Part shown: positions 1 through 64,000 of the stretch, one piece after another | Layout of the letters: every line of letters begins with the position of its first letter | Position numbering within the stretch: the stretch's first letter is position 1 | Sequence record: KX130865 | Source: Shigella phage SHSML-52-1 | Length of the DNA: 64,000 nucleotides | Direction: 5' to 3' (one strand) | Notes under the pieces: model-generated | What the model saw: only the letters and a program-made list of their open reading frames with translations | Databases searched by the model: none | What the model was told of the DNA's origin: nothing | Position numbers and translations under genes: made by a program

Positions 1-1009
<1,009 letters not shown>

Positions 1010-1831
1010 TTATTGTTTTCTAGGACCAGGAGGGGTTGGTGGAGTCGGGATTGGAATATCATGAGTATAAGTTTGTTCAACTTCACCATTCCAATCTTGT
1101 GCTTCAACGTCTCTCGGTTTAATTTCTGTATCAACTGATTCAAAAACGCTGGCGGCTGTTTGAAGGTCTCGTTCATTAGCATGAAAATCAAGATAAGTCG
1201 TTTTAATAAGGCCTTCAGCTGCGCCTACCGGAGGATACATCCATCCATTTACTTCAAATGTTAATGACCACTCTAAACGTCGACGAGATAAATTATCACC
1301 GTCTATTTGTTCATCCATTGCTGCTGCCATCCATACGACTTTAATATCCCTTTCAAATGGAATATCCTGCCCATATTGCTCAATCATAGTCGTATTAAAA
1401 TGCGGCTGAAAATATGGAATAATTTGCTCAACGATTTGGAACATATCATCTTCATAACGAGTAAAGATGCTCAGTTCAAAAATCATTTTAATTGGTGATG
1501 GGTTGTATTGGTCTACAATATCCTTAGTCGATTTACTCAAAAGAGAGTTATTCAATATATTCGTTTTAAACGTTGGGTTATAAACGAAATCTACCATTTG
1601 GAGATTTATACGTGGTAGAATAGTTTCGACTTTAGCCACATCTTCTTGTGAGTTTATAGAGGTCCATTTATTAAGTTTCATCATAAAGTGCTCTTTAGAT
1701 GCATACGTAATAGGAACTCTAATTAATTTATTGCCTGTAGACAATTGACGGTTAACTTGGATATTTGAAAACAAATCGCCCATCATTGTGATATATCGCC
1801 TGAACGACGAGTTGTAAAAATAGCCAAACAT
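1010..1831 (-). CDS. 15: tail sheath stabiliser / tail terminator gp15
   Basis: 273 aa beginning MFGYFYNSSFRRY, near-identical to the T4 gp15 sequence I recall; synteny. Confidence 0.9.
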   Translation of the reverse strand: MFGYFYNSSFRRYITMMGDLFSNIQVNRQLSTGNKLIRVPITYASKEHFMMKLNKWTSINSQEDVAKVETILPRINLQMVDFVYNPTFKTNILNNSLLSKSTKDIVDQYNPSPIKMIFELSIFTRYEDDMFQIVEQIIPYFQPHFNTTMIEQYGQDIPFERDIKVVWMAAAMDEQIDGDNLSRRRLEWSLTFEVNGWMYPPVGAAEGLIKTTYLDFHANERDLQTAASVFESVDTEIKPRDVEAQDWNGEVEQTYTHDIPIPTPPTPPGPRKQ

Positions 1832-1883
1832 TATTTCTCCTAACCGGTCTTTCGACCGGTGTTTGCTTTATCTTATCTATTTA

Positions 1884-2648
1884 TTAATTCATAAACCCGT
1901 CATCAAATGGTGAATTTTGTCTACCACGGTTGTTAACTACTACATATGGTTCAACGTATTCACTTGCCTCTGAATTGATTTGCTCAACTTCAGAATATTC
2001 ATCGATATTAATGTCATGGATACCGTCAAGATTTCTAACAGGGTTAAGTTCCAAGTCACTAAATTCAGGTATATTGATACCTTCATTTTTCTGAAGCACT
2101 GGATTGATTTCTTCGCCAGAGTAAATAAACTTGCCTGCAGTAATTTTACGAATCGCATTTTTACCTACTTGATAGAATGGGTCATATGGTTCAACCCAGT
2201 TAATCTCAAACAAACTGTTGTCCATTGGGAAGTATATTAAATCACCTTCCTTAGGCTCCTGATTGTTGACCTGGTGTTTGAAAAGACCTGGGTTAATAGA
2301 TAATGTAACTTCGTCTTGAACTTGCATTCCGAAGTTGCTGAAGAACGATTTCGCTCCTTCATAACCTTCAAAAGAGTTCAGATATGCAGCAAATTTCCAT
2401 GCTTTAGTAAATTTATTTTTAAGGTCCTCACCAAAGATAAGGTCCACAGCAACATATTCACGTGGAACATAAAAACATTCAATACCGCGCATCTGTATGC
2501 TTTCTGCCACTAGAACATCAGCTAGGGTTTGACTATTTTCGTATTTGTTGAAGTTCACGTATTTGTTTAAAATCTCGGTCTCATTTGTCTGAGAATACCC
2601 ATCACGATTTTCTAGCTTGGCGAAAAGATTTTTATCATAAGTTGCCAT
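1884..2648 (-). CDS. 14: neck protein gp14
   Basis: 254 aa; T4 order 13-14-15; size matches T4 gp14. Confidence 0.85.
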
Positions 2649-2649
2649 A

Positions 2650-3576
2650 TTAACCTACCAAAATACCTGCAGGAGGGTCTAGTAAATATAACTCTTCTCG
2701 TAAAGCTTCTTTCTCTAAACGAGCTTCTTCAATTAATCGAACACCGTCGACAGTGACACCACCCGGTAACATCATACCTTGATGTTTAGCAAGAATTTGT
2801 CCGTTAAGCTCTTTAGCTAATGCAGTTGCATAATCTTTAACCCAGCGGTTGTTATATGCGCCTTGTTTAGTTGCAGGATCTTCACCAACTCGACGTCCGA
2901 CCAAATTATGGTCTGGATTATCATAACGTTCAGAAAGAGACCATGAATCACGAGGACCGACCTGTCCGTACCCTACTGTATTTCCTACCATCTTATGGGT
3001 CTCGATATAAGAGCGAACATACGATTCAACGATAATGACGTCTTTTTGTCTAAAGTTACCCATTACTTTTAATTGCTCGTTTGCAGAGTTAAACCAAAAA
3101 TCTGGAAGAGGAGCAATCATATCTTGAAGCATACCCATATAAGATACTAATTGAGAATAATACCCGAGATCAGCGCCAAAAGCGTTCGGGCCGTAGAATT
3201 TACCACAATTACTACCCATACCACCTGAAACGCCAGCCATTCCTAAAAGGAAATCAGTGAACCATGGATAAGTTGCATTACCATCCATTGAAGTAATAGA
3301 GCCAACGTTTGTTCTTATAATTCTTGTTACAGCAAATACATTAGAACCACGCATATCAAATACGCCATGACGGTATTTTTCTTCGTCATCAACAAAAAAT
3401 ACATGGAAACCTTTATTCAACCCGTCAAAATGGTATTCGCCATAAAGTTCTAACGCTCGTGAAATACAATCATAAATTTGGTCTGTAGTTAATTCAACAT
3501 TTACAATAGGAGCGCCTAAACGACGTAATATTACATCCTTTAATTCTTTAGGGTTTTGTGCATTATAACCTGACAT
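2650..3576 (-). CDS. 13: neck protein gp13
   Basis: 308 aa; synteny between wac and 14; size matches T4 gp13. Confidence 0.85.
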
Positions 3577-3608
3577 ATAAATCCTTTAGGGCCCGAAGGC
3601 CCTTTTCA

Positions 3609-5057
3609 TTAAGCTGTAGGAAGTTCAACCCATGCGCCATCTTTGCGAACATAGAATTTACCGTCTGAAGGAGCATCTTCAATATATCCAGCGTCCTTAA
3701 GAGTTTGGATTTCAGCTTCTGCAGCGGCCAAATCAGTTTCAAGAGTAGCAATTCTAGAAGTTAAACCATTAATTGTCGTATCATGACTTTTAACTGTAGG
3801 CAATATACCGCGTTCTTCAACAGTCGAACCATTTGGGTTGGTGCCATTTATAAGAGTATTTAATGTGTTTACAGAACCCTTAATTCCTGTGGAATTAGTC
3901 CCAACATCAGTTTGAATGTTCTGAATGTCATTACTCATCCCACTGATAGTTCCTTCAAGCTCGCGAGTACGATAAAGCAGAGAGCCGTCTGGTTCCGGTT
4001 TCCCACCTGAAGCGTCAACACCAACTACGTTATTTAACCATGACACATTAAAACGCAGTCCTGACGAAGAATCAGAGCCGACAACAGTGTTCAATGCTCC
4101 GATAGCATCAGTATTGAGTTTAATACGTCCTTGGATTGTAGTAGGCAAATCATCAGCGCCAATGGCAGTTTCTACTGTAGTCAAACGAGGTTTAATACCA
4201 CCTGATTGATTGAGCTCAAGATTAATGTCGTTTATTGCTGAACTATTCGCATTAGTTGTAGTAATAATAGAAGTCGTATTAGGATACCCAATAGACTGTT
4301 TAATGCCATCCAAGTCAGCATTTTGACGCGACAAAGTTAAATCAATACCGGAAAGACGACTAAACACTGGAGTAGTGAAAGAAGTGCGAGGTCCCATTTC
4401 TTCGCGCAAGTGTTCGACTTCAGTAGTTAAAGAGCCGACGTCAGAATCAGCAAATTTAGTTTCTAGATCAGTTAATCGAACACCGTGGTCAACAATTACG
4501 GAGCTATTAGTCATAATACGGCGTTTCATACCAGTGCTATCATTTCCTGGAGTAGGAACCCCATTAATATCTTGACCAGTATATTGTCCTAATTCATTTT
4601 TAATCCAAAGCAGGTCGTTACGAACCGTTCTATAAACTGAATCTTTTTCCTGATTATAAACACCAATATCATCAGTATTCGCATCAATATGTTCATTCAA
4701 ATCATTCAATTCACTAGCATGGGTTTGAACTGTGACTTTAATGACATCAATATCTTGGGTGTTCTGGCCTATCTGTGCAAGAGCATCAACATCCCCAGAA
4801 ACATCTAAAATACCTTGAATAACTTTGATATCTTCATTGGCCGTATTCAAAGAAGATGCTATAGTTTTAATATTAACATCTAACGCTTCTACGTTACGTT
4901 GAACTTCAACAATAGGACGGTTCATTACACCTTCAGAACCGTATTTTGTGTCAGCACCTGTTATTTCTTCATCGTTTTTAATCCATTCAATACGACTCTG
5001 ACCCGCGTCTGGCGGGCCGTCAACATATGGTAAATCTACCAGAGTTATATCAGCCAT
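3609..5057 (-). CDS. wac: fibritin (whisker / neck fibre)
   Basis: 482 aa; coiled-coil body and C-terminal GYIEDAPSDGKFYVRKDGAWVELPTA foldon-like end as in T4 fibritin. Confidence 0.9.
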   Translation of the reverse strand: MADITLVDLPYVDGPPDAGQSRIEWIKNDEEITGADTKYGSEGVMNRPIVEVQRNVEALDVNIKTIASSLNTANEDIKVIQGILDVSGDVDALAQIGQNTQDIDVIKVTVQTHASELNDLNEHIDANTDDIGVYNQEKDSVYRTVRNDLLWIKNELGQYTGQDINGVPTPGNDSTGMKRRIMTNSSVIVDHGVRLTDLETKFADSDVGSLTTEVEHLREEMGPRTSFTTPVFSRLSGIDLTLSRQNADLDGIKQSIGYPNTTSIITTTNANSSAINDINLELNQSGGIKPRLTTVETAIGADDLPTTIQGRIKLNTDAIGALNTVVGSDSSSGLRFNVSWLNNVVGVDASGGKPEPDGSLLYRTRELEGTISGMSNDIQNIQTDVGTNSTGIKGSVNTLNTLINGTNPNGSTVEERGILPTVKSHDTTINGLTSRIATLETDLAAAEAEIQTLKDAGYIEDAPSDGKFYVRKDGAWVELPTA

Positions 5058-6640
5058 TATTTTACCTTAATGATATAGTTTAAAGAAATGTTCCATGGAC
5101 GTGTTTCATTTCCAATTAATTCAGGACGATTTAATGTATATTTGGAATTTCGTTGTGATGCCGGGTCAATTTCATATCCGTCATTGGTGAAGTATGAACG
5201 GTTATCCCAGTCGAGTCCTTTACGTGTACCAACAAAATTTGATCTACGGGTATTACCGAATGCTCCAGAATCATCATGTTCACCAAAACCGCCAGCATGC
5301 TTATGATATGACATCTGTTGTTTCTGTACTTCACCAACATATCCACCAGTACAACCTACACCTAATCTAGGCTTACCAAACTGGTCATTACCATTAACAT
5401 TTGGATTTGTTAAGTGAGAGCCACGACCTGAGCCACGAACAAATAATCCACGCATATCAGGCAAGCCTGGGTTAGAAGAACTACCACCATATCGTGTCCC
5501 AATTCTGGAAGCATATACCGGACATTCTGAAGCAGAAACGGTCCCACCGTGACAGAAGCGCCAGTCAGAACTCGGTAAACTATCTGCAGCCCACATTGTA
5601 ATAGCGCCAACTGGAAGAATTCGGTCTAATTCATTTTGAGTCACAATACGATTGCCTTGAATATAACCACCGGTCATATTGACATTACCCGTTATATTAG
5701 CACCACCAGAACCAACCGTCAACGTATTATTAATGCGAAGCGTGCCATTAATAGTTTGTCCGCCTCGTTGGTGGATAACATCAGCATTCCAAGCAAGGGC
5801 AGAAGAACCATCACCACCTGATTGGTTACCCGCTTGTGTAGTTAAACGAACAACCCCGCGTAAAGAAGTTGTAGCACCACGTCCGTTTAATGTTGCGCCG
5901 GTCACTACAACTGAAGAGTTGTTACTATTTACTTCAGTCTGTGTCCCTAGTTTAACGACACCTTTATTAGTTTCTGATGCTACTGAATTCATAAAGGTAT
6001 AAGGTGAAATTGCATAGCCTTCACGCAGGGTGCCTTGTTGTGCTTGTGCAACTGTAGCTAAACGAACAACACCTGTAATAGATTCGGTGGCGTCACTATT
6101 ATTTGGAGCAATTTGTGAAATAAGTTTAATTGCTAATTGTTGTGTTTTTAACGGGGTCATTGCCGTTGTATCGTCAGAACCAGCTAATGCCGCAGCAGAA
6201 GTTGAAATTTTAATTACACCATTTGTTGCTTCTGTTGATACTTTTGTCTGGAATACATTGTCTATTTTTTGATTCAATTTAAGCGGAGTAATTGATGCAT
6301 CGTCAATAGCTCCGGCTACTGCTTCATCTTCAGTAGCATAACGAGTTAAACCATATTGAGTTTCGGTTGCATTAGGATATTGTAGACGAGCATTCAGTGA
6401 TGCCGGAGTAACAGCTTTACTATTATCTAATCCATCAATAACTTCTTGTGGAGTGGCTATTTGAATAATTCCAGGTGTAGTAGTTGTTGCTTCCGGTACG
6501 CCATTAACACCTGAAGGAGAAATAGCAGCTAATGCGGCTTGGACATTAGTGACTGTATCTGGAAAATTCGACCCAGTAGGGTCGAATTCAACGTAAATAG
6601 ATTCATTTGAAACGTGTTGGTATGTATTGTTATTACTCAT
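5057..6640 (-). CDS. 12: short tail fibre protein gp12
   Basis: 527 aa, identical length to T4 gp12; synteny between 11 and wac. Confidence 0.9.
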
Positions 6641-7296
6641 GAGGCTCTCACAAAGTGGTAGAAAACGGTAGGAGTATCATGGTTATCAAGAGTAACCGTT
6701 TGGGCACCTAATAAATTCCATGTTCCGTATCCGGATTTTGCTTCAGACAAAATTTCTTGCGAAATTGTTACACCAAACGAAGCATATGTTGGCAACACAT
6801 GACGTTGGTTATCTAAATATGTCACCTGAAGTTTATTACCTTCGGATGGATGGTCTTTATAAGAAGAAATAGCGATTTGATTAGCAATGGCTTCTTGTAA
6901 AGCTATACGAACTTGTGCCGTTAATTCGTTATCAGTCATACCGATTGTTGCTTTAACAGCAAGTCCAAATACGTTAATAACGACTGGCGTTCCAGTGGTC
7001 AAAGTATCGTCGAGAACATCACCAGAAAAAGTCCAATAATCAACTTGTGCTGTACCTTCAGGCGATACGCCTGAAGTGTTTGTGACAACAGTACCAATAT
7101 CAGCTCGTGCCATATTATGGACATCATTTATTGCAGATTCTACGTTAGCATCATAAAAACCACGAGCTAACTGAGAAATAGTCACGGAACCTACAGCTTG
7201 GTTGTTTAAAACATCAATTTGAGCTGGATTTTTTCGGTAATTCAAAAAATCAGCATGACGGGAAATAACTCCCGCCTTTGTATTAAGTACAGTCAT
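6637..7296 (-). CDS. 11: baseplate wedge subunit / tail pin gp11
   Basis: Track ORF starts at a TTG at 7314; I place the start at the ATG at 7296 ([13 protein letters not shown], 219 aa, AAGGA 7 nt upstream), matching the T4 gp11 length; the ATG overlaps the gp10 stop. Confidence 0.85.
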
Positions 7297-9101
7297 TATG
7301 CAATCCTTACCCAACGGTATACAGTTATAGATGGCTGAATATTAGTTATAGAACGCGCTGGAACATGAGATCCATTAGTCTTTGCATGGTCTTCACGATA
7401 TTTAGTGTAAATAGGACCTTCTTCATCCGGGTCATATTGGCAACCGCCTATAATTACTGTACCATTATCATCAGAAATAAGAACCTTTTCATCGGTTTGT
7501 GTAGCTGGTAAATCAGCATTTTCTAATGTGATGGTTGTTACACCAACGGTACCACCTGCGGTATGAGTAGGGTTACCATTGATGTCAAGGTCATTATTAT
7601 TTAATGCAAAATTAGGATCCGATGCGTCATCATTCCAACCGGCTAATACTTTGCCTTGTCCCCAAATTTTCCACGAACCAAAACCTAAATAAGTGGCCGG
7701 ATTATTAGGGTTAACCGCATTTTCGTAAATAGTCCCGACAGGATAAATTGTATCAAATATTGCTGAGATAGTCGAGAATTCACGTTCATACTTAGGAACA
7801 GGTTCTACATTAGGCCATCCAATTTTATCGAAATCGGTTAATGCAACGTCACCAGTAATTTCAATGTTAGACCCTTGAGAAACATATTTCTCATCAGCGA
7901 CATCAAGAATTTCTTCCATTTCAAGAAGAGTTCCTAAATCGTTATTAAACCATGTGATGGTAATAATGTCTTGGTCTTCAAATTGACGGTCAAACAGAAT
8001 TGCGCTAGGGATATTATCAGTATATTCAATCGCATAATCTGTATACGATTGAGTCCATGTCCCACCGAGATTAGCGCATGACTCTTCAGAATCAGCATCC
8101 ACACCTTCACAACGGAAAATAGGAGTTCCAACAGTACCAGCTAATTCTTGGAGAATACCATTGAAGCGAACTTCTAATGAATTCGGGTTAGGTGGTTCTG
8201 TAGGATTAATACCAAATGCTGTAAATGGAATAGACCGGAACGTACTCAAATCAGTGACGTAAATACTTCCGTCAATAGACTTTTTAGCAGTCAATTTACT
8301 ATCTAAAATGCGAACTTGGCGACGAGTATATGAACTACGCCACTGAGAAACACCGTCTAGGAATGTCTCAATTTGTACAGTGTCCCCAACATTACATGGT
8401 TGGCGTAATCTAATATTAAATCCATCAAGTGCAACCAGTTCACCAGGATTAGCACCAGGAGAACCAAAATCACTATTATCACTGAACACATCACCATAAT
8501 ATAATTCGTTGCCACGATGTTTTACGCGAATGTTGTTAACGTTATAAGAGGTCCCGTTAAAAACATCCATGAAATCGGTCTGACCTTGGGTTTCAACCAG
8601 ATATTCTCTACGAGCAACATTACTAATGTCAGAGCTAACTATTTTATCAATTTGTTTGTTCTTGATGTATTCCCAACGTCCAGGAGCACAATAAACTAAT
8701 TCTAAATCAGAGAACTGAACGTTAATTTCTACTGGAGATGAAGAACCTTTAATCGTGTCTCCGTTTGCCGGAATTAAAGTAACAGGGTTAATGTTCCAAG
8801 TTGCAAATACATCACGAGCACGAATAACTTTATTATAGTCTGCAATTGTCCCTTTAGGAAGATTTACCGAAACTCGCCCAGAAGTAGTATTAATTGCATA
8901 AGATTTACCCCAAGCAGCCTTAAGATTAAGACCATCAGCCGCATCATAAGTCTTCCATGCGCCAGCGGCATAAGGAACTTCACCATCACCTAATTCATAA
9001 TAGATTTCGTCGAAGTTCTCATTTATTTTTTCGCCACCTCGACGAAGGTAATCGCCTTGTCCGTCATCAACGACGTTACCAATTTTAATATTTTGTTTCA
9101 T
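7296..9101 (-). CDS. 10: baseplate wedge subunit and tail pin gp10
   Basis: 601 aa (T4 gp10 about 602); synteny. Confidence 0.9.
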
Positions 9102-9973
9102 TATTGAGCGACCCCAATTTTCTGTGTTGAGATAATTTTAACTGCTGAACGTAATCCAATAATATCGGATGTAATCGTCATAGTAGCAAAGTTGTTAATA
9201 ATACTAAAGCTAATATTAGCAATCTCGTCGGTTTCATCTACGTTACCAACTCGCATTACTGCAAATTCGGTAGAAAGAACTTCTGAGTTAATTGTATCTA
9301 TTAGAATATTTATTTCGCATGTTTTTATTTTTCTACCGTCGGCGGATTGGCATGTAACAAGCAATTTAGCCATATTATAATCTGTGCGATAAAACAGAGG
9401 AATAGAAACTGTGTTTCCTGTAAGACTCCAAGTCCCATCGACAGGAGATTCTTTCTGCCCAAACATGCTATCAGTAGAATAATTCCATACTGAAGTTGGC
9501 CCATTAAGTTCAATACAACGAAGAACAACATGGGTATAAGGGGTGGAAATAACAAGATTATTAAGAACACCTTTAATTGAACCATCAGTTACTTGGATAC
9601 TTAAAGGATTGTTAACAGAAATAGACCCATTAGAGTTTATGAATTCTACAGAGTCACCTAATTCAGGACGGTCAATAATAACAATCACACCACCATCAGA
9701 AGCATCAATATCATGCATAGTGCCTGGTTTAATAGGAGTTTGATAATCGGCTGCCTTTCCTTTTTGATAATAACCTGTGGCATGAATAGTTTGACCTGTA
9801 GGTCCGGTTCCATCTGCTACGGCCATTTTACGTTGATCGCCAAATGCATTGTAAATAGCGTTGATATCGTCATTTATTTTATTACCACCGTCGAATAAGA
9901 TATCACCTGTTGAGGCATTACCAATTTCGCCGGTATCGATTAATTGTTTAGGAGTTTGCTTAAAAAATGCCAT
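9101..9973 (-). CDS. 9: baseplate wedge protein gp9 (long tail fibre socket)
   Basis: 290 aa; synteny between 8 and 10; late promoter immediately upstream. Confidence 0.85.
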   Translation of the reverse strand: MAFFKQTPKQLIDTGEIGNASTGDILFDGGNKINDDINAIYNAFGDQRKMAVADGTGPTGQTIHATGYYQKGKAADYQTPIKPGTMHDIDASDGGVIVIIDRPELGDSVEFINSNGSISVNNPLSIQVTDGSIKGVLNNLVISTPYTHVVLRCIELNGPTSVWNYSTDSMFGQKESPVDGTWSLTGNTVSIPLFYRTDYNMAKLLVTCQSADGRKIKTCEINILIDTINSEVLSTEFAVMRVGNVDETDEIANISFSIINNFATMTITSDIIGLRSAVKIISTQKIGVAQ

Positions 9974-10005
9974 AATTCTGCCTTTTGTTGTCCGATATTA
10001 TATTC

Positions 10006-10013
10006 TATTTATA
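10006..10013 (-). promoter_or_regulatory. T4-type late promoter TATAAATA (for gene 9)
   Basis: Plus strand TATTTATA at 10006-10013, between the gene 8 stop and the gene 9 start. Confidence 0.55.
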
Positions 10014-10017
10014 GATA

Positions 10018-10042
10018 CAAAAATGGGAGCCCGAAGGCTCCC
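10018..10042 (-). terminator. intrinsic terminator downstream of gene 8
   Basis: GGGAGCC-UUCG-GGCUCCC hairpin followed on the minus strand by AUUUUUGUA. Confidence 0.55.
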
Positions 10043-10045
10043 TAA

Positions 10046-11050
10046 TTAAAACATAAACAAAATGTTAATTTCTTCTGTTTGGTCCATTGCCATAATAACA
10101 GGTGGGCGGTTTTCCATATAAATCATTTCACCAGAATGACGTTGTAGGTCTCTAGGGTCGTAATAATCCTTTTCTGCTTTAACATTAGGGTCATTTGGAT
10201 TTTTCTTAGCTTCTAATGGGTTTGCGATAATTGATATCTGTCTAAACCCCTTGTTACCAGGCAAAGCTGCCTCAGGGAAATAAACCGAATCAAAATATGC
10301 TTTAAAGCGCATCGTATTAGCTTTAACACGGTAAATCAAGCCGTAGTCATCTTGTTGCCAAGTTAAGTTATTTTCATATCCCCAACGGGTGGGGTCTTCT
10401 TTAATTTCTTCCGGCCATGGAACTACAAGATATTCGTTAGTGCAACGGTTAATTGACACATCGGCAGGAATCTCATAAAGATATTCCCAAATATATCCAT
10501 CACCGGTTTCGATAACCCCATTAGCATCGCCTCTGCCTTCAGGAGGAGACATAGAACGAACAGACGGGGTCCATTTACCACCTAATTTAAGACATTCATC
10601 TTTATTATCTAAAGATTCTATTGAACAGAGCCCTACGTCAGGGACATCTAAACAACGGTAAATTAACCAACCGGCTCCAACTTCTGTCGCGTTGTACGGA
10701 GCAGTATTACATGCGACTATATCGTTAATTCTAAACGTGTAAGGGTCTGGATATCGCACATCTCCCCAATCACGTCTAGGAATAACAGAATCTAACATTG
10801 AAGGTAAAACTTTAACGGTACCCATCATATGGGTCCACATATCAGTAACACCAAGAACAGAATCTGTAGGATAAGGTGGGGCGAAGCCCACCTCATTTTC
10901 ATTTGACGCCCAAGGCTCTGAACGTCCAAACGTAATATAAATGGAGTTCTTATCATCTCCATCCCCAACTGAATTATAAAAATTCAGCATTTTCTCTGTT
11001 CTAAATTTTGATGTAACTATTGCACGATAGATAACACTTGAATCATTCAT
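10046..11050 (-). CDS. 8: baseplate wedge subunit gp8
   Basis: 334 aa, same length as T4 gp8; synteny. Confidence 0.9.
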   Translation of the reverse strand: MNDSSVIYRAIVTSKFRTEKMLNFYNSVGDGDDKNSIYITFGRSEPWASNENEVGFAPPYPTDSVLGVTDMWTHMMGTVKVLPSMLDSVIPRRDWGDVRYPDPYTFRINDIVACNTAPYNATEVGAGWLIYRCLDVPDVGLCSIESLDNKDECLKLGGKWTPSVRSMSPPEGRGDANGVIETGDGYIWEYLYEIPADVSINRCTNEYLVVPWPEEIKEDPTRWGYENNLTWQQDDYGLIYRVKANTMRFKAYFDSVYFPEAALPGNKGFRQISIIANPLEAKKNPNDPNVKAEKDYYDPRDLQRHSGEMIYMENRPPVIMAMDQTEEINILFMF

Positions 11051-14000
11051 CTAATTTAACCTGTGGTGGATTCACGGGGTCTCTTGGATTTCCTACATTA
11101 TCGATTAACCGTTGTTCAACCAAATCTCTAAATCTAGAGAATGTTGTTCCGGACGCATCAAATAATGGGCTCATCAGTTTACGTCGTTCCGATGGAAGTT
11201 GACCTTGAAATATGGAGTTATTGTTTTCAGCGTTATAATCTTCAGGCAATGGATAATCTTGACCAGCCATAGGGCCTATTTCATATATCGCTTTACCTGT
11301 AATAGGGTCAAACTCAACATTTCCTTGTGGGTCTAATTTAGCCACTCGGTCTGCATATTTAGTCGGTAATCCAGAATCCCACTTATAGTTTTTGTATTTA
11401 TTAATAATGGTTTCAACATGTTTAAGTGTTAATCCGGTGTTAATAAACATTGTGAGAAGGGTAATTGCGATAAATCCAAATCCAACCGGATGAACAAAAC
11501 GTAATACGTCTGATTTCCAACGAGATGATGGAAGTTTAGATTTAATCTTCATTACGTAGTATGCTCTACCACGATTTATGTAATCGATGTTGTTCTGAGA
11601 AAGCTCTTTACCTTTAATACCACGAACAATTTCACCTTCAAAACCCGGGAGTCTTTCAGCTTTAACTTCCTGTCCTTGGATTAAACGACCTAAGAGGTTG
11701 TGAATTGTTACAGTCCATTGTAATTTACCTTTAGAGTAACTTCTCTCGATATACGTCACATTACAACGTCCTGTAGCGGTGTATATGGTTTGTCCGACCA
11801 AATCTTCTGTCAACGAATCAGATTCAATGATGATATCATATTCGGTCCCGGAACTAGATTCAATTTCAATTTCAACATCTTCGTTATAAAGCACTTTAAA
11901 CAAGAATTTATATGACGCTTCAGTTCCTTTAGTTGAATAGAAGTCATAACTTCTTGATTCAAAGAAACGAGACACTAAATCGCGTTTTTCGGCGTTTAAG
12001 TAAATGTTTCGTTTATAAATCTCAGACCATAAATATTCCCACGCATGTTCTTCTCGCGGATATTGATTTTTAATAAGATTCAAAAGGTTGTTATAATGGG
12101 TCCCATAACCGTCAGAAAGATACTGAATATAAGCCTCGCAGAATGCTTCGAAGTTTGTATTATCTAAAAGATAAGACTCCGGCATCATTGTAGTGAGCAA
12201 TGGTCGTAAATCTGGGTCCGCAATGCCGTTCTCTTCTACAGGAGTCCATGTGGTATCTTTTTCTTGGTTTTGTAACGATGCTGTTAAGAATATATTAGTA
12301 GGCTTCCAAATTATAGAAACATTATCTCTAACACGATAACTAAAATCATAATAAGAAATAATCTCACCTGATGATTTATAGAAAATCATGCCGGATGCAT
12401 ATTTTTTAAATCCGGTGAAATCCACGTTAGGCATCACTATTGTACAGTCACCGTCCTTCCAATATTCATGAACTTCACGGTCTGAAGAACTAAGTGGATG
12501 ATTCTCAATAACCTTAGTGTAAAGTAAATCAGAATAAATTACAACGGCCTTGTCTGAGTTATTAATCCAACAACGAGTACCAGACTTTCTAGAATAACTA
12601 AAGAATGGCTCAGCATAGTATTCCATCGGTTGAGGAGTGAACGATTCCCATTGAGAGTCTTCAGTTGAAATAAATGCCATCATATGATAATGTTTATCAG
12701 CCAACCATTCGCGAGGATACTCATATTTAACAGCACCGATTAAACCGTACTTGATTTGTGTTTTTGGGTCATCAACAATATCCGATTCTAGAAATTTAAA
12801 ATTACTAGATGAAATAGATAACTCAACACCATCAGTAGACATACTGGTGTACCCAGGTTCAATACGACGGCGTTCTTCTTCAGTATTACCAAACACACGT
12901 TTAAATGTGCCAGCATCATGGTCTAGAACGTAAACGCCCTTATCAGCAGAATCAACAATAGGAGTGGTCCTCGGGTCGTCATTAAGATTAACAACTTCGC
13001 CGATAATCAGTGCAAATATTTTACCGCCAACAGAATCCATTTTATAGCAAACTGCCTTAGGGTTACCTGTGATGTTAAATGTTTCTTGTTCAAACAAACG
13101 TTCGGAATATGTCGGAGATAACGGGTCTGAATCAATAGGGGCATTACTAGTTTTAATAAAACGAACTTTATCTCGAGCAGCAACGTATACATAATCGTCG
13201 TTGCAAACGATAGCTTCTGCAATACGTGATACGTTAGCAGGTAATGATGCGTAGTTACCAAATATTTCTACATCAAATCCTAAATTTAACTGGTCACCAA
13301 TTTTAGCAAATGTTATATCTTGAGAACTAAATCTCACATCATCAGCAGACCAACGAACGTCAGTTGATTTACGGCCGTAAAATAATTTATCATACCCAAG
13401 AACATACGTGGTATAACCTGTTTGGTAATACACTGTTCTTGATACAGGGTACCCTACACGGTCATTAAACAATTTAACCGATTTCCAGGTTTGTCCCTTA
13501 TCATTAGAGACTTTAACCACAGGCTGATACCGTTCAAACAAATAAAGAATTCCTTCAGATTCCATCAAATAAACACGGTTTATATCATGACACACCTGTT
13601 GAATCGAACCTTGAATTTCATGATACTCATTTTCGCCAATAATGAAATTTTTAATAGATGAAATATCCGCATAAGCAGGGCTAAATTGGAACGATTCATT
13701 CATTAGAGCTGCCATTATAGTGTCGTTATTAAAATCGACATAAGCCATGTTGTTATTTGTAAATTTTTCTCTAATAAAAGTGTTAGCCAATTGCATTTCA
13801 ATCATATGTTGAAATGTATACGCGTTAGTCTGAAATGATTCAAATATTTCGGTGTATACCCAATCAGATCTCTCGAAGCCTTCAGCGGCAGTTGATACAC
13901 GAATAATATAAGAAGTTAATGGGTCTAAGCTACTTTCGAACCAGTTGCTATTAGGAGTATATCCTAAATTTATCCATCTGTAGCTGGCAGGAGGAATTAT

Positions 14001-14141
14001 TTCCCCGTCTGCCGTTTTAGTCTCAGCGATTTCTACGAAATAGTAGAAATTAGCACCAACGTCATCCCAGCGTATTTGAACTTGGTTAGCGGACAACTTG
14101 GATATTCTGAGACTTGTGACTGCTGGCGCTTTTACTGTCAT
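11043..14141 (-). CDS. 7: baseplate wedge subunit gp7
   Basis: 1032 aa, same length as T4 gp7; synteny. Confidence 0.9.
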   Translation of the reverse strand: MTVKAPAVTSLRISKLSANQVQIRWDDVGANFYYFVEIAETKTADGEIIPPASYRWINLGYTPNSNWFESSLDPLTSYIIRVSTAAEGFERSDWVYTEIFESFQTNAYTFQHMIEMQLANTFIREKFTNNNMAYVDFNNDTIMAALMNESFQFSPAYADISSIKNFIIGENEYHEIQGSIQQVCHDINRVYLMESEGILYLFERYQPVVKVSNDKGQTWKSVKLFNDRVGYPVSRTVYYQTGYTTYVLGYDKLFYGRKSTDVRWSADDVRFSSQDITFAKIGDQLNLGFDVEIFGNYASLPANVSRIAEAIVCNDDYVYVAARDKVRFIKTSNAPIDSDPLSPTYSERLFEQETFNITGNPKAVCYKMDSVGGKIFALIIGEVVNLNDDPRTTPIVDSADKGVYVLDHDAGTFKRVFGNTEEERRRIEPGYTSMSTDGVELSISSSNFKFLESDIVDDPKTQIKYGLIGAVKYEYPREWLADKHYHMMAFISTEDSQWESFTPQPMEYYAEPFFSYSRKSGTRCWINNSDKAVVIYSDLLYTKVIENHPLSSSDREVHEYWKDGDCTIVMPNVDFTGFKKYASGMIFYKSSGEIISYYDFSYRVRDNVSIIWKPTNIFLTASLQNQEKDTTWTPVEENGIADPDLRPLLTTMMPESYLLDNTNFEAFCEAYIQYLSDGYGTHYNNLLNLIKNQYPREEHAWEYLWSEIYKRNIYLNAEKRDLVSRFFESRSYDFYSTKGTEASYKFLFKVLYNEDVEIEIESSSGTEYDIIIESDSLTEDLVGQTIYTATGRCNVTYIERSYSKGKLQWTVTIHNLLGRLIQGQEVKAERLPGFEGEIVRGIKGKELSQNNIDYINRGRAYYVMKIKSKLPSSRWKSDVLRFVHPVGFGFIAITLLTMFINTGLTLKHVETIINKYKNYKWDSGLPTKYADRVAKLDPQGNVEFDPITGKAIYEIGPMAGQDYPLPEDYNAENNNSIFQGQLPSERRKLMSPLFDASGTTFSRFRDLVEQRLIDNVGNPRDPVNPPQVKLDE

Positions 14142-16111
14142 TGTGAAATAGGCTCCAAATCTATAGTTAAGTACTGAGGACGTAAGTCATTTTCGAATAC
14201 GATTAAAGAACCATCCTTTGTAAAAATAATATCATCTGCAGGGTCGGAATAAAGTTCAATTGTTTGAACTTCAAAACGGTCTGAAGTGAGGTCAATTTTA
14301 GCAATGTTCCAATAAATCGAATCGGCAGGATAATTCACTTCACCAATTGAATAGTATTTGTTTCGTCCGTCAGTAACAGCAAGTTTATTAAAATCATTAC
14401 CTGTATAAGGTTGTATATTTTCGTTTTCAACAACATCACCGTCGGCAAATGGACCGATAATAACTTGACCTATGCCACGGTCATTACGGTCAGAAGATAC
14501 TATGCGAACACCGTATTTAATAGTTTCGTTTGCATTTTCTGGATTAGGTCTGTGCGAATCAAACGAGAATATATTAGATTCCATCGATCTATCTTTAATC
14601 TGATTATTGTATTTAATACCGGCCTCAGGCGTTTTATAAAAGTTCTGTACTTCGCGAACCATTTGAATAGTAGCTGAAGAACCAATAATAGAAATATCTG
14701 CATCATCGACATAAGTTAGCATTTTAGATTTTGCAAACGATGAGTTAAAAATTTCTACATCTTCAATATAATATCGGTCAATTTTATTAATAATTTGCCC
14801 TTCAAGATATTGTTCTGATTCTTGGAGTTTATTCAACGCGTATGTAACTTTGATATTCATTTTGATAAACAAATAATCAGGCGAAATAACAACAGGTGTA
14901 ATAGTCCCTAAGTTATAATCATTTAAATAGTTTTTGATATCATCACGTTGAACAGAAGTCAAATACAATCCAGATTTAGGCTTAGCAGCAATATATGCGT
15001 ACCCTGGTTTAGATGAATCTGTGAATGTTTGAACCGCTTGAATAATAGAACCAAACCGCTCAGAAACGAATGTGTCATAGTCGGAAGCGGTTACACAACG
15101 TTGTTGAGTTTCGCGTTTAATTGTGCCTAATTCGCGGATACGTTCAATATCTTCAGGGTCACCACCGCCATCGGCCCCGACAAAGTCTGGGTTATTGCTA
15201 GGGTTCTCGTTAATATCGATTACCGTGATATTAGCTAATGTATCTGCATAAGAAAATCCTACAGCACCGTTAGCATCTGCGCCATTAGTAGAAATATACT
15301 CAATTACGATTTTAGAACCCTGAACAGGTTTAAGGCCACCAATATAGTTGGATGTTAACGCGCCTTCTGATGTGTTAATAGAGATTTCGCCTTCACCAAA
15401 ATAAAATTCGGTGTTCCCATCAACTGTTTCACGCATATAATAGATTGTTGACGTAGAACCAGCGTGAACCATCGACTTACGAGTCCAGTTAATCCATTCT
15501 GCTCCGTCAACATACAACTTAACCAAATTACGGTCAATATTCTTATCACGAATAATGATAGGTTTTAATCTATCAAATGTTAATTCAGTGCGAACAATAC
15601 GACCCTGAGCTAATCGAAGACGTGGGAAATATTGGTTATTTTTGTCTTTAACTACAATGACATCTTCAGTAGAAACAAAGTTATACGGGTTAACAGAAGT
15701 ATCTTTAGCGTATGCTAAGAAACGAGTGCCACGTGGAATGGTGATATAGTTTCTATTTAATGCATCTGTACATGTGAGCATAATTTCTGTTTGTGCTGCT
15801 GATTTAGATGAAGGCAGATATCCGTTATCTTGAGCCGCTTGTACAACAGAGCTACGCAAGTTTGCAGTGCGCATAAAACTTTCATACACTGCGCTATTAC
15901 TAAACTGTTGGATGTAAAGAGTGTTATATGCTAAAAGGTCGCACAATACGTTTAAGCGTGAACCTTCAAAATCATAATCAAGAAATTCATTCTGTCCATG
16001 GAGCCATTCGATAATGTTTTGTTTGATTTCGGCAAATGTGCCCCCGATAAAAATCTCGGGAATAGCATTCGCTGTTCGGGTTAATTGATAATTTACAGGA
16101 GTGTTTGCCAT
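14138..16111 (-). CDS. 6: baseplate wedge subunit gp6
   Basis: Start placed at ATG 16111 (MANTPVNYQLTRTANAIPEIF, matches T4 gp6 N-terminus; AGGA upstream) rather than the upstream track start; about 657 aa. Confidence 0.9.
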   Translation of the reverse strand: MANTPVNYQLTRTANAIPEIFIGGTFAEIKQNIIEWLHGQNEFLDYDFEGSRLNVLCDLLAYNTLYIQQFSNSAVYESFMRTANLRSSVVQAAQDNGYLPSSKSAAQTEIMLTCTDALNRNYITIPRGTRFLAYAKDTSVNPYNFVSTEDVIVVKDKNNQYFPRLRLAQGRIVRTELTFDRLKPIIIRDKNIDRNLVKLYVDGAEWINWTRKSMVHAGSTSTIYYMRETVDGNTEFYFGEGEISINTSEGALTSNYIGGLKPVQGSKIVIEYISTNGADANGAVGFSYADTLANITVIDINENPSNNPDFVGADGGGDPEDIERIRELGTIKRETQQRCVTASDYDTFVSERFGSIIQAVQTFTDSSKPGYAYIAAKPKSGLYLTSVQRDDIKNYLNDYNLGTITPVVISPDYLFIKMNIKVTYALNKLQESEQYLEGQIINKIDRYYIEDVEIFNSSFAKSKMLTYVDDADISIIGSSATIQMVREVQNFYKTPEAGIKYNNQIKDRSMESNIFSFDSHRPNPENANETIKYGVRIVSSDRNDRGIGQVIIGPFADGDVVENENIQPYTGNDFNKLAVTDGRNKYYSIGEVNYPADSIYWNIAKIDLTSDRFEVQTIELYSDPADDIIFTKDGSLIVFENDLRPQYLTIDLEPISQ

Positions 16112-16119
16112 TTTAATTC

Positions 16120-16413
16120 CTATTTTATAAAGACTTTTGACGAGGCCTGAGAAACAGTATCCCCGCATGAAATTGGGTCAGCCATTTGAACGGCCTTTTT
16201 ACCGGTGACGTATACTTTAGATGTACGAGGTTCAGTAACACCCCCATGAGTCTCGTATGGTTTTTTAATTTCTGTATGAGGTGTTATTTGGTCTCCTGCT
16301 ACAAGAACAGGAATACCACCGGTGAATACTTTAGATTGAGAAGCGTTAATTACCGTAGGAGGCCATGCTTCATGACCTGTTGTAACGCACTGGTCGTAAC
16401 TTAAGCCAGACAT
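16120..16413 (-). CDS. 5.4: PAAR-repeat spike tip protein gp5.4
   Basis: 97 aa from ATG 16413 ([21 protein letters not shown]...), matches T4 gp5.4 length and sequence. Confidence 0.85.
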
Positions 16414-16415
16414 TT

Positions 16416-16931
16416 TTATGGCCTCATATAAACATAGTTTCGTAATTGTTGTGCCCATTTGCTCCAATTTCCTACTATAGTTTTTGTATAAACCTTAGTA
16501 AGAGTTTTTTGTACTGGAGCCGGTGGAGGTTCTGTACCAGAGTCACTTCTTGTGCCGCCTGATGAACTTTCTTCTTGGTAGTTATAAATCATTTCAACCG
16601 TATAACTAAACACTTTACGAAGATTCTGAGGAGCTCTCCACAAATATAACTGTGTGGACTCATCTTTTGGTAAATCATCCCATGAAGATGCGGTTTCAAA
16701 ATCATCATTTAATCGGTATTTCAATGCGTCCGAAGAAAAGCTAAACACACTTTCATATGTTCCATATAAACGATTACCATCTACCGTAATGCCTTGTGTC
16801 GGTTCATAATCTGTTATATTTATTGACACTAAAGTTTCGGTTGTTTCTAACTGTGGAGTAAAAAGGACGTCAATAGACGCCCCTTCCATGTCTTCTCCTA
16901 AGTCGGTATTTAAAGGAAGTATTTGTGCCAT
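16416..16931 (-). CDS. 5.1: conserved hypothetical protein gp5.1
   Basis: 171 aa ORF between 5 and 5.4, as in T4. Confidence 0.65.
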
Positions 16932-16934
16932 ATA

Positions 16935-18668
16935 TTACCCAATATCAATACGAGATCCGTCAACAGTATATTGTCCTGAAGCTATTGAGCTCATTGTAGT
17001 CATTGTCTCAGACCAATTGCCAGCAACAGTCATATCAACATTACCATTGACGGTCCATTTAACATTACCATTGACAGTATAGTCATGATTCCCTTCAACT
17101 TGAGTCTTAGCATCACCTTTAACAAGAATATCTGCATTTCCGTCAACAACTATTTTGATATTGCCCTTAACGTAAAGAGTTCCATCGCCTTCAACAGTTT
17201 TAGATTGGTTACCACGAATAAAGATTGTGTCATTACCGTCTATTTGATGGAGGCGGTCTGCCATGTTATAATATATTTCATTAGCACCAACGTTAACAAG
17301 TTTATCACCAGAAATCAAGAAGTTCCCATCGCCATTAGTGATGTCAAAAAGGTCTTCTACAGTTTTACGAGTACGACGACCGGATGGAGAAACTTCCTCA
17401 TATGACCCTGTTGGATGAACTAAGCGATAACGCTCATTACCTGGAGTGTCGTCAAACTCTTGGATATGTCCGCTTTCTGTTTCCATAGCATGAACATACG
17501 GGTATTCACCGCGATAACTTGATTCCGGTTCTTTAAAAAGGATACGTGAATCTAACGGAACAGGAGGACTAGCCGGATCTTCTGGATCTGTATTTCTAGT
17601 AACTAAATCGGCACCAACACCAGGCGAAGGTGGTGTTTTAACAGGAACACCGTATGATTCCATGTTACCAGTTAAAATAATTGTTGTTACGCGTGAAGCA
17701 CGTCCTTTAGTCTGTTGGAACCATAACGAATCACGCCCAGATTTGTATGCAGTTTTCCAATCGCCTGCGGCCATTGCTTTAAGCATAGTATTGAATTTTG
17801 CTACACCGCCAACACCCATTTGGAAGCACATGTTTTCTAATGCCATTTGGCGAGACCTGTTCATTTTAGCATAAACAGGACCTACTTTAGAATTAGAACG
17901 AATGTCTTTCTGCATCTTAGCAAGGTCTTTCTCAAATAACGCTGTTGCTTCTTCTAATGTAATAGTTCCCGGATTTCCTGTTACTTCACGCCCTACTTGA
18001 TCGGATAACAATTTATTAATTCGAGACATATCTCGGGTCTTTTCCATTACGATAAGGTGTCCAATACCTACGGTAGGATACCCGAGATGGTCCCAATACA
18101 CTTTATCACGAAGTCCTTCGTCACGACGTAACATTTCTGTTATTGTAAAATTAGGGTCATCATCTTCTGGAATATTTGCTAAATCTGTATCATCTGGGTT
18201 TATACCATAATCCAAGTTGTTATCTTGAATTACGTTAGAGTTTGAATAATAACCAGCTTCACCACCTTGGTTTAATACGTTCGTATCATTACCTAAACGT
18301 CGCGGATATTGGCCAGTCGGGTCTGAAAAACCTTCAAGTCTATTAGGCTTTTCGCGTACAATTCCACCATATGTACCAAGTACAATCCCGTTTGTTTTCC
18401 ATTTGTCTAAGAAATGACCATATACTCGAGTTCCTTCAACAGGACCTGTAACAGAACCACCAATACCTGACATTGATGCAGACGTAATAGGTTGAATAAC
18501 AGTCATCCATGGAAGTTTTTCTGTAGGAATACCTTGTACGTCACCTTGTGCTCTCTGTGCTGGATGAAGACCAACGACTCGAACTCGAACTCGCCCTTGT
18601 TTTAATGGGTCCATTCTGTCCTCGACAACACCCACGAACCAATTAAGGCTACTGCTAATCATTTCCAT
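16935..18668 (-). CDS. 5: baseplate hub subunit and tail lysozyme gp5
   Basis: 577 aa; N-terminal OB domain, central lysozyme region (EGLRDKVYWDHLGYPTVGIGHLI), C-terminal VxGxxxxxx beta-helix repeats. Confidence 0.92.
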   Translation of the reverse strand: MEMISSSLNWFVGVVEDRMDPLKQGRVRVRVVGLHPAQRAQGDVQGIPTEKLPWMTVIQPITSASMSGIGGSVTGPVEGTRVYGHFLDKWKTNGIVLGTYGGIVREKPNRLEGFSDPTGQYPRRLGNDTNVLNQGGEAGYYSNSNVIQDNNLDYGINPDDTDLANIPEDDDPNFTITEMLRRDEGLRDKVYWDHLGYPTVGIGHLIVMEKTRDMSRINKLLSDQVGREVTGNPGTITLEEATALFEKDLAKMQKDIRSNSKVGPVYAKMNRSRQMALENMCFQMGVGGVAKFNTMLKAMAAGDWKTAYKSGRDSLWFQQTKGRASRVTTIILTGNMESYGVPVKTPPSPGVGADLVTRNTDPEDPASPPVPLDSRILFKEPESSYRGEYPYVHAMETESGHIQEFDDTPGNERYRLVHPTGSYEEVSPSGRRTRKTVEDLFDITNGDGNFLISGDKLVNVGANEIYYNMADRLHQIDGNDTIFIRGNQSKTVEGDGTLYVKGNIKIVVDGNADILVKGDAKTQVEGNHDYTVNGNVKWTVNGNVDMTVAGNWSETMTTMSSIASGQYTVDGSRIDIG

Positions 18669-19243
18669 TATGCAATCTCCATCTCACGAATCAAATCAGT
18701 AATAAACGAGTTTATATCTTCTTTTGCAACAATTTTTATTTTACGAAGTTTTTCATTATCTAATACTGCCGCTTCATAAGTATCTACTGCAGCTAAAGGA
18801 CCTTTATATTGCGGATACTTACGAGCTTCATCACCTTTATCATACCACACTAAAGGCTCATCCGGATATGAAACTAAATTGTAAAATTTCTCACGGTTCT
18901 CGTTAATATGGTAAAGAATTTGGTCTCCGCCAGCATTTGCATATTTCTGAATAGAAGCTTGATACGCTGCTTCCTGAGATGTAATCCAACCATAATACGG
19001 GTCATAGTTATCATTACACATCAAAAGGACCCAGTATAATTGTGGGTTGCCATAAATTATGTTTGCTAGTTCTTCAGGACGCGGAGAGCCTTTAATATAA
19101 TAAGAACGTAATCTATAATTGGCAGCCACACGCTTAAAGTACTCTTTATAGTTACGAAATATGTCTGTCATAGGAATAGTAGGTGCATTCTTATCAACTG
19201 TTTTAGCACTATATCCTATTGGGTCGAAGAATGTAAATAACAA
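18668..19243 (-). CDS. 53: baseplate wedge subunit gp53
   Basis: 191 aa beginning MLFTFFDP as in T4 gp53; the only available start is TTG at 19243 with AAGGAG 6 nt upstream. Confidence 0.85.
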   Translation of the reverse strand: MLFTFFDPIGYSAKTVDKNAPTIPMTDIFRNYKEYFKRVAANYRLRSYYIKGSPRPEELANIIYGNPQLYWVLLMCNDNYDPYYGWITSQEAAYQASIQKYANAGGDQILYHINENREKFYNLVSYPDEPLVWYDKGDEARKYPQYKGPLAAVDTYEAAVLDNEKLRKIKIVAKEDINSFITDLIREMEIA

Positions 19244-19270
19244 AATAGTCTCCTTCCAATATTAAATTGG

Positions 19271-19278
19271 TATAAATA
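19271..19278 (+). promoter_or_regulatory. T4-type late promoter TATAAATA (for genes 4-2)
   Basis: Exact TATAAATA 27 nt upstream of the gene 4 ATG; divergent partner of the gene 53 late promoter. Confidence 0.6.
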
Positions 19279-19285
19279 ATAATAC

Positions 19286-19293
19286 TATTTATA
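19286..19293 (-). promoter_or_regulatory. T4-type late promoter TATAAATA (for gene 53)
   Basis: Plus strand reads TATTTATA at 19286-19293, i.e. TATAAATA on the minus strand, about 43 nt upstream of the gene 53 start. Confidence 0.6.
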
Positions 19294-19304
19294 AGGAGGA
19301 CAAC

Positions 19305-19754
19305 ATGGCCTACTCTGGTAAATGGGTCCCGAAAAATTTAAAAAAATACCGTGGAGACCATACCAAAATAACGTATCGTTCAAACTGGGAAAAATTCTTT
19401 TTCGAATGGTTGGATAAAAATCCGGAAATTATTGCATGGGGTAGTGAAACAGCAGTAATTCCATATTTTTGTAATGCTGAAGGTAAGAAACGTCGATACT
19501 ATATGGACATATGGATGAAAGATGCATCAGGTCAAGAGTTCTTTGTAGAAATAAAACCAAAGAAAGAAACTCAGCCACCTATTAAACCGGTGAATCTTAC
19601 AACTGCGGCTAAGAAACGTTATATGAATGAAATCTACACATGGTCTGTGAACTGTGACAAATGGAAAGCTGCTTCAGCTGTTGCTGAAAAGAGAAATATA
19701 AAATTTCGAGTTCTAACCGAAGACGGACTTAGGAAACTCGGATACAAGGGGTAA
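19305..19754 (+). CDS. 4: head completion protein gp4
   Basis: 149 aa; divergent from 53 as in T4; size matches T4 gp4. Confidence 0.85.
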
Positions 19755-19756
19755 TT

Positions 19757-20578
19757 ATGAGCATATTCCAAATTATATCTGAAGGCGTACAAGCCCCTAA
19801 GATTGCTCAGTCTATGAATGAAAGAAAATGGATTGAGATAGGATTAGAATACAAGAAAGCTAAAGAGAAAGGAATCACTGCAAAAGCATTTGCAGAATCA
19901 AAAGGAATAAAATACTCGTCGTTTACATCTGCAATGTCTAGATATGCATCATCTATTAAGACTGCACAGAAAATTGAAACGCTTGAATCTAAACCTAAAA
20001 ATAAACTCAATAAGCAAGAACGTCAACTTCTGATGATAAACTCGTTTCGCAGTTCAATACGAGAAAAGATTAGAAATGAAGGCGCAGCAGTAAACAACAA
20101 ATCATCTAAGTGGTTTGTTGAAACAATTAAGAAAAGTGTAAAAGGTCATAAAGTAGTCAAGCCTACGCCAGGCAAAATTTATACTTACGTGTATGATGCT
20201 AAACATAAAGATACTCTGCCGTATTGGGACAGATATCCTTTGATTATTTATTTAGGATTAGGTAAACATAATTTGATGTATGGATTAAACTTGCACTATA
20301 TCCCACCTAAAGCACGTCAACAGTTTCTTGAAGAATTGCTGAAGCAATATGCTAGCACAACTACTATTACTAATAACACAAAGTTGAAGATAGACTGGAG
20401 CAAGGTGAAAGGATTTCAAGGTGCTGACAAAATGATTAAAGCATACCTGCCAGGCCACATTAGAGGAACAATAACAGAAATAGCTCCTAAAGACTGGGCT
20501 AACATAATCATGTTACCTACTCAGCAGTTTATGTCAAAAGGAAAACGTTTCTCTGCGAATACTGTTTGGAAATCTTAA
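19757..20578 (+). CDS. 2: DNA end protector protein gp2
   Basis: 273 aa (T4 gp2 274); synteny 4-2-3-1. Confidence 0.85.
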
Positions 20579-20680
20579 TTCTATTCTCTTCCGTTCTTCT
20601 GATATTCTGTTGAACCGGATTAATGGAAGAGACCTAAAACCATTATACTGCATTTTTATTAAAGCGTTTTTGAGGTGCTT

Positions 20681-21265
20681 ATGACTCGTCCAACGAGACA
20701 GATTTTTAACCAAACAAATATAACAAACTTTGTTGTGGATATCCCAGATAGTACACGAACTTCAGGTTTTGTGCTCAATGCCCAAACGGCTCCACTGCCA
20801 GGTGTGAGAATTCCTGTTGTTGAAACTGTGACAGGCACAATGGGGCTAGGTCGTGCAATGCGTGCAGGCACCACATTTGAATATGACCCTTTTGTTGTAC
20901 GATTTATAGTTGATGAAGACATGACGTCCTGGATGAACATGTATAAATGGATGCTCAGCACTAATAACTATATAACCGGGCATAATACGGCCCATGCTGA
21001 TGGTCCTGAGTTTGTTACTTTGCACATTTTAAACAACAATAAGACCGAAGTAGTTTTGACTGCGAATTTCTATAAACCATGGATTTCCGATCTGAGCGAA
21101 ATTGAATTTAGTTACACTGAAGATTCTGACCCTGCCGTTACGTGCGTAGCAACTATTCACTTCGCGTATATGACGATAGAAAAAGACGGCGAAGTCATTG
21201 TATCTCAACAACCACGTCAAGTGGTCGAATCTAAATCCATTTCTAGACACCCTTCTTTGCGTTAA
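20681..21265 (+). CDS. 3: tail completion / tail tube terminator gp3
   Basis: Start set to ATG 20681 (GAGGTG SD) rather than the GTG at 20675; identity from position between genes 2 and 1. Confidence 0.7.
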   Translation: MTRPTRQIFNQTNITNFVVDIPDSTRTSGFVLNAQTAPLPGVRIPVVETVTGTMGLGRAMRAGTTFEYDPFVVRFIVDEDMTSWMNMYKWMLSTNNYITGHNTAHADGPEFVTLHILNNNKTEVVLTANFYKPWISDLSEIEFSYTEDSDPAVTCVATIHFAYMTIEKDGEVIVSQQPRQVVESKSISRHPSLR

Positions 21266-21318
21266 TCGCTTCTAGCTCTGTATGTTATAATCATTCATAA
21301 ATTATATGAGGAAAACCT

Positions 21319-22053
21319 ATGGAGCTAATCTTTTTAAGTGGCATCAAACGTAGTGGTAAAGACACTACTGCTGATTACATCAATTCAAACTTTAAATCCG
21401 TAAAATACCAATTGGCATATCCGATTAAAGACGCTCTAGCAATAGCCTGGGAGCGTAAACATGCTGAAAACCCCGACGTATTCACCGAGTTGAAATACGA
21501 ATACTTTGAAGGCATTGGATACGACCGTGAAACACCATTAAATCTCAATAAGTTGGATGTTATTGAATTATTGGAAGAAGCGATAATTTATTTACAAAGT
21601 CAATATTTACCAATTAATAATGTTAAAGTATTATCATCATTAGAAGGTGGATATTCATATCTAGATATTAAACCATATGAAGCCCTGCGTGAAGCTATAA
21701 ATAATATCAACGACACATGGTCAATCCGCCGTCTTATGCAAGCCCTCGGTACGGATGTTGTCGTTAATTTATTTGATCGTATGTATTGGGTTAAACTTTT
21801 TGCATTAAACTATATGGATTATATTGGAAGTGATTTCGATTACTATGTTGTAACCGATACACGTCAAGTCCATGAAATGGAAACCGCTAGAGCGATGGGT
21901 GCTACAGTTATTCATGTGGTTCGCTCTGGTACGGAATCCACCGATAAACATATTACAGAAGCTGGGTTGCCTATTGAAGAAGGCGATTTAGTTATTACAA
22001 ACGACGGCTCTTTAGAAGAGCTTTATTCTAAAATTGAAACAATCTTAAGGTAA
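21319..22053 (+). CDS. 1: deoxynucleoside monophosphate kinase gp1
   Basis: 244 aa beginning MELIFLSGIKRSGKDTTADYI with P-loop GIKRSGKDT; close to the T4 gp1 sequence I recall. Confidence 0.9.
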   Translation: MELIFLSGIKRSGKDTTADYINSNFKSVKYQLAYPIKDALAIAWERKHAENPDVFTELKYEYFEGIGYDRETPLNLNKLDVIELLEEAIIYLQSQYLPINNVKVLSSLEGGYSYLDIKPYEALREAINNINDTWSIRRLMQALGTDVVVNLFDRMYWVKLFALNYMDYIGSDFDYYVVTDTRQVHEMETARAMGATVIHVVRSGTESTDKHITEAGLPIEEGDLVITNDGSLEELYSKIETILR

Positions 22054-22057
22054 TAAA

Positions 22058-22743
<686 letters not shown>

Positions 22744-22820
22744 TTTTCACAAAACAGTTTACATAAGGATGATGGCGTGATACTATCATCCTATCAAATA
22801 AACAACCTCAAGGAAATAAA

Positions 22821-23108
22821 ATGAAAACCTATAAAGAATTTATATCACCTGATGCTAACGTTTCTACTCTGACCGAAGCGACCCTTACTTCCGAAGTTAT
22901 TAAAGCAAATAAAGGACGTGAGGGTAAACCAATGATTAGTCTGGTTGACGGCGAAGAAGTAAAAGGTACTGTTTACTTAGGGGATGGATGGTCTGCTAAG
23001 AAAGATGGCGCTACTATTGTTATCTCTCCGGCCGAAGAGACCGCACTGTTTAAAGCTAAGCATATTTCTGTAGCTCAGCTTAAAATTATTGCAAAAACCC
23101 TTCTGTAA
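22821..23108 (+). CDS. ipI: internal protein I (IPI)-like, capsid-targeted
   Basis: 95 aa as T4 IPI; starts MKTYKEFI (capsid targeting sequence); L-T-E at residue 19 gives a 76-aa mature form like T4 IPI*. Confidence 0.7.
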   Translation: MKTYKEFISPDANVSTLTEATLTSEVIKANKGREGKPMISLVDGEEVKGTVYLGDGWSAKKDGATIVISPAEETALFKAKHISVAQLKIIAKTLL

Positions 23109-23112
23109 GTAG

Positions 23113-23149
23113 TTTACATGCTAATAGGACTATGGTATAGTAGTCCTAT
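23113..23149 (+). promoter_or_regulatory. early promoter cassette (-35 GTTTAC, -10 TATAGT inside inverted repeat)
   Basis: GTTTAC 23113-23118, 17-nt spacer, TATAGT 23136-23141; arms ATAGGACTA 23124-23132 and TAGTCCTAT 23141-23149. Confidence 0.6.
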
Positions 23150-23171
23150 CAAAATTAATTAGGAAAATAAA

Positions 23172-23480
23172 ATGAAAACCTACAAAGAATTTATCAATGA
23201 AGCGGCTGCACCAAAGACATTCGTTATTAATACTCAAGCGAGTCTTGATGATGAGTACGCGGAAGCAATTCTGAGGTCACTTGCTAAGAACGGCGTTGAA
23301 GTAACTGCATCAGACTTTAAGAAAGGGGCTCCCGAGATGTTTATTTCTATAGTTAAAGGATCTAAAGCTAAGATTAAATCATCATTCGGAGTTGCTCGTA
23401 CCGATCAAATCGACAGTCATGACTTTAAACAAACCGGCGTTAAACGGCAGAATACGATTGCATCACGCGGAATAAAATAG
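23172..23480 (+). CDS. capsid-targeted internal protein-like (CTS MKTYKEFINE)
   Basis: 102 aa; N-terminal MKTYKEFINE with I-N-E gp21-type cleavage context; body unrelated to the other CTS proteins. Confidence 0.6.
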   Translation: MKTYKEFINEAAAPKTFVINTQASLDDEYAEAILRSLAKNGVEVTASDFKKGAPEMFISIVKGSKAKIKSSFGVARTDQIDSHDFKQTGVKRQNTIASRGIK

Positions 23481-23492
23481 TTTATAAAACCG

Positions 23493-23530
23493 TTTACTTT
23501 TAGATAGGGTAGTGATACTATTACCCTATC
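23493..23530 (+). promoter_or_regulatory. early promoter cassette with 9-bp inverted repeat
   Basis: GTTTAC 23493-23498; TACTAT 23516-23521; arms GATAGGGTA 23503-23511 and TACCCTATC 23522-23530. Confidence 0.6.
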
Positions 23531-23549
23531 AACTACTGAGGAGAATAAA

Positions 23550-23735
23550 ATGAAACGCGCTGAACTGATTCGTAATGTTGCTGTAGTAATTGCTTCAATG
23601 GCTTTTAGTTTTTCGATGTTTGTAGGATTCATTTGTGGACTACTGACAACAACTGAAAATTCTATCTCATTGGTAGTAGCATTTCTAATCGGTTTAATCG
23701 CTATTGTTATGGATAAAATTGCAAAAGGTGAGTAA
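23550..23735 (+). CDS. small membrane protein (two predicted TM helices)
   Basis: 61 aa, hydrophobic stretches VAVVIASMAFSF and LVVAFLIGLIAIV; GAGGAG SD. Confidence 0.5.
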   Translation: MKRAELIRNVAVVIASMAFSFSMFVGFICGLLTTTENSISLVVAFLIGLIAIVMDKIAKGE

Positions 23736-23736
23736 A

Positions 23737-24099
23737 ATGAAATATCACGTATATGCGGATTTTGAAGCAAATCCTTCTAAAGACCCGGATTGTCGTTTAT
23801 TCCGTAATCCGTTTGATTCAGCAGCTCAAGCATGGGCCTGGATTAAAACTTGTACTCCTTCTTACACTTTCTTTGAAGTGGTAGATGATAATGGTGTTTT
23901 GCATCCAGAACCTACAGAAACTATTAATTTCCTTCTGTTTGCTGGTTATGACTGTTATCCTCTTGGTGGTATTGACGACCTTGTTGCTACAGGAAAAACT
24001 GTTGAAGCTCTTCGCGAAATTTATAAAAACGCAGAAGAAAATTTTGACTGGTATCATATTGTTGATGCTCATACCTTTGAAGTGGTGGAACATTCATGA
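23737..24099 (+). CDS. hypothetical protein
   Basis: 120 aa from ATG 23737 (MKYHVYADFEA) 2 nt after the upstream stop. Confidence 0.55.
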   Translation: MKYHVYADFEANPSKDPDCRLFRNPFDSAAQAWAWIKTCTPSYTFFEVVDDNGVLHPEPTETINFLLFAGYDCYPLGGIDDLVATGKTVEALREIYKNAEENFDWYHIVDAHTFEVVEHS

Positions 24100-24386
24100 T
24101 TCTTTATGCTAAGGTAAAATCCGTTGAGAATGGATATGAAAGCGATCAACGTGCAGCTAAAGCACTAGTCGATTACTATGGTATTTTGACCCACTTTGAA
24201 GTTGAAAAGGTTTACGTCGACCGTTCATCTTCACAGGTTAAATTACTTTGGGAAGACCGCAAATTTAATAGTGTGAACTTTGATTTCTTTATTGAAACAG
24301 AAAAAGGTCCTCTTGAATATGATATTTTCAAGAATCCTTTAAATCTTGAATGTATTGAGTATAATTACATTAATATGGTACGGTGA
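24096..24386 (+). CDS. hypothetical protein
   Basis: 96 aa; ATGA start-stop overlap with upstream gene. Confidence 0.5.
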   Translation: MILYAKVKSVENGYESDQRAAKALVDYYGILTHFEVEKVYVDRSSSQVKLLWEDRKFNSVNFDFFIETEKGPLEYDIFKNPLNLECIEYNYINMVR

Positions 24387-24390
24387 GTAA

Positions 24391-24906
24391 ATGAATATTT
24401 GTTTAGGCAGTACAATTCCTAAGGGTTATGTAATTGATGTCACTACCTATGAAAATGACGGGGACAACTATAAAACCAAAACATTGTTTGAAGTGGAAGA
24501 GCATGAGCTCCAACAGTTTAAATATCTCTTGAAGAAATTTAAGAGTCGTCATTCCAGCACTAAAGCTGAACGTTACTGTGGTAATACACCATTCAGTGAC
24601 TGCTCGCTTATTATCTACGAATATCTGGTTGAAGGGCTGTTCTCAGACCAACTCCGACCAGAATTTATTAAAAAGGTCTTTGGCATCGAAGTAGACCTTG
24701 GTGATAAATCTGAAGAAGACGAAGCCCGCGTATTCGACCTGTTCTTTGTGAAAGGCGATGAGATATCTCAAGGACTTATTGATATTCTTGGCTATGCTTC
24801 TGAATACTATGATTACGATTTCTTGCGTGTAGTTGAACGTGTCGAATTTGCTTATATTGAAGAAGAAATTGTTTTGCCAACTGTTAAAATGATTGATTTG
24901 CTTTAA
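24391..24906 (+). CDS. hypothetical protein
   Basis: 171 aa ORF tightly packed after upstream gene. Confidence 0.5.
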   Translation: MNICLGSTIPKGYVIDVTTYENDGDNYKTKTLFEVEEHELQQFKYLLKKFKSRHSSTKAERYCGNTPFSDCSLIIYEYLVEGLFSDQLRPEFIKKVFGIEVDLGDKSEEDEARVFDLFFVKGDEISQGLIDILGYASEYYDYDFLRVVERVEFAYIEEEIVLPTVKMIDLL

Positions 24907-24985
24907 GAATTATGTGTTATTATTAATTCATACCCTCTATTACCAAAGGTGCTCTAAAGTGCCTTTCATAATAGAAAGTTATTAA

Positions 24986-25060
24986 GGCCCTGTAGCTCAA
25001 TGGGAGAGCTGTCAGCTCATAACTGATAGGTAGCTGGATCGAAACCAGCCAGGGTCACCA
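24986..25060 (+). tRNA. tRNA, anticodon CAU (Met or lysidine-type Ile; cannot distinguish)
   Basis: Hand-folded cloverleaf: acceptor GGCCCTG/CAGGGTC, D stem GCTC/GAGC, anticodon stem GTCAG/CTGAT with loop CTCATAA, T stem GCTGG/CCAGC, encoded CCA. Confidence 0.8.
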
Positions 25061-25063
25061 ATT

Positions 25064-25140
<77 letters not shown>

Positions 25141-25158
25141 ACTTCAAGTGAGGAAAAT

Positions 25159-25503
25159 ATGAAAGGTAATATTTATCTGGTAGTTCATGATTTAACGTTT
25201 TATTTTAACGAACAGGATACAGTTATTTCCGACCGGTTGATTAATTCATTATATCAACACGCTGATTACGTTTATTTCCAAAATGAATTTGGCCATTGGA
25301 AGTTTCTTAAAAACCGTTCCGGGTTAACTAGTTTTGAATACTTTGACCGTAAAGACCTTTTAAACGAAATCCCATTGCAACATCGGTTCCAGAAACGCGA
25401 ATCACTATACTATTGTCGCCATATACCAAATGCTGAATGTGTTTATGAAGCGATTAATCTATGGCGTCGGCGTCGAGAGCAAATTGATGATATGCCAAAA
25501 TAA
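25159..25503 (+). CDS. hypothetical protein
   Basis: 114 aa from ATG 25159 (GAGGAA SD); the longer track ORF from 25111 would overlap tRNA-Arg. Confidence 0.5.
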   Translation: MKGNIYLVVHDLTFYFNEQDTVISDRLINSLYQHADYVYFQNEFGHWKFLKNRSGLTSFEYFDRKDLLNEIPLQHRFQKRESLYYCRHIPNAECVYEAINLWRRRREQIDDMPK

Positions 25504-25815
25504 GAAGCCGGGTCGCTACCGGCAAGTCGTCGGACTGATGTTCCCTGAGTAAGGACTGGTCTTAATAAATCTTTATGATTTGTTAATATCCCCTTACATC
25601 ACAGCAGAAACGGCGCACAAAATTATCGATTCGAGGAAATATCTTTGCCGTAATCCGAGTAGCGTTTTTGACGGAACGTTCGGATATGGTCGAGATATGG
25701 CCTTTTAAAAATATTGAGTAGCGTCAACTGCTTAATAACCAGGTTCAAATCCCGGCGTTTCGTACAAACACTTGCCTTAGCAGGTGGAACCCCGACAAGG
25801 TTGCCGCAAGGCTTA

Positions 25816-25841
25816 GCCCCTTCCGAAAGGTTGGGGCTTTT
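25816..25841 (+). terminator. intrinsic terminator (GCCCC...GGGGC + T-tract), copy 1 of 3
   Basis: AGCCCCTTCCGAAAGGTTGGGGCTTTT: GC stem with GAAA loop then U-tract. Confidence 0.65.
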
Positions 25842-25886
25842 GGCATAATAATAAATAGATAAGTTAATTAACTTAGGAAAAGCAAC

Positions 25887-26351
25887 ATGAAATCATACGC
25901 TGAATTTTTGACTGAACAATCTAGTTCAGATGTAAAAGCCGCTGCGATTGCAGCAATTCAAGCAGGTAAATATTCTTACAAAGACGCCTCTGATGAAGAA
26001 CGTTTCCGTTTTATTAGAGATTTTAAAGCCGAAGGTTTTACTAATGCTAATACTGTTAGCCGAGTTTTTAAAAGCCTAGCTGCATCAGGTGAATTGTTCC
26101 AGAAAGCTACAGGTAAAGCACCTGCGCCAAAAACAGACCCTAAAGCAGCTCAAGAAAAAAATATCGCCAAAGGAATTATTTCTAAGTATGAAGCAATTCT
26201 TAAAGAGCTTTTAGTAATCAAAACAGAAGGCCAGAAACTGGCACGAGCACATAGCTTCAAAGATAATCCTCACGCTCATAGCCTTGAGTATGTTGAAGAT
26301 ATCCAAAAACTTATTAAAGACCGTATCTGGTCTGCTAAACAAATTAAATAA
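25887..26351 (+). CDS. capsid-targeted internal protein-like (CTS MKSYAEFLTE)
   Basis: 154 aa; N-terminal MKSYAEFLTE with L-T-E cleavage context. Confidence 0.6.
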   Translation: MKSYAEFLTEQSSSDVKAAAIAAIQAGKYSYKDASDEERFRFIRDFKAEGFTNANTVSRVFKSLAASGELFQKATGKAPAPKTDPKAAQEKNIAKGIISKYEAILKELLVIKTEGQKLARAHSFKDNPHAHSLEYVEDIQKLIKDRIWSAKQIK

Positions 26352-26357
26352 TAGAAT

Positions 26358-26384
26358 GCCCCTTCCTTATGGTTGGGGCCTTTT
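26358..26384 (+). terminator. intrinsic terminator, copy 2 of 3
   Basis: GCCCCTTCCTTATGGTTGGGGCCTTTT immediately after the stop at 26351. Confidence 0.7.
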
Positions 26385-26417
26385 GGTATCTAGGGCATAA
26401 AAATATTTCATAAAGAT

Positions 26418-26446
26418 GTTTACTTCTTCCCTAGATGTGTTACTAT
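26418..26446 (+). promoter_or_regulatory. early promoter (-35 GTTTAC, -10 TACTAT)
   Basis: GTTTAC 26418-26423, 17-nt spacer, TACTAT 26441-26446. Confidence 0.55.
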
Positions 26447-26474
26447 AGACCTATCAAAACATGGGGAGAATATT

Positions 26475-26978
26475 ATGAGTCTTTACACTGAACTGAATAA
26501 AAAATCTGAAGAATCTGCTGAAACTATTTTTAAAAACGTGCAAAAGCGTATTTTGGAAAAGATGTACGATGCAGCATCTAAAGGTGAAAAATCTTGCCGG
26601 TTTCCGATGAGGTGTTCTTCTGATTTATGCGCAAATACTATTGAATGGCTGGAAAGTGAAGGTCTTACGGTAGAGAAAAACCCGGCGACTTCTATTGACA
26701 GTGAATCATATATTAGTATTTCTTGGGATAAATCAAGGGTAGAAGAGAAAGATGGTGATTGGGTTGTAGATGTTAAAACTTCTGATGGTGGACGTTCTGT
26801 TGAAGTTTCAGCTGTAGTTAAAGGTACCCACGAACAAAGGACTTGGGGTTGGGGTGGTGAAGAAAAAGAAATTGTTCTTAGTGTGATTGCCAGGTCAACT
26901 AGTAATAAAATTGCACAAAGCATCATCTATGCTGCATGTATCGAAGCTGGAAAAATTTGCAAAATTAAAAATAAATGA
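26475..26978 (+). CDS. hypothetical protein
   Basis: 167 aa; SD GGGGAG; downstream of early promoter. Confidence 0.55.
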   Translation: MSLYTELNKKSEESAETIFKNVQKRILEKMYDAASKGEKSCRFPMRCSSDLCANTIEWLESEGLTVEKNPATSIDSESYISISWDKSRVEEKDGDWVVDVKTSDGGRSVEVSAVVKGTHEQRTWGWGGEEKEIVLSVIARSTSNKIAQSIIYAACIEAGKICKIKNK

Positions 26979-27035
26979 TGTACAAACACCATGGACGGTG
27001 TTACTATAGACCTATCAAATCAAGAGGAAAACAAA

Positions 27036-27263
27036 ATGGCTACAGTTAGTATTGATGTCGTTGATTATGAATACACAGAAGAAGTTATTCGCAACCGTCA
27101 CCCTGAAGTTCGTATTGATTCAGTACAAGATTCCAAGTTCTGGACAACTGAGCTTAATCTGAGTGGTCCTTATGAAGCTGTTAAGAAGTTCATGGTTGAA
27201 GAATACTGCGAAGGCATGCACCCCGAAGACGCCAAGTTTTATGTCAATTTGATTAAAAAATAA
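27036..27263 (+). CDS. hypothetical protein
   Basis: 75 aa from ATG 27036 (AAGAGGAAA SD). Confidence 0.5.
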   Translation: MATVSIDVVDYEYTEEVIRNRHPEVRIDSVQDSKFWTTELNLSGPYEAVKKFMVEEYCEGMHPEDAKFYVNLIKK

Positions 27264-27298
27264 TTTACAAACTCTTGAGAGCAGAGTATAATGCTCTC
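27263..27298 (+). promoter_or_regulatory. early promoter cassette (-10 TATAAT flanked by GAGAGC/GCTCTC)
   Basis: ATTTAC 27263-27268; TATAAT 27287-27292; arms 27277-27282 and 27293-27298; near-duplicate of the cassette at 57854. Confidence 0.55.
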
Positions 27299-27334
27299 AT
27301 GGATAATAAACCCACTAATTGAAAAGGTAATAAT

Positions 27335-27928
27335 ATGAACACTCTGAAGAAACTTGTTGAATTCATTCGCACTAAACTGGGTACTGCCATGGCTAAAAAT
27401 CTGACTGTCGAAGAACAGTATAACGCAGCTGCAGATAAGTTGATTACCCAAATCAAAGAACTAAAAACGGCTTCTGTTAAATCTATTAATGAAGAAAAAC
27501 GTATTCGCGAACTTGTTAATGAAAAGAACAAGCAAGCCGCTTCTAAGGAACGTGAAATTCGTAAACTCCTGGCTGAAGGACAAGATGTTACCATGCATGC
27601 TAAGCTTGGTCTTCTGTATCGTCGAACTGCCGAACAACTTAATACAAAAGCTGACGGGTATGCCGCTATGCGAATTGAAATTGCTCGTAAGGTGGTTGAA
27701 CTTGACGATGCTCGTCAGAACCTGGCAATCAAACTCGAATACATTCGTGAAACTCGAGCAGCCAATGCCCTTGGTATCTCTACCGCTGACGATGTAATTG
27801 AAATCGCTGCACTGACTAAGGTTGATATCGAAGACACTCTGACTCGTGTTGAAACGTTCAATGGCACTCCAGCTGGTGTCGAAACCACTTCTGCTGATGT
27901 ACAAGAATATATTAACTCTTTGAAATAA
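27335..27928 (+). CDS. coiled-coil protein, possibly PspA/IM30-like
   Basis: 197 aa, almost entirely heptad-like helical sequence with an amphipathic N-terminus; family assignment is a guess. Confidence 0.5.
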
Positions 27929-27936
27929 AATAATAC

Positions 27937-27958
27937 GGAGGACTCCGGTCCTCCTTTT
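27937..27958 (+). terminator. intrinsic terminator
   Basis: GGAGGAC-TCCG-GTCCTCC followed by TTTT, right after the stop at 27928. Confidence 0.7.
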
Positions 27959-27977
27959 GGATAATAAAGGAGTTAAC

Positions 27978-28580
27978 ATGCGAAACCAAAATAATGATAT
28001 TGACTCAATGTTCGAAGAGTTCCGAGATAAGGTAAATCCACCTACGTCTTTAGTTGATTCATTACGATATGTTGCAACCGGACGTAAATGGTACTGGTCG
28101 TCTTCTTATGAGACCACCGAGAAAACGGCTAGCCATAGCAGAAAATCTTTATTAGCCCCAGGTATTATGATTCATGATATCGGAGCTATTGCTAAACTAG
28201 TTGCAGACCATGATATTAGATTCACTGATTTCGTTGCTCCTACGTGGTCTGTTTGTTGTTTAAACACTGAATGGGAATATATCAGCGAACGCTCTGAAGA
28301 TTATTATGGTTTTAGAGATAAGCTTCTGAGGTCTAATATGTTTTATATCGATACAGAAGTTCTAGTCGATAATAAAAAATATTACTTTACGTTAATCATC
28401 GATTCTGAAACTATGTATGAAGGCAAGCCTTTGCTTAAAAGAGTTGATGCTTTAAGTGCTATTGATGCGCTTTATGAAACTATGGTTGTTAGTCCTAATT
28501 TCACTAACAATTTAATCCTTGAGCAATTTATTATGGAATGTAGAGAATATGTCAAAGCCAACCCTATACATGCCAAGTAA
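27978..28580 (+). CDS. hypothetical protein (C-terminal FIMECRE tail)
   Basis: 200 aa from ATG 27978 (AAGGAG SD); C-terminus overlaps the start of the next gene. Confidence 0.55.
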   Translation: MRNQNNDIDSMFEEFRDKVNPPTSLVDSLRYVATGRKWYWSSSYETTEKTASHSRKSLLAPGIMIHDIGAIAKLVADHDIRFTDFVAPTWSVCCLNTEWEYISERSEDYYGFRDKLLRSNMFYIDTEVLVDNKKYYFTLIIDSETMYEGKPLLKRVDALSAIDALYETMVVSPNFTNNLILEQFIMECREYVKANPIHAK

Positions 28581-28944
28581 GCCTTGGGCCTACGAATACA
28601 AACGTAAATTAATCCCGTATGAAGTATTATTTGGTCCTATTTTAGCTTTAGCATTTTTAATCTTTATGATTATAGGAGCTATTTTAGATTCTAGTGAAGT
28701 TATATCGTCTGATGCAGCGTTTTCATTAATGTTCGTCGCACCATTTATTGTACCGTTTTTATTAATGCCTATTAATTGGGTAGGATATTGGCACCAAGGC
28801 CGTCATCACAGAGCCCGATTAAGAGAATGGAAAGTTCAGTGCGCAAAAGCCCAAGCTCAGTATGATGAAGCTGTTAAAAAGTATGAATATGAAGAAGCTA
28901 TGGAATTCGTTAAGGAAATAAGATGCAAAAGCCTCAACTCTTAA
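28549..28944 (+). CDS. small membrane protein, FxKExR-tail family member A
   Basis: 131 aa; two hydrophobic helices; C-terminus EFVKEIRCK overlaps the next start. Confidence 0.5.
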   Translation: MSKPTLYMPSKPWAYEYKRKLIPYEVLFGPILALAFLIFMIIGAILDSSEVISSDAAFSLMFVAPFIVPFLLMPINWVGYWHQGRHHRARLREWKVQCAKAQAQYDEAVKKYEYEEAMEFVKEIRCKSLNS

Positions 28945-29282
28945 CCGTATGGCCTTCTCTTGGTGAGAACATTCTAATTTTTATTATGAGTATTGGCATG
29001 GGATTTGCCTTTGGATTAGTTGGATTTCTTATTGACGGCGTTGTGTTAGGATTTATAGGGAACACTGGTGGATTCACAGACCAATGGCAGGACTTACGGT
29101 ATACCCAAGCCTTTGCATCCATCGCATCATTTTGTACTGTAGTCTATTTTTACTACGATTTTATAAACCACAACAAGAAAAATAAAAAGGTTTACGCTTC
29201 TCAAATGATTAGTTATAATGAACTCCTAGCTAGACGTGAAAATGAAACAATCGAAAACTTTATTAAGGAATGTAGAAAATGA
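28923..29282 (+). CDS. small membrane protein, FIKECR-tail family member B
   Basis: 119 aa; hydrophobic N-terminal half; ends ...ENFIKECRK with ATGA overlap to next gene. Confidence 0.55.
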   Translation: MQKPQLLTVWPSLGENILIFIMSIGMGFAFGLVGFLIDGVVLGFIGNTGGFTDQWQDLRYTQAFASIASFCTVVYFYYDFINHNKKNKKVYASQMISYNELLARRENETIENFIKECRK

Positions 29283-29584
29283 GTAAGATTATTGAAATTA
29301 AAGTACCAGAGTTTAATGATGCCAAATCCGCTTCAGATGCAATTTATAAACTTCTGAATCAAGCTGAACGTATCGAAGAAGAAGCAACAAAGATCGCAGA
29401 CCAATATGCCGTATCATTTTCTGTAGGTGATTATGGTAGCGGTCGTACTTATTATCCTAAGGGTGAAATCGTATCCCAGTGGATGAAAGATGAAATTGAA
29501 AATAATGGCGGCGATGTTAAGCGTGAAGGTAATGGATACGTTATTACTGAAGGTGCTTGGGTTTCGTCTTCTGCGTTGTGCTAA
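29279..29584 (+). CDS. hypothetical protein, WVSSS-x-x-C tail family (1 of 3 tandem paralogs)
   Basis: 101 aa ending GAWVSSSALC. Confidence 0.55.
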   Translation: MSKIIEIKVPEFNDAKSASDAIYKLLNQAERIEEEATKIADQYAVSFSVGDYGSGRTYYPKGEIVSQWMKDEIENNGGDVKREGNGYVITEGAWVSSSALC

Positions 29585-29593
29585 GGAATCATT

Positions 29594-29866
29594 ATGTCTA
29601 AAGAACAAACCGAACTGGCTGAAGCTGTAGCAAAAATCTATGCCGCTATTGAGGCTGCCAAAGAAATTGCTGATAAACAAAACACAACATTCAACTTGTA
29701 CCCAGCTTATGGTATGGGTGGAACCTATCATTCACCCGGACATCTTAAAGCCGATCTTGAACGTTGTACAAAAAACGGTTATGCCGAATGGGCTGACGTT
29801 TACCAATACGACTACAACCTGAGCCTCGAAACTGGTGGTTGGGTCGCATCTTCTCACACTTGCTAA
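29594..29866 (+). CDS. hypothetical protein, WVSSS-x-x-C tail family (2 of 3)
   Basis: 90 aa ending GGWVASSHTC; 9-nt intergenic spacer with AAGGAA SD. Confidence 0.55.
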   Translation: MSKEQTELAEAVAKIYAAIEAAKEIADKQNTTFNLYPAYGMGGTYHSPGHLKADLERCTKNGYAEWADVYQYDYNLSLETGGWVASSHTC

Positions 29867-29875
29867 GGAAACAAT

Positions 29876-30073
29876 ATGTCTCGTGAATTAGATTGTGCTG
29901 TACGTACGGCAGTAGCTGCTCTGGAAAACCTGTTCCAAATTGCAACAGAAGAACGCGAAGAAGTTACATTATGGATTGAAGATAACGCAGGTCTGAATCT
30001 CCAGGACGCGATCTCATTATCCCACAATAGTATCACTTTTCAAGGCTGGGTATCATCTAGTTATTCTTGCTAA
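29876..30073 (+). CDS. hypothetical protein, WVSSS-x-x-C tail family (3 of 3)
   Basis: 65 aa ending QGWVSSSYSC. Confidence 0.5.
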   Translation: MSRELDCAVRTAVAALENLFQIATEEREEVTLWIEDNAGLNLQDAISLSHNSITFQGWVSSSYSC

Positions 30074-30077
30074 AACA

Positions 30078-30116
30078 GTTTACAACAAGATAGGGCTATG
30101 TTATAGTAGTCCTATC
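30078..30116 (+). promoter_or_regulatory. early promoter cassette (ATAGGACTATGTTATAGTAGTCCTAT family)
   Basis: GTTTAC 30078-30083; TATAGT 30102-30107 within an imperfect inverted repeat. Confidence 0.55.
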
Positions 30117-30135
30117 AAAACAAATGGAGTCCACA

Positions 30136-30375
30136 ATGATTTATTACGAAAGTATCGGAACCAAAGTGGTTGGTAAAACCATTACTCGTGAAAAGTTTGC
30201 AAAGATATTCGATATGCGTTATAAAAAATCTGAACACAAAGGCATCCGATTCGAAGATGCGCACTGTACAATTTGCCCTTATAATGAAGACATAAACGGT
30301 ACAATCGTTCCATTGGTAGAGGCTTCACATGATGACCTCTGGGATGAATATAATATCGCATGTCGTGAAATTTAA
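30136..30375 (+). CDS. hypothetical protein
   Basis: 79 aa from ATG 30136. Confidence 0.45.
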   Translation: MIYYESIGTKVVGKTITREKFAKIFDMRYKKSEHKGIRFEDAHCTICPYNEDINGTIVPLVEASHDDLWDEYNIACREI

Positions 30376-30403
30376 GTTAATGAATTAATCCGAGGAAAAT
30401 ATT

Positions 30404-31360
30404 ATGATGTTAGTTATTGGTTCTCGTGCACTTCACTATCACGGTCTTATTGATTCTAGCGCTATTAAAAATAGTGATTGGGACTTTATTGCGGACCAAG
30501 GTTCTTGGAATGCATTCAAAAATCAAATGATGGGTGTATATGTTCACCAAGATAACCCTGATGTCCAAGTTTTCAAATGCTTCCATAATGGACGCGAAAC
30601 TCATTTTGAAGCATACATCGTTCCGGCTATCACTAACGTTCGCGAACTAGTCGGTGAACTCACTCCTGAAGATTTCACGTCTTCTTATGACCTTTTAAAA
30701 TACGCCAAGAAAAATTTGACTAAAGACCGTTTGAACGGGTTTTACTGGGCAACTCCTGAGATATGTCTTGCAATTAAGATGTCTCATCGTTTCAAGAAAA
30801 ATAATCCATTCTTTTTAAAGACTATGAACCATATTCAGTATCTTCGTGGTAAAGGTGTTACACTGAACGATGAACTTACTGAAATTATGCTGAAGCGCCA
30901 GAAAGAAACCTTGAATTATGCTCACCCAGTTCTTGACACTTCTAAAAGTGCGTTCTTTAAAGATGACATCTATACATATGACCATGATACTATTCATGAA
31001 GCCATTGCACTAACAGACCGTCCAGCGTATACATTTTATATGAAAGATGGTTCTGAAGTCATGACCTCACGCGAGAAGTTCGAATCATTACCAGAAATGG
31101 TCAAATTGGCCGGCGTATACGAAGAATCATGTGTACTAGCGTTAGAACGTTCTCAGATTCCTAATAATTTTGAAATCCATCCACGTGATAGTTTTATGAT
31201 GGCCCTTGAAAAGGTCTGTACATCAATCACATCAGGATGGTTCCGTGAGTTCGCTTGGGAAAATTATAGCAAAGTAGTAAGTATGTACCAAAGCTTAGGA
31301 CACGACGATTACGTCAAGCGTTTCAAACAAAACTTTCATATGGTAAAACCTTTCAAATAA
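30404..31360 (+). CDS. hypothetical protein (318 aa)
   Basis: Long ORF with AGGAAAA SD; N-terminal GS...SDWDF loosely resembles a nucleotidyltransferase motif but the spacing is atypical. Confidence 0.6.
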   Translation: MMLVIGSRALHYHGLIDSSAIKNSDWDFIADQGSWNAFKNQMMGVYVHQDNPDVQVFKCFHNGRETHFEAYIVPAITNVRELVGELTPEDFTSSYDLLKYAKKNLTKDRLNGFYWATPEICLAIKMSHRFKKNNPFFLKTMNHIQYLRGKGVTLNDELTEIMLKRQKETLNYAHPVLDTSKSAFFKDDIYTYDHDTIHEAIALTDRPAYTFYMKDGSEVMTSREKFESLPEMVKLAGVYEESCVLALERSQIPNNFEIHPRDSFMMALEKVCTSITSGWFREFAWENYSKVVSMYQSLGHDDYVKRFKQNFHMVKPFK

Positions 31361-31372
31361 TTTCACAAAACA

Positions 31373-31402
31373 GTTTACAAGGTCTGTAGTTGTTGATACT
31401 AT
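31373..31402 (+). promoter_or_regulatory. early promoter (-35 GTTTAC, -10 TACTAT)
   Basis: GTTTAC 31373-31378, 18-nt spacer, TACTAT 31397-31402. Confidence 0.55.
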
Positions 31403-31440
31403 AGACCTATCAAAACAAATGAGTGAATGGAGATATAAAA

Positions 31441-31641
31441 ATGACTACTTTGAATAAACGTTTCGGTAAAGCTAAACCTGGTTGTGCAGCAGAACGTCGT
31501 TATGTTTTCGCTCAGTTAGAAGATGTAGAGTATCAGATTAATCAAGTTCACATTACTGGTATCGAGCCTATGTGTGGCCTTGAAGCTCTTCGTGAAGTTC
31601 GTGATGGGTATCGTCGTGACATCGAAGAAATGTCAAAATAA
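31441..31641 (+). CDS. hypothetical protein
   Basis: 66 aa from ATG 31441 (GGAG SD). Confidence 0.45.
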   Translation: MTTLNKRFGKAKPGCAAERRYVFAQLEDVEYQINQVHITGIEPMCGLEALREVRDGYRRDIEEMSK

Positions 31642-31642
31642 G

Positions 31643-31679
31643 TGTACAAACTGATAGGACTATGTTATAGTAGTCCTAT
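31643..31679 (+). promoter_or_regulatory. early promoter cassette (ATAGGACTATGTTATAGTAGTCCTAT family)
   Basis: GTGTAC 31643-31648; TATAGT 31666-31671; arms 31654-31662 and 31671-31679. Confidence 0.55.
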
Positions 31680-31699
31680 TAAAACATGAGGAGAATATT

Positions 31700-32005
31700 A
31701 TGAAATTAGGCGAAACCAACCGAATTGGTCTTTTAACAATATTTGTATCACTTTTTTACGCAGCTCTTTCTGTTGCAGTATTACAAAAGGCTTACAGTAT
31801 GGATGGTGTTCCTGGTTTTGTATTCTTATCGCCGTTTTTGCTATTCGTTGGAGCATTGTTATTATATGCCACGACTAGTTTCGACCATAACGTCTGGGTC
31901 AATTATAAATGTAAATTGTCTGAAGAAGAACACGCAGAAGCTCGTAAAAAAGCTATTGAATCTACCAATCTAGAAAATTTCATTAAAGAATGTCGAGGAA
32001 AATAA
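31700..32005 (+). CDS. small membrane protein, FIKECR-tail family member C
   Basis: 101 aa; two hydrophobic helices; ends ...ENFIKECRGK two nt before the next ATG. Confidence 0.55.
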   Translation: MKLGETNRIGLLTIFVSLFYAALSVAVLQKAYSMDGVPGFVFLSPFLLFVGALLLYATTSFDHNVWVNYKCKLSEEEHAEARKKAIESTNLENFIKECRGK

Positions 32006-32006
32006 T

Positions 32007-32693
32007 ATGAATAGTTCTAAAGTGTTTAATAGTCAAGCTCGTGCAGTAGGTGGTTTTGCTCATGCGATTAAAAATGACCAGATTAAAAACGAGCCTATGT
32101 TCTTTAACTGCGATTTGAATTTTGCTTTTGATAATGGCGGTCCAATTACTCGTAGCTTCATTATGAACTTGCCGGATGATTGGAACACCGACCAGGGTGT
32201 ATTTGATTCACGAGTCCACATGCTGATGCCTGGTTGGTACCCTGCTATCCCAGGTTATCACCATGACGATGTACCACGTCCGGATATTCCGGTTGGTCAA
32301 CATTTTATTACTGCAGGACAACCTGACTATGACAATCCTCGTTACCATTCTGAACATATTCTTGGTCTTGTTAACGCTGATGTGTGTCCTACTCATTTTG
32401 CAACAGGAACTGCAGAGTTCAGTCAGATTCCTGATGGCGAACTTATCTATCGCCAGTGGCACAAAGAAGTCCTCGAAAAAATTGAAAAAGGTGAACTAGA
32501 GAAATGGGAAGCTCCAGACCGTACTCTTCTTCAGTTTGATTGGCAAACATGGCACACTGGTTCTCGTGCAATTAGTAATGGATGGCGTTGGTTCGGACGT
32601 GTATCTCGTAATACAGACCGAGTTAAAAAGATTACCAATGAAATTCGTGTCAATGCTCAAGTTTATCTGGAATTCCCTATGGAAGGCTGGTAA
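32007..32693 (+). CDS. hypothetical protein (His-rich; possible metal-dependent enzyme)
   Basis: 228 aa; HHDD near residue 85 and WHTGSR near residue 185 could be an HxD...H metal site; speculative. Confidence 0.55.
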   Translation: MNSSKVFNSQARAVGGFAHAIKNDQIKNEPMFFNCDLNFAFDNGGPITRSFIMNLPDDWNTDQGVFDSRVHMLMPGWYPAIPGYHHDDVPRPDIPVGQHFITAGQPDYDNPRYHSEHILGLVNADVCPTHFATGTAEFSQIPDGELIYRQWHKEVLEKIEKGELEKWEAPDRTLLQFDWQTWHTGSRAISNGWRWFGRVSRNTDRVKKITNEIRVNAQVYLEFPMEGW

Positions 32694-33184
32694 TGATTAA
32701 CAAAACATATTGGTCTAATATAGACGATGGCAACGAAGGTATTTCGTACTATTCAGTGGATTGGACAGGATGTCCATCCTACTTAGTGAAACGTATTTGC
32801 CAAGAATTTAAAATCGACCAGCCAGCAGGTATTATCGTGAACAGATACATTAATGGATATCAACCTATCGATGAAGTAATACGAACAACTCAAGCTGAGC
32901 TTGAAAAGTTTTTCAATAAGTGCCAATGGATAACAGGATGGATTATATTTGTACCGTCGGTATGGTTTTTCAGTACTAAGGTGAGTTCTTTCGGTTTTGT
33001 TGATATTATTGCTATCTTATTAGCATCTAGTATCGTAAGTGTTGTTGGTGGCATCATTGGCGGCGGTACCGCCGCCATCATTATTAATCTTATTAAAAGT
33101 AGTTTACAAGAACATAAAGACAAGATAAAAGCCAAGAATAATGAAGTTGAACGTTTTATTACCGAATGCAGGAATTTGAGATGA
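32693..33184 (+). CDS. membrane protein, FIKECR-tail family member D
   Basis: 163 aa; hydrophobic central region with G-rich helix; ends ...ERFITECRNLR overlapping the next start. Confidence 0.55.
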   Translation: MINKTYWSNIDDGNEGISYYSVDWTGCPSYLVKRICQEFKIDQPAGIIVNRYINGYQPIDEVIRTTQAELEKFFNKCQWITGWIIFVPSVWFFSTKVSSFGFVDIIAILLASSIVSVVGGIIGGGTAAIIINLIKSSLQEHKDKIKAKNNEVERFITECRNLR

Positions 33185-33417
33185 GTATAGCAATTTACAT
33201 TAAATCAGAATCATGTGATAGTTATCTGTACACATATGATAAAGATGTGTCAGAAGAAAAAATCAAAGACGACCTTAATACGGACCTTGATATGTTCTGT
33301 CCTATTGCAGATTACAAACTTGCGGTCTCTAATAGTGAAAGTCCATCTAAAGAAACGCGCATTGAAGAATTTATGTCTGAATTAATGGCCAAATCATGGG
33401 ACCGAGATGATGAGTAA
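33181..33417 (+). CDS. hypothetical protein
   Basis: 78 aa from ATG 33181 (ATGA overlap with upstream stop). Confidence 0.45.
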   Translation: MSIAIYIKSESCDSYLYTYDKDVSEEKIKDDLNTDLDMFCPIADYKLAVSNSESPSKETRIEEFMSELMAKSWDRDDE

Positions 33418-33865
33418 GAAAAATAAAGTGAAAGAGCTATCAGCCGGTATTATTTTCCTTACCGAAGATAAAGAGTTATTCATGGGGCGTGTAACTGGTT
33501 CTCGTCCTAAAGGTGCATTAACTCATCGGTGGGATATTCCTAAAGGCCGTGTCGAACCTGGCGAATCTCCTATTGAAGCCGCTATTCGTGAATGCGAAGA
33601 AGAAACTGGGTTTACACAATATGACCCTGCCTTCCTGAAAGACCTAGGTGAACATCATTACTCAGACAATAAGAATATTCATCTGTTCCTATATACCATC
33701 CCTGTAGAGCACGAGCAATTCAGAAACAGTGTTTGTAATTCCTATCATACATTCCAAGGCGGACGACAGATTCCTGAATTTGATGCATTCGCTTTAATTA
33801 AACCTTCTCAATGGGAATATGTAATGGGCAAATCGTTATATAAGGTGCTCACTACCCTCCTATAA
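33407..33865 (+). CDS. nudE: Nudix hydrolase NudE (e.1)
   Basis: 152 aa; Nudix box GRVEPGESPIEAAIRECEEETG; adjacent to lysozyme e as in T4. Confidence 0.85.
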   Translation: MMSKKNKVKELSAGIIFLTEDKELFMGRVTGSRPKGALTHRWDIPKGRVEPGESPIEAAIRECEEETGFTQYDPAFLKDLGEHHYSDNKNIHLFLYTIPVEHEQFRNSVCNSYHTFQGGRQIPEFDAFALIKPSQWEYVMGKSLYKVLTTLL

Positions 33866-33867
33866 GT

Positions 33868-33897
33868 AATAAATACCTCCTATAAACGTGGGAGGTA
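33868..33897 (+). promoter_or_regulatory. late promoter-like AATAAATA plus SD-sequestering hairpin of gene e
   Basis: AATAAATA 33868-33875; arms TACCTCC 33874-33880 and GGAGGTA 33891-33897, the right arm being the SD of e; same layout as the classic T4 e control region. Confidence 0.6.
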
Positions 33898-33899
33898 TT

Positions 33900-34388
33900 A
33901 TGAATATATTTGAAATGCTTCGTAATGACGAAGGTCTTAGACTGACTTTATACAAAGACACTGAAGGCTTTTGGACGATTGGCATAGGCCATTTAGTAAC
34001 AAAGAACCCGTCTTTAGCCGTAGCTAAAGCTGAACTTGACAGAATGATCGGCCGTAAATGCAACGGTACAATTACCCTTGATGAGGCTGAAAAGCTATTT
34101 AATGAAGACGTTGATAAAGCTGTCCGCGGAATCTTGGGTAATGCTAAACTTAAACCGGTATATGATTCTTTAGATGCAGTTCGTCGGTGTGCATTGGTCA
34201 ATATGGTCTTCCAAATGGGTGTAGCAGGAGTCGCCGGTTTTACTAATTCTCTTCGTATGCTTAAACAGAAACGTTGGGATGAAGCGGCAGTAAATCTAGC
34301 TCAATCTAAATGGTATCGTCAGACACCTAATCGCGCGAAACGCGTAATCTCAACATTTAAAACAGGAACTTGGAAAGCGTATATATGA
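33900..34388 (+). CDS. e: endolysin (T4 lysozyme e)
   Basis: Begins [32 protein letters not shown], near-identical to T4 lysozyme; start at ATG 33900 not the upstream GTG. Confidence 0.95.
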
Positions 34389-34666
34389 AAACATATAGTG
34401 AATTTTTATCAGAATCTATTCTTAACGAAGCTACTGACACATTTGCAACTAAGCTAGGTGCAGCTTTGGTTGAAGCTGAAAGTCTATTAGCACGTATTTC
34501 TGAACTTGCTAGTAAGATAGATACTCGCAAATTTGAACGTACCAGCGATATCGCTAAGCTTGAAGCCTTGTTGCGTATGTGCGATAAACCAGAAGAAATC
34601 GCTAAGAACGGCTCGCTGATGAAACAACGTCTTGAAAAATATATTTCAGGCGCTTCAGAAAAATAG
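34385..34666 (+). CDS. capsid-targeted internal protein-like ([13 protein letters not shown])
   Basis: 93 aa from ATG 34385 (ATGA overlap with the e stop); L-S-E cleavage context. Confidence 0.6.
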
Positions 34667-34667
34667 T

Positions 34668-34697
34668 GTTTACTTCCTCTAAGGGTTTTGATACTAT
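34668..34697 (+). promoter_or_regulatory. early promoter (-35 GTTTAC, -10 TACTAT)
   Basis: GTTTAC 34668-34673, 18-nt spacer, TACTAT 34692-34697; upstream of denV. Confidence 0.55.
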
Positions 34698-34724
34698 ACA
34701 TTCATCAACTACTTGGAGGAAATT

Positions 34725-35138
34725 ATGACTCGTATCAATTTAACACTTGTTTCTGAACTGACCGATCAACATCTTATGGCTGAGTATCGTGAATTACCAC
34801 GCGTATTTAGTGCAGTCCGTAAACATGTCCAAAACGGTAAACGTGTAAAGGATTTTAAAATCTCTCCAACATTTATCTTAGGCACAGGTCACGTAACATT
34901 CTTTTACGACAAACTCGAATTTTTACGTTTACGTCAAATCGAGCTAATTGCCGAATGCTTGAAACGTGGTTTCAAAATCAAGGACACGACAGTCCAGGAT
35001 ATTTCCGACATCCCTGCCGAATTTCGTAATAATTATGTCCCGTCCGAAGCGTCCGTTGCGATAAGTCAAGCACGCTTAGATGAAAAAATTGCTCAACGTC
35101 CTACTTGGTACAAATACTATGGTAAATCAATTTACTAA
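34725..35138 (+). CDS. denV: endonuclease V (pyrimidine dimer DNA glycosylase)
   Basis: 137 aa beginning [28 protein letters not shown], near-identical to T4 DenV; GGAGG SD. Confidence 0.95.
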
Positions 35139-35144
35139 GGAAAA

Positions 35145-35405
35145 ATGAAAATGTATCAAGAATTTATCATTGAAGCAGATGCCAAAGGTCCTAAATTTAA
35201 AGTTAAAGCTTTCATTGGTGATGCCGAAGACTTTGGCTCATTAAAACGTAATGGGTATTCTTTCTTAGGTGGCGATGGTAAAGAAATCAACACCTATGCA
35301 AAACGTAGTGAAATTGCTTATGTTGTAGTAAATCCTAAAGTAGATGTTGACGATATTGGATACGATTTTAACAACTTCGGAATTATTTCTGGCGGTAAAG
35401 CTTAA
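35145..35405 (+). CDS. capsid-targeted internal protein-like (CTS MKMYQEFIIE)
   Basis: 86 aa; I-I-E cleavage context at residue 10. Confidence 0.55.
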   Translation: MKMYQEFIIEADAKGPKFKVKAFIGDAEDFGSLKRNGYSFLGGDGKEINTYAKRSEIAYVVVNPKVDVDDIGYDFNNFGIISGGKA

Positions 35406-35408
35406 ATT

Positions 35409-35438
35409 GTTTACGCTTAAGTATTAATATGGTATAAT
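35409..35438 (+). promoter_or_regulatory. early promoter (-35 GTTTAC, -10 TATAAT)
   Basis: GTTTAC 35409-35414, 18-nt spacer, TATAAT 35433-35438. Confidence 0.6.
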
Positions 35439-35469
35439 TACTCTATCAAAACAAACAAGGAAACAAAAA

Positions 35470-35772
35470 ATGAAAACATATCAAGAATTTATTACTGAAG
35501 CGCGAGTGAGTGCAGGTAAATTAGAAGCCGCTATAAATAAAAAGGCCCATTCATTTCATGATTTGTCCGATAAAGACCGTAAGAAACTTGTAAGCCTTTA
35601 TATTGACAAAGAGCGTATTCTCGCTCTTCCTGGCGCTAATGAAGGTAAACAGGCCAAGCCTTTGAATGCTGTCGAAAAGAAAATTGATAACTTTGCTTCT
35701 AAATTCGGTATGTCTATGGATGACCTTCAGCAAGCGGCTATCGAAGCAGCTAAAGTAATTAAAGGTAAATAA
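35470..35772 (+). CDS. capsid-targeted internal protein-like (CTS MKTYQEFITE; IPII-sized)
   Basis: 100 aa, same length as T4 IPII; I-T-E cleavage context. Confidence 0.6.
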   Translation: MKTYQEFITEARVSAGKLEAAINKKAHSFHDLSDKDRKKLVSLYIDKERILALPGANEGKQAKPLNAVEKKIDNFASKFGMSMDDLQQAAIEAAKVIKGK

Positions 35773-35885
35773 CAGTTTACTTTCTCCTAGAATTGTGATA
35801 GTATATTCATAATTACTTAGAGGGGTAAATACAGAAATGGACAATTCATGCGCCACGGAATGGCCCAACCTAAAAGAGAAACTAA

Positions 35886-36425
35886 ATGAGAACATTTTTA
35901 ACTGGTCCTTATCTATCCCTGATGAATGCTTTTACACACCATTCTGATGCTAGAGTAGAAGAAATTTGTAAGAACGGTTATGCCCCACCATTTGAAGACG
36001 TACTCAAGCAGTACTGTACACTTCGTTTAGACGGCGGCAGACAATCAGGTAAATCAATTGCTGTGACTAACTTTGCTGCTAATTGGCTGTATGATGGTGG
36101 AACAGTTATTGTTCTTTCTAATACTTCAGCTTATGCTAAAATTTCTGCTGGCAACATTGAAAAAGAATTTTCTCGTTATTCTAGCGATGATATTCGATTC
36201 CGTTTATTTACTGATTCTGTCCGTAGTTTTATTGGCAATGAAGGTTCTAAATTCCGTGGATTAACGCTTTCTCGTATTCTGTACATAATTGACGAGCCTA
36301 TTAAAGCTCCTGATATGGATAAGATTTACAATGTCCATATTAAAACAGTCCAACACTGTTGCAAAAGCAAATATTGCATCGGCGGTATTGCTCGTCCTCA
36401 ATTTTTTGTGATTGGAATGCAATGA
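35886..36425 (+). CDS. small P-loop NTPase-like protein
   Basis: 179 aa; Walker A-like GGRQSGKS and Walker B-like ILYIIDE. Confidence 0.5.
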   Translation: MRTFLTGPYLSLMNAFTHHSDARVEEICKNGYAPPFEDVLKQYCTLRLDGGRQSGKSIAVTNFAANWLYDGGTVIVLSNTSAYAKISAGNIEKEFSRYSSDDIRFRLFTDSVRSFIGNEGSKFRGLTLSRILYIIDEPIKAPDMDKIYNVHIKTVQHCCKSKYCIGGIARPQFFVIGMQ

Positions 36426-36730
36426 TGACCGCTATTGAAGTTTTTGAATATTGTTATAACAGCCCAGTATGCAATAAAAGGGCTCTTGTAGAAAATTACG
36501 AGATTTACCATTTTAAACCTAAACGATACCGTTTGACTAAAGGTCCGTTCGCAGGGCAGCAGGTTCTTTGTACTGCTCCTAATGCACGGTTGATGACTAG
36601 TATTCCGCATTTCAAAATGGAATTTATTGATGGGCCGTTTAAGGGATTAATCACTCAAAGTTTAATGGCGTTTAATTCTGACCCATTTTTGATTAAAGAA
36701 AAAACTTGGATAAATTTATTTTCTAATTGA
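36422..36730 (+). CDS. hypothetical protein
   Basis: 102 aa from ATG 36422 (ATGATGA overlap with upstream stop). Confidence 0.5.
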   Translation: MMTAIEVFEYCYNSPVCNKRALVENYEIYHFKPKRYRLTKGPFAGQQVLCTAPNARLMTSIPHFKMEFIDGPFKGLITQSLMAFNSDPFLIKEKTWINLFSN

Positions 36731-36736
36731 GGTTAT

Positions 36737-37099
36737 ATGAAAGCATATCAAATTCTTGAAGGCACACACAAAGGCACTATTTATTTTGAAGACGGTACTC
36801 AAGCCCGGATTATTGTCTCTAAGACTTTTAAAGAAGACGCTATTGTAGACCCGGAAATTTTCTACGGTTTACATGCCCGCGAAATTGAAATTGAACATCA
36901 ACCTAAAGTTAAAATTGAAGGTGGTCAACACCTGAACGTTAATGTTCTGCGTCGTGAAACTCTGGAAGATGCAGTTAAGCATCCAGAAAAATATCCGCAG
37001 TTGACCATCCGTGTATCCGGTTATGCAGTTCGCTTTAACTCTCTGACTCCGGAACAGCAGCGTGACGTTATCGCTCGTACCTTTACTGAGAGTCTATAA
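36737..37099 (+). CDS. autonomous glycyl radical cofactor (GrcA/YfiD-like)
   Basis: 120 aa; C-terminal half [60 protein letters not shown] matches the E. coli GrcA glycyl-radical domain as I recall it. Confidence 0.85.
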
Positions 37100-37323
37100 T
37101 GGCTAAATTGATTATAGAAGGGTCTGAAGATGTTTTAAAATGTTTTGCCGCCTGGTTTAGTTGCTCAGGCGAGCAATCATTCATTGAAGCATTTAGAATG
37201 GGTGATATTACTGGAAACTATCCGGCAACTGATATCACTGTACGTGGATATGGTATTAATGAGCCTATCCAATTGGTCGAATATGACCTTGCCACCGATG
37301 AGGAAATTCCTTATGTCGATTGA
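37099..37323 (+). CDS. hypothetical protein
   Basis: 74 aa; TAATG overlap with upstream gene. Confidence 0.5.
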   Translation: MAKLIIEGSEDVLKCFAAWFSCSGEQSFIEAFRMGDITGNYPATDITVRGYGINEPIQLVEYDLATDEEIPYVD

Positions 37324-37579
37324 AGATATTAAAGGCTACAAGCCACATACCGACGATAAAATCGGTAAAGTGAACGCTATTAAAGATGCAGAAGTCCGTC
37401 TTGGATTGTTGTTTGATGCTCTGATTGAAGAAGCATATATCTTGAAAGAAAATGAAACAGAGCAACAAACCAAAGAAGATATGGATGCAGTACAGGCTCT
37501 TAAGTATGCTAAGCAACATCTAAAAGAAGCCAGCATGTGGGCCTGTCGTGCAGTATTTCGACCTGAGGAAAAATACTAA
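37313..37579 (+). CDS. hypothetical protein
   Basis: 88 aa from ATG 37313; chosen over the 144-aa overlapping track ORF from 37145. Confidence 0.45.
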
Positions 37580-37878
37580 TGGCTCAAATCCTATCGGGCT
37601 TTGGAACTCATTATGAAGCATCTCGACGCATAACTGAAAGCAATCCTTTTGGCCTTGTTCCGAAGCACAAGAAAATTCAAAGCCTTGATGACTTTGAGAA
37701 CCGCCTATGGGCCCTCTTTAATGAGTACAAGGCATATCTGAAAGAAGACGCTGACGATTGTCTTGAAGAAGATGAGATTGCGTATTACGAACAACGCCTT
37801 GAACAGCTCAAGAACTTCCATCAGGTTCGTGACGAAGTATCTAAAGCAGTTAAAAAGTTAATTCCTTTCAAAGAGTAG
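37579..37878 (+). CDS. hypothetical protein
   Basis: 99 aa; ATG overlaps upstream stop. Confidence 0.5.
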
Positions 37879-37926
37879 TTTACTTCTCCTCTAGTTGTGT
37901 TACTATAGACTTGTCAACTAGAGGAG
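37878..37926 (+). promoter_or_regulatory. regB early promoter cassette with 12-bp perfect inverted repeat containing the SD
   Basis: GTTTAC 37878-37883; TACTAT 37901-37906; arms CTCCTCTAGTTG 37886-37897 and CAACTAGAGGAG 37915-37926. Confidence 0.65.
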
Positions 37927-37934
37927 AAATCAAA

Positions 37935-38393
37935 ATGACTATCAATTCGGAAGTTTTTATCCGCCGTAATAAACTCCGTCGAATCTTTGAAACGGAGTTC
38001 CGCAAAATAAATGCCGGTATAAAAGATGCTGCAAAGTCTCTTGGACTACCAGGCTTTCATATCAAGTATTCTCAACATCTCTTAGATCGTGCCATCCAGA
38101 GAGAAATAGATGAGAATTACGTTTTTGAATTATTTCATAAAGTAAAAAATCATGTTAAAGAAGTTGCAGAATTTTTATCAATGCCGGCACGTCCAGATGT
38201 TGATGAAGATTTTGTCGAAGGTGTCGAATATCGCCCAGGCCGTTTAGAAATAACTGACGGAAATCTTTGGTTAGGACTTACAGTTTGTCGCGAAAATCCA
38301 GCATTCAAAATGAAGACTCTTCAATGCAGAATGGCTATTATTAACAGTAAACGACTACCAGGAAAAGCTTCTAAAGCAGTGATTAAAATCTAG
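37935..38393 (+). CDS. regB: RegB site-specific endoribonuclease
   Basis: 152 aa beginning MTINSEVFIRRNKLRR and ending RLPGKASKAVIKI, near-identical to T4 RegB. Confidence 0.92.
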   Translation: MTINSEVFIRRNKLRRIFETEFRKINAGIKDAAKSLGLPGFHIKYSQHLLDRAIQREIDENYVFELFHKVKNHVKEVAEFLSMPARPDVDEDFVEGVEYRPGRLEITDGNLWLGLTVCRENPAFKMKTLQCRMAIINSKRLPGKASKAVIKI

Positions 38394-38401
38394 AGGTAAA
38401 C

Positions 38402-38944
38402 ATGAGAAAAGCACTACTCGCTGGTCTATTTGCTCTTTCGTTATCAGCACATAGCTCCGAGCATACTTTTAGTAATGTCCAACTCGATAACTTGAATTAT
38501 GCTTATCAGTTTGGGGAACAGTTTTCTAAGGATGGAAAATTTAAAACGCATGAAAATATGCATAAGAAAGGACTTGGATACATAATGGCCGCAATACTAT
38601 GGCAGGAATCATCTGCCGGTATTAATCTTAAAGATAAGAAAGGTCACCATGCGTATGGAATGTTCCAAAACTATCTACCAACAATGAGGGCAAGAATTAA
38701 CCAGCTTGGTTATAATATGACTGATGCCCAAATTAAGAAAATGCTATCTAAGCGGTCTAATTCAGCAAGATGGGCTTATATCGAATTTTCTTATTGGTTA
38801 AATATACATAACGGGGATATAAGAAAAGCTATATCCTCATATAATGCGGGATGGAAGACAAGTGCTGGAAGTAAATATGCTTCTGAAGTCCTAGAAAAGG
38901 CTAATTACCTTAAATCAAATAAACTACTGGAAATAAAAGAATGA
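38402..38944 (+). CDS. secreted lytic transglycosylase-like protein (SLT/lysozyme-like fold)
   Basis: 180 aa; signal peptide MRKALLAGLFALSLSAHS; catalytic-like ILWQESSAG and MFQNY, YNAGW motifs. Confidence 0.6.
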   Translation: MRKALLAGLFALSLSAHSSEHTFSNVQLDNLNYAYQFGEQFSKDGKFKTHENMHKKGLGYIMAAILWQESSAGINLKDKKGHHAYGMFQNYLPTMRARINQLGYNMTDAQIKKMLSKRSNSARWAYIEFSYWLNIHNGDIRKAISSYNAGWKTSAGSKYASEVLEKANYLKSNKLLEIKE

Positions 38945-39288
38945 CCAAAATGTTGGCTTTAATAGTTGGCTTGGTTTCATTTAACGCTCTTGCTAATACT
39001 ACATATACTGATGTAACGGAGTATACAAACAGAACGGCGTCTGATTATTGTGGTAAAAGTCAAGAGTGTAAAGTAGATTTTTCACAAAAATTGTTATATG
39101 CGTATAAAGACGGAGAAAAAGATGGGGCGTCTAGTAGGTTCAAGGCGTCTACCTTAATTAAAAGATACTATAAAAAATGGCAAATATTAGAATGCTCGGT
39201 GGCGGAACCTAAAGATAAGGCAGCATGCAATTCTATGGTGGACCGTCTAGTTGACTCTTATACTAGAGGACTTGCAGCAAGTGATTAA
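38941..39288 (+). CDS. secreted cysteine-containing small protein
   Basis: 115 aa; signal peptide MTKMLALIVGLVSFNALA; 5 Cys. Confidence 0.5.
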   Translation: MTKMLALIVGLVSFNALANTTYTDVTEYTNRTASDYCGKSQECKVDFSQKLLYAYKDGEKDGASSRFKASTLIKRYYKKWQILECSVAEPKDKAACNSMVDRLVDSYTRGLAASD

Positions 39289-39748
39289 AAACTATATCAA
39301 GGGCGATATTGTCGCCCTGTTTTCTAAAGGTAATAATATTGCTCATGGGTGCAATTGTTTTCATACAATGGGCGCTGGTGTAGCAGGTCAATTAGCAAAG
39401 GCTTATCCAAAAATTTTAGAAGCCGATAAACTTCAAACCGAATTCGGAGACGAGTCTAAACTCGGTTCCTATTCGGTTTATGAAAAATATTTTAAGACCC
39501 ATAAAGCTTATTGCTTTAATCTTTATACACAGTTTGAGCCGGGACCTAATTTTGAGTACTATGCTTTAATGAATTGTATAATAGAATTAAATGAATTCGG
39601 AAAAAATAAGATAACAAAGCCTGTAATTTATATGCCAAGAATTGGTGCAGGTATAGGTGGTGGAAACTGGGATATCATTGAAGAAATTCTTGATACATAT
39701 TCCACTAAACTAGAAATTGTGATTGTTGATTGGGAACCATTATTATGA
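39281..39748 (+). CDS. macro-domain-like protein (possible ADP-ribose binding/hydrolase); start codon uncertain
   Basis: No in-frame ATG near the 5' end; GTG 39281 is preceded by AGAGGA; motifs GNNIAHGCNCFHTMGAGVAG and PRIGAGIGGGNW resemble macro-domain ligand-binding loops. Confidence 0.45.
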   Translation: MIKNYIKGDIVALFSKGNNIAHGCNCFHTMGAGVAGQLAKAYPKILEADKLQTEFGDESKLGSYSVYEKYFKTHKAYCFNLYTQFEPGPNFEYYALMNCIIELNEFGKNKITKPVIYMPRIGAGIGGGNWDIIEEILDTYSTKLEIVIVDWEPLL

Positions 39749-39957
39749 ATGTGCATTACCCACATCCGTTTGATCCTAAAAATAAAGCAGTAATTATTCG
39801 TCAATGGGAACGCATTTGTCGTACTAAATGTCCAATTAATAGTCCACATGATGTCGATAAAGACTACATTGGAACATTCGTTGAATATACCTTTATTGAT
39901 AAGAAAGGTCGTAAACAGCATGTAGAAGAATACTGCTTAAAGGTGACATGGTTATGA
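39745..39957 (+). CDS. hypothetical protein
   Basis: 70 aa from ATG 39745 (ATGA overlap). Confidence 0.45.
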   Translation: MNVHYPHPFDPKNKAVIIRQWERICRTKCPINSPHDVDKDYIGTFVEYTFIDKKGRKQHVEEYCLKVTWL

Positions 39958-40139
39958 GTTTAAGTAAAGAACAAAAAGACAAACTCTTTTCTCTTATCCA
40001 CGAAGTTATGGATAAAAATAGCGAATTGGAAAAAGTTTGTAATGAATGCGGTCCTTTTAATACTGACGAATACGAAGAACTGTGTAAAGATTTTGACGAT
40101 AAAGAGCAAGAACTTATTGATTATATAAATTCATTATGA
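39948..40139 (+). CDS. hypothetical small acidic protein (paralog of next gene)
   Basis: 63 aa; LSKEQKDKLFSLIHEV aligns with ITREQKNEILFLVGEI of the next ORF. Confidence 0.45.
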   Translation: MVMSLSKEQKDKLFSLIHEVMDKNSELEKVCNECGPFNTDEYEELCKDFDDKEQELIDYINSL

Positions 40140-40333
40140 TTACTCGCGAACAAAAGAACGAAATATTATTTTTAGTTGGTGAAATTATTAGTTTAGAAAA
40201 GGATTTGTCTTTTGAAATATCTTCTGAATATGGAGATGCCGAAACATATTACGAATTAGTAAAATCTATCAATAAAGCTGAAAATGATTTAGAAACATAT
40301 TTAGAAAATTTAACTAAGGACTCTTATGGCTAG
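40136..40333 (+). CDS. hypothetical small acidic protein (paralog of previous gene)
   Basis: 65 aa; overlaps both neighbours by a few nt. Confidence 0.45.
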   Translation: MITREQKNEILFLVGEIISLEKDLSFEISSEYGDAETYYELVKSINKAENDLETYLENLTKDSYG

Positions 40334-40907
40334 TTTAATTTTTACCTATGCCGCTATGAACGCTGGTAAGTCTGCTTCATTACTTACTGCCGCACATAAC
40401 TATAAAGAACGTGGCATGGGTGTATTAGTTCTTAAACCGGCTATTGATACTCGTGATTCAAAAGGTGAAATAGTCTCTCGTATTGGTATTCGTCAGGATG
40501 CCAATATAATTACAAAAGACATGGATATCTTTGAATTCTATAAATGGGCTGCAGCACAAAAGGATATTCACTGCGTATTTGTTGACGAAGCTCAGTTCTT
40601 AACTACTGAAAAGGTGTATCAACTTAGTCGTATTGTTGACGTATACAATGTGCCGGTAATGGCATATGGACTACGAACAGATTTTAAAGGTAATCTATTT
40701 GAAGGTTCTCAAGCATTAATGGCTATTGCCGATAAGCTTGTTGAACTTAAAGGTGTCTGTCATTGTGGTAAAAAGGCCACAATGGTAGCTAGAGTCACGG
40801 AAGACGGTCTTCCAATTACAGATGGCAGTCAAATTGAAATTGGTGATACCGATAGATATGTGTCATTATGCCGGAAGCATTGGAATGATTTGACAGGGTT
40901 GTTATAA
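40326..40907 (+). CDS. tk: thymidine kinase
   Basis: 193 aa as in T4; P-loop AMNAGKS, VDEAQF, zinc ribbon CHCGKKAT...C. Confidence 0.92.
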   Translation: MASLIFTYAAMNAGKSASLLTAAHNYKERGMGVLVLKPAIDTRDSKGEIVSRIGIRQDANIITKDMDIFEFYKWAAAQKDIHCVFVDEAQFLTTEKVYQLSRIVDVYNVPVMAYGLRTDFKGNLFEGSQALMAIADKLVELKGVCHCGKKATMVARVTEDGLPITDGSQIEIGDTDRYVSLCRKHWNDLTGLL

Positions 40908-40934
40908 ATACTAATATCTAACCAAGAGGTATAT

Positions 40935-41147
40935 ATGCAGCAATTAAACGAAAGACAACTTCGTAATCTTACTGTAACCCAATTGGATGAAATCCGAAGA
41001 GAATTAGGACATTCTATTTCTCATTTAAACGAGGATATCCGTCAAACTGGTTCTAAAGCTGATTATACACGCAAGCGAAAGCTGGAAAAATACCTCGCAG
41101 ATGTTAAGGCCGTCCAAAGGCGAAAAATAAATACTGGCCAAAATTAA
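40935..41147 (+). CDS. hypothetical protein
   Basis: 70 aa basic helical protein; AAGAGG SD. Confidence 0.5.
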
Positions 41148-41159
41148 CAGGAGGCCTAT

Positions 41160-41462
41160 ATGGCCTTAAGAGCGATAGCCATTGTGGCGATGCTGGGGTT
41201 TTTTGCAGCAACGACTCCTATTGTTGGCACTGCATATGTTGACCCATACTTTGATAACTTTATGGAATCAGGGATTAAAAACGTATATACTTTGTTCGAA
41301 ATTCAAAATGTTGAGAATTCTGAAAAATTTTATAAGTATATGGCAAAGCATTACAAAAATAGCCCCTGTGATGATGCATTTGAATGCCAGGAACAAGGCA
41401 TAAAAACTGCCAGACAATTTGCTGAGTTCATGAAAATAAAATTAGAGCCTACATCTATCTAA
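41160..41462 (+). CDS. rI: lysis inhibition regulator rI (antiholin-binding periplasmic protein)
   Basis: 100 aa; signal-anchor MALRAIAIVAMLGFFAA; VDPYFDNFMESGIKNVY...KNSPCDDAFEC close to T4 RI; adjacent to tk as in T4. Confidence 0.85.
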   Translation: MALRAIAIVAMLGFFAATTPIVGTAYVDPYFDNFMESGIKNVYTLFEIQNVENSEKFYKYMAKHYKNSPCDDAFECQEQGIKTARQFAEFMKIKLEPTSI

Positions 41463-41469
41463 TTTACTA

Positions 41470-41496
41470 GCCCCTTCCTTATGGTTGGGGCTTTTT
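41470..41496 (+). terminator. intrinsic terminator, copy 3 of 3
   Basis: GCCCCTTCCTTATGGTTGGGGCTTTTT right after the rI stop; identical stem-loop to 26358. Confidence 0.7.
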
Positions 41497-41507
41497 GGCG
41501 TCTATCA

Positions 41508-41557
41508 GTTTACTTCTCCTCAGGTTGTGTTATAGTAGTCTTTACTTACTAGAGGAG
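41508..41557 (+). promoter_or_regulatory. early promoter cassette (-10 TATAGT; CTCCTC/GAGGAG arms)
   Basis: GTTTAC 41508-41513; TATAGT 41531-41536; right arm GAGGAG 41552-41557 is the SD of the next ORF. Confidence 0.55.
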
Positions 41558-41563
41558 AACGTT

Positions 41564-41743
41564 ATGACACGTAAAGAAAAGATTTCTAAGTTGATGTTTT
41601 TGATTGAAGAGTACGCTAATGCGGTATCTGATTGGGAAAATGCTCATGGTTGCGAAGATGGAGACATCGACATTAACAGAGCTATGAAAAAGATGGCCGA
41701 CGCCCACACTGAATTGCAAATGTATGTTAACGAGATTATGTGA
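41564..41743 (+). CDS. hypothetical protein
   Basis: 59 aa from ATG 41564 (GAGGAG SD). Confidence 0.45.
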   Translation: MTRKEKISKLMFLIEEYANAVSDWENAHGCEDGDIDINRAMKKMADAHTELQMYVNEIM

Positions 41744-41750
41744 GGATATT

Positions 41751-41957
41751 ATGCTTTACGATTATACTGGAAAATCTGAAGACGGTGTGGTTGAACTTTT
41801 ACCTGAAAGCGCTGAAGATGATGATATGGTGGCAATGTTTTGTAAAAATGGTCCTGGGGATAAGGGATGGATTTATCTTCGTCAAGAAAATGACCTAATT
41901 GTTTTAGACCCAAAACAAGTTGAAGAACTTTATCAACATTTAAAACACAATCGGTAG
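41751..41957 (+). CDS. hypothetical protein
   Basis: 68 aa from ATG 41751 (GAGGA SD). Confidence 0.45.
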   Translation: MLYDYTGKSEDGVVELLPESAEDDDMVAMFCKNGPGDKGWIYLRQENDLIVLDPKQVEELYQHLKHNR

Positions 41958-41994
41958 TTTACATCTTGATAGGACTATGTTATAGTAGTCCTAC
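41957..41994 (+). promoter_or_regulatory. early promoter cassette (ATAGGACTATGTTATAGTAGTCCTA family)
   Basis: GTTTAC 41957-41962; TATAGT 41981-41986; arms 41969-41977 and 41986-41994. Confidence 0.55.
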
Positions 41995-42014
41995 CAAAAC
42001 AAACGGAGAACAAA

Positions 42015-42125
42015 ATGAAACTTTTGCTTATCGCTTATGTTGTAGTACAATACAATTATCCGATGTTTACTTATAACATGGTAAACGGCATAGTGAATCT
42101 TATTGAAACGAGTATGGTAAAATGA
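42015..42125 (+). CDS. possible small hydrophobic peptide (36 aa)
   Basis: ATG 42015 preceded by GGAGAA; MKLLLIAYVVVQY...; below the ORF track threshold. Confidence 0.3.
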   Translation: MKLLLIAYVVVQYNYPMFTYNMVNGIVNLIETSMVK

Positions 42126-42301
42126 CCCGTGAACAAGCTAATAAATTGATGGACCTTATCCGTGACCTACGTGAAGCCGATTCAGATTTGAATGATGTAG
42201 CTTATCACGCGGTAAATGATAACGGAGACTTTTATGAAAATCAGGTTGATGCGTGCCAGAATGCTTTGGTGAATTTTGTTGAAACTTTAATTGGTGAATA
42301 A
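42122..42301 (+). CDS. hypothetical small protein (59 aa)
   Basis: ATGA overlap with previous ORF; fills the gap before 42303. Confidence 0.4.
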   Translation: MTREQANKLMDLIRDLREADSDLNDVAYHAVNDNGDFYENQVDACQNALVNFVETLIGE

Positions 42302-42302
42302 T

Positions 42303-42833
42303 ATGAAAATTGTAATTGAAACAACCGAGTTGTTTGGTGATTTATGTATCGAAAAACGTGGTTATGCTTACGTTCTGACACAAGAAGATGATTCTGTTAC
42401 TATTCTTCCTATGGAACTAGACAAGATTTTGAAACTCAATCCGCCAGGCCATGCAGCTGTAATTAACATCGATGAAGACCTCCAAGTTCGTTTTTATCCT
42501 GGACTTTACAACGCGGCCAATATCGAAACTGAAGACGAATGTTTTTCTATTAATAATTGGAAAACATTCGTCACTAAGGTGAAAGAATTAATGGAATCTG
42601 AAATAGCCAAAAAGGCCAAACTTCAATGGGCTAAATGCCGTAATGCTTTTATTACAAATCAGGACCGCCCTGACTATACAACAGTCCTAGGCGTTAATCC
42701 TTCTTATGAAGATGGCGATGTTGTAGTTATTCGTCAAATTGATGACCTTCGTCAACATATCGTTACATTAGACAAAGATGAAGCAGTTGCTCTTAAAGCT
42801 TATCTCGATTCTATTATCCCGACTTTGAAATAA
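42303..42833 (+). CDS. hypothetical protein
   Basis: 176 aa from ATG 42303. Confidence 0.55.
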   Translation: MKIVIETTELFGDLCIEKRGYAYVLTQEDDSVTILPMELDKILKLNPPGHAAVINIDEDLQVRFYPGLYNAANIETEDECFSINNWKTFVTKVKELMESEIAKKAKLQWAKCRNAFITNQDRPDYTTVLGVNPSYEDGDVVVIRQIDDLRQHIVTLDKDEAVALKAYLDSIIPTLK

Positions 42834-42842
42834 GGAATTATT

Positions 42843-43316
42843 ATGATTATCAATGAAAACTCTTGGCACTTTAAAATTTATGCCGCGTTCAATAGTACAT
42901 GGAATCGCCCGAAAACGTTGTGTGCTTATTTTTGGAAAACGTTAATCCCGGTGCTGGCTGCTTCAATTATTGGATTTGCGATTTTAGCAGCAGTCACAAT
43001 CATTGGCCAGGAAATTTTAACTAAATTCTTTGTTTTTAGCAGTCTATGGACATTAGTTCCAGCTTCAATTGGTGTAGGCATTTTAATTGTAGCAGTCATG
43101 GCTTTTATTGCTACAGGGTTGATAATTGGTCCGTCTTGGTTGTTAGACAAATATAACGACAGAAAATATTATAAAGAAATTGAGCTCATTGCACAAAACC
43201 AAGAACGAATTAAAAATGGACTTGAGCCTATTGAACGTAAGAAATCATTAATAGGTGAATACCTTAAAGCTCGTAAAGAAAAAGTCTGTCCTACTCTTGA
43301 ATATAAGGCTAAATAA
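42843..43316 (+). CDS. membrane protein (2-3 TM helices)
   Basis: 157 aa; long hydrophobic segments; Lys-rich C-terminus. Confidence 0.55.
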   Translation: MIINENSWHFKIYAAFNSTWNRPKTLCAYFWKTLIPVLAASIIGFAILAAVTIIGQEILTKFFVFSSLWTLVPASIGVGILIVAVMAFIATGLIIGPSWLLDKYNDRKYYKEIELIAQNQERIKNGLEPIERKKSLIGEYLKARKEKVCPTLEYKAK

Positions 43317-44302
43317 TGAAAACGATTGTTAAGGCTTACTTTGGTAGCCACCTTTATGGAACGTCTACTCCTGAATCTGACGTTGATTTTAAAGAAATTT
43401 ATGTCCCTCATGCTCGTGATATTTTGACCGGTAACGTTAAAGAACATATGAGCAAGAACACGAATAACACATCTTCTAAGAACACAAAAGACGACGTAGA
43501 CCATGAGTTGTATAGTCTCAAATATTTCTTTAAACTAGCTGCAGATGGTGAAACCGTCGCATTAGATATGCTTCACACTCCACCGAGTCTAGTAGTTAAA
43601 TCTGATTTGCCTGATGTATGGAAGTATATTCAAGATAACAGATCTCGTTTCTATACCACTAACATGAAATCTTATTTAGGGTATGTCCGTAAGCAAGCTT
43701 CTAAATATGGCGTCAAGGGTTCTCGTCTGGCTGTTCTCCGACAAGCCCTTAAACGTTCTAATGAATGGGGACAATACTTTGATAACGGTGCAGTAATTCG
43801 TTTATCACATATGAAGAATGTTCTGCCTATAGGTGAATTTGCTTCGTGGATTGAAACCGAAAACGAGAAAACAGGTAAGCAAACATTCTATAATCTGTTA
43901 GACCGTAAATTCCAAGACACGTTAACCAATAAAGAGTTCAATGCCATCCTGGTTAAACTGGAAGAGAACTATGGTGAACGTGCTCGTAAGGCAGAAGCTA
44001 ACGAAGGTATTGATTGGAAAGCATTGAGTCATGCATGCCGTGGTGGACTTCAGCTCTTAGAAATTTACAAAACCGGCGACCTGGTTTACCCGCTTCAGGA
44101 TGCTCCATTTATTCTCGATGTTAAGCTTGGTAAACATACGTTTAAAACCGTACAGGAATTCTTAGAAGATATCGTTGACCAAGTTGAACATGCCGCAGAA
44201 CAAGCCGCTAAGAACGGTATGCAGCAAAAAGTAGATATGAGTTTCTGGGATGACTTCCTTGAGCAAGTCTACTTAGAAAACCACAATTCATACTATAAAT
44301 GA
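43316..44302 (+). CDS. Pol-beta-superfamily nucleotidyltransferase-like protein
   Basis: 328 aa; N-terminal FGSHLYGTSTPESDVDF fits the hG[GS]x(9-13)DhD nucleotidyltransferase signature. Confidence 0.6.
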   Translation: MKTIVKAYFGSHLYGTSTPESDVDFKEIYVPHARDILTGNVKEHMSKNTNNTSSKNTKDDVDHELYSLKYFFKLAADGETVALDMLHTPPSLVVKSDLPDVWKYIQDNRSRFYTTNMKSYLGYVRKQASKYGVKGSRLAVLRQALKRSNEWGQYFDNGAVIRLSHMKNVLPIGEFASWIETENEKTGKQTFYNLLDRKFQDTLTNKEFNAILVKLEENYGERARKAEANEGIDWKALSHACRGGLQLLEIYKTGDLVYPLQDAPFILDVKLGKHTFKTVQEFLEDIVDQVEHAAEQAAKNGMQQKVDMSFWDDFLEQVYLENHNSYYK

Positions 44303-44304
44303 TA

Positions 44305-44320
44305 AGGGCCTTCGGGCCCT
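44305..44320 (+). terminator. UUCG-loop hairpin (weak terminator or RNA stability element)
   Basis: AGGGCC-TTCG-GGCCCT directly after the stop at 44302; only a short T-run follows. Confidence 0.4.
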
Positions 44321-44349
44321 TTAGGGGGTCAAAATATTTTTAAAAAGTA

Positions 44350-44378
44350 GTGTACATGCTTTTAGGATATGTTATTAT
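44350..44378 (+). promoter_or_regulatory. early promoter (-35 GTGTAC, -10 TATTAT)
   Basis: GTGTAC 44350-44355, 17-nt spacer, TATTAT 44373-44378. Confidence 0.5.
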
Positions 44379-44409
44379 AGGACCTATCAAAACAAGAGGA
44401 GAAAACAAA

Positions 44410-44628
44410 ATGAAAACCAAAATGTTAGAAATGATTCGTGAAGCTGGTGATAAAGGTCTTATGGTTAACACTCGTAATGCAGACCAACGTCAAGCATTCG
44501 GTAAACTGAAATCTAAAGGTCTGGTTAAAGCATCCTTGGGAATCGGTAATGCATTACGAGTCACTTTGACTCCTGCCGGTAAAGCAGTGTTCTTTCAACC
44601 TCTTACCAAAAAATCTCGTCGCAAATAA
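44410..44628 (+). CDS. small basic protein (possible DNA/RNA binding)
   Basis: 72 aa from ATG 44410 (AAGAGGAGAAAA SD). Confidence 0.5.
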   Translation: MKTKMLEMIREAGDKGLMVNTRNADQRQAFGKLKSKGLVKASLGIGNALRVTLTPAGKAVFFQPLTKKSRRK

Positions 44629-44630
44629 TT

Positions 44631-44659
44631 GTTTACTTTTGCTTTAAACATGTTATTAT
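44631..44659 (+). promoter_or_regulatory. early promoter (-35 GTTTAC, -10 TATTAT)
   Basis: GTTTAC 44631-44636, 17-nt spacer, TATTAT 44654-44659. Confidence 0.55.
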
Positions 44660-44698
44660 AGACCTATCGAAACGAAATGAGTAAATTTGGAGAATAAA

Positions 44699-45679
44699 AT
44701 GTTCAACGTTCAAATCAAAAAAGGTATCTATCGTAATAACGAAATCTCTGGTTCTTATGTTGCCACAAAGACATGGTTCCCGGCAAAGCTTAATCCTGAA
44801 TGTTCCCACTTAGGTGACGGTAAAATTTTCGTTATGATTGATGGTTCTGAACGTGGAGTATGGGTCTTCAAATCAGACATCGTAATGGAAGGAGTTGAGA
44901 CATCACCAGTTGCAGTTGTTGAAAGCACTGAAGATATGAAAACTCGTATCAACAAACGCTTTAAAGTAATGAACATGATGACGAATGGTATTATCGATGG
45001 CAAAATTTGTTCACTCATTATTTCAGGTGCAGCCGGTATTGGTAAGACGTATTCTCTGGATAAAGCACTTAATAATGCTAATGATAACGGTTTCATCAAA
45101 TACAAAAGCATTAATGGTAAAATCTCTGGTATTGGCCTTTACGAACAACTTTGGCTCAACCGTGATGCAGACAGCGTTCTCTTAATCGACGACGTTGACG
45201 TATTCTCGGATATGGACATCTTGAACCTTCTTAAAGCAGCATTAGATACTGGTGATAAACGCAAAGTTTGCTGGAGCACTGCGTCATCTTATCTCGATGA
45301 TAAGGGTATCGATAAAGAATTTGAGTTTGAAGGTACTATCGTTTTCATTACAAACGTTGATATTGATAAAGAGTTAGAACGCGGTTCGAAACTTGCTCCA
45401 CACCTTCAAGCTTTAGTATCTCGTTCAGTGTATTTGGACCTTGGAGTACACTCTAATGAAGAGATTATGGTTCGAGTTGAAGATGTAATATTATCTACTG
45501 ACATGATGCAGAAACGTGGCTTGACTGATGCTGAAACGTACAAAGCATTGTCCTGGATGAAGGCTAACGTATCTCGTCTTCGCAATGTATCATTACGTAC
45601 GGCTCTTTATGTAGCAGATTTTATTTCAACTGATAAAGATGGTTGGGAGGAAATCTCTGAAGTAACTTTATTGAAATAA
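44699..45679 (+). CDS. AAA+ ATPase-like protein
   Basis: 326 aa from ATG 44699; Walker A GAAGIGKT, Walker B VLLIDDVD. Confidence 0.65.
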   Translation: MFNVQIKKGIYRNNEISGSYVATKTWFPAKLNPECSHLGDGKIFVMIDGSERGVWVFKSDIVMEGVETSPVAVVESTEDMKTRINKRFKVMNMMTNGIIDGKICSLIISGAAGIGKTYSLDKALNNANDNGFIKYKSINGKISGIGLYEQLWLNRDADSVLLIDDVDVFSDMDILNLLKAALDTGDKRKVCWSTASSYLDDKGIDKEFEFEGTIVFITNVDIDKELERGSKLAPHLQALVSRSVYLDLGVHSNEEIMVRVEDVILSTDMMQKRGLTDAETYKALSWMKANVSRLRNVSLRTALYVADFISTDKDGWEEISEVTLLK

Positions 45680-45817
45680 GCTTACAGGAAGTCCTGAGGT
45701 AACAAAAGCCACAAAGATTAATAACCATATGGCTTACCTCAAAGAAGGACACCAGGAACCTACTGAGGGCATAGAAATATTTAAAAATAATGATGTACAA
45801 ATCAAAGAGGATATGTT

Positions 45818-46105
45818 ATGGATTTTATGCAAAAAATCAAAGCCGCAGTCGAACTGTATGCACATCGTATGGTTAGTTCTACGATGCAATATAGCGAGGA
45901 AGTTCGCCAGGACTCTTCCTTGAAAGGAAAAACTAAAGCCTTAATTACCTTAGATCGTTTGCAAAAGAATGCCCTAGAGATGCTCCAGTACGACAAGGGA
46001 GTATATAAGAAAGAACAGGAAGAGAAACTTAAGTCTGAAAAATTACAAAAAATCCCGAAGTCTGTTTGGTTCAGTGGAAAAAATACTGAAAAAAGTTTCT
46101 TTTAG
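45818..46105 (+). CDS. hypothetical protein
   Basis: 95 aa; AAGAGG SD 7 nt upstream of ATG. Confidence 0.5.
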   Translation: MDFMQKIKAAVELYAHRMVSSTMQYSEEVRQDSSLKGKTKALITLDRLQKNALEMLQYDKGVYKKEQEEKLKSEKLQKIPKSVWFSGKNTEKSFF

Positions 46106-46107
46106 TT

Positions 46108-46136
46108 GTTTACAAGGTCTATGGTTATGTTATTAT
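46108..46136 (+). promoter_or_regulatory. early promoter (-35 GTTTAC, -10 TATTAT)
   Basis: GTTTAC 46108-46113, 17-nt spacer, TATTAT 46131-46136; AGGTCTAT/ATAGACCT arms. Confidence 0.55.
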
Positions 46137-46163
46137 AGACCTATCAACTACTGGAGGTAAAAC

Positions 46164-46691
46164 ATGAACGCTAAAGATATTTTCAACCTGGTAAATTATA
46201 ACGACGGTAAATTTAAATCTGAAGCACAAAGCAAGTTCTTTAATGACGTTGCTTATGATAACGAGATTACCGTGGACGGAGGTCAGATTTTCAAATCTCG
46301 CTGGAATTGGATTGTTATCATCGATTCAGTTGGAATTGTGGAAGTCTACAAAAACACTAACAAAAAACGTACATTATTCTGGTCTCGTGAAACTAACGAG
46401 CAGTACAAAAAGGATAAAGCGTCTCGTTTATCCAAAGTAACCCAGGAAGATATCGAGTTTATCAAGAAAGATATCGAGATGTACGAAAATTTAATCGCTG
46501 AAGACCAGGCAGTACTCGACAAGTTTGATGAAATTAAAGCTTCTCGTGAAATCCCTGACTTCATGAAAGAAACAGTAAACGAACGATACGCTCTCACTTC
46601 AGAACGTATTGCAAACTATACAAAACAGAAAGCAGAACGTATTAGTACTCTTCGGAAATTTGAAGAACGTTTAAAGACGGTTCACGCATAA
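46164..46691 (+). CDS. hypothetical protein
   Basis: 175 aa; GGAGG SD. Confidence 0.55.
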   Translation: MNAKDIFNLVNYNDGKFKSEAQSKFFNDVAYDNEITVDGGQIFKSRWNWIVIIDSVGIVEVYKNTNKKRTLFWSRETNEQYKKDKASRLSKVTQEDIEFIKKDIEMYENLIAEDQAVLDKFDEIKASREIPDFMKETVNERYALTSERIANYTKQKAERISTLRKFEERLKTVHA

Positions 46692-46753
46692 ACGCTTTAC
46701 CCAAGGACGGGTTATAATGGTTTTGAGTTCCAATTCAATCTGAGGAAATAGTT

Positions 46754-47749
46754 ATGAGTATTACATCTGATGCGGTAAAACATGAAATTAACGGTTTATG
46801 TGCTTCACAGATTAAAGTGTGGTTTAAAGACCATAATGATCGCAGAGCACTTAATTACGAGCAAATTGCTATCCAAGTTCATCAATTACTGACTAGTAAA
46901 TTTGATTTTCATATGCCGTCTGAAATCTATACTAATCTGCCGCTAGCACTTATTAAAGCGTGTAAAGGTTATGGAAAATCAATGGCTGATGGAATCTTCA
47001 GCGCGCTGAATAAACTTAACGTTCTGTCGATGATTAACTCTAACAACATCCTGCGTAATCTAGGATGTACTGATTTGTTCGGTCGTGAACAGGGTAAAAT
47101 GCCTTTGAAATGGATTGTTGCTCATCTTAACGAGAACCAAACACGTTTTATGGCCGTAACAGCACGTTTACAAATGGGCCTAGATCGTCAGATGAACTTT
47201 AAAACTCATCCACGTTATTCAGGTTCAACAGACTTTTATAAATGTGAGCTTCAAAAGGTCGGTGGCAAAACTGTCTTAGTAGTTCGTGTAACGTTTGAAG
47301 GACGACGTCAAGGATATTTTGACCTAATCGGCTCTGGTCTTAAACATTGCGGATTTATCGACGAAGTTGATATCAAGCGAGACGGTATCCAATACCGTAT
47401 TGGGTATGTTTGTACTCTTAAAGAAGAGATTTCAGGACCGGCACCAGGACTAAAAGATGTTAGATATAAAAACGAGTTCGTTGAAGAAATAAAAGAAGTT
47501 GAATATGATATCAACCAAGAAGATGCTCTTAAAGACCTTATTGATGAACTGAACCAAGACGTTATTCCGGTTCAGAAATTTGAATCAAAACATGCTGAGC
47601 AAATCAAATACTTTGAAGCTTTGATTAACGAACTTAATGTAACTATTCAACAGACTGACGATGAAATCTCACGATTAGCAGGCTTAAATGGTAAAAATAA
47701 AACAGAACGAGCTAATCTTATTCAAGTAGTAAAACTTCTTAAGGAATGA
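46754..47749 (+). CDS. hypothetical protein with C-terminal coiled coil (331 aa)
   Basis: Long ORF; last ~70 aa heptad-rich. Confidence 0.6.
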   Translation: MSITSDAVKHEINGLCASQIKVWFKDHNDRRALNYEQIAIQVHQLLTSKFDFHMPSEIYTNLPLALIKACKGYGKSMADGIFSALNKLNVLSMINSNNILRNLGCTDLFGREQGKMPLKWIVAHLNENQTRFMAVTARLQMGLDRQMNFKTHPRYSGSTDFYKCELQKVGGKTVLVVRVTFEGRRQGYFDLIGSGLKHCGFIDEVDIKRDGIQYRIGYVCTLKEEISGPAPGLKDVRYKNEFVEEIKEVEYDINQEDALKDLIDELNQDVIPVQKFESKHAEQIKYFEALINELNVTIQQTDDEISRLAGLNGKNKTERANLIQVVKLLKE

Positions 47750-47779
47750 TGTACAACCAAGGATGGTTGGAGTATAATA
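47749..47779 (+). promoter_or_regulatory. early promoter cassette, duplicate A (TACAACCAAGGATGGTTGGAGTATAAT)
   Basis: 27 nt at 47752-47778 identical to 48772-48798; -10 TATAAT 47774-47779; AACCA/TGGTT hairpin between -35 and -10. Confidence 0.6.
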
Positions 47780-47804
47780 AATTTTTCAACATGAGGAATA
47801 TAAA

Positions 47805-48764
47805 ATGGCTTTTATTACACGTAGAGAACTTATCAAAGAATTTACCTCGAACGCATATACTCCAGGACCTAATCCTATCCGTATGCCTGTAAAAACTCCT
47901 GAAGAGATTGAGGAAATCTGTTCATATTATGGGATTACTTCTCGTATGTTTACTCAATTTGAATGTGTTACTAACACGCCCGTTAAAGAGTTCATTAAAA
48001 ATGGTGAGTTCAGCCGTTTATTAGCCAAACAGAAACTTCGTAATTTTTGTATTGGCGGTGAAGGTCAATATTTCGCTAAGCAGTTCCGGAATAACCTTAA
48101 CAATCTGATGGCCATTGCTTCTCGTATTCGTCCTCAAGCAATTAACATGAAACATTTAAAATATACTTACGATAAGTTAGAAATCATGGTTATCAGCGAG
48201 AACGAGTTCACTCTTACGTATAAACCTAAGAATGATAACGTTGCTCGTGTATTCCACCAAGCGTTGGAAGTTTTAGGTGATAATATCCACCAGATTAAAG
48301 CAATTTATTCTCGTGAGCTTAATATTATCGACCCTATCAAGAATAAGGGCCATATCGCTATCCAGGCTCGTGTATCTATTGGTAAAAAGGTTCCTGCGCC
48401 GTGGTGGCACAAAGACTCTGAATACTATCAAAATCTTAAAAAGGAAAATGCAACATTTGAAGCGTCAATTACTGCAACCCCAATTGGTAATGCTGAAGTT
48501 CTAGGTTCATATTCTACTTCGGGTAAATCAATGTTTAAAGGTTTGCCAAATGTGTGCAAACTGTCTGCAGTAAAACTAAATGTTTCTAATGACCTTCTTC
48601 CGGTCGAAGATTACCATTACAATCAAATCAAGGCCACTATGGACCAACTGTCTGTTGAACTTGACAAAGCACAAGCTAAGCTTCGTGATGCTCAAAGTGT
48701 TGTAACGAATCTCCAGTTGCAGTACTCTAAACTTTTTAACGCAATGAATGCATTAAAATCATAA
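47805..48764 (+). CDS. hypothetical protein with C-terminal coiled coil (319 aa)
   Basis: Downstream of duplicated promoter cassette A. Confidence 0.6.
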   Translation: MAFITRRELIKEFTSNAYTPGPNPIRMPVKTPEEIEEICSYYGITSRMFTQFECVTNTPVKEFIKNGEFSRLLAKQKLRNFCIGGEGQYFAKQFRNNLNNLMAIASRIRPQAINMKHLKYTYDKLEIMVISENEFTLTYKPKNDNVARVFHQALEVLGDNIHQIKAIYSRELNIIDPIKNKGHIAIQARVSIGKKVPAPWWHKDSEYYQNLKKENATFEASITATPIGNAEVLGSYSTSGKSMFKGLPNVCKLSAVKLNVSNDLLPVEDYHYNQIKATMDQLSVELDKAQAKLRDAQSVVTNLQLQYSKLFNAMNALKS

Positions 48765-48768
48765 AATA

Positions 48769-48799
48769 GTTTACAACCAAGGATGGTTGGAGTATAATG
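48769..48799 (+). promoter_or_regulatory. early promoter cassette, duplicate B
   Basis: GTTTAC 48769-48774; TATAAT 48794-48799; same 27-nt core as duplicate A. Confidence 0.6.
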
Positions 48800-48826
48800 A
48801 ATCTATCTTAACTAGAGGAAAATATT

Positions 48827-49777
48827 ATGACACGTTCACATTACATTGAATACTTTGCCGGTCTTATCGCTAACGTTCATGCTCAGCGCGCTTCTGGTGC
48901 ACTAGGATTTGATGTTCCACACCGAGATGTAGTAAGTGGTATTCTTCGCGATTTTGGTACATACACAGGCCAAGAAAATCATATCTGTAAAGATACTCAG
49001 AATGCATATTCTCATTCATTAGGGACACTGCTTCAATGGTTCAAACGTTCTCGTTTATTATCTTCTACTGTAGCTCGCGATAACATTAAAAACTTTATGA
49101 AACCGAGCTTTATTAAATCTGTGACATCTAAAACCGATTTGGTTGAATTCACTATTGTTAATGATGTTAAAAAGACTCATTTAGCTGATTGGTTATCTAC
49201 CATTCCTGAAACTAAATTTGCTGATAAATTTGCTTGTGAATTCAATAACCAAGTGAATATGCTTTTTAAACATTCTTGTAAATTATTCACGGGCGGTGAT
49301 GGTCGTACAAATAAAGTTCATGTTAAAGATTGGGTTACTGCAGTATTCAAACCAACAGGTAATGGTAACGCATCATTATCAATTGATATCCAGGTTCCTT
49401 ATTACTACTCACGTAATCTCGGTACCATGAAAGCTGAAGAAATTAATAAGCATAACAAAACCGTTCGTTCATTGTCTTATAAACTTATTACATTGTTAGA
49501 GACTATGGATGTTGTTGAAACGTTCGACGAATCCGAAGATAACGGTTCAATGTTATACAGTTCTCGTACCCGAATTAAGCTGAAGAACCCTAATACGTAT
49601 AAACCTAAGCTTATTAAAGAACCTAAAGCAGAAAAGGTTGATATCATGGCTGAAGAACGTGAGTACCTCAAATCTCGTCTGAAAGAAGTCGAAGCCCAGA
49701 TTGCAGAACAAACTAAATCGTTAAAAGCTCTGAATGCGAAAGCGGACGGTTTACGAAATGCCATTGAGGTGTTATAA
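48827..49777 (+). CDS. hypothetical protein with C-terminal coiled coil (316 aa)
   Basis: Downstream of duplicated promoter cassette B. Confidence 0.6.
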   Translation: MTRSHYIEYFAGLIANVHAQRASGALGFDVPHRDVVSGILRDFGTYTGQENHICKDTQNAYSHSLGTLLQWFKRSRLLSSTVARDNIKNFMKPSFIKSVTSKTDLVEFTIVNDVKKTHLADWLSTIPETKFADKFACEFNNQVNMLFKHSCKLFTGGDGRTNKVHVKDWVTAVFKPTGNGNASLSIDIQVPYYYSRNLGTMKAEEINKHNKTVRSLSYKLITLLETMDVVETFDESEDNGSMLYSSRTRIKLKNPNTYKPKLIKEPKAEKVDIMAEEREYLKSRLKEVEAQIAEQTKSLKALNAKADGLRNAIEVL

Positions 49778-50082
49778 TGAACCTACGTCTTCTAGAGGAT
49801 ATTGATATGAGCACTAATCATGGCTTAGTTAAGTTTATTGATGATAGTTCAAAGATTGAATTTGTTCAGCGAGATAAAATTCATGGTGAAGAAGAGTTCG
49901 TTCCTCCAGCATGGAACGAAATAATGAAAATGGTTGAACGACGTGAAAATGCTGCCAAATCGGCAGCAAAACATCCATGTCCGGAATGTGGAACTATCCA
50001 AGTCCAATTGGTTAACTGGACCAGTGATAACTTGAAATTGAAATGCCGTAAATGCTTCCACAAATTTGAGAGAACATTATAA
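49777..50082 (+). CDS. zinc-ribbon protein
   Basis: 101 aa; CPECG...CRKC four-Cys motif. Confidence 0.5.
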   Translation: MNLRLLEDIDMSTNHGLVKFIDDSSKIEFVQRDKIHGEEEFVPPAWNEIMKMVERRENAAKSAAKHPCPECGTIQVQLVNWTSDNLKLKCRKCFHKFERTL

Positions 50083-50495
50083 TGAGATATAGCCTTCGTT
50101 GTTTTATCGCAGCTTTAGTTTTTGCTATTATTCCATTCATTTGGAACAGCCAGAATACTTACATGGAAACTAAAGTAATTCCTGTGGAGGTAGTGGAATT
50201 AATTTCGGGTCAATCTACAGGAAAATATTCTAAATTAGAATTTATTGCAGTCTATAAAGACGAGCAAGGACGAGTTTTTGACAGGCGTGTATCACCGTCG
50301 TTTTATACGCTTCTGAATAAAGGTGATACGATAGCTATAGAAATTCGTGAGATGGATATCAAACAAACTACTAAAGATAACTTGATTTGGTTCTTTGGTA
50401 CAGTGTTGTTGGTTTCTATCTGTATCACAGGTTTTATTACATGTATTGTATTTGGCATTGCATATTTAATCGATGAAAGGAAAAATAATGTTTAA
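50082..50495 (+). CDS. membrane protein (N- and C-terminal TM helices)
   Basis: 137 aa; hydrophobic segments at both ends. Confidence 0.5.
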   Translation: MRYSLRCFIAALVFAIIPFIWNSQNTYMETKVIPVEVVELISGQSTGKYSKLEFIAVYKDEQGRVFDRRVSPSFYTLLNKGDTIAIEIREMDIKQTTKDNLIWFFGTVLLVSICITGFITCIVFGIAYLIDERKNNV

Positions 50496-50751
50496 AGTGT
50501 ACGGGTATGACTCTACTATTCATAAATGCATTTATTGTGATAATGCGAAACGATTGCTGACTGTTAAGAAACAGCCATTCGAATTCATTAATGTTATGCC
50601 AGAGAAAGGTGTATTTGATGAAGAAAAAATTGACGAGCTTCTGAATAAACTAGGACGTGAATCACAAGTTGGATTGACTATGCCTCAAGTGTTTGCTCCT
50701 GACGGAAGTCACATTGGTGGATTTGACCAACTGCGAGAATATTTTAAATGA
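50488..50751 (+). CDS. nrdC: thioredoxin/glutaredoxin NrdC
   Basis: 87 aa beginning MFKVYGYDSTIHKCIYCDNAKRLL (CxxC), near-identical to T4 NrdC. Confidence 0.92.
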   Translation: MFKVYGYDSTIHKCIYCDNAKRLLTVKKQPFEFINVMPEKGVFDEEKIDELLNKLGRESQVGLTMPQVFAPDGSHIGGFDQLREYFK

Positions 50752-51044
50752 GTATTGATTTAACTTTCCCGGGCCCTTATGATCAGGGCGAATTAGAAGC
50801 TTTGTTATATCAAGAAATGTGTTCTCGTGCTAAGAACGATATCCAATATGCTATCGATAATCCATGGGGTGAATTTCGTATATTAATGGGTAATCGAATC
50901 ATAGGTGTTCAATGGCGATTCGTTGGTCTTGAACCTGAAGACTACGAAGAAAACGAGCACGGTGACTGGATTCCTGTTGGTGAATATCACTGGAAATACG
51001 GTGGTCCTGATTTCGAAGTTTCCTATGCCTGGGTAGAACAATAA
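50748..51044 (+). CDS. hypothetical protein
   Basis: 98 aa; ATGA overlap with nrdC. Confidence 0.5.
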   Translation: MSIDLTFPGPYDQGELEALLYQEMCSRAKNDIQYAIDNPWGEFRILMGNRIIGVQWRFVGLEPEDYEENEHGDWIPVGEYHWKYGGPDFEVSYAWVEQ

Positions 51045-51062
51045 ACTGCGAGAATATTTTAA

Positions 51063-51419
51063 ATGACATATTCATTAAATCTTAAAGATTTCCAAGATGC
51101 ATACGAAGTTTGTGTATCAGAGCTTGGTCCTGATGCTCCAACTATTATTGAAGTTTTAAATGTGCTTCCTTCATCATTAGCTTACGAAGCCAAATCATGG
51201 GGTTGGAACGACACTGTCGTTCGTGATGACCTTTACGTCCTGATGAACGATATGATGGTTAAAAAGGCAGAACCGGTTGCACCAATGGTTACCATTACCG
51301 TTGAAGAATATAATCGCCTGCAAGCCATTGAAGAGCTTCTGTGGAACATTGAATGTGACCTGCCGTCAGGGCTAGAATCCTGGATTGATTATGAAGAGCT
51401 CAATAAACTCCGGGGTTAA
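51063..51419 (+). CDS. hypothetical protein
   Basis: 118 aa ORF. Confidence 0.5.
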   Translation: MTYSLNLKDFQDAYEVCVSELGPDAPTIIEVLNVLPSSLAYEAKSWGWNDTVVRDDLYVLMNDMMVKKAEPVAPMVTITVEEYNRLQAIEELLWNIECDLPSGLESWIDYEELNKLRG

Positions 51420-51547
51420 ACCGTGGTATTCTGCTCGATGGGAGACTGTCGAGCCAGACGTCGAAACAGTTTACAACGACGAAGAACCATGTTATGATGA
51501 ACCTTCAATAAATGAATTAATCGATATGGAAATGGGAAGAGATTATT

Positions 51548-51718
51548 ATGCAAGTTAAATTATTGTACCGTTTATTAAAAAATGGCAAGCGTGATTGGTA
51601 TTTGCTTATTAAAACCGATCCGAATTTTTTCTCTGGACAACCATTTACAGTTCGTCCTACTAAACGTCAGCTTCGCAAATCTAAACGTTCTCATCGTAAC
51701 TTTTATAACATTTACTAA
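51548..51718 (+). CDS. hypothetical small basic protein (56 aa)
   Basis: ATG 51548 preceded by GGGAAGAG; below the ORF track threshold. Confidence 0.35.
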   Translation: MQVKLLYRLLKNGKRDWYLLIKTDPNFFSGQPFTVRPTKRQLRKSKRSHRNFYNIY

Positions 51719-51720
51719 AT

Positions 51721-51728
51721 TATAAATA
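51721..51728 (+). promoter_or_regulatory. T4-type late promoter TATAAATA (gene 49)
   Basis: Exact TATAAATA 30 nt upstream of the gene 49 ATG; ACCCTTA/TAAGGGT hairpin arms follow. Confidence 0.6.
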
Positions 51729-51757
51729 CCCTTATCTATTTAAGGTAAGGGTTTATC

Positions 51758-52232
51758 ATGTTATTATCAGGCGCAAAATATAAAGAAGAAAAAACAAAAA
51801 TTTTATGATGCACAGAACGGTAAGTGTCCTATTTGCCACCGTGAATTAGACCCTGATGTTCAAGGTAACCATCTTGACCACGACCATGAATTAAACGGGC
51901 CAAAAGCTGGTAAGGTTCGTGGTTTACTATGTAACCTGTGCAATGCAGCAGAAGGTCAAATGAAGCATAAGTTCAACCGTTCTGGTCTTAAAGGTCAAAA
52001 TGTTGATTACCTCGAATGGCTTGAAGCTCTTCTTGCTTATTTGAAACAAGATTATTCTGATAATAATATCCATCCTAATTTTGTTCCAGACAAAACTAAA
52101 GAGTTCTCAAGACTAGGTAAAGAGGAAATGATGACCGAGATGCTTCAAAGAGGATTTGAATATAATGAATCTGATACTAAAACACAATTAATAGCTTCAT
52201 TCAAAAAGCAGCTTAGAAAGAGTTTAAAATGA
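51758..52232 (+). CDS. 49: endonuclease VII (gene 49), interrupted by a frameshift in an A6 run
   Basis: ATG 51758 gives MLLSGAKYKEEKTKIL then TGA at 51806; the other frame continues ...QKFYDAQNGKCPICHRELDPDVQGNHLDHDHELNGPKAGKVRGLLCNLCNAAEG... to 52232, matching T4 gp49; removing one A from 51789-51794 restores a 157-aa ORF. Confidence 0.6.
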
Positions 52233-52766
52233 AAATTGAAAAAGAAATTGAAGGATTAATTCATAAAACTAATAAAGACCTTTTAAACGAGAATGCTAAT
52301 AAAGATTCTCGTGTTTTTCCAACTCAACGGGACCTTATGGCTGGTATTGTGTCTAAGCACATTGCCAAAAATATGGTCCCGTCTTTTATTATGAATGCGC
52401 ATGAAAGTGGAATTATCCACATGCATGATATTGATTATTCTCCTGCTCTTCCGTTTACTAATTGTTGTTTAGTCGATTTAAAGGGGATGCTTGAGAATGG
52501 ATTTAAATTAGGCAATGCTCAAATTGAAACGCCTAAATCTATTGGCGTTGCTACTGCAATTATGGCACAAATTACTGCACAAGTTGCTTCGCATCAATAC
52601 GGCGGAACGACTTTTGCTAATGTAGATAAAGTACTTTCTCCTTATGTTAAACGCACCTATGCAAAACATATTGAGGATGCAGAAAAATGGCAAATCGCTG
52701 ATGCGTTGAATTATGCTCAATCTAAAACAGAAAAAGATGTCTATGACGCATTCCAGGCGTATGAGT
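52229..52766 (+). CDS. nrdD: anaerobic ribonucleotide reductase NrdD, exon 1
   Basis: Begins MKIEKEIEGLIHKTNKDLLNENANKD, near-identical to T4 NrdD; reading frame breaks after ...DAFQAYE. Confidence 0.9.
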
Positions 52767-52977
52767 TAATTTAATTCAGGCTCATGTAAAACCGGTCTAA
52801 ACGGGGAACCTCTCTAGTAGACAATCCCGTGCTAAATGTTCTTTTGAACTAAATGCCTAACGACTAACCGTGATGAATGTAGCGGTGTAGAATAGAAGCT
52901 AATGCTATTCGAAACGGCCGGCATCGAAAGATGAAGATATAGTCTAATCTGCATGGCGACATGCAGCAGTCATCTTG

Positions 52978-52985
52978 TATAAATA
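52978..52985 (+). promoter_or_regulatory. T4-type late promoter TATAAATA upstream of I-TevII
   Basis: Exact TATAAATA 30 nt upstream of the I-TevII ATG, inside the intron. Confidence 0.55.
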
Positions 52986-53014
52986 AGATTATCTTATGAA
53001 TACGAGGTGAAACA

Positions 53015-53785
53015 ATGAAATGGATAAAAAGACGTTGTACTAAAATAAAAGATAAAGACGCATTTACATACTTAGTTAAGTTTTCTAATGGTGACATTTA
53101 TATCGGTTATAAAAAATTTAGAACAATTAAAAACAAGCCCACAAACTGGAAAACTTACACAACGTCATCTAAGTATATAAATGAACGCTTAAAAACTGAT
53201 ACACCTACTAAATGGATAATTTTAAAAACATTTGATAGTTATAAAGATGCATTAAAACATGAAGAAGAGGTCATACGTAAATATTTTTATAGCAAAAAAT
53301 GTTTAAATAAATCCATAGGCGGTAAAAAGTTTTATAAGCATCCGGATACTGAAGAACATATTCAAAAATTAAGAGATGCTCATAAGGGTAAAGTGTTATC
53401 CGAATCTCATAAAAACAGTATAAAATCTTCTGTAGCTGAATATTATGCTAAAAACGGAAGATCTAAGGAACATGTGCAAAATAATATCAATAGTCGAAAA
53501 AGTAAAAAACAAGTATCGATAAAGCTTAAAAATAAAACTTTTAGAAGTTTTAAAAAAGCAGCGGAATATTTAAATTGCACTGAAAGTGAAGTCGAAACTC
53601 ATCCTCTTGTTTTGAGTATTAAGACTACTATTCATAAAGTTCCTGAATATGTGGTTGTTGACGGTATTAAGTATACGTCTTATATAGAAGCAGCTAAAGC
53701 GCTAAATTTTCATCCTAGCACTATAAAAGAACGTTGCATATCTATGGACTATCCAAATTTTGTTGTTTCATATAAACGGGCATGA
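53015..53785 (+). CDS. I-TevII: intron-encoded GIY-YIG homing endonuclease I-TevII
   Basis: 256 aa inside the nrdD intron; N-terminal GDIYIGYKKF...KHEEEVIRKY is GIY-YIG-like; size and position as T4 I-TevII. Confidence 0.85.
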   Translation: MKWIKRRCTKIKDKDAFTYLVKFSNGDIYIGYKKFRTIKNKPTNWKTYTTSSKYINERLKTDTPTKWIILKTFDSYKDALKHEEEVIRKYFYSKKCLNKSIGGKKFYKHPDTEEHIQKLRDAHKGKVLSESHKNSIKSSVAEYYAKNGRSKEHVQNNINSRKSKKQVSIKLKNKTFRSFKKAAEYLNCTESEVETHPLVLSIKTTIHKVPEYVVVDGIKYTSYIEAAKALNFHPSTIKERCISMDYPNFVVSYKRA

Positions 53786-53811
53786 ATTTGCGACTCATGC
53801 TGAATATAATG

Positions 53812-55091
53812 ATGAAGTAAATACACTTTTCAGCTCTAATGGACAAACGCCTTTTGTAACAATTACATTTGGTACAGGAACTGACTGGACTGAACGAATG
53901 ATTCAGAAAGCAATTCTGAAAAATCGTATTAAAGGTCTTGGTCGTGATGGGATAACTCCTATTTTCCCTAAGCTTGTTATGTTCGTTGAAGAAGGTGTTA
54001 ATCTTTATAAAGACGATCCGAACTATGATATTAAACAGCTTGCTTTAGAGTGCGCAAGCAAAAGAATGTATCCTGATATTATTTCAGCTAAGAACAATAA
54101 AGCTATCACCGGTTCATCTGTTCCTGTTTCTCCAATGGGTTGCCGTAGTTTCTTGAGCGTATGGAAAGATTCGACTGGTAATGAAATTCTTGATGGACGT
54201 AATAATCTTGGTGTTGTAACACTGAATCTTCCTCGCATCGCGTTAGATTCTTATATTGGAACACAGTTCAATGAACAGAAATTTGTTGAGCTATTTAATG
54301 AACGAATGGATTTATGTTTTGAAGCTTTGATGTGTAGAATTAGTTCCTTAAAAGGAGTTAAAGCGACTGTTGCTCCTATTCTTTACCAAGAAGGTGCATT
54401 CGGGGTTCGTCTTAAACCTGATGACGACGTAATTGAGTTATTTAAAAACGGTAGAAGTTCAGTGTCTTTAGGATACATTGGTATTCATGAATTGAATATT
54501 CTTGTCGGTCGTGATATTGGACAAGAAATTTTAACTAAAATGAATGCTCATCTTAAACAGTGGACTGAAAGAACTGGATTTGCTTTTAGTTTATATTCTA
54601 CTCCTGCTGAAAACCTTTGTTATCGCTTCTGTAAACTTGATACAGAAAAATATGGAAGTGTAAAAGATGTTACCGATAAAGGCTGGTACACTAACAGTTT
54701 CCATGTTTCAGTAGAAGAAAATATTACTCCATTTGAAAAGATTTCTCGTGAAGCGCCATATCATTTCATTGCGACAGGTGGTCACATTTCTTATGTTGAA
54801 CTTCCAGATATGAAAAACAATTTAAAGGGACTTGAGGCTGTCTGGGATTATGCTGCACAACATTTAGATTATTTTGGTGTTAATATGCCAGTAGATAAAT
54901 GTTTTACATGCGGAAGTACTCATGAAATGACTCCTACTGAAAATGGATTTGTTTGTTCTATTTGTGGAGAAACTGATCCTAAAAAGATGAACACAATAAG
55001 AAGAACGTGCGGTTATTTGGGAAACCCGAACGAACGCGGATTTAATCTCGGTAAAAATAAAGAAATCATGCATAGGGTTAAACACCAATGA
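53812..55091 (+). CDS. nrdD: anaerobic ribonucleotide reductase NrdD, exon 2
   Basis: Continues YEVNTLFSSNGQTPFV... to the Cys-cluster/glycyl-radical C-terminus (CFTCGSTHEMTPTENGFVCSICG...RTCGYLG); exons sum to 605 codons. Confidence 0.9.
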
Positions 55092-55558
55092 ATTATGATA
55101 GATTTTATCCTTGCGATTTTGTGAATGGCCCTGGTTGCAGGGTCGTTCTTTTCGTTACGGGTTGTTTGCATAAATGCGAAGGGTGTTATAATAAATCAAC
55201 ATGGAATGCTAGAAATGGTGCTCCATTCACTGGAGAGACACTAGAACAATTAATTGAATGCTTGAATAATGATTATATAGAAGGATTGACTATAACCGGA
55301 GGTGACCCTCTCTATCCTGATAACAGAGATGTGATTCACTCTGTGGTTCAAACTATTAAAAATCTTTATCCCAATAAAAGCATTTGGTTGTGGACAGGAT
55401 ATAATTTTGAAGATATTAAACAACTAGAAATGCTTAAATATGTTGACGTTATTATTGATGGGAAGTATGAGAAAAATCTTCCGACCAAAAAACTGTGGCG
55501 AGGATCAGACAATCAGCGACTTTGGACAAATACCGATGGGGTGTGGAAACATGATTAA
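55088..55558 (+). CDS. nrdG: anaerobic RNR activating enzyme NrdG (radical SAM)
   Basis: 156 aa beginning MNYDRFYPCDFVNGPGCRVVLFVTGCLHKCEGCYN; ATGA overlap with nrdD. Confidence 0.92.
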   Translation: MNYDRFYPCDFVNGPGCRVVLFVTGCLHKCEGCYNKSTWNARNGAPFTGETLEQLIECLNNDYIEGLTITGGDPLYPDNRDVIHSVVQTIKNLYPNKSIWLWTGYNFEDIKQLEMLKYVDVIIDGKYEKNLPTKKLWRGSDNQRLWTNTDGVWKHD

Positions 55559-55672
55559 ATTGAATTATATTATGGATACTATAAATGATATGATTTTTCA
55601 TTTTGGTCCAGAATTTTATTCCCAATATAGTTTAGTGCTTATCAATGCTTGGTTAATCAATTAAGGGTAAAT

Positions 55673-55888
55673 ATGTATAAATTTCGTAAAGGTTTAGCTG
55701 ATTTTCTTACAACTGTAACATTCTTTCTGTTTATGGCAGTTGGAGCTATTTTTCTTATTCCTTTTACTGGTGTATTTTTCGTGATTAGTTTAATTTCTCC
55801 GGAAAAGGGTTTATCTTCCAGCGAATTCAACGAACGTTTGGACAAAATTACTAATAAACTGAATTCTGTTCTTGATAAAAAGGCTTAA
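55673..55888 (+). CDS. small membrane protein
   Basis: 71 aa from ATG 55673; hydrophobic core FLTTVTFFLFMAVGAIFLIPFTGVFFVISLI. Confidence 0.5.
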   Translation: MYKFRKGLADFLTTVTFFLFMAVGAIFLIPFTGVFFVISLISPEKGLSSSEFNERLDKITNKLNSVLDKKA

Positions 55889-55890
55889 TT

Positions 55891-56208
55891 ATGATTAGTT
55901 TTGAGCGGTATGTGGTAGAGAGTTGGAACGGTTTTGATATGTTCGGTAATGACTATTATTTTTACGAATGTAGTCTAAATCCTAGTTTTTGGGCCGGGCG
56001 TGAACGAGATCTCGAAGAAATTAATGCTCGTGCCGAATTGTTAGGTGAACTACCTACAGTTTATTTTACCTTTGATGAGTCTGGATTTGTTATCCAGGTT
56101 TATTTTCCTGAAGAAAACTCTGGCGAGGATTCTGTTAATCCTCCTTATTGGGCTTACCAAGGAATTATTTCTCGTGGAACAAAACTCGAACTTAAAGAAC
56201 AAGATTGA
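55891..56208 (+). CDS. hypothetical protein
   Basis: 105 aa ORF. Confidence 0.5.
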   Translation: MISFERYVVESWNGFDMFGNDYYFYECSLNPSFWAGRERDLEEINARAELLGELPTVYFTFDESGFVIQVYFPEENSGEDSVNPPYWAYQGIISRGTKLELKEQD

Positions 56209-56497
56209 AATTTATGGCATCCCTGAAGAAGTAGGACGTTGTCCAGGATGTTATACTGTTACAAAACTTTTAAAGGAGCTCAATGCTCCTTATACATTTT
56301 ATAAAGTCCTCACTAATAATGGTAAGATTGAATATGACCGTCCTTTAATCGTATCTCTTGCTAAACGTGCAGGATTCACTTCACTTAATATTCGTTATCC
56401 TGTCATATTTTTAAATGATAAGAAACAAAAGAATATTGCAGAGTTTAAAAAGTCCTTGATTTCATTAGGATACGACTCTGATATCATAGAAGATTGA
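56174..56497 (+). CDS. glutaredoxin/NrdH-like redoxin; start uncertain
   Basis: C-terminal ~90 aa KIEIYGIPEEVGRCPGCYTVTKLL... has a CPGC redox motif; no ATG available, GTG 56174 proposed; overlaps upstream ORF by 35 nt. Confidence 0.45.
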   Translation: MEQNSNLKNKIEIYGIPEEVGRCPGCYTVTKLLKELNAPYTFYKVLTNNGKIEYDRPLIVSLAKRAGFTSLNIRYPVIFLNDKKQKNIAEFKKSLISLGYDSDIIED

Positions 56498-56520
56498 CCA
56501 GGTGCCGCCTGGTCTTCTTT
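56496..56520 (+). terminator. intrinsic terminator
   Basis: GACCAGG-TGCCG-CCTGGTC followed by TTCTTT, starting at the stop codon. Confidence 0.6.
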
Positions 56521-56605
56521 ATCCCATTTCTAATATAATCTATTGGAATCCTCACTTCACTATCTCCTTGTGCCCCTCTCAAATCAAAAATATTTTCATA
56601 AAACA

Positions 56606-56634
56606 GTTTACATCCTCAATAGTTGTGTTAAGAT
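56606..56634 (+). promoter_or_regulatory. early promoter (-35 GTTTAC, -10 TAAGAT)
   Basis: GTTTAC 56606-56611, 17-nt spacer, TAAGAT 56629-56634. Confidence 0.45.
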
Positions 56635-56662
56635 TAAACCATCTACTATAGAGGAAAATAAA

Positions 56663-56911
56663 ATGATTAGTTTAGATTCAAAGAAAGTTGTTCTAACCCT
56701 TAAAGTTAATGACGAGCGTCCGGTATTCGTTACCATTTCCGATTTGCATGTTGAAATTGCTAATGGTGTTCGTACTTATCAAGCAAATAAAACTCATTGG
56801 GACTATATCCCAATGTTGACGCTTACTCAGCGTTTAGAATCAATCGGTCTTAAAGACCTTTCAGTAAGTGAAGTGAATTTTATCAAACGCATTGTATCAA
56901 TCAACCTCTGA
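56663..56911 (+). CDS. hypothetical protein
   Basis: 82 aa from ATG 56663 (GAGGAAAA SD). Confidence 0.5.
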   Translation: MISLDSKKVVLTLKVNDERPVFVTISDLHVEIANGVRTYQANKTHWDYIPMLTLTQRLESIGLKDLSVSEVNFIKRIVSINL

Positions 56912-56918
56912 GGTACTT

Positions 56919-57212
56919 ATGGGTAAAACGTATCGTCGTAAAGATTTGAAAGTTCGTGATTACGACTATTTTGGTAAACGTAAAGCTCCTGACGGTGTTA
57001 GCCACAAAGACATGGTTGAAAACATTTTCCGCTCAGATAAATGGAAACGTATGAAAGGCGTTGATTCTGAAGTCAAGAATGAAATGAATCGACAACTCCG
57101 CAAAGAAGTTCGTAAGTTGAAAAAAGATGTTTACAGTAAAGAAGAGTATGATTATAATACTTCTCATACTGAAGCCAAACGTAAAGCTAACGAATGTTAC
57201 CGTTACAGTTGA
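56919..57212 (+). CDS. highly basic small protein (possible nucleic acid binding)
   Basis: 97 aa from ATG 56919; Lys/Arg-rich. Confidence 0.5.
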   Translation: MGKTYRRKDLKVRDYDYFGKRKAPDGVSHKDMVENIFRSDKWKRMKGVDSEVKNEMNRQLRKEVRKLKKDVYSKEEYDYNTSHTEAKRKANECYRYS

Positions 57213-57219
57213 GGAAATT

Positions 57220-57354
57220 ATGAATATCAAACGAATGCTTTTTAAGCAGGGATTATATACTTTAAATGTTAATCCAAAGGGTGATACAACTAAATGGTCT
57301 GTAAATGACTGGATTAAGTTCATCGATGAAAATGGGGCGTGGAACACAAAATGA
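57220..57354 (+). CDS. hypothetical small protein (44 aa)
   Basis: ATG 57220 with GAGGAA SD. Confidence 0.35.
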   Translation: MNIKRMLFKQGLYTLNVNPKGDTTKWSVNDWIKFIDENGAWNTK

Positions 57355-57551
57355 ATCCTGAAAATATTGTGTCATGGCAACTTCGTGAAGAACGAGCCGA
57401 ATTCTTTGCCAACATGAAACTCAATGGTGTTGAGGACGAAGACTTCTTACGCTGGTTCTGGATTTACAAATACAAAGAATGCCAGCACGCTGTACTACTG
57501 ACTTGTGCAGTTATGTACGAAGGCTGGAAAGGCGCTAAAAAGTTCGGTTAA
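57351..57551 (+). CDS. hypothetical protein
   Basis: 66 aa; ATGA overlap. Confidence 0.45.
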   Translation: MNPENIVSWQLREERAEFFANMKLNGVEDEDFLRWFWIYKYKECQHAVLLTCAVMYEGWKGAKKFG

Positions 57552-57614
57552 TAATGTACAACGATAGGAAGACATGTTATTATCTTCCTATCGTCTTAAA
57601 ATTAGGAAAATATC

Positions 57615-57854
57615 ATGGCCCAAGAATTAGATTTTATCAAATTCAAAAAACACCTCGACGTTAAAATTGGGGATTCAAATGTTAGGATTGAGTATGACAT
57701 TTTAACAGATGCTATTACTGTTAGTTGTGATGGAAATAGTTTCAGCTTCGATACAACCGAAAACAAATACCCAATCTATAAAGGCATCTTTGATATGGGT
57801 GTTGATATTACTCCACGTGATACAAATTACTTACTTTTCATGCTTAAAAAATAA
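57615..57854 (+). CDS. hypothetical protein
   Basis: 79 aa; AGGAAAA SD. Confidence 0.5.
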   Translation: MAQELDFIKFKKHLDVKIGDSNVRIEYDILTDAITVSCDGNSFSFDTTENKYPIYKGIFDMGVDITPRDTNYLLFMLKK

Positions 57855-57890
57855 TATACAAACTCTTGAGAGATGAGTATAATTCTCTCG
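57854..57890 (+). promoter_or_regulatory. early promoter cassette (near-duplicate of 27263 cassette)
   Basis: ACAAACTCTTGAGAG...GAGTATAAT...CTCTC shared with 27266-27298; -10 TATAAT 57878-57883. Confidence 0.55.
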
Positions 57891-57920
57891 TTGGATAATA
57901 AAATAACCGAGGAAAATAAT

Positions 57921-58253
57921 ATGTCTACTAAAATCAAAAACGTAGTTAATTCTTTCGCTTTCGATAAAGTTGTTGCTCTTCTGGAATCTGGCAATATTGT
58001 TACTCCTCAAGTTCTTGACGCATGGGAATTCCGTCTTTATGAAATCATGCAAAAACACGACCAGAAAATTGGACGTAATTCTATTCGTGAAATTCTAGTA
58101 CAATATATTCTTTCTGAATTTGACGTTGCTGCGTTTGGCGTTGAATCTAAAGCTTATCAGAAACATGAAATCTCTGAAAAGACTATCCGTCGTATGAAAA
58201 ATCAACGTAAGAAAAAATTCGTTGACCTGAAAATTGTTAAGGCGGTAAAATGA
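57921..58253 (+). CDS. hypothetical protein
   Basis: 110 aa from ATG 57921 (GAGGAAAA SD). Confidence 0.5.
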   Translation: MSTKIKNVVNSFAFDKVVALLESGNIVTPQVLDAWEFRLYEIMQKHDQKIGRNSIREILVQYILSEFDVAAFGVESKAYQKHEISEKTIRRMKNQRKKKFVDLKIVKAVK

Positions 58254-58477
58254 GCGTATTAACAGAAACTTTGATTAATGACCTGCGTCTAGCTGGTTAC
58301 GAAGTTGGTACAAATAGCCTAGGTCTTCCTCAGATTGAAGGTCCTGGATTTATTCTTGAATACGAATTCAAACGATGGTGGTTATATGCTACGGTTGACG
58401 ATGCGTTGAATATTGATTTTGTTGACCAATTTGATTCGTTGGATGCTGCCTTATTTGCAGCAAAGGAAATAGAATGA
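58250..58477 (+). CDS. hypothetical protein
   Basis: 75 aa; ATGA overlap. Confidence 0.5.
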   Translation: MSVLTETLINDLRLAGYEVGTNSLGLPQIEGPGFILEYEFKRWWLYATVDDALNIDFVDQFDSLDAALFAAKEIE

Positions 58478-58573
58478 AACTATCTCAAATCGCTATAACC
58501 GAAGAAAAGTTTGGTGAATTTTAAGTCGACGACTTTATAAAAGTTATGTATCTTTGATATTGATAGTATCTCG

Positions 58574-58597
58574 TGCTTTAAGATAGGTCTCTAAATA
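58574..58597 (+). promoter_or_regulatory. middle-promoter-like element (MotA box TGCTTTA + TAAATA) upstream of gene 55
   Basis: TGCTTTA 58574-58580, 11-nt spacer, TAAATA 58592-58597; a TATAAT at 58604-58609 sits inside the ATAGGTCT/AGACCTAT inverted repeat. Confidence 0.45.
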
Positions 58598-58638
58598 TTA
58601 TGATATAATAGACCTATGAATTGAGCCAAGAGGTACTT

Positions 58639-59196
58639 ATGACTGAACAAAAACCTAAAAATAACTATGTGAATAATAAAGAGCTTCTCGCCGCTATAAT
58701 CGAGTGGAAAAAGGAGCTCTTAAATAATAAAGACCCAAACAAAATTATTCGTCAGAATGATACCATCGGTTTAGCAATTATGCTTATCGCCGAAGGCCTG
58801 TCCAAACGTTTCAACTTTTCAGGATATACCCAGTCTTGGAAGCAGGAGATGATTGCAGATGGGATTGAAGCCTCTATTAAGGGACTTCATAATTTCGACG
58901 AAACTAAGTACAATAACCCACATGCATACATAACTCGAGCTTGTTTTAATGCTTTTGTCCAACGTATCAAAAAAGAACGTAAGGAAGTTGCAAAGAAATA
59001 TAGTTACTTCGTTCATAACGTCTACGACAGTCATGACGATGATATGGTAGCGTTGGTAGATGAAACGTTTATTCAAGACATCTACGATAAAATGACGCAT
59101 TATGAAGAATCCGCTTATAAAGCTCCTGGGGCTGAAAAGAAGGAAGTTGTTAGCGATTCGCCTAGTTTGGATTTTTTATATGAGGATGACAATTGA
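58639..59196 (+). CDS. 55: late sigma factor gp55
   Basis: 185 aa beginning [35 protein letters not shown], near-identical to T4 gp55. Confidence 0.92.
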
Positions 59197-59395
59197 CATC
59201 TCTAACTACTTAGAAGAACCTTTTGACGAAGCAATCCCTTATTTGGTAAAACTGTTGGGTCGAGAATTTAAAATTAATTTTGACATCGACCCTTTGAACC
59301 CACATGACGTGTCATTTTCGATAAATGGGACTCCGGTTGAGTATGAGTTCTGTGTTGAAGAGGACGGACGTTTTTATTTTAATTTAATGAGATAA
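59186..59395 (+). CDS. hypothetical protein; start uncertain
   Basis: ORF overlapping the gp55 3' end; ATGs at 59180 and 59186. Confidence 0.4.
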
Positions 59396-59396
59396 T

Positions 59397-59720
59397 ATGA
59401 CTACCGAGATTATTGAAAATAAAGAAGCAGAAGATGCAGTAGCTAAAATGCTACAAGAAATCCAAAAGAAAAATGAAGCTGAAGCACGTAAAAAATCCGA
59501 AAAGATTCTTAAAAAGAATCGTTTTGAACTAAACCGTCTTTATGCTCATGCTCAAGAAGCAGCAATTCAAAACAACTTCGAAGCTTATGAATATGCTATT
59601 AAGAAATCTCGGGATATTCTACGACAACCATATAATGACAAGTTAATTAAAATCCAGTGGGTTACTACTCGTCAGGCTATTGAGGACATCATTAATGGCG
59701 CTAGTTCAAACAAAGTTTAA
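59397..59720 (+). CDS. hypothetical protein
   Basis: 107 aa helical, Lys/Glu-rich. Confidence 0.5.
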   Translation: MTTEIIENKEAEDAVAKMLQEIQKKNEAEARKKSEKILKKNRFELNRLYAHAQEAAIQNNFEAYEYAIKKSRDILRQPYNDKLIKIQWVTTRQAIEDIINGASSNKV

Positions 59721-59901
59721 ACGTCTGAAGCTGAACGCAGGGTTCACCCTTAAATTGGGAGGTCCTCTTTGTGTTAAAATTTCTGAAAAGGAATATCACG
59801 ACGGTTCTATTACAGAAATTTGTCCGCCTATTGTAAAGGCAGACCCAAAACAACTCGTGTGGGTTGATTCATTTCAAGTTAAGAAATGGTGGAAACGATG
59901 A
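59695..59901 (+). CDS. hypothetical protein
   Basis: 68 aa from ATG 59695. Confidence 0.4.
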   Translation: MALVQTKFKRLKLNAGFTLKLGGPLCVKISEKEYHDGSITEICPPIVKADPKQLVWVDSFQVKKWWKR

Positions 59902-59914
59902 GAGATGATTATGC

Positions 59915-60088
59915 ATGACGAACATCCCGACTTCTGAAAATTTCGATAAAATCCGTAAAGGCAAAGCAGAAAGAATGAGACGTTTTAAAGAGTCTTATGA
60001 TAAAGCTAAAGCCGAAGGAACTATTACATACAAGCCCATTCGATTTAAAAGTTCAAATGAGCCTCTGTACGGTGTACTATGTGGATAG
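59915..60088 (+). CDS. hypothetical small protein (57 aa)
   Basis: ATG 59915; stop is the first base of the terminator hairpin. Confidence 0.4.
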   Translation: MTNIPTSENFDKIRKGKAERMRRFKESYDKAKAEGTITYKPIRFKSSNEPLYGVLCG

Positions 60089-60113
60089 GAACTCTTCGGA
60101 GTTCCTTTTTTTT
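60088..60113 (+). terminator. intrinsic terminator
   Basis: GGAACTC-TTCG-GAGTTCC followed by eight T. Confidence 0.75.
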
Positions 60114-60159
60114 GCTTTATAAACGGATGATAGAATGAATTAACTAATGAGGAAATAAT

Positions 60160-61179
60160 ATGAAAATTTTGCACTTAGGCGACTTCCATATCGGAGTCAA
60201 ACAAGATGACCCATGGGTTCAAGATATTCAACGTGATGGTATTCGTCAAGCAATTGAATACTCTAAGAAACACGGGATTAAAACTTGGATTCAGTACGGT
60301 GATTGGTTTGACGTCCGTAAAGCAATAACACATCGTACGATGGAATTCAATCGTGAAATCGTTGATATGATTTCTAAAGCAGGCATTCACGTTCATGTCA
60401 CGATAGGAAACCATGACATGGCGTTTAAGAATACAATAACACCTAACACTGTTTCTGAATTGTTAACTCAATTTGAAAACTTTACTATTTACGAGCATCC
60501 AACTACCGTAGATTTTGACGGATGTTTGATTGATATCGTTCCGTGGATGTGTGAAGAAAATACAGGTGAAATCTTAGAGCACATCAAGACTTCTTCTGCG
60601 GCGTATTGTGTCGGGCACTGGGAACTGAATGGCTTCTATTTCTATAAAGGAATGAAGTCTCATGGGCTTGAACCTGATTTCTTAAAGACCTATAAACAAG
60701 TCTGGTCTGGCCACTTCCACACAATCTCTGAAGCTGCTAACGTCAAATATATTGGGACACCATGGACCCTTACTGCAGGCGATGAGAACGACCCACGCGG
60801 ATTCTGGGTATTTGACACTGATGTTGAACGTATGGAATTTATTCCTAATGAAACAACATGGCATCGACGAATCACTTATCCGTTTAAAGGCAAAATCAAT
60901 TATTCTGATTATACTAATCTAGCCGTACGTGTTATAGTATCAGAAATTGATTCAGAGTTGACTAAGTTTGAATCTGAACTTGAAAAAGTAGTTCACTCTC
61001 TTCGTATGGTTTCTAAAGTTGATAACAGTGTTGAATCTGATGACGACCAGGAAATCGAGATTAAATCACTTCAAGATATCATTAAAGAATATATTGACGC
61101 GATTCCAGATATCTCAGACGAAGACAGAGAAGCGCTGGTCAAATATTCCAACGAACTTTATATTGAGGCAACACAATGA
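60160..61179 (+). CDS. 47: recombination endonuclease subunit gp47 (Mre11-like)
   Basis: 339 aa as T4 gp47; phosphoesterase motifs LHLGDFH, GDWFD, GNHD. Confidence 0.92.
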   Translation: MKILHLGDFHIGVKQDDPWVQDIQRDGIRQAIEYSKKHGIKTWIQYGDWFDVRKAITHRTMEFNREIVDMISKAGIHVHVTIGNHDMAFKNTITPNTVSELLTQFENFTIYEHPTTVDFDGCLIDIVPWMCEENTGEILEHIKTSSAAYCVGHWELNGFYFYKGMKSHGLEPDFLKTYKQVWSGHFHTISEAANVKYIGTPWTLTAGDENDPRGFWVFDTDVERMEFIPNETTWHRRITYPFKGKINYSDYTNLAVRVIVSEIDSELTKFESELEKVVHSLRMVSKVDNSVESDDDQEIEIKSLQDIIKEYIDAIPDISDEDREALVKYSNELYIEATQ

Positions 61180-61433
61180 CTTTAGATGAATTTAACAATG
61201 CTGGGCTCGGGCTTGAAGTTGAAATAGACGTTAAAGATGATGATGGGTTCGAGAACACTATCAAGTATTGGATTGAGCCGTTACGCGTTGAAGGCAATGA
61301 AGTTAAAGCAGTTCATGTCTGCACCGACTGGGCTATTGAATTTAGCTTTAATATAATGGACAACGATACTCCTGGCTCTATTCTGAAAATGGCTGAAGCG
61401 TGTATTGAGGATGCGTATAATGACGAAGACTGA
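61176..61433 (+). CDS. hypothetical protein
   Basis: 85 aa acidic; ATGA overlap with gene 47. Confidence 0.5.
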   Translation: MTLDEFNNAGLGLEVEIDVKDDDGFENTIKYWIEPLRVEGNEVKAVHVCTDWAIEFSFNIMDNDTPGSILKMAEACIEDAYNDED

Positions 61434-61659
61434 CTATGAAATCCATCGTCATGAATTTAGTATTGGTGACGGTTATATTGGTATCGTTGAATGGACTGAG
61501 AATTACGAGGAATCAACTCCTCGTTTCTTTGGAACAATGTATGTTACCTGTGAGTACGCACCAGGTGTTGTTATGTATGCAGAACTAGATGAATATTTTG
61601 CTGATAGGGATGACATGTTAAAATATGTAGAGGACTTCATTCGAAGAGAATACATATGA
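61420..61659 (+). CDS. hypothetical protein
   Basis: 79 aa from ATG 61420 (GAGG 9 nt upstream). Confidence 0.45.
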   Translation: MTKTDYEIHRHEFSIGDGYIGIVEWTENYEESTPRFFGTMYVTCEYAPGVVMYAELDEYFADRDDMLKYVEDFIRREYI

Positions 61660-63344
61660 AATCATTTAAATTAAATCGTGTTCGTTATCAAAACATCATG
61701 TCGGTAGGTGGGAATCCTATCGATATCCAATTAGATAAAGTCCAAAAGACATTAATCACTGGTAAAAATGGTGGTGGTAAATCTACGATGTTAGAAGCCA
61801 TTACTTTCGGACTTTTCGGTAAACCATTTCGTGATGTTAAGAAAGGACAAATCATTAATAGCACGAACAAGAAAGAGCTCTTAGTTGAGCTTTGGATGGA
61901 ATTCGATGATAAAAAATACTTCATTAAACGCGGCCAAAAGCCCAATATTTTCGAAATCTCCGTTGACGGTGTTCGTCTTGATGAATCTGCCAGCAGTCGC
62001 GACTTCCAAGAAGAATTTGAACGTAGCATCGGAATGTCATACGCGTCTTTTAAACAAATCGTTGTGCTTGGGACGGCAGGGTATACCCCTTTCATGGCTC
62101 TTAGCACCCCTGCTCGTAGAAAACTTGTCGAAGACCTTTTAGAAGTCGGCACACTCGCTGAAATGGATAAAATCAATAAGTCTCAAGTTCGAGAACTTAA
62201 TTCCCAGGGGCAAGTTCTCGATGCCAAGAAAGATGGTATTATCCAACAAATTAAGATTTATAACGAGAATATCGAACGTCAAAAGAAATTATCTGGTGAT
62301 AATGTAGCGCGTCTACAGAATATGTATGACGACCTAGCCAAAGAAGCTCGTTCATTAAAAGCAGAAATTGAAGAAGCTAACGAGCGTCTACTTAATATCG
62401 TTCTTGACGAAGACCCTACTGAGGCATTCAACAAGATAGGACAAGAAGCATTCTTGATTAAATCTAAAATCGACTCATATAACAAAGTTATTAAGATGTA
62501 TCATGATGGTGGCACATGTCCTACTTGTGCATCACAGTTGCACCAGGGTGACCCTATTGTCTCTAAGATTACCGATAAGCTTCATGAATGTAATCACTCA
62601 TTCGAGCAACTTACCTGTCACAGAGATAATCTGAGTGTCCTAGTGGACGAATATCGAGCTAATGTTAAGACTAAACAGGACCTTGCATCTGATATTCGTA
62701 CCAAGAAACAAGCAATGATTGCCACTATCGATAAAGCTAAGAAAGTTAAAGCTGCAATAGAACAAGCCTCAGCAGAATTTATCGACCATGCTGATGAGAT
62801 AGCTTTGCTTCAAAAAGAACTTGATAAAATCATTAAAACAAAATCGGATATCGTTCTTGAAAAATACCATCGTGGTATTATCACAGATATGTTAAAAGAT
62901 TCTGGTATTAAAGGTGCTATCATTAAAAAATATGTGCCTCTGTTCAACAAACAGATTAACCATTATCTTAAAATCATGGAAGCTGATTACGTGTTTTCTA
63001 TTGACGAAGAATTCAATGAATCTATAAAATCACGCGGTCGTGAAGATTTTAGCTATGCTTCATTTAGTCAAGGTGAAAAAGCACGTATCGATATCGCGTT
63101 GTTGTTTACATGGCGAGATATTGCTGAAAAGGTCTCTGGTGTTAAAATCAACACTCTTATTCTTGACGAAGTTTTTGATGGTGCTGTTGATTCTGAGGCT
63201 GTTAAGGCTATAGATACCATCCTTGGTAGTTTACAAAATACTAACGTGTTCATTATCTCTCATAGAGACCACGATCCTCAACGTTACGGACAACATCTTC
63301 AGATGAGCAAAGTTGGACGATTTACTGTGATGACTGTTTCATAA
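61656..63344 (+). CDS. 46: recombination endonuclease subunit gp46 (Rad50-like ATPase)
   Basis: 562 aa; Walker A GKNGGGKST, central coiled coil with CPTC zinc hook, signature SQGEKAR, Walker B LILDEVFD. Confidence 0.92.
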   Translation: MKSFKLNRVRYQNIMSVGGNPIDIQLDKVQKTLITGKNGGGKSTMLEAITFGLFGKPFRDVKKGQIINSTNKKELLVELWMEFDDKKYFIKRGQKPNIFEISVDGVRLDESASSRDFQEEFERSIGMSYASFKQIVVLGTAGYTPFMALSTPARRKLVEDLLEVGTLAEMDKINKSQVRELNSQGQVLDAKKDGIIQQIKIYNENIERQKKLSGDNVARLQNMYDDLAKEARSLKAEIEEANERLLNIVLDEDPTEAFNKIGQEAFLIKSKIDSYNKVIKMYHDGGTCPTCASQLHQGDPIVSKITDKLHECNHSFEQLTCHRDNLSVLVDEYRANVKTKQDLASDIRTKKQAMIATIDKAKKVKAAIEQASAEFIDHADEIALLQKELDKIIKTKSDIVLEKYHRGIITDMLKDSGIKGAIIKKYVPLFNKQINHYLKIMEADYVFSIDEEFNESIKSRGREDFSYASFSQGEKARIDIALLFTWRDIAEKVSGVKINTLILDEVFDGAVDSEAVKAIDTILGSLQNTNVFIISHRDHDPQRYGQHLQMSKVGRFTVMTVS

Positions 63345-63398
63345 ACGCTTTAACACGATGTGGTTATAATGACCACATCAAATTAAATGGAGAACAAC

Positions 63399-63587
63399 AT
63401 GGAGTATTCAACTGGACAACATCTTCTTGTTGTCCCTGAAATTAAAAAATATGTTTTGACCAATACGTTTTCAGGTGAAGAACATATTGTTACTGAACAA
63501 ATGCTCAAATCTGCTTTTAAAGATGAGTATAATAAAATAATGTCTAATCGCAATTCCGCATGGACAGTTACCGACTTCTACGAATAA
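63399..63587 (+). CDS. hypothetical protein
   Basis: 62 aa from ATG 63399 (GGAGAA SD). Confidence 0.45.
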   Translation: MEYSTGQHLLVVPEIKKYVLTNTFSGEEHIVTEQMLKSAFKDEYNKIMSNRNSAWTVTDFYE

Positions 63588-63599
63588 GAGAGAAATAAT

Positions 63600-64000
63600 A
63601 TGTTTACTACTGCTAAAGGTTTCACTGCTGCTGATCTGAAAGTTACTTCTATCCGTACTGACGCTAACCCGCATAACCATAATCGTGTTCGTAAAGCATG
63701 GGTCCTGCATTGTGATGACGCAAGTGCTAAAAAGCTTCAATCTTTGCCACAAGAAACTCGTTTTATGATTTATGGTTTTATTGATAACGATGTATCTGAT
63801 ATGTGGATTCATCTGATGCGTAAGCACTATAAAGATTCTATCGAAGCAGGTGCTAAAATTGTTCTTGATAAAGATGGTTCTGAGCGTCTGGAAGATTTCT
63901 ATTGTGTTGATGCCGACGAACAACTAATTGCAGCTGGCGAAATTGTTGCTTCTAAAATTCCAGAATATATTGAATCACTGCCTGAAGCTATTAAAAAGCA
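63600..64000 (+). CDS. hypothetical protein, 5' part (runs off window end)
   Basis: ATG 63600 after AGAGAAATAATA; open to 64000 (MFTTAKGFTAADLKVTSIRTDANPH...); absent from ORF track because no stop. Confidence 0.55.
   Translation, partial: MFTTAKGFTAADLKVTSIRTDANPHNHNRVRKAWVLHCDDASAKKLQSLPQETRFMIYGFIDNDVSDMWIHLMRKHYKDSIEAGAKIVLDKDGSERLEDFYCVDADEQLIAAGEIVASKIPEYIESLPEAIKK

Follow-up and report, generated by a model that had tools for sequence, protein, structure and literature searches.

The question raised by this locus is whether six genes sharing one N-terminal leader form an unusually large set of injected head proteins, or whether they are what a T4-like phage ordinarily carries. The stretch of DNA analysed here (64 kb, hereafter the window) belongs to an RB69-like Mosigvirus phage, matches phage ATK47 at 99% and spans gene 17 to gene 47; genes 20–24, including those for the gp21 protease and the gp22 scaffold, lie outside it and belong to the core gene set of every T4-related phage (PMC9026906). 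An earlier note had reported six ORFs with the T4-type start MK(T/S/M)Y(K/A/S/Q)EF(I/L), scattered between 57B and regB, and all six were found on the plus strand between these two genes (Table 1). A looser expression, M[KR].[YF].[ED]F, applied to the 64 kb in all six frames, returned the same six ORFs only, each opening with MK[TSM]Y.EF[IL] and each carrying the motif at the ORF start on the coding strand. By chance, 0.011 occurrences of MK.Y.EF would be expected in 64 kb; across 200 shuffles the mean count was 0.015, and no shuffle yielded more than 1.

Table 1. Tagged genes, flanking expression signals and reference genes in the window.
Feature	Position	Strand	Details
57B	22288–22743		
Early-type sigma-70 promoter	22758–22786	+	TTTACA-17-TACTAT with TG; upstream of Ip1; families D4, D5
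Ip1, T4 IPI orthologue (o22821)	22821–23108	+	95-aa precursor, leader MKTYKEFISPDANVSTLTE
Early-type promoter	23113–23141	+	TTTACA-17-TATAGT with TG; upstream of Ip7; family D3
Ip7-type internal head protein (o23172)	23172–23480	+	102 aa, leader MKTYKEFINE
Terminator-like GC hairpin	25816–25841	+	upstream of o25887; direct-repeat family D19
Late-promoter-like AATAAATA	25850–25857	+	29 nt upstream of o25887 start codon
o25887, predicted internal protein	25887–26351	+	154 aa, leader MKSYAEFLTE
Second hairpin copy	26358–26383	+	immediately 3' of o25887 stop codon; family D19
Ip5-family internal head protein (o34385)	34385–34666	+	93 aa; second site ILNE15 after leader
o35145, RB69ORF125c type, predicted internal head protein	35145–35405	+	86 aa, leader MKMYQEFIIE
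Early-type promoter	35410–35438	+	TTTACG-17-TATAAT with TG; upstream of IpII; family D3
IpII, T4 IPII orthologue (o35470)	35470–35772	+	100 aa, leader MKTYQEFITE
regB	37935–38387		

All six leaders have Y4, F7 and I/L8, and five of them have E10. As the earlier note had described, the protease-type [IL]xE, read from sequence, occupies residues 8–10 in five proteins (INE, LTE, LSE, IIE and ITE); the exception is Ip1, which has Ser-Pro at residues 9–10 and LTE at residues 17–19, comparable to ITE19 of T4 IPI. The capsid-targeting consensus at the extreme N-terminus (MKTYQEFIAE, residues 4 and 7 critical) is matched by all six. In amber-suppressor experiments on T4 IPIII, residues 4 and 7 governed targeting and residues 8 and 10 governed processing (PMC9026906), and the 10-residue T4 leader is by itself enough for foreign proteins to be packaged (Mullaney & Black 1996, reviewed in PMC9026906). 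Since the leader codons of the window genes differ synonymously (ACC/ACA/TCA, TAT/TAC, ATA/ATC/ATT/TTG), conservation is at the level of the peptide and not of a DNA repeat. With the key residues kept and two direct orthologues of IPI and IPII among them, the assignment of all six as T4-type internal head proteins, whose leader would be removed by the prohead protease, is supported, in agreement with the earlier note. No virion proteomics for Mosigvirus phages was found in the literature.

Behind the leader the bodies are unrelated to each other as far as tested: pairwise BLASTP of the mature parts gave nothing significant (best E 0.004 over 22 residues), and hhalign of leader-stripped family alignments gave probabilities of at most 1%, with the caveat that PHROG 2667 scores both o23172 (5e-41) and o35145 (9e-21). 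Four of the families are labelled 'internal head/virion protein' in PHROGs. Four mature bodies are basic (pI 9.0–9.7) and two are near-neutral (pI 6.3–6.4); the basic ones would also suit the earlier view that head proteins serve to neutralise DNA charge.

Two of the six are close orthologues of T4 proteins. Ip1 is 88% identical to T4 IPI over all 95 residues and 94.7% identical in the mature 76, belongs to phrog_4363 and is labelled Ip1 in Shf125875. Pfam PF11634 (IPI_T4) matches its residues 20–95 at 1.4e-50, covering model positions 1–76 of 76 with a score of 169.6 bits against a curated cut-off of 25, and PDB 2JUB matches the same residues at 6e-42. Both the Pfam model and the mature IPI* in 2JUB start at residue 20, exactly after LTE19, where the predicted cleavage after E19 would yield a 76-aa IPI*. 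Like T4 IPI, whose IPI* inhibits the CT596 GmrSD type IV enzyme, Ip1 carries a 19-residue leader ending in (I/L)TE and adjoins 57B; it differs from the T4 protein by a few substitutions and by residing in an RB69-like phage. RB69 IPI protects against GmrSD, and RB69 DNA carries arabinosyl-hmC (PMC6024577). The DNA of the present phage likewise probably carries arabinosyl-hmC and not glucosyl-hmC, and a-gt is missing from the syntenic site in the window, as in RB69. Given arabinosyl-hmC DNA, the range of enzymes blocked by Ip1 may differ from that blocked by T4 IPI, a question raised by the authors of PMC6024577.

IpII is 94% identical to T4 IPII (NP_049734) over 86 aligned residues (E 1.5e-60), is matched by phrog_7857 at 4.5e-55 over 100 of 100 positions and is named IpII in Shf125875. 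It shares the leader, the cleavage site and the denV–vs.8 neighbourhood with T4 IPII (Ip2), an inhibitor of ECOR21-type GmrSD/BrxU (Silas et al. 2025). In T4, ipII adjoins ipIII between e and denV, whereas in the window the Ip5-like gene and o35145/IpII lie on opposite sides of denV, and IPIII is absent: tblastn (E ≤ 1e-5) found no homologue of T4 IPIII in the window, where the similarity was at the level of the leader only, while IPIII-like genes of 192 aa are present in the relatives L008 and L012. By close orthology, Ip1 and IpII would be expected to act as their T4 counterparts do on GmrSD.

The other members of the classical loci have names or labels in public records as well. The predicted mature part of o23172 is 92 aa long (pI 9.7); it is annotated in Shf125875 as 'Ip7; similar to RB15 Ip7 CAA84464', the PHROG 2667 family that matches it is labelled 'internal head protein', and it has no T4 homologue and no Pfam, NCBIfam or PDB match. 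For o34385, the mechanical ORF reaches a TTG at 34370 and relatives use the ATG at 34385, which shares bases with the stop codon of e, the lysozyme gene (e ends at 34388). This protein is 47.6–51.2% identical to annotated ip5 of T2, PP01 and wV7 over residues 1–84 (E 2e-15 to 2e-17) and clusters with L010_4893 after leader removal. It is matched at 2e-46 by phrog_3499, labelled 'internal head protein', and of its 495 matching records those of LF82-9, Lutter, EcNP1 and others carry the same label. The start codon of o35145 lies 7 nt past denV, and its predicted mature part is 76 aa long (pI 6.4). It has no T4 homologue and is also matched by phrog_35655 at 3e-26; of 216 matching phage records, those of LF82-2, phiC120, EcNP1, G8 and Salmonella STP4-a call it 'internal head protein' and the others 'hypothetical'. 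A description of the set as uncharacterised is thus contradicted by the naming of Ip1, Ip7, the Ip5 homologue and IpII and by the label that o35145 bears in several records.

The textbook count for T4 is three internal-protein genes, as the earlier note had it, but our scan of T4 for the leader also found it on gene 61.1. Repoila, Tetart, Bouet and Krisch (1994, EMBO J 13:4181) reportedly described polymorphic T-even families of the Ip4–Ip13 type, in which a conserved leader is said to precede unrelated small bodies at two hypervariable loci with conserved flanking expression signals. The window genes share the leader, the unrelated bodies and both loci with these families, o23172 corresponding to Ip7 and o34385 being about 50% identical to ip5; the latter differs in place, lying in the e–denV locus, whereas ip5 of T2 lies in the ipI locus. 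Five of the six tagged genes are inside the classical hypervariable loci (57B to tRNA; e to denV to vs.8). Ten related loci carry 3–7 tagged ORFs each, falling into 18 body clusters, with T4 at the low end of this range, and a scan of IMG/VR returned at least 102 strict tagged ORFs in at least 40 body clusters. According to a citation in PMC12373910, 10 or more Ip types were already described by 1994. The six genes are a normal sample of the hypervariable cargo repertoire of T4-like phages, and the reading of them as an expanded set is not upheld.

The sixth gene, o25887, is found past the tRNA genes, in a third locus that is separate from both classical ones and holds a second tagged family in relatives. 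It appears to be the only one of the six without an internal-protein label in public records: 510 phage records match it, with 'hypothetical' in all among the matches listed, and phrog_2280 'unknown function' matches it end to end at 1.4e-53. No homologue is present in T4. The same PHROG is matched by a leader-bearing paralogue of 187 aa that adjoins the o25887 homologue in L008–L010. Within the family the leader is 70–80% identical where the bodies drop to 21–26%, and homologues of o25887 keep the leader down to 21–38% body identity. The mature part is 144 aa long with a predicted pI of 9.6, and AF2 predicts an all-helical protein of two domains in which the leader (residues 1–10) is disordered; the model gave no fold match outside its own family. 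Upstream, AATAAATA is one base off the T4 late promoter TATAAATA, and the exact TATAAATA stands at the same place, directly preceded by a terminator hairpin, in the homologous loci of L009, L010, L012 and Klebsiella phage M198. The two D19 hairpins that bracket o25887 in the window are 85% identical. This late-promoter arrangement fits synthesis during head assembly, and we argue from leader, late promoter and locus that phrog_2280 is another internal-protein family, the one family here that deserves the label.

A wider proposal, to which we give slightly less than an even chance, is that o25887 and its 187- to 205-aa paralogues constitute an overlooked third internal-protein locus after the tRNA/stable-RNA cluster, a self-contained unit in which a terminator and a late promoter precede the tagged gene and another terminator follows it. 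Its larger two-domain helical products would be packaged, injected and directed against a defence other than the GmrSD subtypes of Ip1–3; likewise, gp61.1 of T4, a widely conserved protein of 54 aa, would count as a fourth T4 protein that is packaged.

Ip1, Ip7 and IpII stand behind early-type promoters, with an inverted repeat spanning the -10 element of the Ip1 promoter and a hairpin, TAGGACTA/TAGTCCTA, in that of Ip7. As no exact late promoter is found near any of the six tagged genes, late supply for head assembly must be assumed, for example by read-through from TATAAATA at 21696.

The explanation that we regard as highly probable is that these are T4-type internal proteins, packaged, cleaved, injected and nuclease-neutralising, and an ordinary sample of such cargo. 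The capsid-targeting sequence of about 10 residues (consensus MKTYQEFIxE) would bind the prohead scaffolding core and thereby build the protein into the head, where gp21 would cleave the (L/I)-x-E site on the C-terminal side of its Glu (E10 in five proteins, possibly also E15 in o34385, and E19 in Ip1) and free the mature protein inside the capsid. This protein would then be ejected with the DNA, be present before any phage gene expression and neutralise a host nuclease attacking sugar-modified hydroxymethylcytosine DNA. Leaderless IPIII still rescues infection of ECOR17 (Srikant 2022), and Ip1, Ip2 and Ip3 are inhibitors of three different GmrSD enzymes, one each, without cross-protection (Silas et al. 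2025, PMC12373910). Packaging of Ip7, the Ip5 homologue, o35145 and o25887 is inferred from the leader, and for o25887 also from its late-promoter control. By analogy, these four may be subtype-specific inhibitors of GmrSD-family enzymes or of other 'first-response' defences; since no similarity of their bodies to an inhibitor or a solved structure could be detected, their targets are guesses. Considering the tagged genes as anti-defence candidates was reasonable, although this hypothesis had already been published (Repoila 1994; Silas 2025, PMC12373910). The observation is real, was correctly interpreted and is essentially already known.

If, instead, the shared N-terminus were a hitchhiker of a mobile cassette of promoter, ribosome-binding site and first codons, it would not mark the extra proteins for packaging. 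Ip1, Ip7 and IpII do have about 90 nt in common (promoter, 5'UTR and leader), and the early-promoter-with-hairpin cassette (D2–D5) is found at least 11 times within 14.5 kb, in most cases ahead of non-Ip genes. However, many cassette copies precede genes without the leader, o25887, o34385 and o35145 have the leader without the cassette, the peptide is kept through synonymous codon change and at far higher identity than the phrog_2280 bodies, and the T4 leader by itself packages foreign proteins (PMC9026906), which leaves hitchhiking very improbable. A second alternative accepts packaging but sees the proteins chiefly as structural or DNA-condensing components (basic counter-ions, ejection aids); it is in keeping with the four basic bodies and with the abundance of internal proteins in T4 heads, where they are co-packed with DNA (PMC7697877). 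We nevertheless hold it to be unlikely: all three T4 internal proteins have specific GmrSD targets (PMC12373910), two bodies are near-neutral, and the bodies turn over between unrelated folds. This turnover, together with patchy presence (510, 495 and 216 records for o25887, o34385 and o35145, against 960 matching the region), is the pattern of an arms-race accessory and not of a generic structural need.

A somewhat better, though still minor, chance is given to the view that Ip7, the Ip5-like protein, o35145 and o25887 are injected but directed at something other than type IV restriction, either other immediate-early defences or host takeover. None of these bodies resembles IPI or a known nuclease inhibitor, o25887 is larger, with two helical domains and a separate late-controlled locus, and T4 packages an enzyme, the ADP-ribosyltransferase Alt, by the same route (PMC9026906). 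On the other hand, a GmrSD enzyme is the target of all three internal proteins with a known target, no catalytic domain is detectable in the four, and the authors of PMC12373910 predict GmrSD-type targets for the remaining Ip loci too.

Under the preferred reading as nuclease-neutralising cargo, injected internal proteins would be the only phage counter-defences in place at DNA entry, and the extra tagged bodies could serve as probes for unidentified variants of modification-dependent nucleases, here probably ones recognising arabinosyl-hmC. Internal proteins also bear on the host range of T4-like phages used in therapy. The addition made here is modest, being a clean inventory for one RB69-like phage in which six tagged genes prove ordinary. 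Outside the T4 group, the ejection proteins of phiKZ and SPN3US are also head-internal cargo cut after Glu at a short x-x-E motif by a T4-gp21-like protease, but most of their propeptides exceed 100 residues, their motif is A/S-x-E and they share no common portable tag of 10 residues (PMC5694885).

A search of the 64-kb window in all six reading frames for the pattern M[KR].[YF].[ED]F returned exactly six ORF starts, here named by their start coordinates (o22821 to o35470, see table), each preceded by a GGA-type ribosome-binding site. Chance could be ruled out as the origin of the motif, as six matches were observed against an expectation of 0.011 for MK.Y.EF from six-frame residue frequencies; 200 shuffles gave a mean of 0.015 matches and a maximum of one. 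Y4, F7 and [IL]8 are retained in all six proteins and E10 in five, and the prohead-protease context [IL]-x-E lies at residues 8–10 in five of the six, being replaced in o22821 by LTE at residues 17–19. The proposal of the earlier note that six genes between 57B and regB share a T4-type leader with an (L/I)-x-E processing site was thus borne out in full.

Positions in the window of the leader-bearing ORFs, 57B and regB, the early-promoter cassette copies (D2-D5) and the hairpins flanking o25887
Feature	Coordinates	Strand	Length	N-terminus or remark
57B	22288-22743			
o22821	22821-23108	+	95 aa	MKTYKEFISPDANVSTLTE
o23172	23172-23480	+	102 aa	MKTYKEFINE
o25887	25887-26351	+	154 aa	MKSYAEFLTE
o34385	34385-34666	+	93 aa	
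o35145	35145-35405	+	86 aa	MKMYQEFIIE
o35470	35470-35772	+	100 aa	MKTYQEFITE
regB	37935-38387			
Cassette copy	22746-22800			
Cassette copy	23111-23159			
Cassette copy	23481-23535			
Cassette copy	26418-26477			
Cassette copy	26979-27038			
Cassette copy	30067-30138			
Cassette copy	31362-31433			
Cassette copy	31636-31702			
Cassette copy	34659-34697			
Cassette copy	35408-35456			
Cassette copy	35766-35804			
Terminator-like GC hairpin	25816-25841			D19, the two 85% identical; GCCCCTTCC..GGTTGGGGC
Terminator-like GC hairpin	26358-26383			D19

In T4, the 10 N-terminal residues of IPIII are enough to direct foreign proteins into heads, with targeting set by residues 4 and 7 and processing by residues 8 and 10, and cleavage by gp21 frees the internal protein from the core (PMC9026906); the cut falls C-terminal to Glu (PMC5694885). 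For o22821 the cleavage point is fixed after LTE19, because the Pfam domain IPI_T4 (1.4e-50) and PDB 2JUB (IPI*, 76 residues) both span residues 20–95. We also considered that the shared N-termini had merely travelled with a regulatory cassette. Within 14.5 kb there are at least 11 copies of a roughly 50-nt early-promoter cassette (AAAACAGTTTACA ... −10 ... CCTATCAAAACA), and in each copy an 8-bp inverted repeat, e.g. TAGGACTA/TAGTCCTA, spans the −10 element; these copies resemble the mobile regulatory cassettes termed 'promoter-early stem-loop', through which modules have been proposed to be shuffled in T4-type phages. Such hitchhiking is contradicted, however, by three leaders that occur without a cassette, by the many cassettes without a leader, and by differences at synonymous sites among the leader codons of the six ORFs, indicating that the peptide is the target of selection.

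The window shares 99% identity with Enterobacteria phage ATK47 and 96.8% with Shigella phage Shf125875 (Mosigvirus, RB69 group); it spans genes 17 to 47, inverted relative to T4. Genes 55 and 47 are spaced by only about 1 kb (59185-60159), and none of the T4 a-gt/mobB/a-gt.2-.5 block lies between them, as in RB69; this agrees with a genome of the RB69 type, with arabinosyl-hmC and without an alpha-glucosyltransferase.

Judged by sequence, o22821 (88% identity to T4 IPI, 94.7% over the mature part) and o35470 (94% to T4 IPII) are the IPI and IPII orthologues, and the identification as T4-type internal proteins is supported; no IPIII was found in the 64-kb window. No T4 homologues were found for the bodies, i.e. 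the mature remainders, of o23172, o25887, o34385 and o35145. On the basis of GenBank annotations, o23172 was assigned as Ip7 (named so in the Shf125875 record, 'similar to RB15 Ip7 CAA84464'; a member of phrog_2667, 'internal head protein') and o34385 as Ip5 (47–51% identity to annotated ip5 genes of T2, PP01 and wV7; 'internal head protein' in several records; a match to phrog_3499). o34385 begins with an ATG that overlaps the stop codon of e, the lysozyme gene. Records are divided over o35145, of the RB69ORF125c type, between 'internal head protein' and 'hypothetical', and o25887, matching 510 phage records, was a 'hypothetical protein' in every row sampled and belongs to phrog_2280, 'unknown function'. 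Annotation of the small Ip genes differs from record to record: in ATK47 (KT184309 108834-109112) the lysozyme gene is the sole feature listed under the o34385 match, so the Ip5-like ORF appears to be unannotated there, and the match in HX01 is in two pieces without a listed feature.

The leader-bearing internal-protein set is thus real and correctly identified, but its six genes are not the expanded set that the earlier note took them for. Ten related IMG/VR loci, each covering about 20 kb in the vicinity of gene e.6, carry 3, 3, 3, 4, 4, 4, 4, 5, 5 and 7 leader-bearing ORFs, which together with our six form 18 body clusters; six is not unusual, and the three of T4 stand at the low end of the range. 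Scanning IMG/VR with an exact DNA pattern of the leader (at least 120 stretches, of which ORF starts with [LI]xE at residues 8–10 were retained) gave at least 102 tagged ORFs in at least 40 body clusters, at least 20 of them multi-member; chance probably accounts for some of the singletons on contigs that are not T4-like. The leader phenomenon was already described in 1994, with at least 10 Ip types recognised by it in two polymorphic loci (Repoila et al. 1994, as cited in PMC12373910), and was functionally explained between 2007 and 2025; a review has suggested that the leader may serve in evolution as a device by which diverse proteins come to be packaged (PMC9026906). The earlier note had also regarded the additional proteins as uncharacterised, but public resources already give five of the six genes an internal-protein name or label; what is new is limited to the family of o25887 (phrog_2280), which appears to be unlabelled as yet.

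o25887 lies outside both classical Ip loci, downstream of a tRNA-Met/tRNA-Arg pair (24986-25137) and an ORF at 25111-25503, at a position where T4 has only a 284-nt gap from rnaC to e.8. Because T4 has no gene there, the two hairpins flanking o25887 could be the junctions at which recombination inserted a gene module. Directly after the upstream hairpin, the related loci L009, L010 and L012 and Klebsiella phage M198 have the exact T4 late promoter TATAAATA, in place of which AATAAATA is found in the window (25850-25857) and in L008; none of the six genes has an exact late promoter directly upstream, and a one-mismatch site precedes o25887 only. Late monocistronic expression, as predicted from these sites, would fit a prohead component. 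In relatives, a second leader-bearing gene of 187–205 aa, also of phrog_2280, adjoins the o25887 homologue; the neighbouring ORF in the window (26475-26978) showed no relation to the 187-aa paralogue. Across the family the leader is 70–80% identical and body identity falls to 21–26%, the Klebsiella homologue starting with MKFKEFLAE. A wider search yielded 9 close relatives, too few for a deep profile, and an AlphaFold2 model from a 6-sequence alignment (pLDDT 75, pTM 0.44) shows a disordered leader, a helical N-domain (13–75), a flexible Pro/Lys linker and a long helical hairpin (85–151); its structural neighbours were its own family only in BFVD and none in PDB at E<=0.001. We consider it likely that o25887 is packaged, and phrog_2280 appears, from these sequence features, to be an internal-protein family not yet labelled as such, with a third locus and late control.

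That the bodies are unrelated to each other, as had been claimed, holds for practical purposes: pairwise BLASTP of mature bodies gave no significant match, and hhalign of leader-stripped family alignments, shallow at 3–5 sequences, gave a probability of 1% or less for every tested pair. With PHROG 2667, o23172 and o35145 each score well in excess of the approximately 18–20 bits contributed by the leader alone, and the two may be remotely related; direct homology was not reproduced in the body-to-body comparison with alignments of that depth. Profile searches of the mature bodies, which the earlier note had proposed, returned the IPI domain for o22821, and searches of Pfam, NCBIfam and PDB sequences gave nothing besides IPI for the six. 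No body was found in the window in a copy lacking the leader, which would have pointed to gain or loss of the tag; tblastn with the related-locus bodies matched the six genes alone. Our literature search found no usable virion proteomics of Mosigvirus or T4-like internal proteins.

Each of the injected proteins Ip1, Ip2 and Ip3 blocks a GmrSD-type enzyme of its own, and none cross-protects (PMC12373910); host-expressed IPIII without the leader still rescues infection (Srikant 2022). RB69 DNA carries arabinosyl-hydroxymethylcytosine, and GmrSD restricts RB69 unless RB69 IPI protects it (PMC6024577). By analogy, all six proteins would be packaged, cleaved and injected, and the four uncharacterised bodies may be subtype-specific inhibitors of modification-dependent nucleases whose target would be the phage's own, probably arabinosylated, DNA; the same inhibitor prediction has been published for 'the two Ip loci' (PMC12373910). 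A purely structural role as DNA counter-ions would suit the basic pI of four bodies, but is at odds with how patchily they are distributed, with their turnover and with the specific targets of all three T4 Ips. A target other than GmrSD is a live possibility for the four uncharacterised bodies, especially o25887.

Several other ORFs start similarly. T4 gene 61.1 (L004, NC_000866 18966-19130, − strand; 54 aa, 'hypothetical') has the CTS-like N-terminus MKTFKEFIKE, in which I-K-E occupies residues 8–10, and its IMG/VR homologues, one at L078:14039, start with MKTYKEFIKE; its family, phrog_1823, matches 1217 phage records, Acinetobacter and Aeromonas phages among them. T4 might package gp61.1 as a fourth protein of this kind, or the likeness could be coincidental. 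An 836-aa ORF on IMG/VR contig 3300029788_000135 (L027:193-2700, − strand; six members in its cluster) starts with MKTYIEFLKE, with LKE at 8–10, and motifs resembling those of helicases and DNA methyltransferases (DPFGGIGT) can be seen in it by eye; the ORF represents either a chance N-terminal likeness or a large enzyme with a packaging tag. A 4.9-kb metagenome contig (L054:2597-3044, − strand) carries three tandem ORFs of 65–82 aa, each starting with MKTY(N/Q)EFL, and so a closely packed group of tagged genes. In the window itself, three successive small ORFs at 29279-30073 (101, 90 and 65 aa), with similar C-termini (...GAWVSSSALC, ...GGWVASSHTC and ...QGWVSSSYSC) and repeated junction DNA (D9), look like a tandem paralogue family between e.3 and e.2.

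Follow-up and report, generated by a model that had tools for sequence, protein, structure and literature searches.

T4-type early promoters as probable portable cassettes with a base-pairing element in the accessory region of a Mosigvirus genome

We consider it likely, with a probability of roughly 0.7, that the T4-type early promoters in the accessory region of this phage are portable cassettes, which act as homology patches and carry a selected base-pairing element. The stretch of DNA analysed (the window, 64,000 nucleotides) comes from a Mosigvirus, an RB69-like phage of the T4 family with 98.5% identity to phage ATK47. A search of the window for GTTTAC-N17/18-TANNNT returned 21 matches where 1.9 were expected, 20 of them on the plus strand between 22.7 and 57.2 kb. 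The curated set, which takes in the -35 variants GTGTAC, ATGTAC, ATTTAC and ATATAC, comprises 25 plus-strand cassettes from 22757 to 57923, all co-oriented with the early transcription unit and preceding accessory genes (internal proteins, denV, regB, nrdC.x and orphan ORFs). A preliminary description had counted about 20 cassettes from 23113 onwards in nearly every intergenic gap; the family it recognised is real, but its first member lies further upstream, at 22757, and its extent was overstated, as cassettes occupy about 21 of the 35 gaps that measure 40 nt or more, the remainder being taken up by tRNAs, terminators, MotA-type middle promoters or an intron-like insertion.

Each cassette is about 60-70 nt long and consists, in order, of an A-rich, UP-like upstream region (73% A+T), a -35 GTTTAC, a 17-18 nt spacer, TGn (an extended -10, present in 20/25), a -10 TAnnnT, CCTATCAA, a Shine-Dalgarno (SD) sequence and ATG. 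With start sites predicted as 7 nt after the -10, CCTATCAA is conserved at the predicted start, the predicted +1 is A in 19/25 cassettes and the predicted 5' leader is about 21 nt; transcription most likely begins at the A of CCTATCAA. The SD resembles a RegB target of the GGAGAAnAAAA type. Orthologous T4 sites show the same architecture, among them regB, whose T4 promoter has been termed a typical early promoter (PMC3014915), and it is from the consensus and from this orthology to T4 early promoters that we infer promoter activity and start sites. On the same grounds, host sigma-70 RNA polymerase would fire the cassettes immediately after infection, so that each small accessory gene would have its own immediate-early transcript.

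Folding placed a repeat around or across the -10 in 17/25 cassettes, either as a short stem whose hairpin ends at about +2 without contact to the SD (class A, 11 cassettes) or as a long stem reaching the SD, in which the spacer of the promoter is paired to the SD of the gene that follows (class B, 6 cassettes; whole-cassette fold energies about -11 to -22 kcal/mol). The placement of the -10 inside an inverted repeat, proposed earlier for the family as a whole, does not extend to three cassettes in which the repeat is confined to the spacer (class C), nor to five in which folding found no convincing inverted repeat. The cassettes, together with the ipII ORF and with breakpoints called against eight related Mosigvirus genomes, are as follows.

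22757..22823, plus strand, class A cassette upstream of an ipI-like gene; -35 GTTTAC, -10 TACTAT, stem AGGATGAT..ATCATCCT (T4 has GATGAGGTA..TACCTCATC instead at the orthologous site); breakpoint against RB69 and phi25-307
23112..23174, plus strand, class A cassette of the GGACTA palindrome family upstream of an Ip7-like gene; stem 23124-23149; left edge of the 23154->23540 deletion in 6 relatives
23492..23552, plus strand, class A cassette upstream of trna.4; stem ATAGGGTAGT..ACTA(TTA)CCCTAT, in T4 with the 3' arm unchanged, the 5' arm at another spacer position and pairing retained; right edge of the Ip7 deletion
26418..26477, plus strand, class B cassette; spacer TTCTTCCC pairs with SD GGGGAGAA; preceded by a canonical terminator (26358-26392); breakpoints 26412 and 26467
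26978..27038, plus strand, class C cassette; -35 ATGTAC, ACACC..GGTGT within the spacer only; breakpoint cluster 26999-27028 in 6 relatives
27263..27337, plus strand, class A cassette upstream of e.6; -35 ATTTAC, -10 TATAAT in the loop of TGAGAGC..GCTCTCA
29190..29281, plus strand, promoter-like GTTTAC-N18-TATAAT within the preceding ORF, at its 3' end, and lacking a clear inverted repeat; ATK47, RB69 and WFL6982 conserve it
30078..30138, plus strand, class A cassette, GGACTA family; stem 30090-30115, including a single G.U pair
31373..31443, plus strand, class A cassette; stem AGGTCTGTAG..CTATAGACCT, including a single G.U pair; left boundary of the 31379->31654 indel (a 66-aa ORF) in RB69, pEK20 and phi25-307
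31642..31702, plus strand, class A cassette, GGACTA family; -35 GTGTAC, stem 31654-31679; right edge of the same indel
34668..34727, plus strand, class B cassette upstream of denV; spacer TTCCTCTAAG pairs with CTTGGAGGAA, SD included
35409..35472, plus strand, cassette preceding ipII; -35, TGn and -10 all match the consensus, inverted repeat not evident; breakpoints 35407 and 35469-35500
35470..35772, plus strand, ipII ORF between two cassettes; about 96% identity to T4 ipII
35775..35839, plus strand, tentatively class B cassette; -10 TAGTAT, spacer pairs with TTAGAGGGG; start codon 3' of it uncertain (vs.8 from 35886 or 35922); breakpoint cluster 35826-35871 in 7 relatives; the same cassette stands immediately 5' of denV in a T4-like contig (L081)
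37878..37937, plus strand, class B cassette upstream of regB; 13-14 bp stem TTCTCCTCTAGTTG..CAACTAGAGGAGAA enclosing the -10 and predicted start site
41508..41566, plus strand, class B cassette; spacer TCTCCTC pairs with GAGGAGA; preceded by a terminator (41470-41504)
41957..42017, plus strand, class A cassette, GGACTA family; stem 41969-41994, one position being G-C in ATK47, G.T in RB69 and A.C in the window
44350..44412, plus strand, cassette; -35 GTGTAC, no clear inverted repeat; preceded by terminator GGGCCTTCGGGCCC; segment 44300-44650 replaced in 5 relatives
44631..44701, plus strand, cassette upstream of nrdC.10; no clear inverted repeat; breakpoint 44650 within the spacer
46108..46166, plus strand, class A cassette upstream of nrdC.8; stem AGGTCTAT..ATAGACCT
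47749..47807, plus strand, class C cassette; -35 ATGTAC, 27-nt core, CAACCA..TGGTTG within the spacer; left edge of WFL6982 deletion 47802->48772, whose flanking alignments overlap by 53 nt
48769..48829, plus strand, class C cassette; 27-nt core shared with 47749; right edge of the WFL6982 deletion
49749..49809, plus strand, cassette with the -10 overlapping the upstream gene's stop codon; weak inverted repeat only
56606..56665, plus strand, class B cassette; -10 TAAGAT, CCTCaaTAG pairs with CTAtaGAGG; breakpoint 56659-56664 in 8/8 relatives
57554..57617, plus strand, class A cassette; -35 ATGTAC, stem CGATAGGAAGA..TCTTCCTATCG
57854..57923, plus strand, class A cassette; -35 ATATAC, stem GAGAGA..TCTCTC, outer pair T-A (ATK47), T.G (window) or C-G (RB69)

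Several cassettes share near-identical sequence. The 26-nt palindrome ATAGGACTATGTTATAGTAGTCCTAT occurs at 23124, 30090, 31654 and 41969 with 0-1 mismatch (0 expected), and this four-copy GGACTA family is absent from 30-78 kb of T4, the T4 region examined; 47752 and 48772 carry identical copies of the 27-nt core TACAACCAAGGATGGTTGGAGTATAAT; and the pair 27250/57841, belonging to the paralogous cassettes 27263 and 57854, shows 90% identity over 49 nt with a compensatory stem change (GAGAGC..GCTCTC versus GAGAGA..TCTCTC). The recurrence at distant loci noted in the preliminary description is confirmed for the palindrome and for the core, but its term "exact duplicates" is too strong for copies that differ by 0-1 mismatch or match at 90% over 49 nt.

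The coincidence of cassettes with gene-content breakpoints, on which that description had staked its proposal, holds across the eight related genomes: 17/54 breakpoints fall inside cassettes, which make up 5.2% of the sequence (p=1e-9), with the majority (37/54) lying outside them, and at the level of junctions a breakpoint is found at 15/25 cassette junctions versus 23/68 others (p=0.02). Three deletions run cleanly from cassette to cassette (23154->23540, 31379->31654 and 47802->48772), and chimeric cassettes occur in WFL6982 and in one further locus (L034). The genes flanking ipII are about 75% identical to T4, versus about 96% for ipII itself, and the high identity extends from the ATG as far as the -35 of the cassette that follows. 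Genes with their own promoter are perhaps freer to come and go, so enrichment alone is no proof that cassettes are a recombination substrate. Since a shared 30-60 nt is repeated many times, always in a single orientation, cassettes could act as homology patches at which related phages would delete, insert or exchange units of cassette plus ORF; this is the recombination pathway we infer.

The two arms of each repeat are matched to one another. A cassette's own arms form duplexes with a mean energy of -11.9 kcal/mol; the mean is only -7.9 when arms are exchanged among cassettes and -6.2 when spacers are shuffled (permutation p<=5e-5, z=-12.9), and in T4 and RB69 own arms also pair better than both controls, with different stem sequences. 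Stem sequences vary among cassettes and covary, with only ATAGG/CCTAT in common; compensatory changes are seen both between paralogues and between orthologues, and the 5' arm floats by several nt relative to a fixed 3' arm. Judged from sequence, the inverted repeat is a selected base-pairing element rather than a by-product of the promoter consensus. Tests of strand asymmetry for a structure at the RNA level, which are weak and treat orthologues that are non-independent samples, gave 30 G.T versus 22 A.C stem pairs and better folding of sense than of antisense RNA (p=4e-4). Class A hairpins have no clearly predicted effect on SD accessibility (predicted probability of an unpaired SD 0.48 in own transcripts versus 0.55 in read-through RNA), and our best guess is that they are structural insulators or 3'-end stabilisers between cistrons.

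The 5' arm of the inverted repeat, in whichever class, precedes the start site of its cassette, so the hairpin would form only in RNA reading through from an upstream promoter. For class B a function in translation can be proposed: in such RNA the spacer would act as an anti-SD and lock the ribosome-binding and RegB site in a helix, whereas in RNA from the cassette's own promoter the site would be free, tying translation to the proximal early promoter. The predicted probability of an unpaired SD is 0.53 in own transcripts versus 0.15 in read-through RNA for class B in the window, 0.44 versus 0.04 for denV and 0.65 versus 0.09 for regB. SD sequestration in read-through RNA is predicted in 28/29 distinct upstream regions of denV from other phages, and the regB pattern in 13/15 distinct upstream regions. 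The regB helix is kept in five lineages with different inner sequences, compensatory changes maintain its stem in T4 and in three other lineages, and almost every lineage retains the SD pairing of denV and regB, by way of at least two different designs. That compensatory changes have preserved the pairing in many lineages suggests that translation is confined to promoter-proximal transcripts, class B pairing probably silencing read-through RNA. RegB itself requires its GGAGAAUAAAA target to be single-stranded, and secondary structure inhibits it (PMC1702504).

It is unlikely that the repeats are instead terminators or attenuators blocking read-through from the upstream cassette, the original reading of PeSL stem-loops. 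An RB49/phi1 PeSL stem-loop did lower lacZ expression to roughly the extent that a strong terminator does (PMC2839356), and the window repeats are intergenic and just 3' of the upstream stop codon. However, their stems are AT-rich and followed by CAAAAC without a U-run, so the terminator role ascribed to PeSL stem-loops is unsupported here; a terminator scan detected none of them, and canonical GC-rich terminators with T-runs already precede three cassettes (26358, 41470, 44306). That the class B 3' arm is the SD itself points to translation and not termination.

We give still less credence to the repeats being functionless relics of cassette copying (palindromic junctions, slippage) kept by hitch-hiking, as might be argued from the five repeat-less cassettes that still look like good promoters and from natural variants with mismatches (41957 in the window, the chimeras in L034 and WFL6982); orthologous T4 and Mosigvirus sites carry independent stem sequences, one stem pair forms a T-A -> T.G -> C-G series, the trna.4 5' arm has moved with pairing retained, and the SD pairing at denV and regB has persisted in more than one design. 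Least probable of all is an action on DNA, as an operator for a dimeric regulator such as an early-promoter shut-off factor or as a cruciform for a structure-specific nuclease such as endonuclease VII, whose cleavage would make cassettes active recombination hot spots: the dyad overlaps the -10 as in classical operators, T4 early-promoter shut-off is only partly explained (PMC2988021, PMC3014915), breakpoints cluster at cassettes and stem A.C mismatches are about as frequent as G.T. Against it, stems differ between cassettes and covary around the shared ATAGG/CCTAT, a 5' arm floating against a fixed 3' arm is inconsistent with a rigid protein-binding site, and class B arms are defined by the SD. 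Loops of 6-30 nt with arms of 6-10 bp would also be poor candidates for cruciform extrusion.

Portable promoter cassettes of this kind belong to the PeSL phenomenon, which is known from RB49/phi1, T4/PST and T-even internal-protein loci (the last in Repoila et al. 1994, as cited in PMC2839356). As the preliminary description had suspected, they match the published definition of an AT-rich region, sigma-70-type early promoter, stem-loop, SD and start codon in hyperplastic regions (PMC2839356, PMC4122927), with the stem-loop mostly between -35 and -10 or overlapping the -10 (Arbiol 2010, PMC2839356). The same composite intergenic module is found in RB49/phi1, where dozens of copies precede orphan ORFs in hyperplastic regions and lie at indels or replacements between close relatives, but RB49 promoters are near-perfect TTGACA/TATAAT rather than GTTTAC, its stems are GC-rich (GGGG..CCCC) and terminator-like where those of the window are AT-rich, covarying and without a U-run, and mini-circles have been demonstrated for RB49/phi1 (PMC2839356). 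T4/PST PeSLs share the consensus (TTTACW-N17-TAYWAT; Comeau 2014, PMC4122927) and weak AT-rich stems (AGNA-loop-TCNT), and T4/PST and the T-even phages share the regions (IP loci and nrdC-tk-vs-e); the T4 cassettes found in this analysis have the architecture of those in the window, a Mosigvirus whose stem families, GGACTA among them, do not occur in the T4 region examined. In the T-even PeSL literature, Repoila et al. 1994 left aside, we found no description of anti-SD pairing or of covariation tests.

Class B also resembles the T4 e, soc, 49 and I-TevI hairpins, in which the SD is locked in long transcripts and a promoter inside the region coding for the 5' strand yields a shorter transcript that escapes the helix (PMC3014915). 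There, late or middle promoters delay expression, whereas the internal promoter of class B is early and the predicted effect would be that only the immediate-early, promoter-proximal transcript is translated. Morons and integron gene cassettes likewise carry single accessory genes with their own expression signals between exchange points marked by repeated boundary sequences; the window cassettes differ in that no dedicated recombinase or attC-like site is evident for them, in that they are co-oriented, and in that the boundary element is the promoter itself.

Over positions 23000–43000, megablast against phage genomes gave 98.5% identity to ATK47 and 96–97% identity to Shf125875, MM02, APCEc01 and others, with 208 records, some of them incomplete genomes, matching at ≥95%; the records of ATK47 and RB69 are classified in the genus Mosigvirus, Tevenvirinae. 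T4 is ~70–80% identical, in the alignable parts only. The window is oriented as the reverse complement of the standard T4 map, and its genes, modelled by a simple choice of ATG-first ORFs from which several true starts differ (e.g. 30136, 31441 and 44410), form two blocks:

1–19.2 kb, minus strand: baseplate and tail genes
19.3–64 kb, plus strand: genes 4, 2, 3, 1, 57A and 57B; the internal-protein (IP) and tRNA region; e, denV, regB, vs, tk, rI, nrdC.x, 49, nrdD/G, 55, 47 and 46

Rfam places two tRNA genes at 24986–25057 and 25064–25137, which by comparison with the ATK47, RB69 and MM02 annotations are tRNA-Met and tRNA-Arg; WFL6982 has 874 bp extra between them, annotated as a 222-aa hypothetical protein and a tRNA-Asn. 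A 1,040-bp insertion (52764–53805) interrupts nrdD and holds a 256-aa ORF (53015–53785) with GIY-YIG (SegE-type) and NUMOD1 domains, resembling the T4 nrdD intron with I-TevII. The insertion scores below the gathering score of the Rfam group I intron model, is missing from all eight Mosigvirus genomes compared, and aligns to T4 at ~85% inside one continuous block.

The motif GTTTAC-N17/18-TANNNT occurs 21 times against 1.9 expected, with 20 of the 21 sites lying in the 22.7–57.2 kb stretch of the plus strand; a generic sigma-70 scan returned 75 sites against 64 expected, without enrichment, so the T4-type motif alone is enriched. Once the -35 variants GTGTAC, ATGTAC, ATTTAC and ATATAC are admitted, curation yields 25 cassettes, in keeping with the roughly 20 related early-promoter cassettes of the preliminary description. 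These carry the GTTTAC-like -35, 17–18 nt spacer and TAnnnT -10 of T4-type early promoters. Like the published promoter-early stem-loop (PeSL) modules of T4-family phages, they are repeated, intergenic, located in hyperplastic regions, and end in the Shine-Dalgarno (SD) sequence and ATG of ORFs that are small or orphans. Pfam assigns no family to the majority of the downstream proteins that were tested. The claim that nearly every gap holds such a module was too broad: ~21 of the 35 gaps of at least 40 nt contain a cassette, and the remainder contain tRNAs, an rnaC-like RNA, terminators, MotA-box middle promoters or the intron-like insertion. As first noted, a 26-nt palindrome recurs in four copies with 0–1 mismatch where none is expected, and a 27-nt core is identical at 47752 and 48772; the pair at 27250 and 57841 also recurs, but at 90% identity over 49 nt rather than exactly. 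A scan of viral contigs matched the exact 26-nt palindrome in five stretches of DNA.

Anchored on the -10, the consensus reads A-rich / GTTTAC / spacer / TGn / TAt.AT / ..CCTATCAA / ~21-nt leader / GGAG-type SD / ATG, with leader lengths computed one nucleotide short. TG stands at -15/-14 in 20 of the 25 cassettes, and the 25 nt 5' of the -35 have an A+T content of 73%, compared with 63% window-wide; the cassettes therefore combine an extended -10 with an A/T-rich UP-like region, the UP/-35/TGn/-10 arrangement of the ‘uber’ promoter (PMC2988021). The predicted +1, 7 nt past the -10, is an A in 19/25, and the SD context GGAGAAtAAAATG fits the published RegB target GGAGAAUAAAA (PMC1702504). The T4 regB promoter, described as a typical early promoter (PMC3014915), aligns in architecture with the regB cassette (37878, named like the others by its start coordinate), and such orthology to T4 suggests that the cassettes may be active right after infection via unmodified host RNA polymerase. 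The T4 GenBank record has no promoter features with which the cassettes could be paired, and no genome-wide map of transcription starts in T4 or RB69 turned up in the literature search; the promoters, start sites and RNA structures described here are all predicted.

RNA folding of each cassette identified an inverted repeat in 20 of the 25, surrounding the -10 in 17 of those 20, which places a stem-loop within or adjacent to the promoter as in PeSLs. The other five gave no convincing repeat on folding, and no Rfam family matched the cassettes. By fold, the repeats divide into three classes:

Class A, 11 cassettes, plus strand: 6–12 bp stem; 5' arm in the 3' half of the spacer; -10 in the loop or 3' arm; 3' arm ending at ~+2
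Class B, six cassettes (26418, 34668, 35775, 37878, 41508 and 56606), plus strand: 5' arm directly after the -35 (TTCTCCTC-like), paired to the SD (GAGGAGAA-like), the helix surrounding the -10 and start site
Class C, three cassettes, plus strand: small stem, entirely in the spacer

Complementarity is specific to each cassette. Spacers folded with their own downstream regions reach a mean of -11.9 kcal/mol, compared with -7.9 kcal/mol for swapped partners (permutation p ≤ 5e-5) and -6.2 kcal/mol for shuffled spacers (z = -12.9), and own-arm pairing is likewise favoured in T4 (n = 17) and in RB69 (n = 21). The stem upstream of ipI is GATGAGGTA..TACCTCATC in T4 and AGGATGAT..ATCATCCT in the window, T4 ipII is preceded by a 13-bp stem, and upstream of trna.4 the 3' arm is the same in both phages with the 5' arm at another spacer position. 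The paralogous cassettes 27263 and 57854 differ by compensatory changes (GAGAGC/GCTCTC vs GAGAGA/TCTCTC), and the outer pair of 57854 is T-A in ATK47, T.G in the window and C-G in RB69. We therefore consider the base pairing itself to be under selection, rather than to follow from the promoter consensus. A strand-asymmetry test (G.T vs A.C pairs; sense vs antisense folding energy) was weak, confounded by related sequences.

Class A hairpins may insulate cistrons from each other, stabilise the 3' end of the upstream message after its cleavage, or attenuate weakly. That the repeats act as a rigid protein operator is unlikely, because stem sequences differ between cassettes and the 5' arm varies in position with respect to the CCTAT arm, which is fixed. 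The repeats lack the features of an intrinsic (Rho-independent) terminator, a GC-rich stem and a U-run: no cassette repeat was among the terminator-like sites of a terminator scan, and the hairpins are followed by CAAAAC with no U-run, true GC-rich terminators with T-runs lying directly upstream of cassettes 26418, 41508 and 44350. Chance as the source of the repeats, motif and pairing is ruled out by the palindrome copies, the motif enrichment and the swapped-arm and shuffled-spacer tests.

In a subset of the cassettes the promoter spacer may double as an anti-Shine-Dalgarno element, a reading to which we assign a probability of about 0.45. Because the 5' arm of class B lies upstream of the predicted start, its covarying helix would form only in RNA read through from an upstream promoter, where the spacer would pair with the RegB-sensitive SD and leave the message untranslatable; a transcript from the proximal early promoter would lack the 5' arm, keep its SD free and so be the only one expressed. 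The site of RegB must be single-stranded, and structure inhibits the enzyme (PMC1702504), so read-through RNA would also resist RegB. For class B in the window, the SD is predicted to be unpaired with a probability of 0.53 in RNA from the cassette's own +1 compared with 0.15 in read-through RNA, whereas class A shows no difference (0.48 own, 0.55 read-through), the SD windows for both classes being offset by one nucleotide.

Orthologous leaders of regB and denV, the latter downstream of cassette 34668 in the window, were taken from viral contigs. At regB, a predicted spacer-SD helix of -14 to -23 kcal/mol is kept in Mosigvirus, T4-like phages and three further lineages while its inner sequences vary (CTAGTTG/CAACTAG, CTTGACTG/CAGTTAAG, CTTTATG/CATAAAG and TGTAAG/CTTACA), and the SD is predicted to be sequestered in read-through RNA in 13 of 15 regions (0.09 vs 0.65). 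At denV, sequestration in read-through RNA only is predicted in 28/29 distinct upstream regions with an early-promoter motif (0.04 vs 0.44), through two designs in which the 5' arm is either in the spacer or formed by the 3' part of the -10 plus the discriminator. Both sets include related sequences, so that their p-values are not independent tests, and more weight rests on the variety of structural solutions. From the regB leaders aligned with MAFFT, RNAalifold recovered only the seven SD-proximal pairs, because the stems lie in different registers in each lineage, and was replaced by per-sequence folds anchored on GGAG. We propose, on the strength of this cross-lineage compensation in predicted structures, that an anti-SD device may be the role of one stem-loop class. 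Upstream of regB in two viral-contig loci (L060 and L061) and of denV in a third (L079), an inner hairpin of class A surrounds the -10 (GGGCCAT..ATGGCCC or GATAGGGT..ACCCTATC) and is itself nested in the outer spacer-SD helix.

The hairpins of T4 e, soc, 49 and I-TevI (PMC3014915) follow the same logic. As in that family, the class B promoter lies inside the hairpin, with the 5' arm in the spacer or the -10/discriminator and the predicted +1 in the loop, and the SD and/or AUG would be paired in the long transcript, which among the cassettes applies to class B only. The T4 family, however, has a late or middle internal promoter that delays expression; the internal promoter of class B is early-type, and the cassettes would thus work like that family without being strict members of it. 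In the reviews and papers searched we found no mention of an early promoter inside an SD-pairing hairpin at regB or denV, though an earlier description is possible. If the anti-SD reading is true, the PeSL stem-loop would insulate at the level of translation instead of terminating transcription, regB, denV and similar genes would gain a strictly immediate-early, self-contained expression window, and the arrangement would be conserved over many T4-like lineages in at least two structural designs.

Positions 19–64 kb were aligned to eight Mosigvirus genomes (ATK47, RB69, MM02, mobillu, WFL6982, phi25-307, APCEc01 and pEK20) as megablast blocks at ≥88% identity, a breakpoint being the end of a collinear block that flanks an indel or replacement of at least 100 nt. 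The expected coincidence of cassettes with gene-content breakpoints was borne out: 17 of 54 distinct breakpoints lie inside cassettes, which with a 15-nt margin on each side make up 5.2% of the region (binomial p = 1e-9), and 14/25 cassettes have one. By gene junction, breakpoints occur at 15/25 with a cassette compared with 23/68 without (odds ratio 2.9, p = 0.02). The cassettes thus sit, like PeSLs, at indel and replacement breakpoints between close relatives. Three events run cleanly from one cassette to another: the Ip7 gene is lost (23154 to 23540) in six genomes; a 66-aa ORF is subject to an indel (31379 to 31654) in three, RB69 carrying one hybrid cassette; and WFL6982 lacks a 319-aa DUF7235 gene (47802 to 48772), the flanking alignments sharing a 53-nt overlap. 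WFL6982 also carries a chimeric cassette made of the 5' half of the 27263 (e.6) type and the 3' half of the 57854 type, and the viral-contig locus L034 one made of halves of two T4-type cassettes. The other 37 breakpoints fall at plain gene junctions, homing-endonuclease insertions and the tRNA region, so cassettes are one exchange route among several, and their enrichment could partly reflect the dispensability of self-expressed genes. Depending on the phage, gene 57B is followed by no cassette, by one cassette and then trna.4, or by various cassette and IP units. In many T4-like phages (viral contigs L021–L033 and others) no cassette separates 57B from the first IP gene, which overlaps its stop codon (TAAAATG); whether this junction has a cassette thus depends on the lineage.

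Six ORFs (22821, 23172, 25887, 34385, 35145 and 35470) open with a common ~25-nt ATGAAAAC(C/A)TA..AAGAATTT encoding MKTY.EF, which we take to be the N-terminal capsid-targeting leader of internal proteins, as in T4. Breakpoints at 35175–35195, 35493–35500 and 22843 fall just within this leader, which may therefore be a second patch of homology beside the promoter cassette. The ipII ORF (35470–35772) is ~96% identical to T4 ipII from its ATG through the -35 of the next cassette, with the cassette upstream and the flanking genes unrelated to T4 or ~75% identical. Judged by this pattern of identity, ipII seems to have been exchanged recently between the Tequatrovirus and Mosigvirus lineages, with cassette elements as its bounds; lying between two cassettes, it would be a concrete case of inter-genus exchange, although RB69 is reported not to recombine with T4 (PMC6024577).

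PeSLs were described in RB49 and phi1 in work that assayed promoter, terminator and mini-circle activity (PMC2839356) and later extended to T4/PST and KVP40/nt-1 (PMC4122927); PMC2839356 also relates them to the repeated early-promoter/stem-loop elements that Repoila (1994) reported at the IP loci of T-even phages. A 43-bp direct repeat flanking IP genes is recorded in the annotation of ATK47, which derives from RB69. Since the composite element, its distribution and its link to indels all match, the Mosigvirus cassettes belong to the known PeSL kind, as their initial likening to PeSLs had it. Added here are the statistical arm covariation, the quantified breakpoint association, the absence of terminator features and the anti-SD proposal. 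The PeSL picture thereby reaches RB69-like phages with explicit statistics, repeated early-promoter cassettes bounding gene-sized modules in the hyperplastic regions of T4-family phages, and a stem-loop function is suggested: one class would allow only early transcripts from the proximal promoter to be translated and to be cut by RegB. To phage engineering the cassettes offer compact ‘plug-in’ expression units of natural origin, and recombination points that can be predicted.

A canonical terminator family (GCCCCTTCC..GGTTGGGGC followed by a T-run) has three copies, at 25816–25850, 26358–26392 and 41470–41504, two of which directly precede early-promoter cassettes; a breakpoint shared by four relatives (25841–25868) sits at the first copy. 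Middle promoters of the MotA-box type (GCTTTA, 11–13 nt, TATAAT or TAGAAT) lie in other gaps, at 46692–46753, 60089–60159 and 63345–63386, the last with an 8-bp inverted repeat GATGTGGT..ACCACATC around its -10 that recalls the ‘PmSL’ elements described for nt-1. Upstream of gene 55 (58540–58620), a half-cassette with ATAGGTCT..AGACCTAT around TATTAT/TATAAT and no GTTTAC -35 adjoins a site at which seven of the eight relatives have an extra 184 bp, and resembles the ‘degraded PeSLs’ of Comeau et al.

Follow-up and report, generated by a model that had tools for sequence, protein, structure and literature searches.

Probable orthologues of the T4 stable RNAs rnaD and rnaC, followed by a trailer and a terminator, at the 3' end of the tRNA operon of a T4-like Shigella phage

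The species 1 and species 2 RNAs of bacteriophage T4 (rnaC and rnaD, respectively) reportedly arise from a dimeric precursor of both RNAs, which according to the older T4 literature (1970s-80s) is processed by host RNases including RNase P. The T4 tRNA cluster is described as yielding one primary transcript of ~1.75 kb, which presumably ends downstream of the species I gene (PMC2330249). In a study that used an RNAC probe for northern blot validation, RNAC and RNAD were assigned to the late class (PMC9697503), and their roles are given as unknown in the literature of 2010, 2022 and 2025. Deletions of the T4 tRNA region are viable (PMC4810235), and any function of rnaC and rnaD is therefore accessory. 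Furthermore, when a T4-like phage was evolved on E. coli ECOR34, one convergent SNP, located within rnaD, was found in all lines (PMC12685909). This convergence during host adaptation is a hint that rnaD and rnaC matter on some hosts. Annotations of rnaD (118 nt), six bases and then rnaC (139-140 nt) as ncRNAs are available for T4 (MT984581), for the T4 isolate RB55 (KM607002) and for T2L (AJ880101), where rnaD is marked 'putative, by end homology'.

We analysed a stretch of 64,000 nucleotides of Shigella phage SHSML-52-1 (KX130865), here called the window, with emphasis on positions 25504-25845, which a sequence-only reading had described as a non-coding, GC-rich and structured interval downstream of tRNA genes. 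In blastn, positions 25504-25886 matched Shigella phage Shf125875 at 100% identity and RB69 at 97%; the source phage is a T4-like member of the RB69 group. The interval forms the 3' end of a phage tRNA operon, which is laid out as follows.

24986-25060, + strand: tRNA-Met (ARAGORN and Rfam).
25064-25140, + strand: tRNA-Arg(UCU) (ARAGORN and Rfam).
25159-25503, + strand: 114-codon ORF, phrog_3355 (unknown function), homologue of RB69ORF150c and T2L trna.2.
25500-25619, + strand: probable orthologue of rnaD (species 2 RNA), ~120 nt, from alignment to RB55/T4 (L001 2497-2614) and the T2L annotation.
25620-25625, + strand: spacer AAAUUA between rnaD and rnaC, from alignment to the T4 annotation.
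25626-25764, + strand: probable orthologue of rnaC (species 1 RNA), 139 nt by the T4 annotation, from alignment, covariance model and fold.
25765-25814, + strand: trailer with three small hairpins, which hardly varies among phages of the T4, RB69, Dhaka and Gapriver types.
25815-25841, + strand: intrinsic terminator AGCCCC-UU-CC-GAAA-GG-UU-GGGGCU, of which the final U opens a UUUU run, from the fold of 25815-25838.

All these elements are on the + strand, from tRNA-Met through tRNA-Arg, the ORF, rnaD, rnaC and the trailer to the terminator. The ORFs flanking the interval matched only PHROGs in the category 'unknown function'. In the window the 114-codon ORF parts tRNA-Arg from rnaD, whereas in T4 rnaD lies directly after tRNA-Arg, without an ORF. 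T2L shares the arrangement of an ORF and then rnaD, and its ORF trna.2 overlaps rnaD by 4 nt. The TAA stop codon (25501-25503) of ORF 25159-25503 is located inside the 5' end of rnaD. The start of the interval, originally placed at 25504, was therefore close but slightly late; the RNA begins ~4 nt earlier, at ~25500, and overlaps the stop codon.

Judged from its sequence, the interval comprises orthologues of T4 rnaD and rnaC, followed by the trailer and terminator. We consider this identity, together with the biogenesis that is carried over from T4, very probable. The interval aligned end to end with the annotated rnaD and rnaC of T4, RB55 and T2L, as expected from the earlier suggestion that it could be the counterpart of the small stable RNAs of T4. 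This first interpretation was thus right and the feature itself is already known, the T4 RNAs having been described since the 1970s, and the comparative fold of rnaC with its complementary hexaloops is a modest addition.

In comparison with T4, there were five differences in the 139 nt of rnaC, while rnaD showed 86.5% identity over 126 nt. T4 rnaC was homologous over its full length, and its position after rnaD, its strand and its predicted fold were all as in the window. Our covariance model of rnaC (R1) matched the window at 25624-25768 with 162.5 bits (E ~1e-38). A blastn search against 50,697 phage records yielded 800 matching records, 678 of which covered at least 80% of the query. Identity over rnaC was 95-99% in 674 of the 744 matching records, and reached at least 99% in just five. 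Rfam 15 has no family for rnaC, rnaD or the trailer, and cmscan of positions 24000-27000 (E<=10) gave none on either strand in 25504-25845. Moreover, blastn detected zero matches to the region in complete E. coli genomes (n=5,426), and at this sensitivity the region is therefore not host-derived.

The G+C content of the interval was 0.44-0.45, versus ~0.36-0.38 in its neighbourhood. This excess is modest, and of the two terms in the description as GC-rich and structured only the second was confirmed in full. On the + strand the folds were better than those of shuffled sequences, with z values of -3.8 for rnaD, -4.5 for rnaC and -2.1 for the trailer. In contrast, folding of the - strand was no better than that of shuffles (z from -0.6 to -1.1).

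The interval was also rightly described as non-coding. Its ORFs encode just 33-44 aa and mostly start with TTG, and relatives show 1-nt indels and paired substitutions. If the ORFs of 40-44 aa (25580-25708 and 25714-25848 on the + strand, 25623-25748 on the - strand) were real small protein-coding genes, this would agree with the 'hypothetical protein' features that many records of relatives bear over the match. However, besides the TTG starts, the indels occurred inside these ORFs among close relatives (G9062, L013 and HMD-9), substitutions were paired across helices without a bias for third codon positions, and the curated records of T4, RB55 and T2L annotate RNAs here. The probability of small coding genes is accordingly almost nil.

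Two structural elements were distinguished in rnaD.

25507-25523, + strand: 5' hairpin H1, GCCGG / GUCGCUA / CCGGC, from the fold (the closing pair covaries: AU 11, GC 2, GU 2).
25526-25618, + strand: rod with basal stem GUCGUCG (25526-25532) / CGGCG(C)AC (25611-25618), an invariant base and conserved internal loops.

The 5' 52 nt and the 3' 25 nt of rnaD were almost invariant, while the distal hairpin (~25547-25600) varied by lineage. At least four unrelated distal sequences were found (RB69/window, T4, Dhakavirus and T2L types), all of which fold into the same shape of hairpin plus rod. The window resembles T4 in these 5' 52 nt and 3' 25 nt, in the placement of rnaD directly 5' of rnaC and in the hairpin-plus-rod fold, but the distal hairpin of the window is of the RB69 type rather than the T4 type. 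Column 40 of the rnaD alignment showed natural U/C variation, converting a U.G pair into C-G. This column is close to the adaptive SNP reported at 'about position 41', with a mapping that is approximate.

The fold of rnaC was studied in an alignment of 33 non-identical sequences, which were gathered from phages in GenBank and contigs in IMG/VR and represent about a dozen genera (sampled were Tequatro-, Mosig-, Gapriver-, Karam-, Kagamiyama-, Kanagawa-, Moon-, Gelderland-, Mosuguk- and Marfavirus). The initial pattern used on viral contigs gave many chance matches, which were removed by nhmmer and the covariance model. A single Maricaulis match from the genome-contig scan was dropped, because the covariance model did not confirm it. 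RNAalifold and independent minimum free energy (MFE) folds agreed on a cloverleaf-like consensus, and the same architecture was obtained from separate MFE folds of T4, PG7, ABTNLPp2, fGh-Ecl01 and PM2. In the window it consists of the following parts.

25627-25633 paired with 25756-25762, + strand: acceptor-like stem of 7 bp, CGAUUCG/CGUUUCG, with two central U.U pairs (covariation).
25634-25703, + strand: long arm P2 in the position of the D arm, with a 3-bp base and an apical 5-bp stem (covariation).
25704-25711, + strand: A-rich single-stranded linker UUUAAAAA, with a conserved AAAAAU core in the alignment.
25712-25737, + strand: arm P3, a 10-bp stem with hexaloop CGUCAA at 25722-25727; both-side changes at 8 of 10 pairs.
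25739-25755, + strand: T arm CCAGG-UUCAAAU-CCCGG, one spacer base after P3, of tRNA type, with loop UUCRAAU in relatives.

In the covariance-model alignment of the 33 sequences, standard pairs occupied 94.4% of the cells, against 35-48% when the partners were slid. Changes on both sides were found at 29 of the 48 rnaC pairs, against 5-7 with slid partners, and none of 500 shuffles matched any observed measure of rnaC pairing. Helices 2-5, those of arm P2, were 97-100% paired, with 17 of their 20 pairs changed on both sides. The P2 arm was 64-65 nt long in all 33 sequences, even though its identity to T4 went down to 23/63; this fixed length favours a defined three-dimensional fold.

The third pair of the acceptor-like stem was A-U in 17 sequences and G-C in 15, and U25763 sits at the discriminator position. 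In Pectobacterium phage PM2 all seven pairs of the stem (AGGUUCG/CGAAUCU) are standard, and the U.U positions are occupied by U-A. Directly 3' of the stem, U-CCA is encoded in PM2 and the Marfavirus types and U-ACA in the T4-like phages. The 3' acceptor strand was tried by eye with several partners on the 5' side, and the choice was decided by RNAalifold and by the fully paired stem of PM2. An internal pairing of the acceptor strand, CGGAACG/CGUU(U/C)CG, was rejected on account of an A.C mismatch in EcS1, EnA02 and ZX14.

The T-loop-like motif that had been noticed in the interval, GGTTCAAATCC at 25742-25752, indeed falls within the T arm (25739-25755). Across the 33 sequences, the third pair of the T stem was G-C in 19, U-A in 11 and U-G in one; it was unpaired in the window (A.C) and in VR7 (U.C). 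Unlike nearly all relatives, the window carries G to A changes at 25741 in the stem and at 25747 in the loop, where a purine is kept, and these are also the two T-arm changes that distinguish it from T4 rnaC. The A.C mismatch was common to the closest relatives of the window only. With this mismatch, rnaC of the window could perhaps be slightly impaired.

Several known RNAs mimic part of a tRNA without decoding, including the bacterial Y-RNA-like YrlA and tmRNA with its tRNA-like domain. YrlA-type RNAs are said to occur in some phage tRNA arrays, and their termini reportedly sit in a long protein-binding stem. The termini of rnaC form an acceptor stem instead, and it contains no tag ORF, which sets it apart from tmRNA. 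A canonical tRNA resembles rnaC in its 7-bp terminal stem, its discriminator U, its 5-bp T stem with a UUCRAAU loop and its location in a tRNA array; acceptor stem and T arm, the 'top half' of a tRNA, are thus both present in rnaC. The remainder is different. There is no D arm but an arm of 64-65 nt, no 7-nt anticodon loop but a loop of 6 nt, and no variable loop, and the acceptor stem has two U.U pairs. Because the loop in the anticodon position is 6 nt long and complementary to the loop of the long arm, rnaC cannot decode codons.

According to an alternative that the sequence-only reading had also put forward, this is a decayed tRNA gene in neutral drift, and the acceptor-like stem and T arm would be what is left of it. 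The canonical T arm and the 7-bp terminal stem are what such a decayed tRNA would retain, and the T-stem mismatch of the window points in the same direction. Moreover, model R1 weakly matched real tRNAs (14-24 bits, versus 111-169 bits on rnaC), some GenBank records label rnaC as a tRNA, and in G9062 and PG7 ARAGORN called odd 'tRNAs' that cover part of rnaC. These calls, however, run via an unconserved internal stem, resting on the CGGAACG strand that is mismatched in EcS1, EnA02 and ZX14. In the interval itself ARAGORN called neither a tRNA nor a tmRNA, and the Rfam tRNA model (RF00005) found nothing at E<=10. Rfam gave no YrlA in the interval either; the sole weak YrlA match covers the real tRNAs. 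Drift is also contradicted by the 95-99% identity over rnaC in most records, and by the long arm of fixed length, the hexaloops and the linker, a non-tRNA fold that has been kept with compensatory changes (29 of 48 pairs) across about a dozen genera. We consider decay of a tRNA gene very improbable, and this second suggestion was abandoned.

The P2 hexaloop UUGACG (25668-25673) is exactly complementary to the P3 hexaloop CGUCAA (25722-25727), and the loop-loop helix was 99.5% paired in the 33 rnaC sequences. All Marfavirus-type sequences have loops UUGGCG and CGCCAA, a compensatory change from A-U to G-C. When viral, genome and metagenome collections were scanned with a pattern that left the loops unspecified, only two classes of loop pairs emerged, and these were never mixed. 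This support for loop-loop pairing is suggestive rather than strong, because it amounts to one compensatory event in one clade. The pairing could be intramolecular or intermolecular, and it would demand a sharp bend in P2, an arm of ~25 bp facing an arm of 10 bp.

The distribution of the RNAs over phages indicates a modular organization. In the Dhakavirus phages UP19 (L005 1495-1693) and IME08 (L069 801-997), rnaC is precisely missing and rnaD connects straight to the trailer. This suggests a cassette-like behaviour of rnaC, similar to that of the adjacent tRNA genes. VR26 has the trailer and terminator without rnaC and without rnaD. In most other genera rnaC occurs alone inside tRNA arrays, and in Karam-, Kagamiyama-, Gelderland- and Mosuguk-virus it is flanked by tRNAs within these arrays. 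Since rnaC, rnaD and the trailer were each found independently in different lineages, the interval consists of three independent modules.

By analogy with T4, rnaD and rnaC would be co-transcribed with tRNA-Met, tRNA-Arg and ORF 25159-25503, in a transcript ending at the terminator. Both RNAs would then be excised by the tRNA-processing machinery of the host and accumulate as stable RNAs. An acceptor-like stem, a discriminator U and a T arm are features recognised by RNase P and by 3'-end enzymes. The structure of rnaC suggests that RNase P would cut at the foot of the acceptor-like stem to create the 5' end, and that the 3' end would be trimmed in a tRNA-like manner.

Within the precursor, GAAACG close to the 3' end of rnaD (25607-25612) can form six perfect pairs with CGUUUC in the 3' acceptor strand of rnaC (25756-25761). 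The MFE fold of a joint rnaD-rnaC precursor preferred this pairing over the acceptor stem with its U.U pairs. It may represent an alternative precursor structure or chance, and is inapplicable in phages without rnaD.

The structure and distribution of rnaC also bear on its function. We tentatively propose that rnaC works in trans, mimicking a tRNA without decoding and offering its acceptor/T-arm end to a tRNA-binding factor, and that rnaD serves as a protein-binding rod, with both RNAs being accessory and probably host-specific. In a more elaborate version, which we put forward with similar hesitation, rnaC might be the founder of an uncurated RNA family of about a dozen T4-like genera. Its members would mimic the top half of a tRNA, with arms locked by 6-bp kissing loops, and would act in trans on a tRNA-binding factor of host or phage; a decoy or a cofactor in a tRNA-centred arms race between phage and host would be examples of such a role. 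If true, the covariation-backed fold and the loop pairing provide a concrete handle, in the form of loop and acceptor mutants, on a question that is 50 years old.

The main rival to a function in trans is that these structures are cis-acting elements for stability and termination. Their only tasks would be to end transcription and to keep 3' exonucleases away from the tRNAs and mRNA upstream, and the stable RNAs would be by-products. Such a role fits the position at the end of the operon, the persistence of trailer and terminator alone in VR26, the dispensability of the T4 tRNA region in laboratory hosts (PMC4810235) and the lack of a function in 50 years. In other genera, however, rnaC is located mid-array and is not 3'-terminal, and the near-invariant single-stranded loops and linker would be needless for a mere stability element; both observations are points for action in trans. 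The convergent adaptive SNP in rnaD likewise argues against a purely cis-acting 3' end, which we regard as unlikely.

Whichever role applies, the comparative model names parts that can be tested: the tRNA top half, the arm of fixed length, the complementary hexaloops and the modular arrangement of rnaD, rnaC and trailer.

Downstream of rnaC, the trailer was resolved into three hairpins.

25769-25786, + strand: trailer hairpin 1, CACUUGC-CUUA-GCAGGUG (folding and comparison).
25788-25802, + strand: trailer hairpin 2, AACC...GGUU (folding and comparison).
25803-25812, + strand: trailer hairpin 3, GCC-GCAA-GGC (folding and comparison).

Dhakavirus has ACC-CUA-GGU in place of hairpin 3, and VR26 lacks this hairpin through a deletion. 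Folding and comparison favoured these three local hairpins over the pairing GCCTT...AAGGC quoted in the sequence-only reading, which was unsupported. By contrast, the terminator that this reading had placed at the end of the interval was recovered as a hairpin followed by UUUU at 25815-25841. Its stem covaries, with GCCCC/GGGGC versus GGCCC/GGGCC in Dhakavirus. A simple pattern scan missed this terminator because of its internal loop. The terminator core CCCCTTCC-NNNN-GGTTGGGG was present three times on the + strand (25817-25836, 26359-26378 and 41471-41490), where zero copies are expected by chance. The repeated core looks like a terminator cassette that is reused after different genes.

A structured RNA with a terminator ~45 nt ahead of the next start codon might also be read as a regulatory leader, i.e. 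a riboswitch or attenuator governing read-through into the gene at 25887. Yet there was no Rfam match at E<=10, the modules are also found in unrelated surroundings, as where rnaC lies between tRNAs, and other genes are followed by further copies of the terminator cassette, at 26359 and 41471. We judge a leader extremely improbable.

Just 5' of tRNA-Met, a MotA-box-like sequence TTTGCTTTA (24897-24905) lies 12 nt before TATTAT (24918-24923). Judged by eye against the consensus, the site at 24897-24923 resembles a T4 middle promoter. In T4, a middle promoter has been reported 5' of the tRNA cluster (PMC2330249), and the site fits this report. The T4 late-promoter consensus TATAAATA had no match within 21703-35532.

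The classic species 1 and 2 RNAs of T4 could thus be recovered from raw sequence, although they are absent from Rfam and often mis-annotated. In GenBank records of relatives (MK373779, KJ101592 and MK327945 among others), rnaC and rnaD often lack an annotation, are entered as a short 'hypothetical protein' or bear aberrant tRNA labels, namely tRNA-OTHER, a 95-nt 'tRNA-Met' and 'tRNA-Lys'.

Follow-up and report, generated by a model that had tools for sequence, protein, structure and literature searches.

The locus holds T4-type genes of a Mosigvirus that is 99.2% identical to phage FP43, and lies in a 64-kb window, the whole stretch of DNA that was analysed. All of its genes and tails described here, as well as the hairpin, are on the + strand. 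The e.6 homologue (27335–27928) encodes an all-helical protein of 197 residues with a Vipp1/PspA-like predicted fold, and a terminator-like hairpin (27937–27954; GGAGGAC-TCCG-GTCCTCC, then TTTT) sits between it and the e.5 homologue. Downstream, five genes, the homologues of e.5, e.4, e.3, RB69-ORF133c and e.2, each carry a variant of one short peptide at or near the C-terminus, which we call the tail.

The e.5 homologue (27978–28580; phrog_2607; PF26876, Phage_T4_Y06P) encodes a soluble protein of 200 residues, in which the tail F-I-M-E-C-R (28527–28544) is followed by 11 residues (EYVKANPIHAK). Its hydropathy scan gave no convincing membrane segment, and its predicted structure is of low confidence (pLDDT 36.5). 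The gene overlaps e.4 by 32 nt, with the e.4 start codon at 28549. The e.4 homologue (28549–28944; phrog_2604) encodes 131 residues with two hydrophobic segments, and its tail, F-V-K-E-I-R-C, has the cysteine displaced by two residues; the motif FVKEIR occupies 28906–28923 (to 28926 with the cysteine) and is followed by six residues. It overlaps e.3 by 22 nt, the e.3 start codon being at 28923. The e.3 homologue (28923–29282; phrog_2330; 119 residues, two hydrophobic segments) ends in F-I-K-E-C-R-K, with the motif FIKECR at 29259–29276 (to 29279 with the lysine), and its stop codon overlaps the start codon of the following gene (29279, ATGA). The RB69-ORF133c homologue (31700–32005; phrog_9798; 101 residues, two hydrophobic segments) is found in Mosigvirus only and ends in F-I-K-E-C-R-G-K, with FIKECR at 31979–31996 (to 32002 with GK). 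Lastly, the e.2 homologue (32693–33184; phrog_2203; PF26896, Phage_T4_Y06M; 163 residues) comprises an N-terminal soluble domain plus two hydrophobic segments and ends in F-I-T-E-C-R-N-L-R, with FITECR at 33155–33172 (to 33181 with NLR); its stop codon overlaps the start codon of the following gene at 33181.

A first-pass annotation of this DNA had listed these five tails, and all are present at the positions given there. It described them as gene ends, which is correct for e.3, ORF133c and e.2 but not for e.5 and e.4, given the residues that follow the motif. Its count of four membrane proteins among the five carriers agrees with the two hydrophobic stretches in e.4, e.3, ORF133c and e.2 and their absence from e.5. 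Behind these stretches, the hydropathy scan places a Lys/Arg-rich C-terminal segment in all four (7–11 Lys+Arg after the second stretch), and because of the positive-inside rule the tail of the membrane carriers is predicted to be cytoplasmic. There it probably forms a short helix; of the five copies, no more than two or three are significantly amphipathic.

Distribution of the tail and selection on it

The pattern F[IV]xE[CI]R has exactly five matches when the window is translated in six frames, each no more than 12 codons from the stop codon of one of the five carriers, compared with an expectation of 0.19 (mean of 300 codon-block shuffles, of which none reached five and the maximum was two). 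We found 47 tails across 11 lineages, with three to six in each genome; the lineages include Mosigvirus, Tequatrovirus, Dhakavirus, Gaprivervirus, Kanagawavirus, phage LQ5, Yersinia, Serratia and Klebsiella phages, and a metagenome contig. The consensus of the 47 is a hydrophobic residue at −3, then [E/N]-x-F-[I/V]-K-E-C-R, then 0–15 more residues. Over 100 kb of FP43, the nearest genome, the motif is confined to the e.5–e.2 cluster: in relaxed form it occurs near the C-terminus of e.5, e.3, ORF133c and e.2, and otherwise only in thymidine kinase, where the match is likely due to chance.

The tail is the best or near-best conserved part of e.4, ORF133c and e.2. Comparisons within genera put amino-acid change over the final nine codons of the tail genes at 0.37 times that in their own bodies, against a ratio of 1.25 in other genes at these loci. 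The motif is kept as a peptide by purifying selection.

The opposing reading is that the sequence is conserved as the ribosome-binding or coupling region of the next gene, with the peptide as a by-product. All tails do lie just before the next start codon, several hold AAGGA or GAGGA at good spacing, and the e.5 and e.4 motifs coincide with the gene junction and not with the protein end. The F codon of the motif, however, stands 17 to 46 nt from the next start, an almost three-fold range, and the place of the SD varies. The first-pass annotation had the motif containing the AAGGA SD of the downstream gene, which among the five window junctions applies to the e.4 and e.3 copies only (in e.4, 6 nt ahead of the e.3 start codon). 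At ORF133c, the SD that serves the next gene (32007) is GAGGA, formed by the Arg-Gly codons CGA-GGA after the motif. At the e.2 junction, AGGAA (Arg-Asn codons) was identified by reading, also after the motif and 7 nt ahead of the start annotated at 33181, where the automatic scan called none; the e.5 motif has no good SD by either scan or reading, and in Dhakavirus e.5 the SD is 30 nt downstream of the motif.

Codon usage also argues against a by-product. The most conserved tail residues are F, C and R, which have no SD content, and each is spelled in several ways: arginine by five codons from both codon families (AGA 18, CGT 10, CGA 6, AGG 6 and CGC 4), cysteine by both of its codons (TGT 21, TGC 17) and phenylalanine likewise (TTT 34, TTC 11). 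The window copies of e.3 and ORF133c both read ENFIKECR, with four synonymous differences and no amino-acid difference between them. Other SD-bearing gene ends at these loci have no peptide in common and are conserved less well than the bodies of their genes, and in Cronobacter phage leB the motif lies ∼30 residues ahead of the stop codon. With spacing, SD place and codons all varying, the nucleotide-level conservation and fixed spacing expected of an SD or translational-coupling module were not found, and we consider it highly unlikely that the peptide is a by-product.

A point for a nucleotide-level role is that synonymous change among close relatives is very low in the tail, at 0.018 (6/339) vs 0.056 (64/1146) at other gene ends. 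This scarcity shows that an RNA-level constraint acts as well, so the tail DNA is dual-coded with the downstream initiation region. The ribosome-binding requirement is a secondary constraint overlapping the peptide motif, met through codon choice: AAG-GAA or GAG-GAA within the motif, or AGG/CGA-GGA just behind it. The tail is a case in which a protein motif and the next ribosome-binding site occupy the same bases, the conflict being solved by the choice of codons.

Relationships among the carriers and their rearrangement

As its first option, the first-pass annotation had proposed that the carriers are inner-membrane paralogues sharing a conserved cytoplasmic tail. The tail itself, selected as a peptide, is retained from that proposal; paralogy is not demonstrable from the sequences, and e.5 is soluble. 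Once the tail was removed, iterative jackhmmer HMM searches with each of the five families recruited none of the others, and hhalign profile–profile comparison gave 12.9% for e.4–e.3 and ≤2% for every other pair. Apart from the weak e.4–e.3 signal, no similarity is left beyond the tail. Since similarity between families is gone when the tail is removed, the tail is best described as a motif common to different bodies; that signal apart, the sequences point to a shared short motif and no demonstrable paralogous family. When a profile built from the four membrane modules was run against 1.84 billion proteins, its matches were confined to the same T-even families.

Common descent could nevertheless have left the tail as a relic, the slowest-evolving piece of one tandemly duplicated ancestral gene; it would then lack a shared partner and might, for instance, be a structural element acting within its own protein. 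Consistent with this, e.4, e.3, ORF133c and e.2, but not e.5, share a layout of two membrane segments, a charged linker of 25–45 residues and the tail; e.4 and e.3 have similar starts (MSKP.L and MQKP.L) and, without the tail, can be aligned over 89 columns at the probability given above; ORF133c matches the e.2 family profile (E = 1.2e-4); and in the most distant e.6 contig, L021, five tandem two-segment proteins with a degenerate tail, IFAKNMK, stand behind e.6. Against it, besides the failed recruitment between tail-less families, the soluble e.5-type carriers (93–316 residues) cannot share a membrane-protein body, and further soluble carriers occur in IME08 (orf118), IME523 (ORF 3088–3366) and PWKp16 (ORF 9666–9950). 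A nine-residue end piece on a flexible charged linker is also an unlikely fold core. We therefore regard a relic as doubtful, though the least so of the alternatives to a docking function.

Gene content in this region is variable, which raises the possibility that the 3′ module (the tail and the next start region) is a mobile junction cassette, a recombination substrate that shuffles genes in the manner of PeSL elements. The e.3–e.2 interval differs by 3–4.5 kb among genera, with breakpoints at gene boundaries, and the phiE142/LF82-1 lineage has lost the body of e.3 and kept its last 30 codons. In MH992122, a duplicated e.4-tail/e.3 junction has produced a chimera of the e.3 body and the e.4 tail, so such 3′ modules can move. 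The MH992122 joint, however, falls at a microhomology of 3 nt, ∼20 nt ahead of the motif and outside the tail, and the breakpoint on the right, ahead of e.2, is not a tail (ORF132c ends in EFPMEGW). Tail copies in one genome share at most about 18–24 nt, mismatches included, which is too short for efficient homologous exchange, and the codon pattern would still require selection at the peptide level. A cassette is accordingly the most improbable of the explanations weighed here. The first-pass annotation had offered as its second option a fixed translational-coupling module spread by recombination; the variable spacing, the many codons and an SD inside, beside or outside the motif contradict the word fixed, while the low synonymous change and the duplicated MH992122 junction are in its favour.

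PeSL cassettes are repeated promoter/stem-loop elements at gene junctions in the variable early regions of T4-type phages (PMC2839356, PMC4122927). They are non-coding promoter/terminator hairpins between genes, whereas the tail is part of coding sequence, includes neither promoter nor hairpin and is conserved at the amino-acid level. A promoter/terminator scan of the tails, which lie inside coding sequence, gave no match. PeSL-like elements are present in the same stretch, near 30075–30125, 31365–31420 and 31640–31690.

A candidate docking motif and gene e.6

We give about an even chance to the reading that the tail is a peptide-selected C-terminal motif on otherwise unrelated early proteins, serving as a common cytoplasmic docking site. 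The co-expressed set of carriers would bind one shared partner, or one another, through it. Shared C-terminal docking peptides are known from the MIM tails of ESCRT-III proteins, the SSB tail and the C-terminal peptide of FtsZ. Like these, the phage tail is a stretch of about nine residues that lies at the C-terminus or close to it, behind a flexible charged linker and on unrelated bodies, and is conserved far above the rest of the protein; unlike these, it has a different sequence and is borne by several proteins of one phage rather than by one hub.

A C-terminal motif on several co-expressed early proteins might instead be read by a host protease or the membrane-insertion machinery, and so set the lifetime or location of these proteins. 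That the carriers are individually dispensable counts against the docking reading and would fit such a signal: reference T4 has a disrupted e.2; phiE142, LF82-1 and MH992122 have lost e.3 or carry it as a pseudogene; and IME08 lacks e.4. Yet the 0–15 unrelated residues behind the motif imply that the free C-terminus is not part of it, a soluble protein is also a carrier, and to our knowledge the tail resembles no known bacterial degron. A turnover or targeting signal thus seems very improbable.

In the comparison with known systems, the five carriers had no Pfam match above threshold, PspB/PspC domains included, and no match in NCBIfam, PADLOC (defence/counter-defence) or the PDB. The roles in exclusion or lysis timing that the first-pass annotation suggested by analogy with T4 Imm and Sp found no support, as the carriers matched none of Imm, Sp, T, RI or the other holin families in Pfam, PHROGs and NCBIfam, and FP43 has its annotated imm, rI and holin genes away from the cluster. 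Imm and Sp resemble the carriers in being small early inner-membrane proteins of T-even phages, but there is no sequence relationship and the imm genes of this phage type are elsewhere; we know of no such tail on either protein.

For a shared partner, the best candidate, on analogy and speculatively, is e.6. Its AlphaFold2 model (pLDDT 78.5) consists of an N-terminal helix and a long helical hairpin, and a Foldseek search of the PDB with this model returned Vipp1 for all ten best matches (best E = 8.4e-4). The sequence profile of e.6 gave weak colinear Vipp1 matches among PDB sequences (E = 1–2), no Pfam or NCBIfam match, PspA_IM30 included, and 0.6% in hhalign against a manually entered E. 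coli PspA sequence. The PspA/IM30/Vipp1 fold comprises an N-terminal amphipathic helix, a long helical hairpin and shorter C-terminal helices. These proteins form membrane rings or rods and bind small membrane partner proteins, and Vipp1/IM30 belongs to the ESCRT-III superfamily. PspA itself is held by PspB and PspC, small membrane proteins, via a cytoplasmic segment. By likeness, e.6, a helical-hairpin scaffold gene according to the model, adjoins genes for small inner-membrane proteins whose putatively cytoplasmic C-terminal segment could hold the e.6 scaffold.

Extended further, this likeness would give T-even phages a Psp-like membrane-maintenance system, in which e.6 is a Vipp1/PspA-type (ESCRT-III superfamily) scaffold that the soluble e.5 and a changeable set of small two-segment membrane adaptors (e.4, e.3, ORF133c, e.2 and others) recruit or regulate via a common C-terminal F-[I/V]-x-x-C-R docking helix, and the host inner membrane is stabilised or remodelled during infection. 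We consider this full scheme unlikely. Were the partner e.6, and e.6 Vipp1/PspA-like, it would amount to virus-encoded membrane remodelling or protection in the best-studied phage. The genes e.2–e.6 are among the many T4 genes without known function, and a strongly selected common tail joins five to seven such genes into one candidate functional module, with a precise experimental handle in the F, C and R residues and the tail peptide.

The tail cluster is linked to e.6, which directly precedes the tail-bearing genes in all lineages examined. Conserved gene order among related phages is a weak argument for physical contact. Two phages, Aes012 of Aeromonas and leB of Cronobacter, have e.6 relocated to the nrd region, and even there the gene right behind it bears FVDYCR or FIHSCK near its end.

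A shared C-terminal peptide on five early genes

The window belongs to a Mosigvirus (an RB69-like T4-type phage) and is 99.2% identical to Escherichia phage FP43 over positions 27900–33400. With gene names taken from an annotated relative and from phage T4, the five genes carrying the peptide are e.5 (27978–28580), e.4 (28549–28944), e.3 (28923–29282), RB69-ORF133c (31700–32005; ORF133c below) and e.2 (32693–33184). They are flanked on one side by e.6 (27335–27928) and on the other by nudE (33407–33865), after which comes the lysozyme gene e (33888–34388). No meaningful match to any carrier was found in Pfam, NCBIfam, PADLOC or PDB sequences. PHROGs places them in five separate families without an assigned function, and a large database assigns e.5 to PF26876 (Phage_T4_Y06P) and e.2 to PF26896 (Phage_T4_Y06M), which are families in name only. 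Queries with e.2 and e.5 in large protein searches brought back near-identical relatives only, too shallow for deep alignments, an IMG/VR locus search with e.3 returned just two loci, and the AlphaFold2 model of e.5 reached a pLDDT of 36.5, too low to be of use. Searches of the literature for T4 e.2–e.6, for phage homologues of PspA or Vipp1 and under the former ‘msp’ gene names turned up no relevant work.

Translated in all six frames, the 64 kb window contains exactly five matches to F[IV]xE[CI]R; these are the tails listed in the first-pass annotation, and none lies more than 12 codons from a stop. Codon-block shuffles of the window gave a mean of 0.19 matches and never more than two, bearing out that five genes have closely related ends. 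The prediction that four of the five are membrane proteins also holds: every carrier except e.5 has a pair of hydrophobic stretches and, after them, a segment rich in Lys/Arg. The tail was said to sit at the very end of each gene, which is true of e.3, ORF133c and e.2, but a further 11 residues follow it in e.5 and six in e.4, genes that overlap the next by 32 and 22 nt, respectively. Similarly, the AAGGA Shine–Dalgarno (SD) sequence of the downstream gene, thought to be contained in the motif, is found there in the e.4 and e.3 copies but not in the other three. The DNA for the ENFIKECR common to e.3 and ORF133c shows four differences, all synonymous. A relaxed motif, [FWY][IVL]xxC[RK] within 16 residues of the C-terminus, was scanned over 100 kb of FP43, covering nearly all early genes, and was found only in e.5, e.3, ORF133c and e.2 and once in thymidine kinase; the latter match (YVSLCRK) is likely to be chance and was set aside.

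Origin and conservation of the tail

One reading of the first-pass annotation was that the carriers form a paralogous membrane protein family with a conserved tail. With tails kept, iterative searches merged e.4, e.3 and ORF133c, and e.2 with ORF133c, e.3 and the Dhakavirus e.5-like proteins; with tails removed (the motif, the six residues preceding it and everything after), the five families separated fully. In profile–profile comparisons, the full-length e.4–e.3 and ORF133c–e.2 pairs scored 75% over 113 columns and 84% over 62 columns, whereas with tails removed e.4–e.3 scored 12.9% over 89 columns and all other pairs 2% or less. A profile of the four membrane modules, searched against 1.84 billion representative proteins, matched nothing outside the same T-even families. 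Soluble proteins also carry the tail, among them the e.5-position proteins of 93–316 residues and more small soluble ORFs in IME08, IME523, PWKp16 and one metagenome contig. With no demonstrable kinship outside the tail in either type of comparison, and with soluble carriers as well, a single paralogous membrane family is not supported. The N-termini of e.4 and e.3 agree (MSKP.L and MQKP.L), and these two may be old tandem duplicates; because the families separate once tails are removed, the element common to the carriers overall is the tail alone.

The other reading was that the tail is a fixed translational-coupling module spread by recombination. Tails were compared in Tequatroviruses (T4 and four others), other Mosigviruses, Dhakavirus IME08, phage LQ5, Gaprivervirus UPEC07 and UPEC01, Kanagawavirus IME523, Yersinia phage fHe-Yen9-01, Serratia phage X20, Klebsiella phage PWKp16 and two metagenome contigs. 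This gave 47 tails across 11 lineages, three to six per genome, with the consensus hydrophobic(−3)-[E/N]-x-F-[I/V]-K-E-C-R. Their codons vary, for Arg (AGA 18, CGT 10, CGA 6, AGG 6, CGC 4), Cys (TGT 21, TGC 17) and Phe (TTT 34, TTC 11) alike. The next start codon lies 17 to 46 nt from the Phe codon, and the SD is drawn from K-E or E-E codons within the motif or from R-x codons after it, lying 30 nt further downstream in Dhakavirus e.5. Since the start-codon distance varies and the SD has three sources, this is not a fixed RNA module, and given also the many synonymous codons, translational coupling is not mainly what the tail represents. The constant element is instead the peptide, with the ribosome-binding site accommodated through codon choice.

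Among close relatives, the last nine codons of tail genes had 0.018 synonymous and 0.034 amino-acid differences, against 0.095 and 0.091 in the body, while the corresponding values for other genes of the same loci were 0.056 and 0.035 (last nine codons) and 0.082 and 0.028 (body). Amino-acid change in the last nine codons was 0.37 times that of the gene's own body in tail genes and 1.25 times in the others, ratios that are indicative only because the compared pairs are not independent. On this indication, tail-gene ends are unusually conserved as protein and also poor in synonymous change, a shortfall that fits dual coding with the start region of the next gene and with the e.5/e.4 and e.4/e.3 overlaps.

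Three rearrangements bear on how the tails are inherited. In reference T4 (NC_000866, locus L002), e.2 is broken (1491–1961, minus strand) into a 102-residue ORF and two out-of-frame remnants, the last of which still reads MFIEMPWRLRRQQKIFDEKKYAQNLNNFITECRKLK, keeps the tail FITECRKLK and terminates at the start codon of nudE. In T4, nudE is annotated (MQEIKM...) from an ATG within the tail codons GAA-TGC. Other Tequatroviruses have an intact e.2 of 162 residues. Decay of e.3 is seen in the Mosigviruses phiE142 (locus L004, 5930–6110), LF82-1 (L005, about 4990–5090) and MH992122 (L023, 3880–4260). The phiE142/LF82-1 lineage has lost e.3 codons 5–89 and kept the last 30. In MH992122, codon 5 of e.3 is a stop, and roughly 145 nt at the e.4-tail/e.3 junction are duplicated in tandem; the joint falls in a 3-nt microhomology some 20 nt before the motif, and the outcome is a 60-residue chimera (protein P0024) of e.3 body and e.4 tail. 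Such 3′ modules can be kept, duplicated and re-attached, and therefore offer a possible route for the tail onto unrelated bodies. These events do not demonstrate that the tail itself is a recombination site.

Association with e.6 and a putative docking role

The tail genes come after e.6 in every lineage examined. This highly conserved gene encodes 197 residues and is present in 1108 phage records. In Aeromonas phage Aes012 (locus L024) and Cronobacter phage leB (L025), e.6 is located elsewhere, beside nrd genes, and no small membrane carriers are found in its neighbourhood. The gene directly downstream of the relocated e.6 (5630–6496 in Aes012, 5624–6574 in leB) encodes a soluble product, 288 or 316 residues long, with FVDYCR or FIHSCK near its C-terminus, and by a rough estimate the chance of such a motif in one downstream protein is <1e-3. 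On metagenome contig L021 (locus 913–2657), which has the most distant e.6 (47% identity), this gene is followed by five tandem two-segment membrane proteins with degenerate tails (IFAKNMK, IFTRGLK, KFAKAVK), in which a hydrophobic residue replaces Cys and Lys replaces Arg.

The AlphaFold2 model of e.6, built from a 28-sequence alignment (pLDDT 78.5), comprises an N-terminal helix, a long helical hairpin (25–80 and 86–145) and two short helices. A Foldseek search of the PDB with this model returned Vipp1 as the top ten hits (best E 8.4e-4), with archaeal CdvB2 next, and the e.6 sequence profile gave weak, colinear Vipp1 matches at E 1–2. No Pfam match was found for e.6, and comparison with Escherichia coli PspA was not significant. 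The predicted Vipp1/PspA-like fold is a lead rather than evidence of family membership.

In T-even phages, the tail is a genuine peptide motif of early proteins that is conserved widely and, as far as our searches show, has not been described. The best-supported hypothesis is that the tails all serve in docking, perhaps to e.6. The tail would be a short docking motif for one common partner, since the peptide is selected on unrelated bodies, follows a charged linker, probably lies in the cytoplasm and is restricted to one co-located gene set whose carriers are redundant and individually dispensable. The obvious candidate partner would be e.6, because the association outlasts its relocation. Small membrane proteins hold PspA in the Psp system, which would make an attractive, if tentative, parallel with e.6 and the carriers. 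The tail Cys probably serves as a small hydrophobic contact, not as a reactive centre, since it can be replaced by Ile, Val, Ser or Met in e.4-type tails and by Leu, Met or Val in L021; these replacements make special Cys chemistry (metal or redox) unlikely. A C-terminal degron is also unlikely, with 0–15 unrelated residues following the motif.

Other elements of the gene cluster

Three tandem small soluble genes (29279–29584, 29594–29866 and 29876–30073) all end in W-V-[S/A]-S-S-x-x-C-stop, each followed by a TAAGGAA-type start region. Every genus examined has two to five copies of this family at the same position, with tails such as WVSSSxxC and WxxSSC, and this ending is a second C-terminal tail shared within the cluster. 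Early-promoter-like sequences (GTTTACA ... TATAGT) occur within hairpins at about 30075–30125, 31365–31420 and 31640–31690, for example TAGGACTATGTTATAGTAGTCCTA; they resemble the PeSL promoter/stem-loop cassettes published for T4-type variable regions (PMC2839356, PMC4122927). The second membrane segment of e.2 contains a 20-nt G+C-rich perfect palindrome, TGGCGGCGGTACCGCCGCCA (33058–33077), which encodes GGGTAA. It was marked as terminator-like, and such a sequence is unusual where the genome has 37% G+C.
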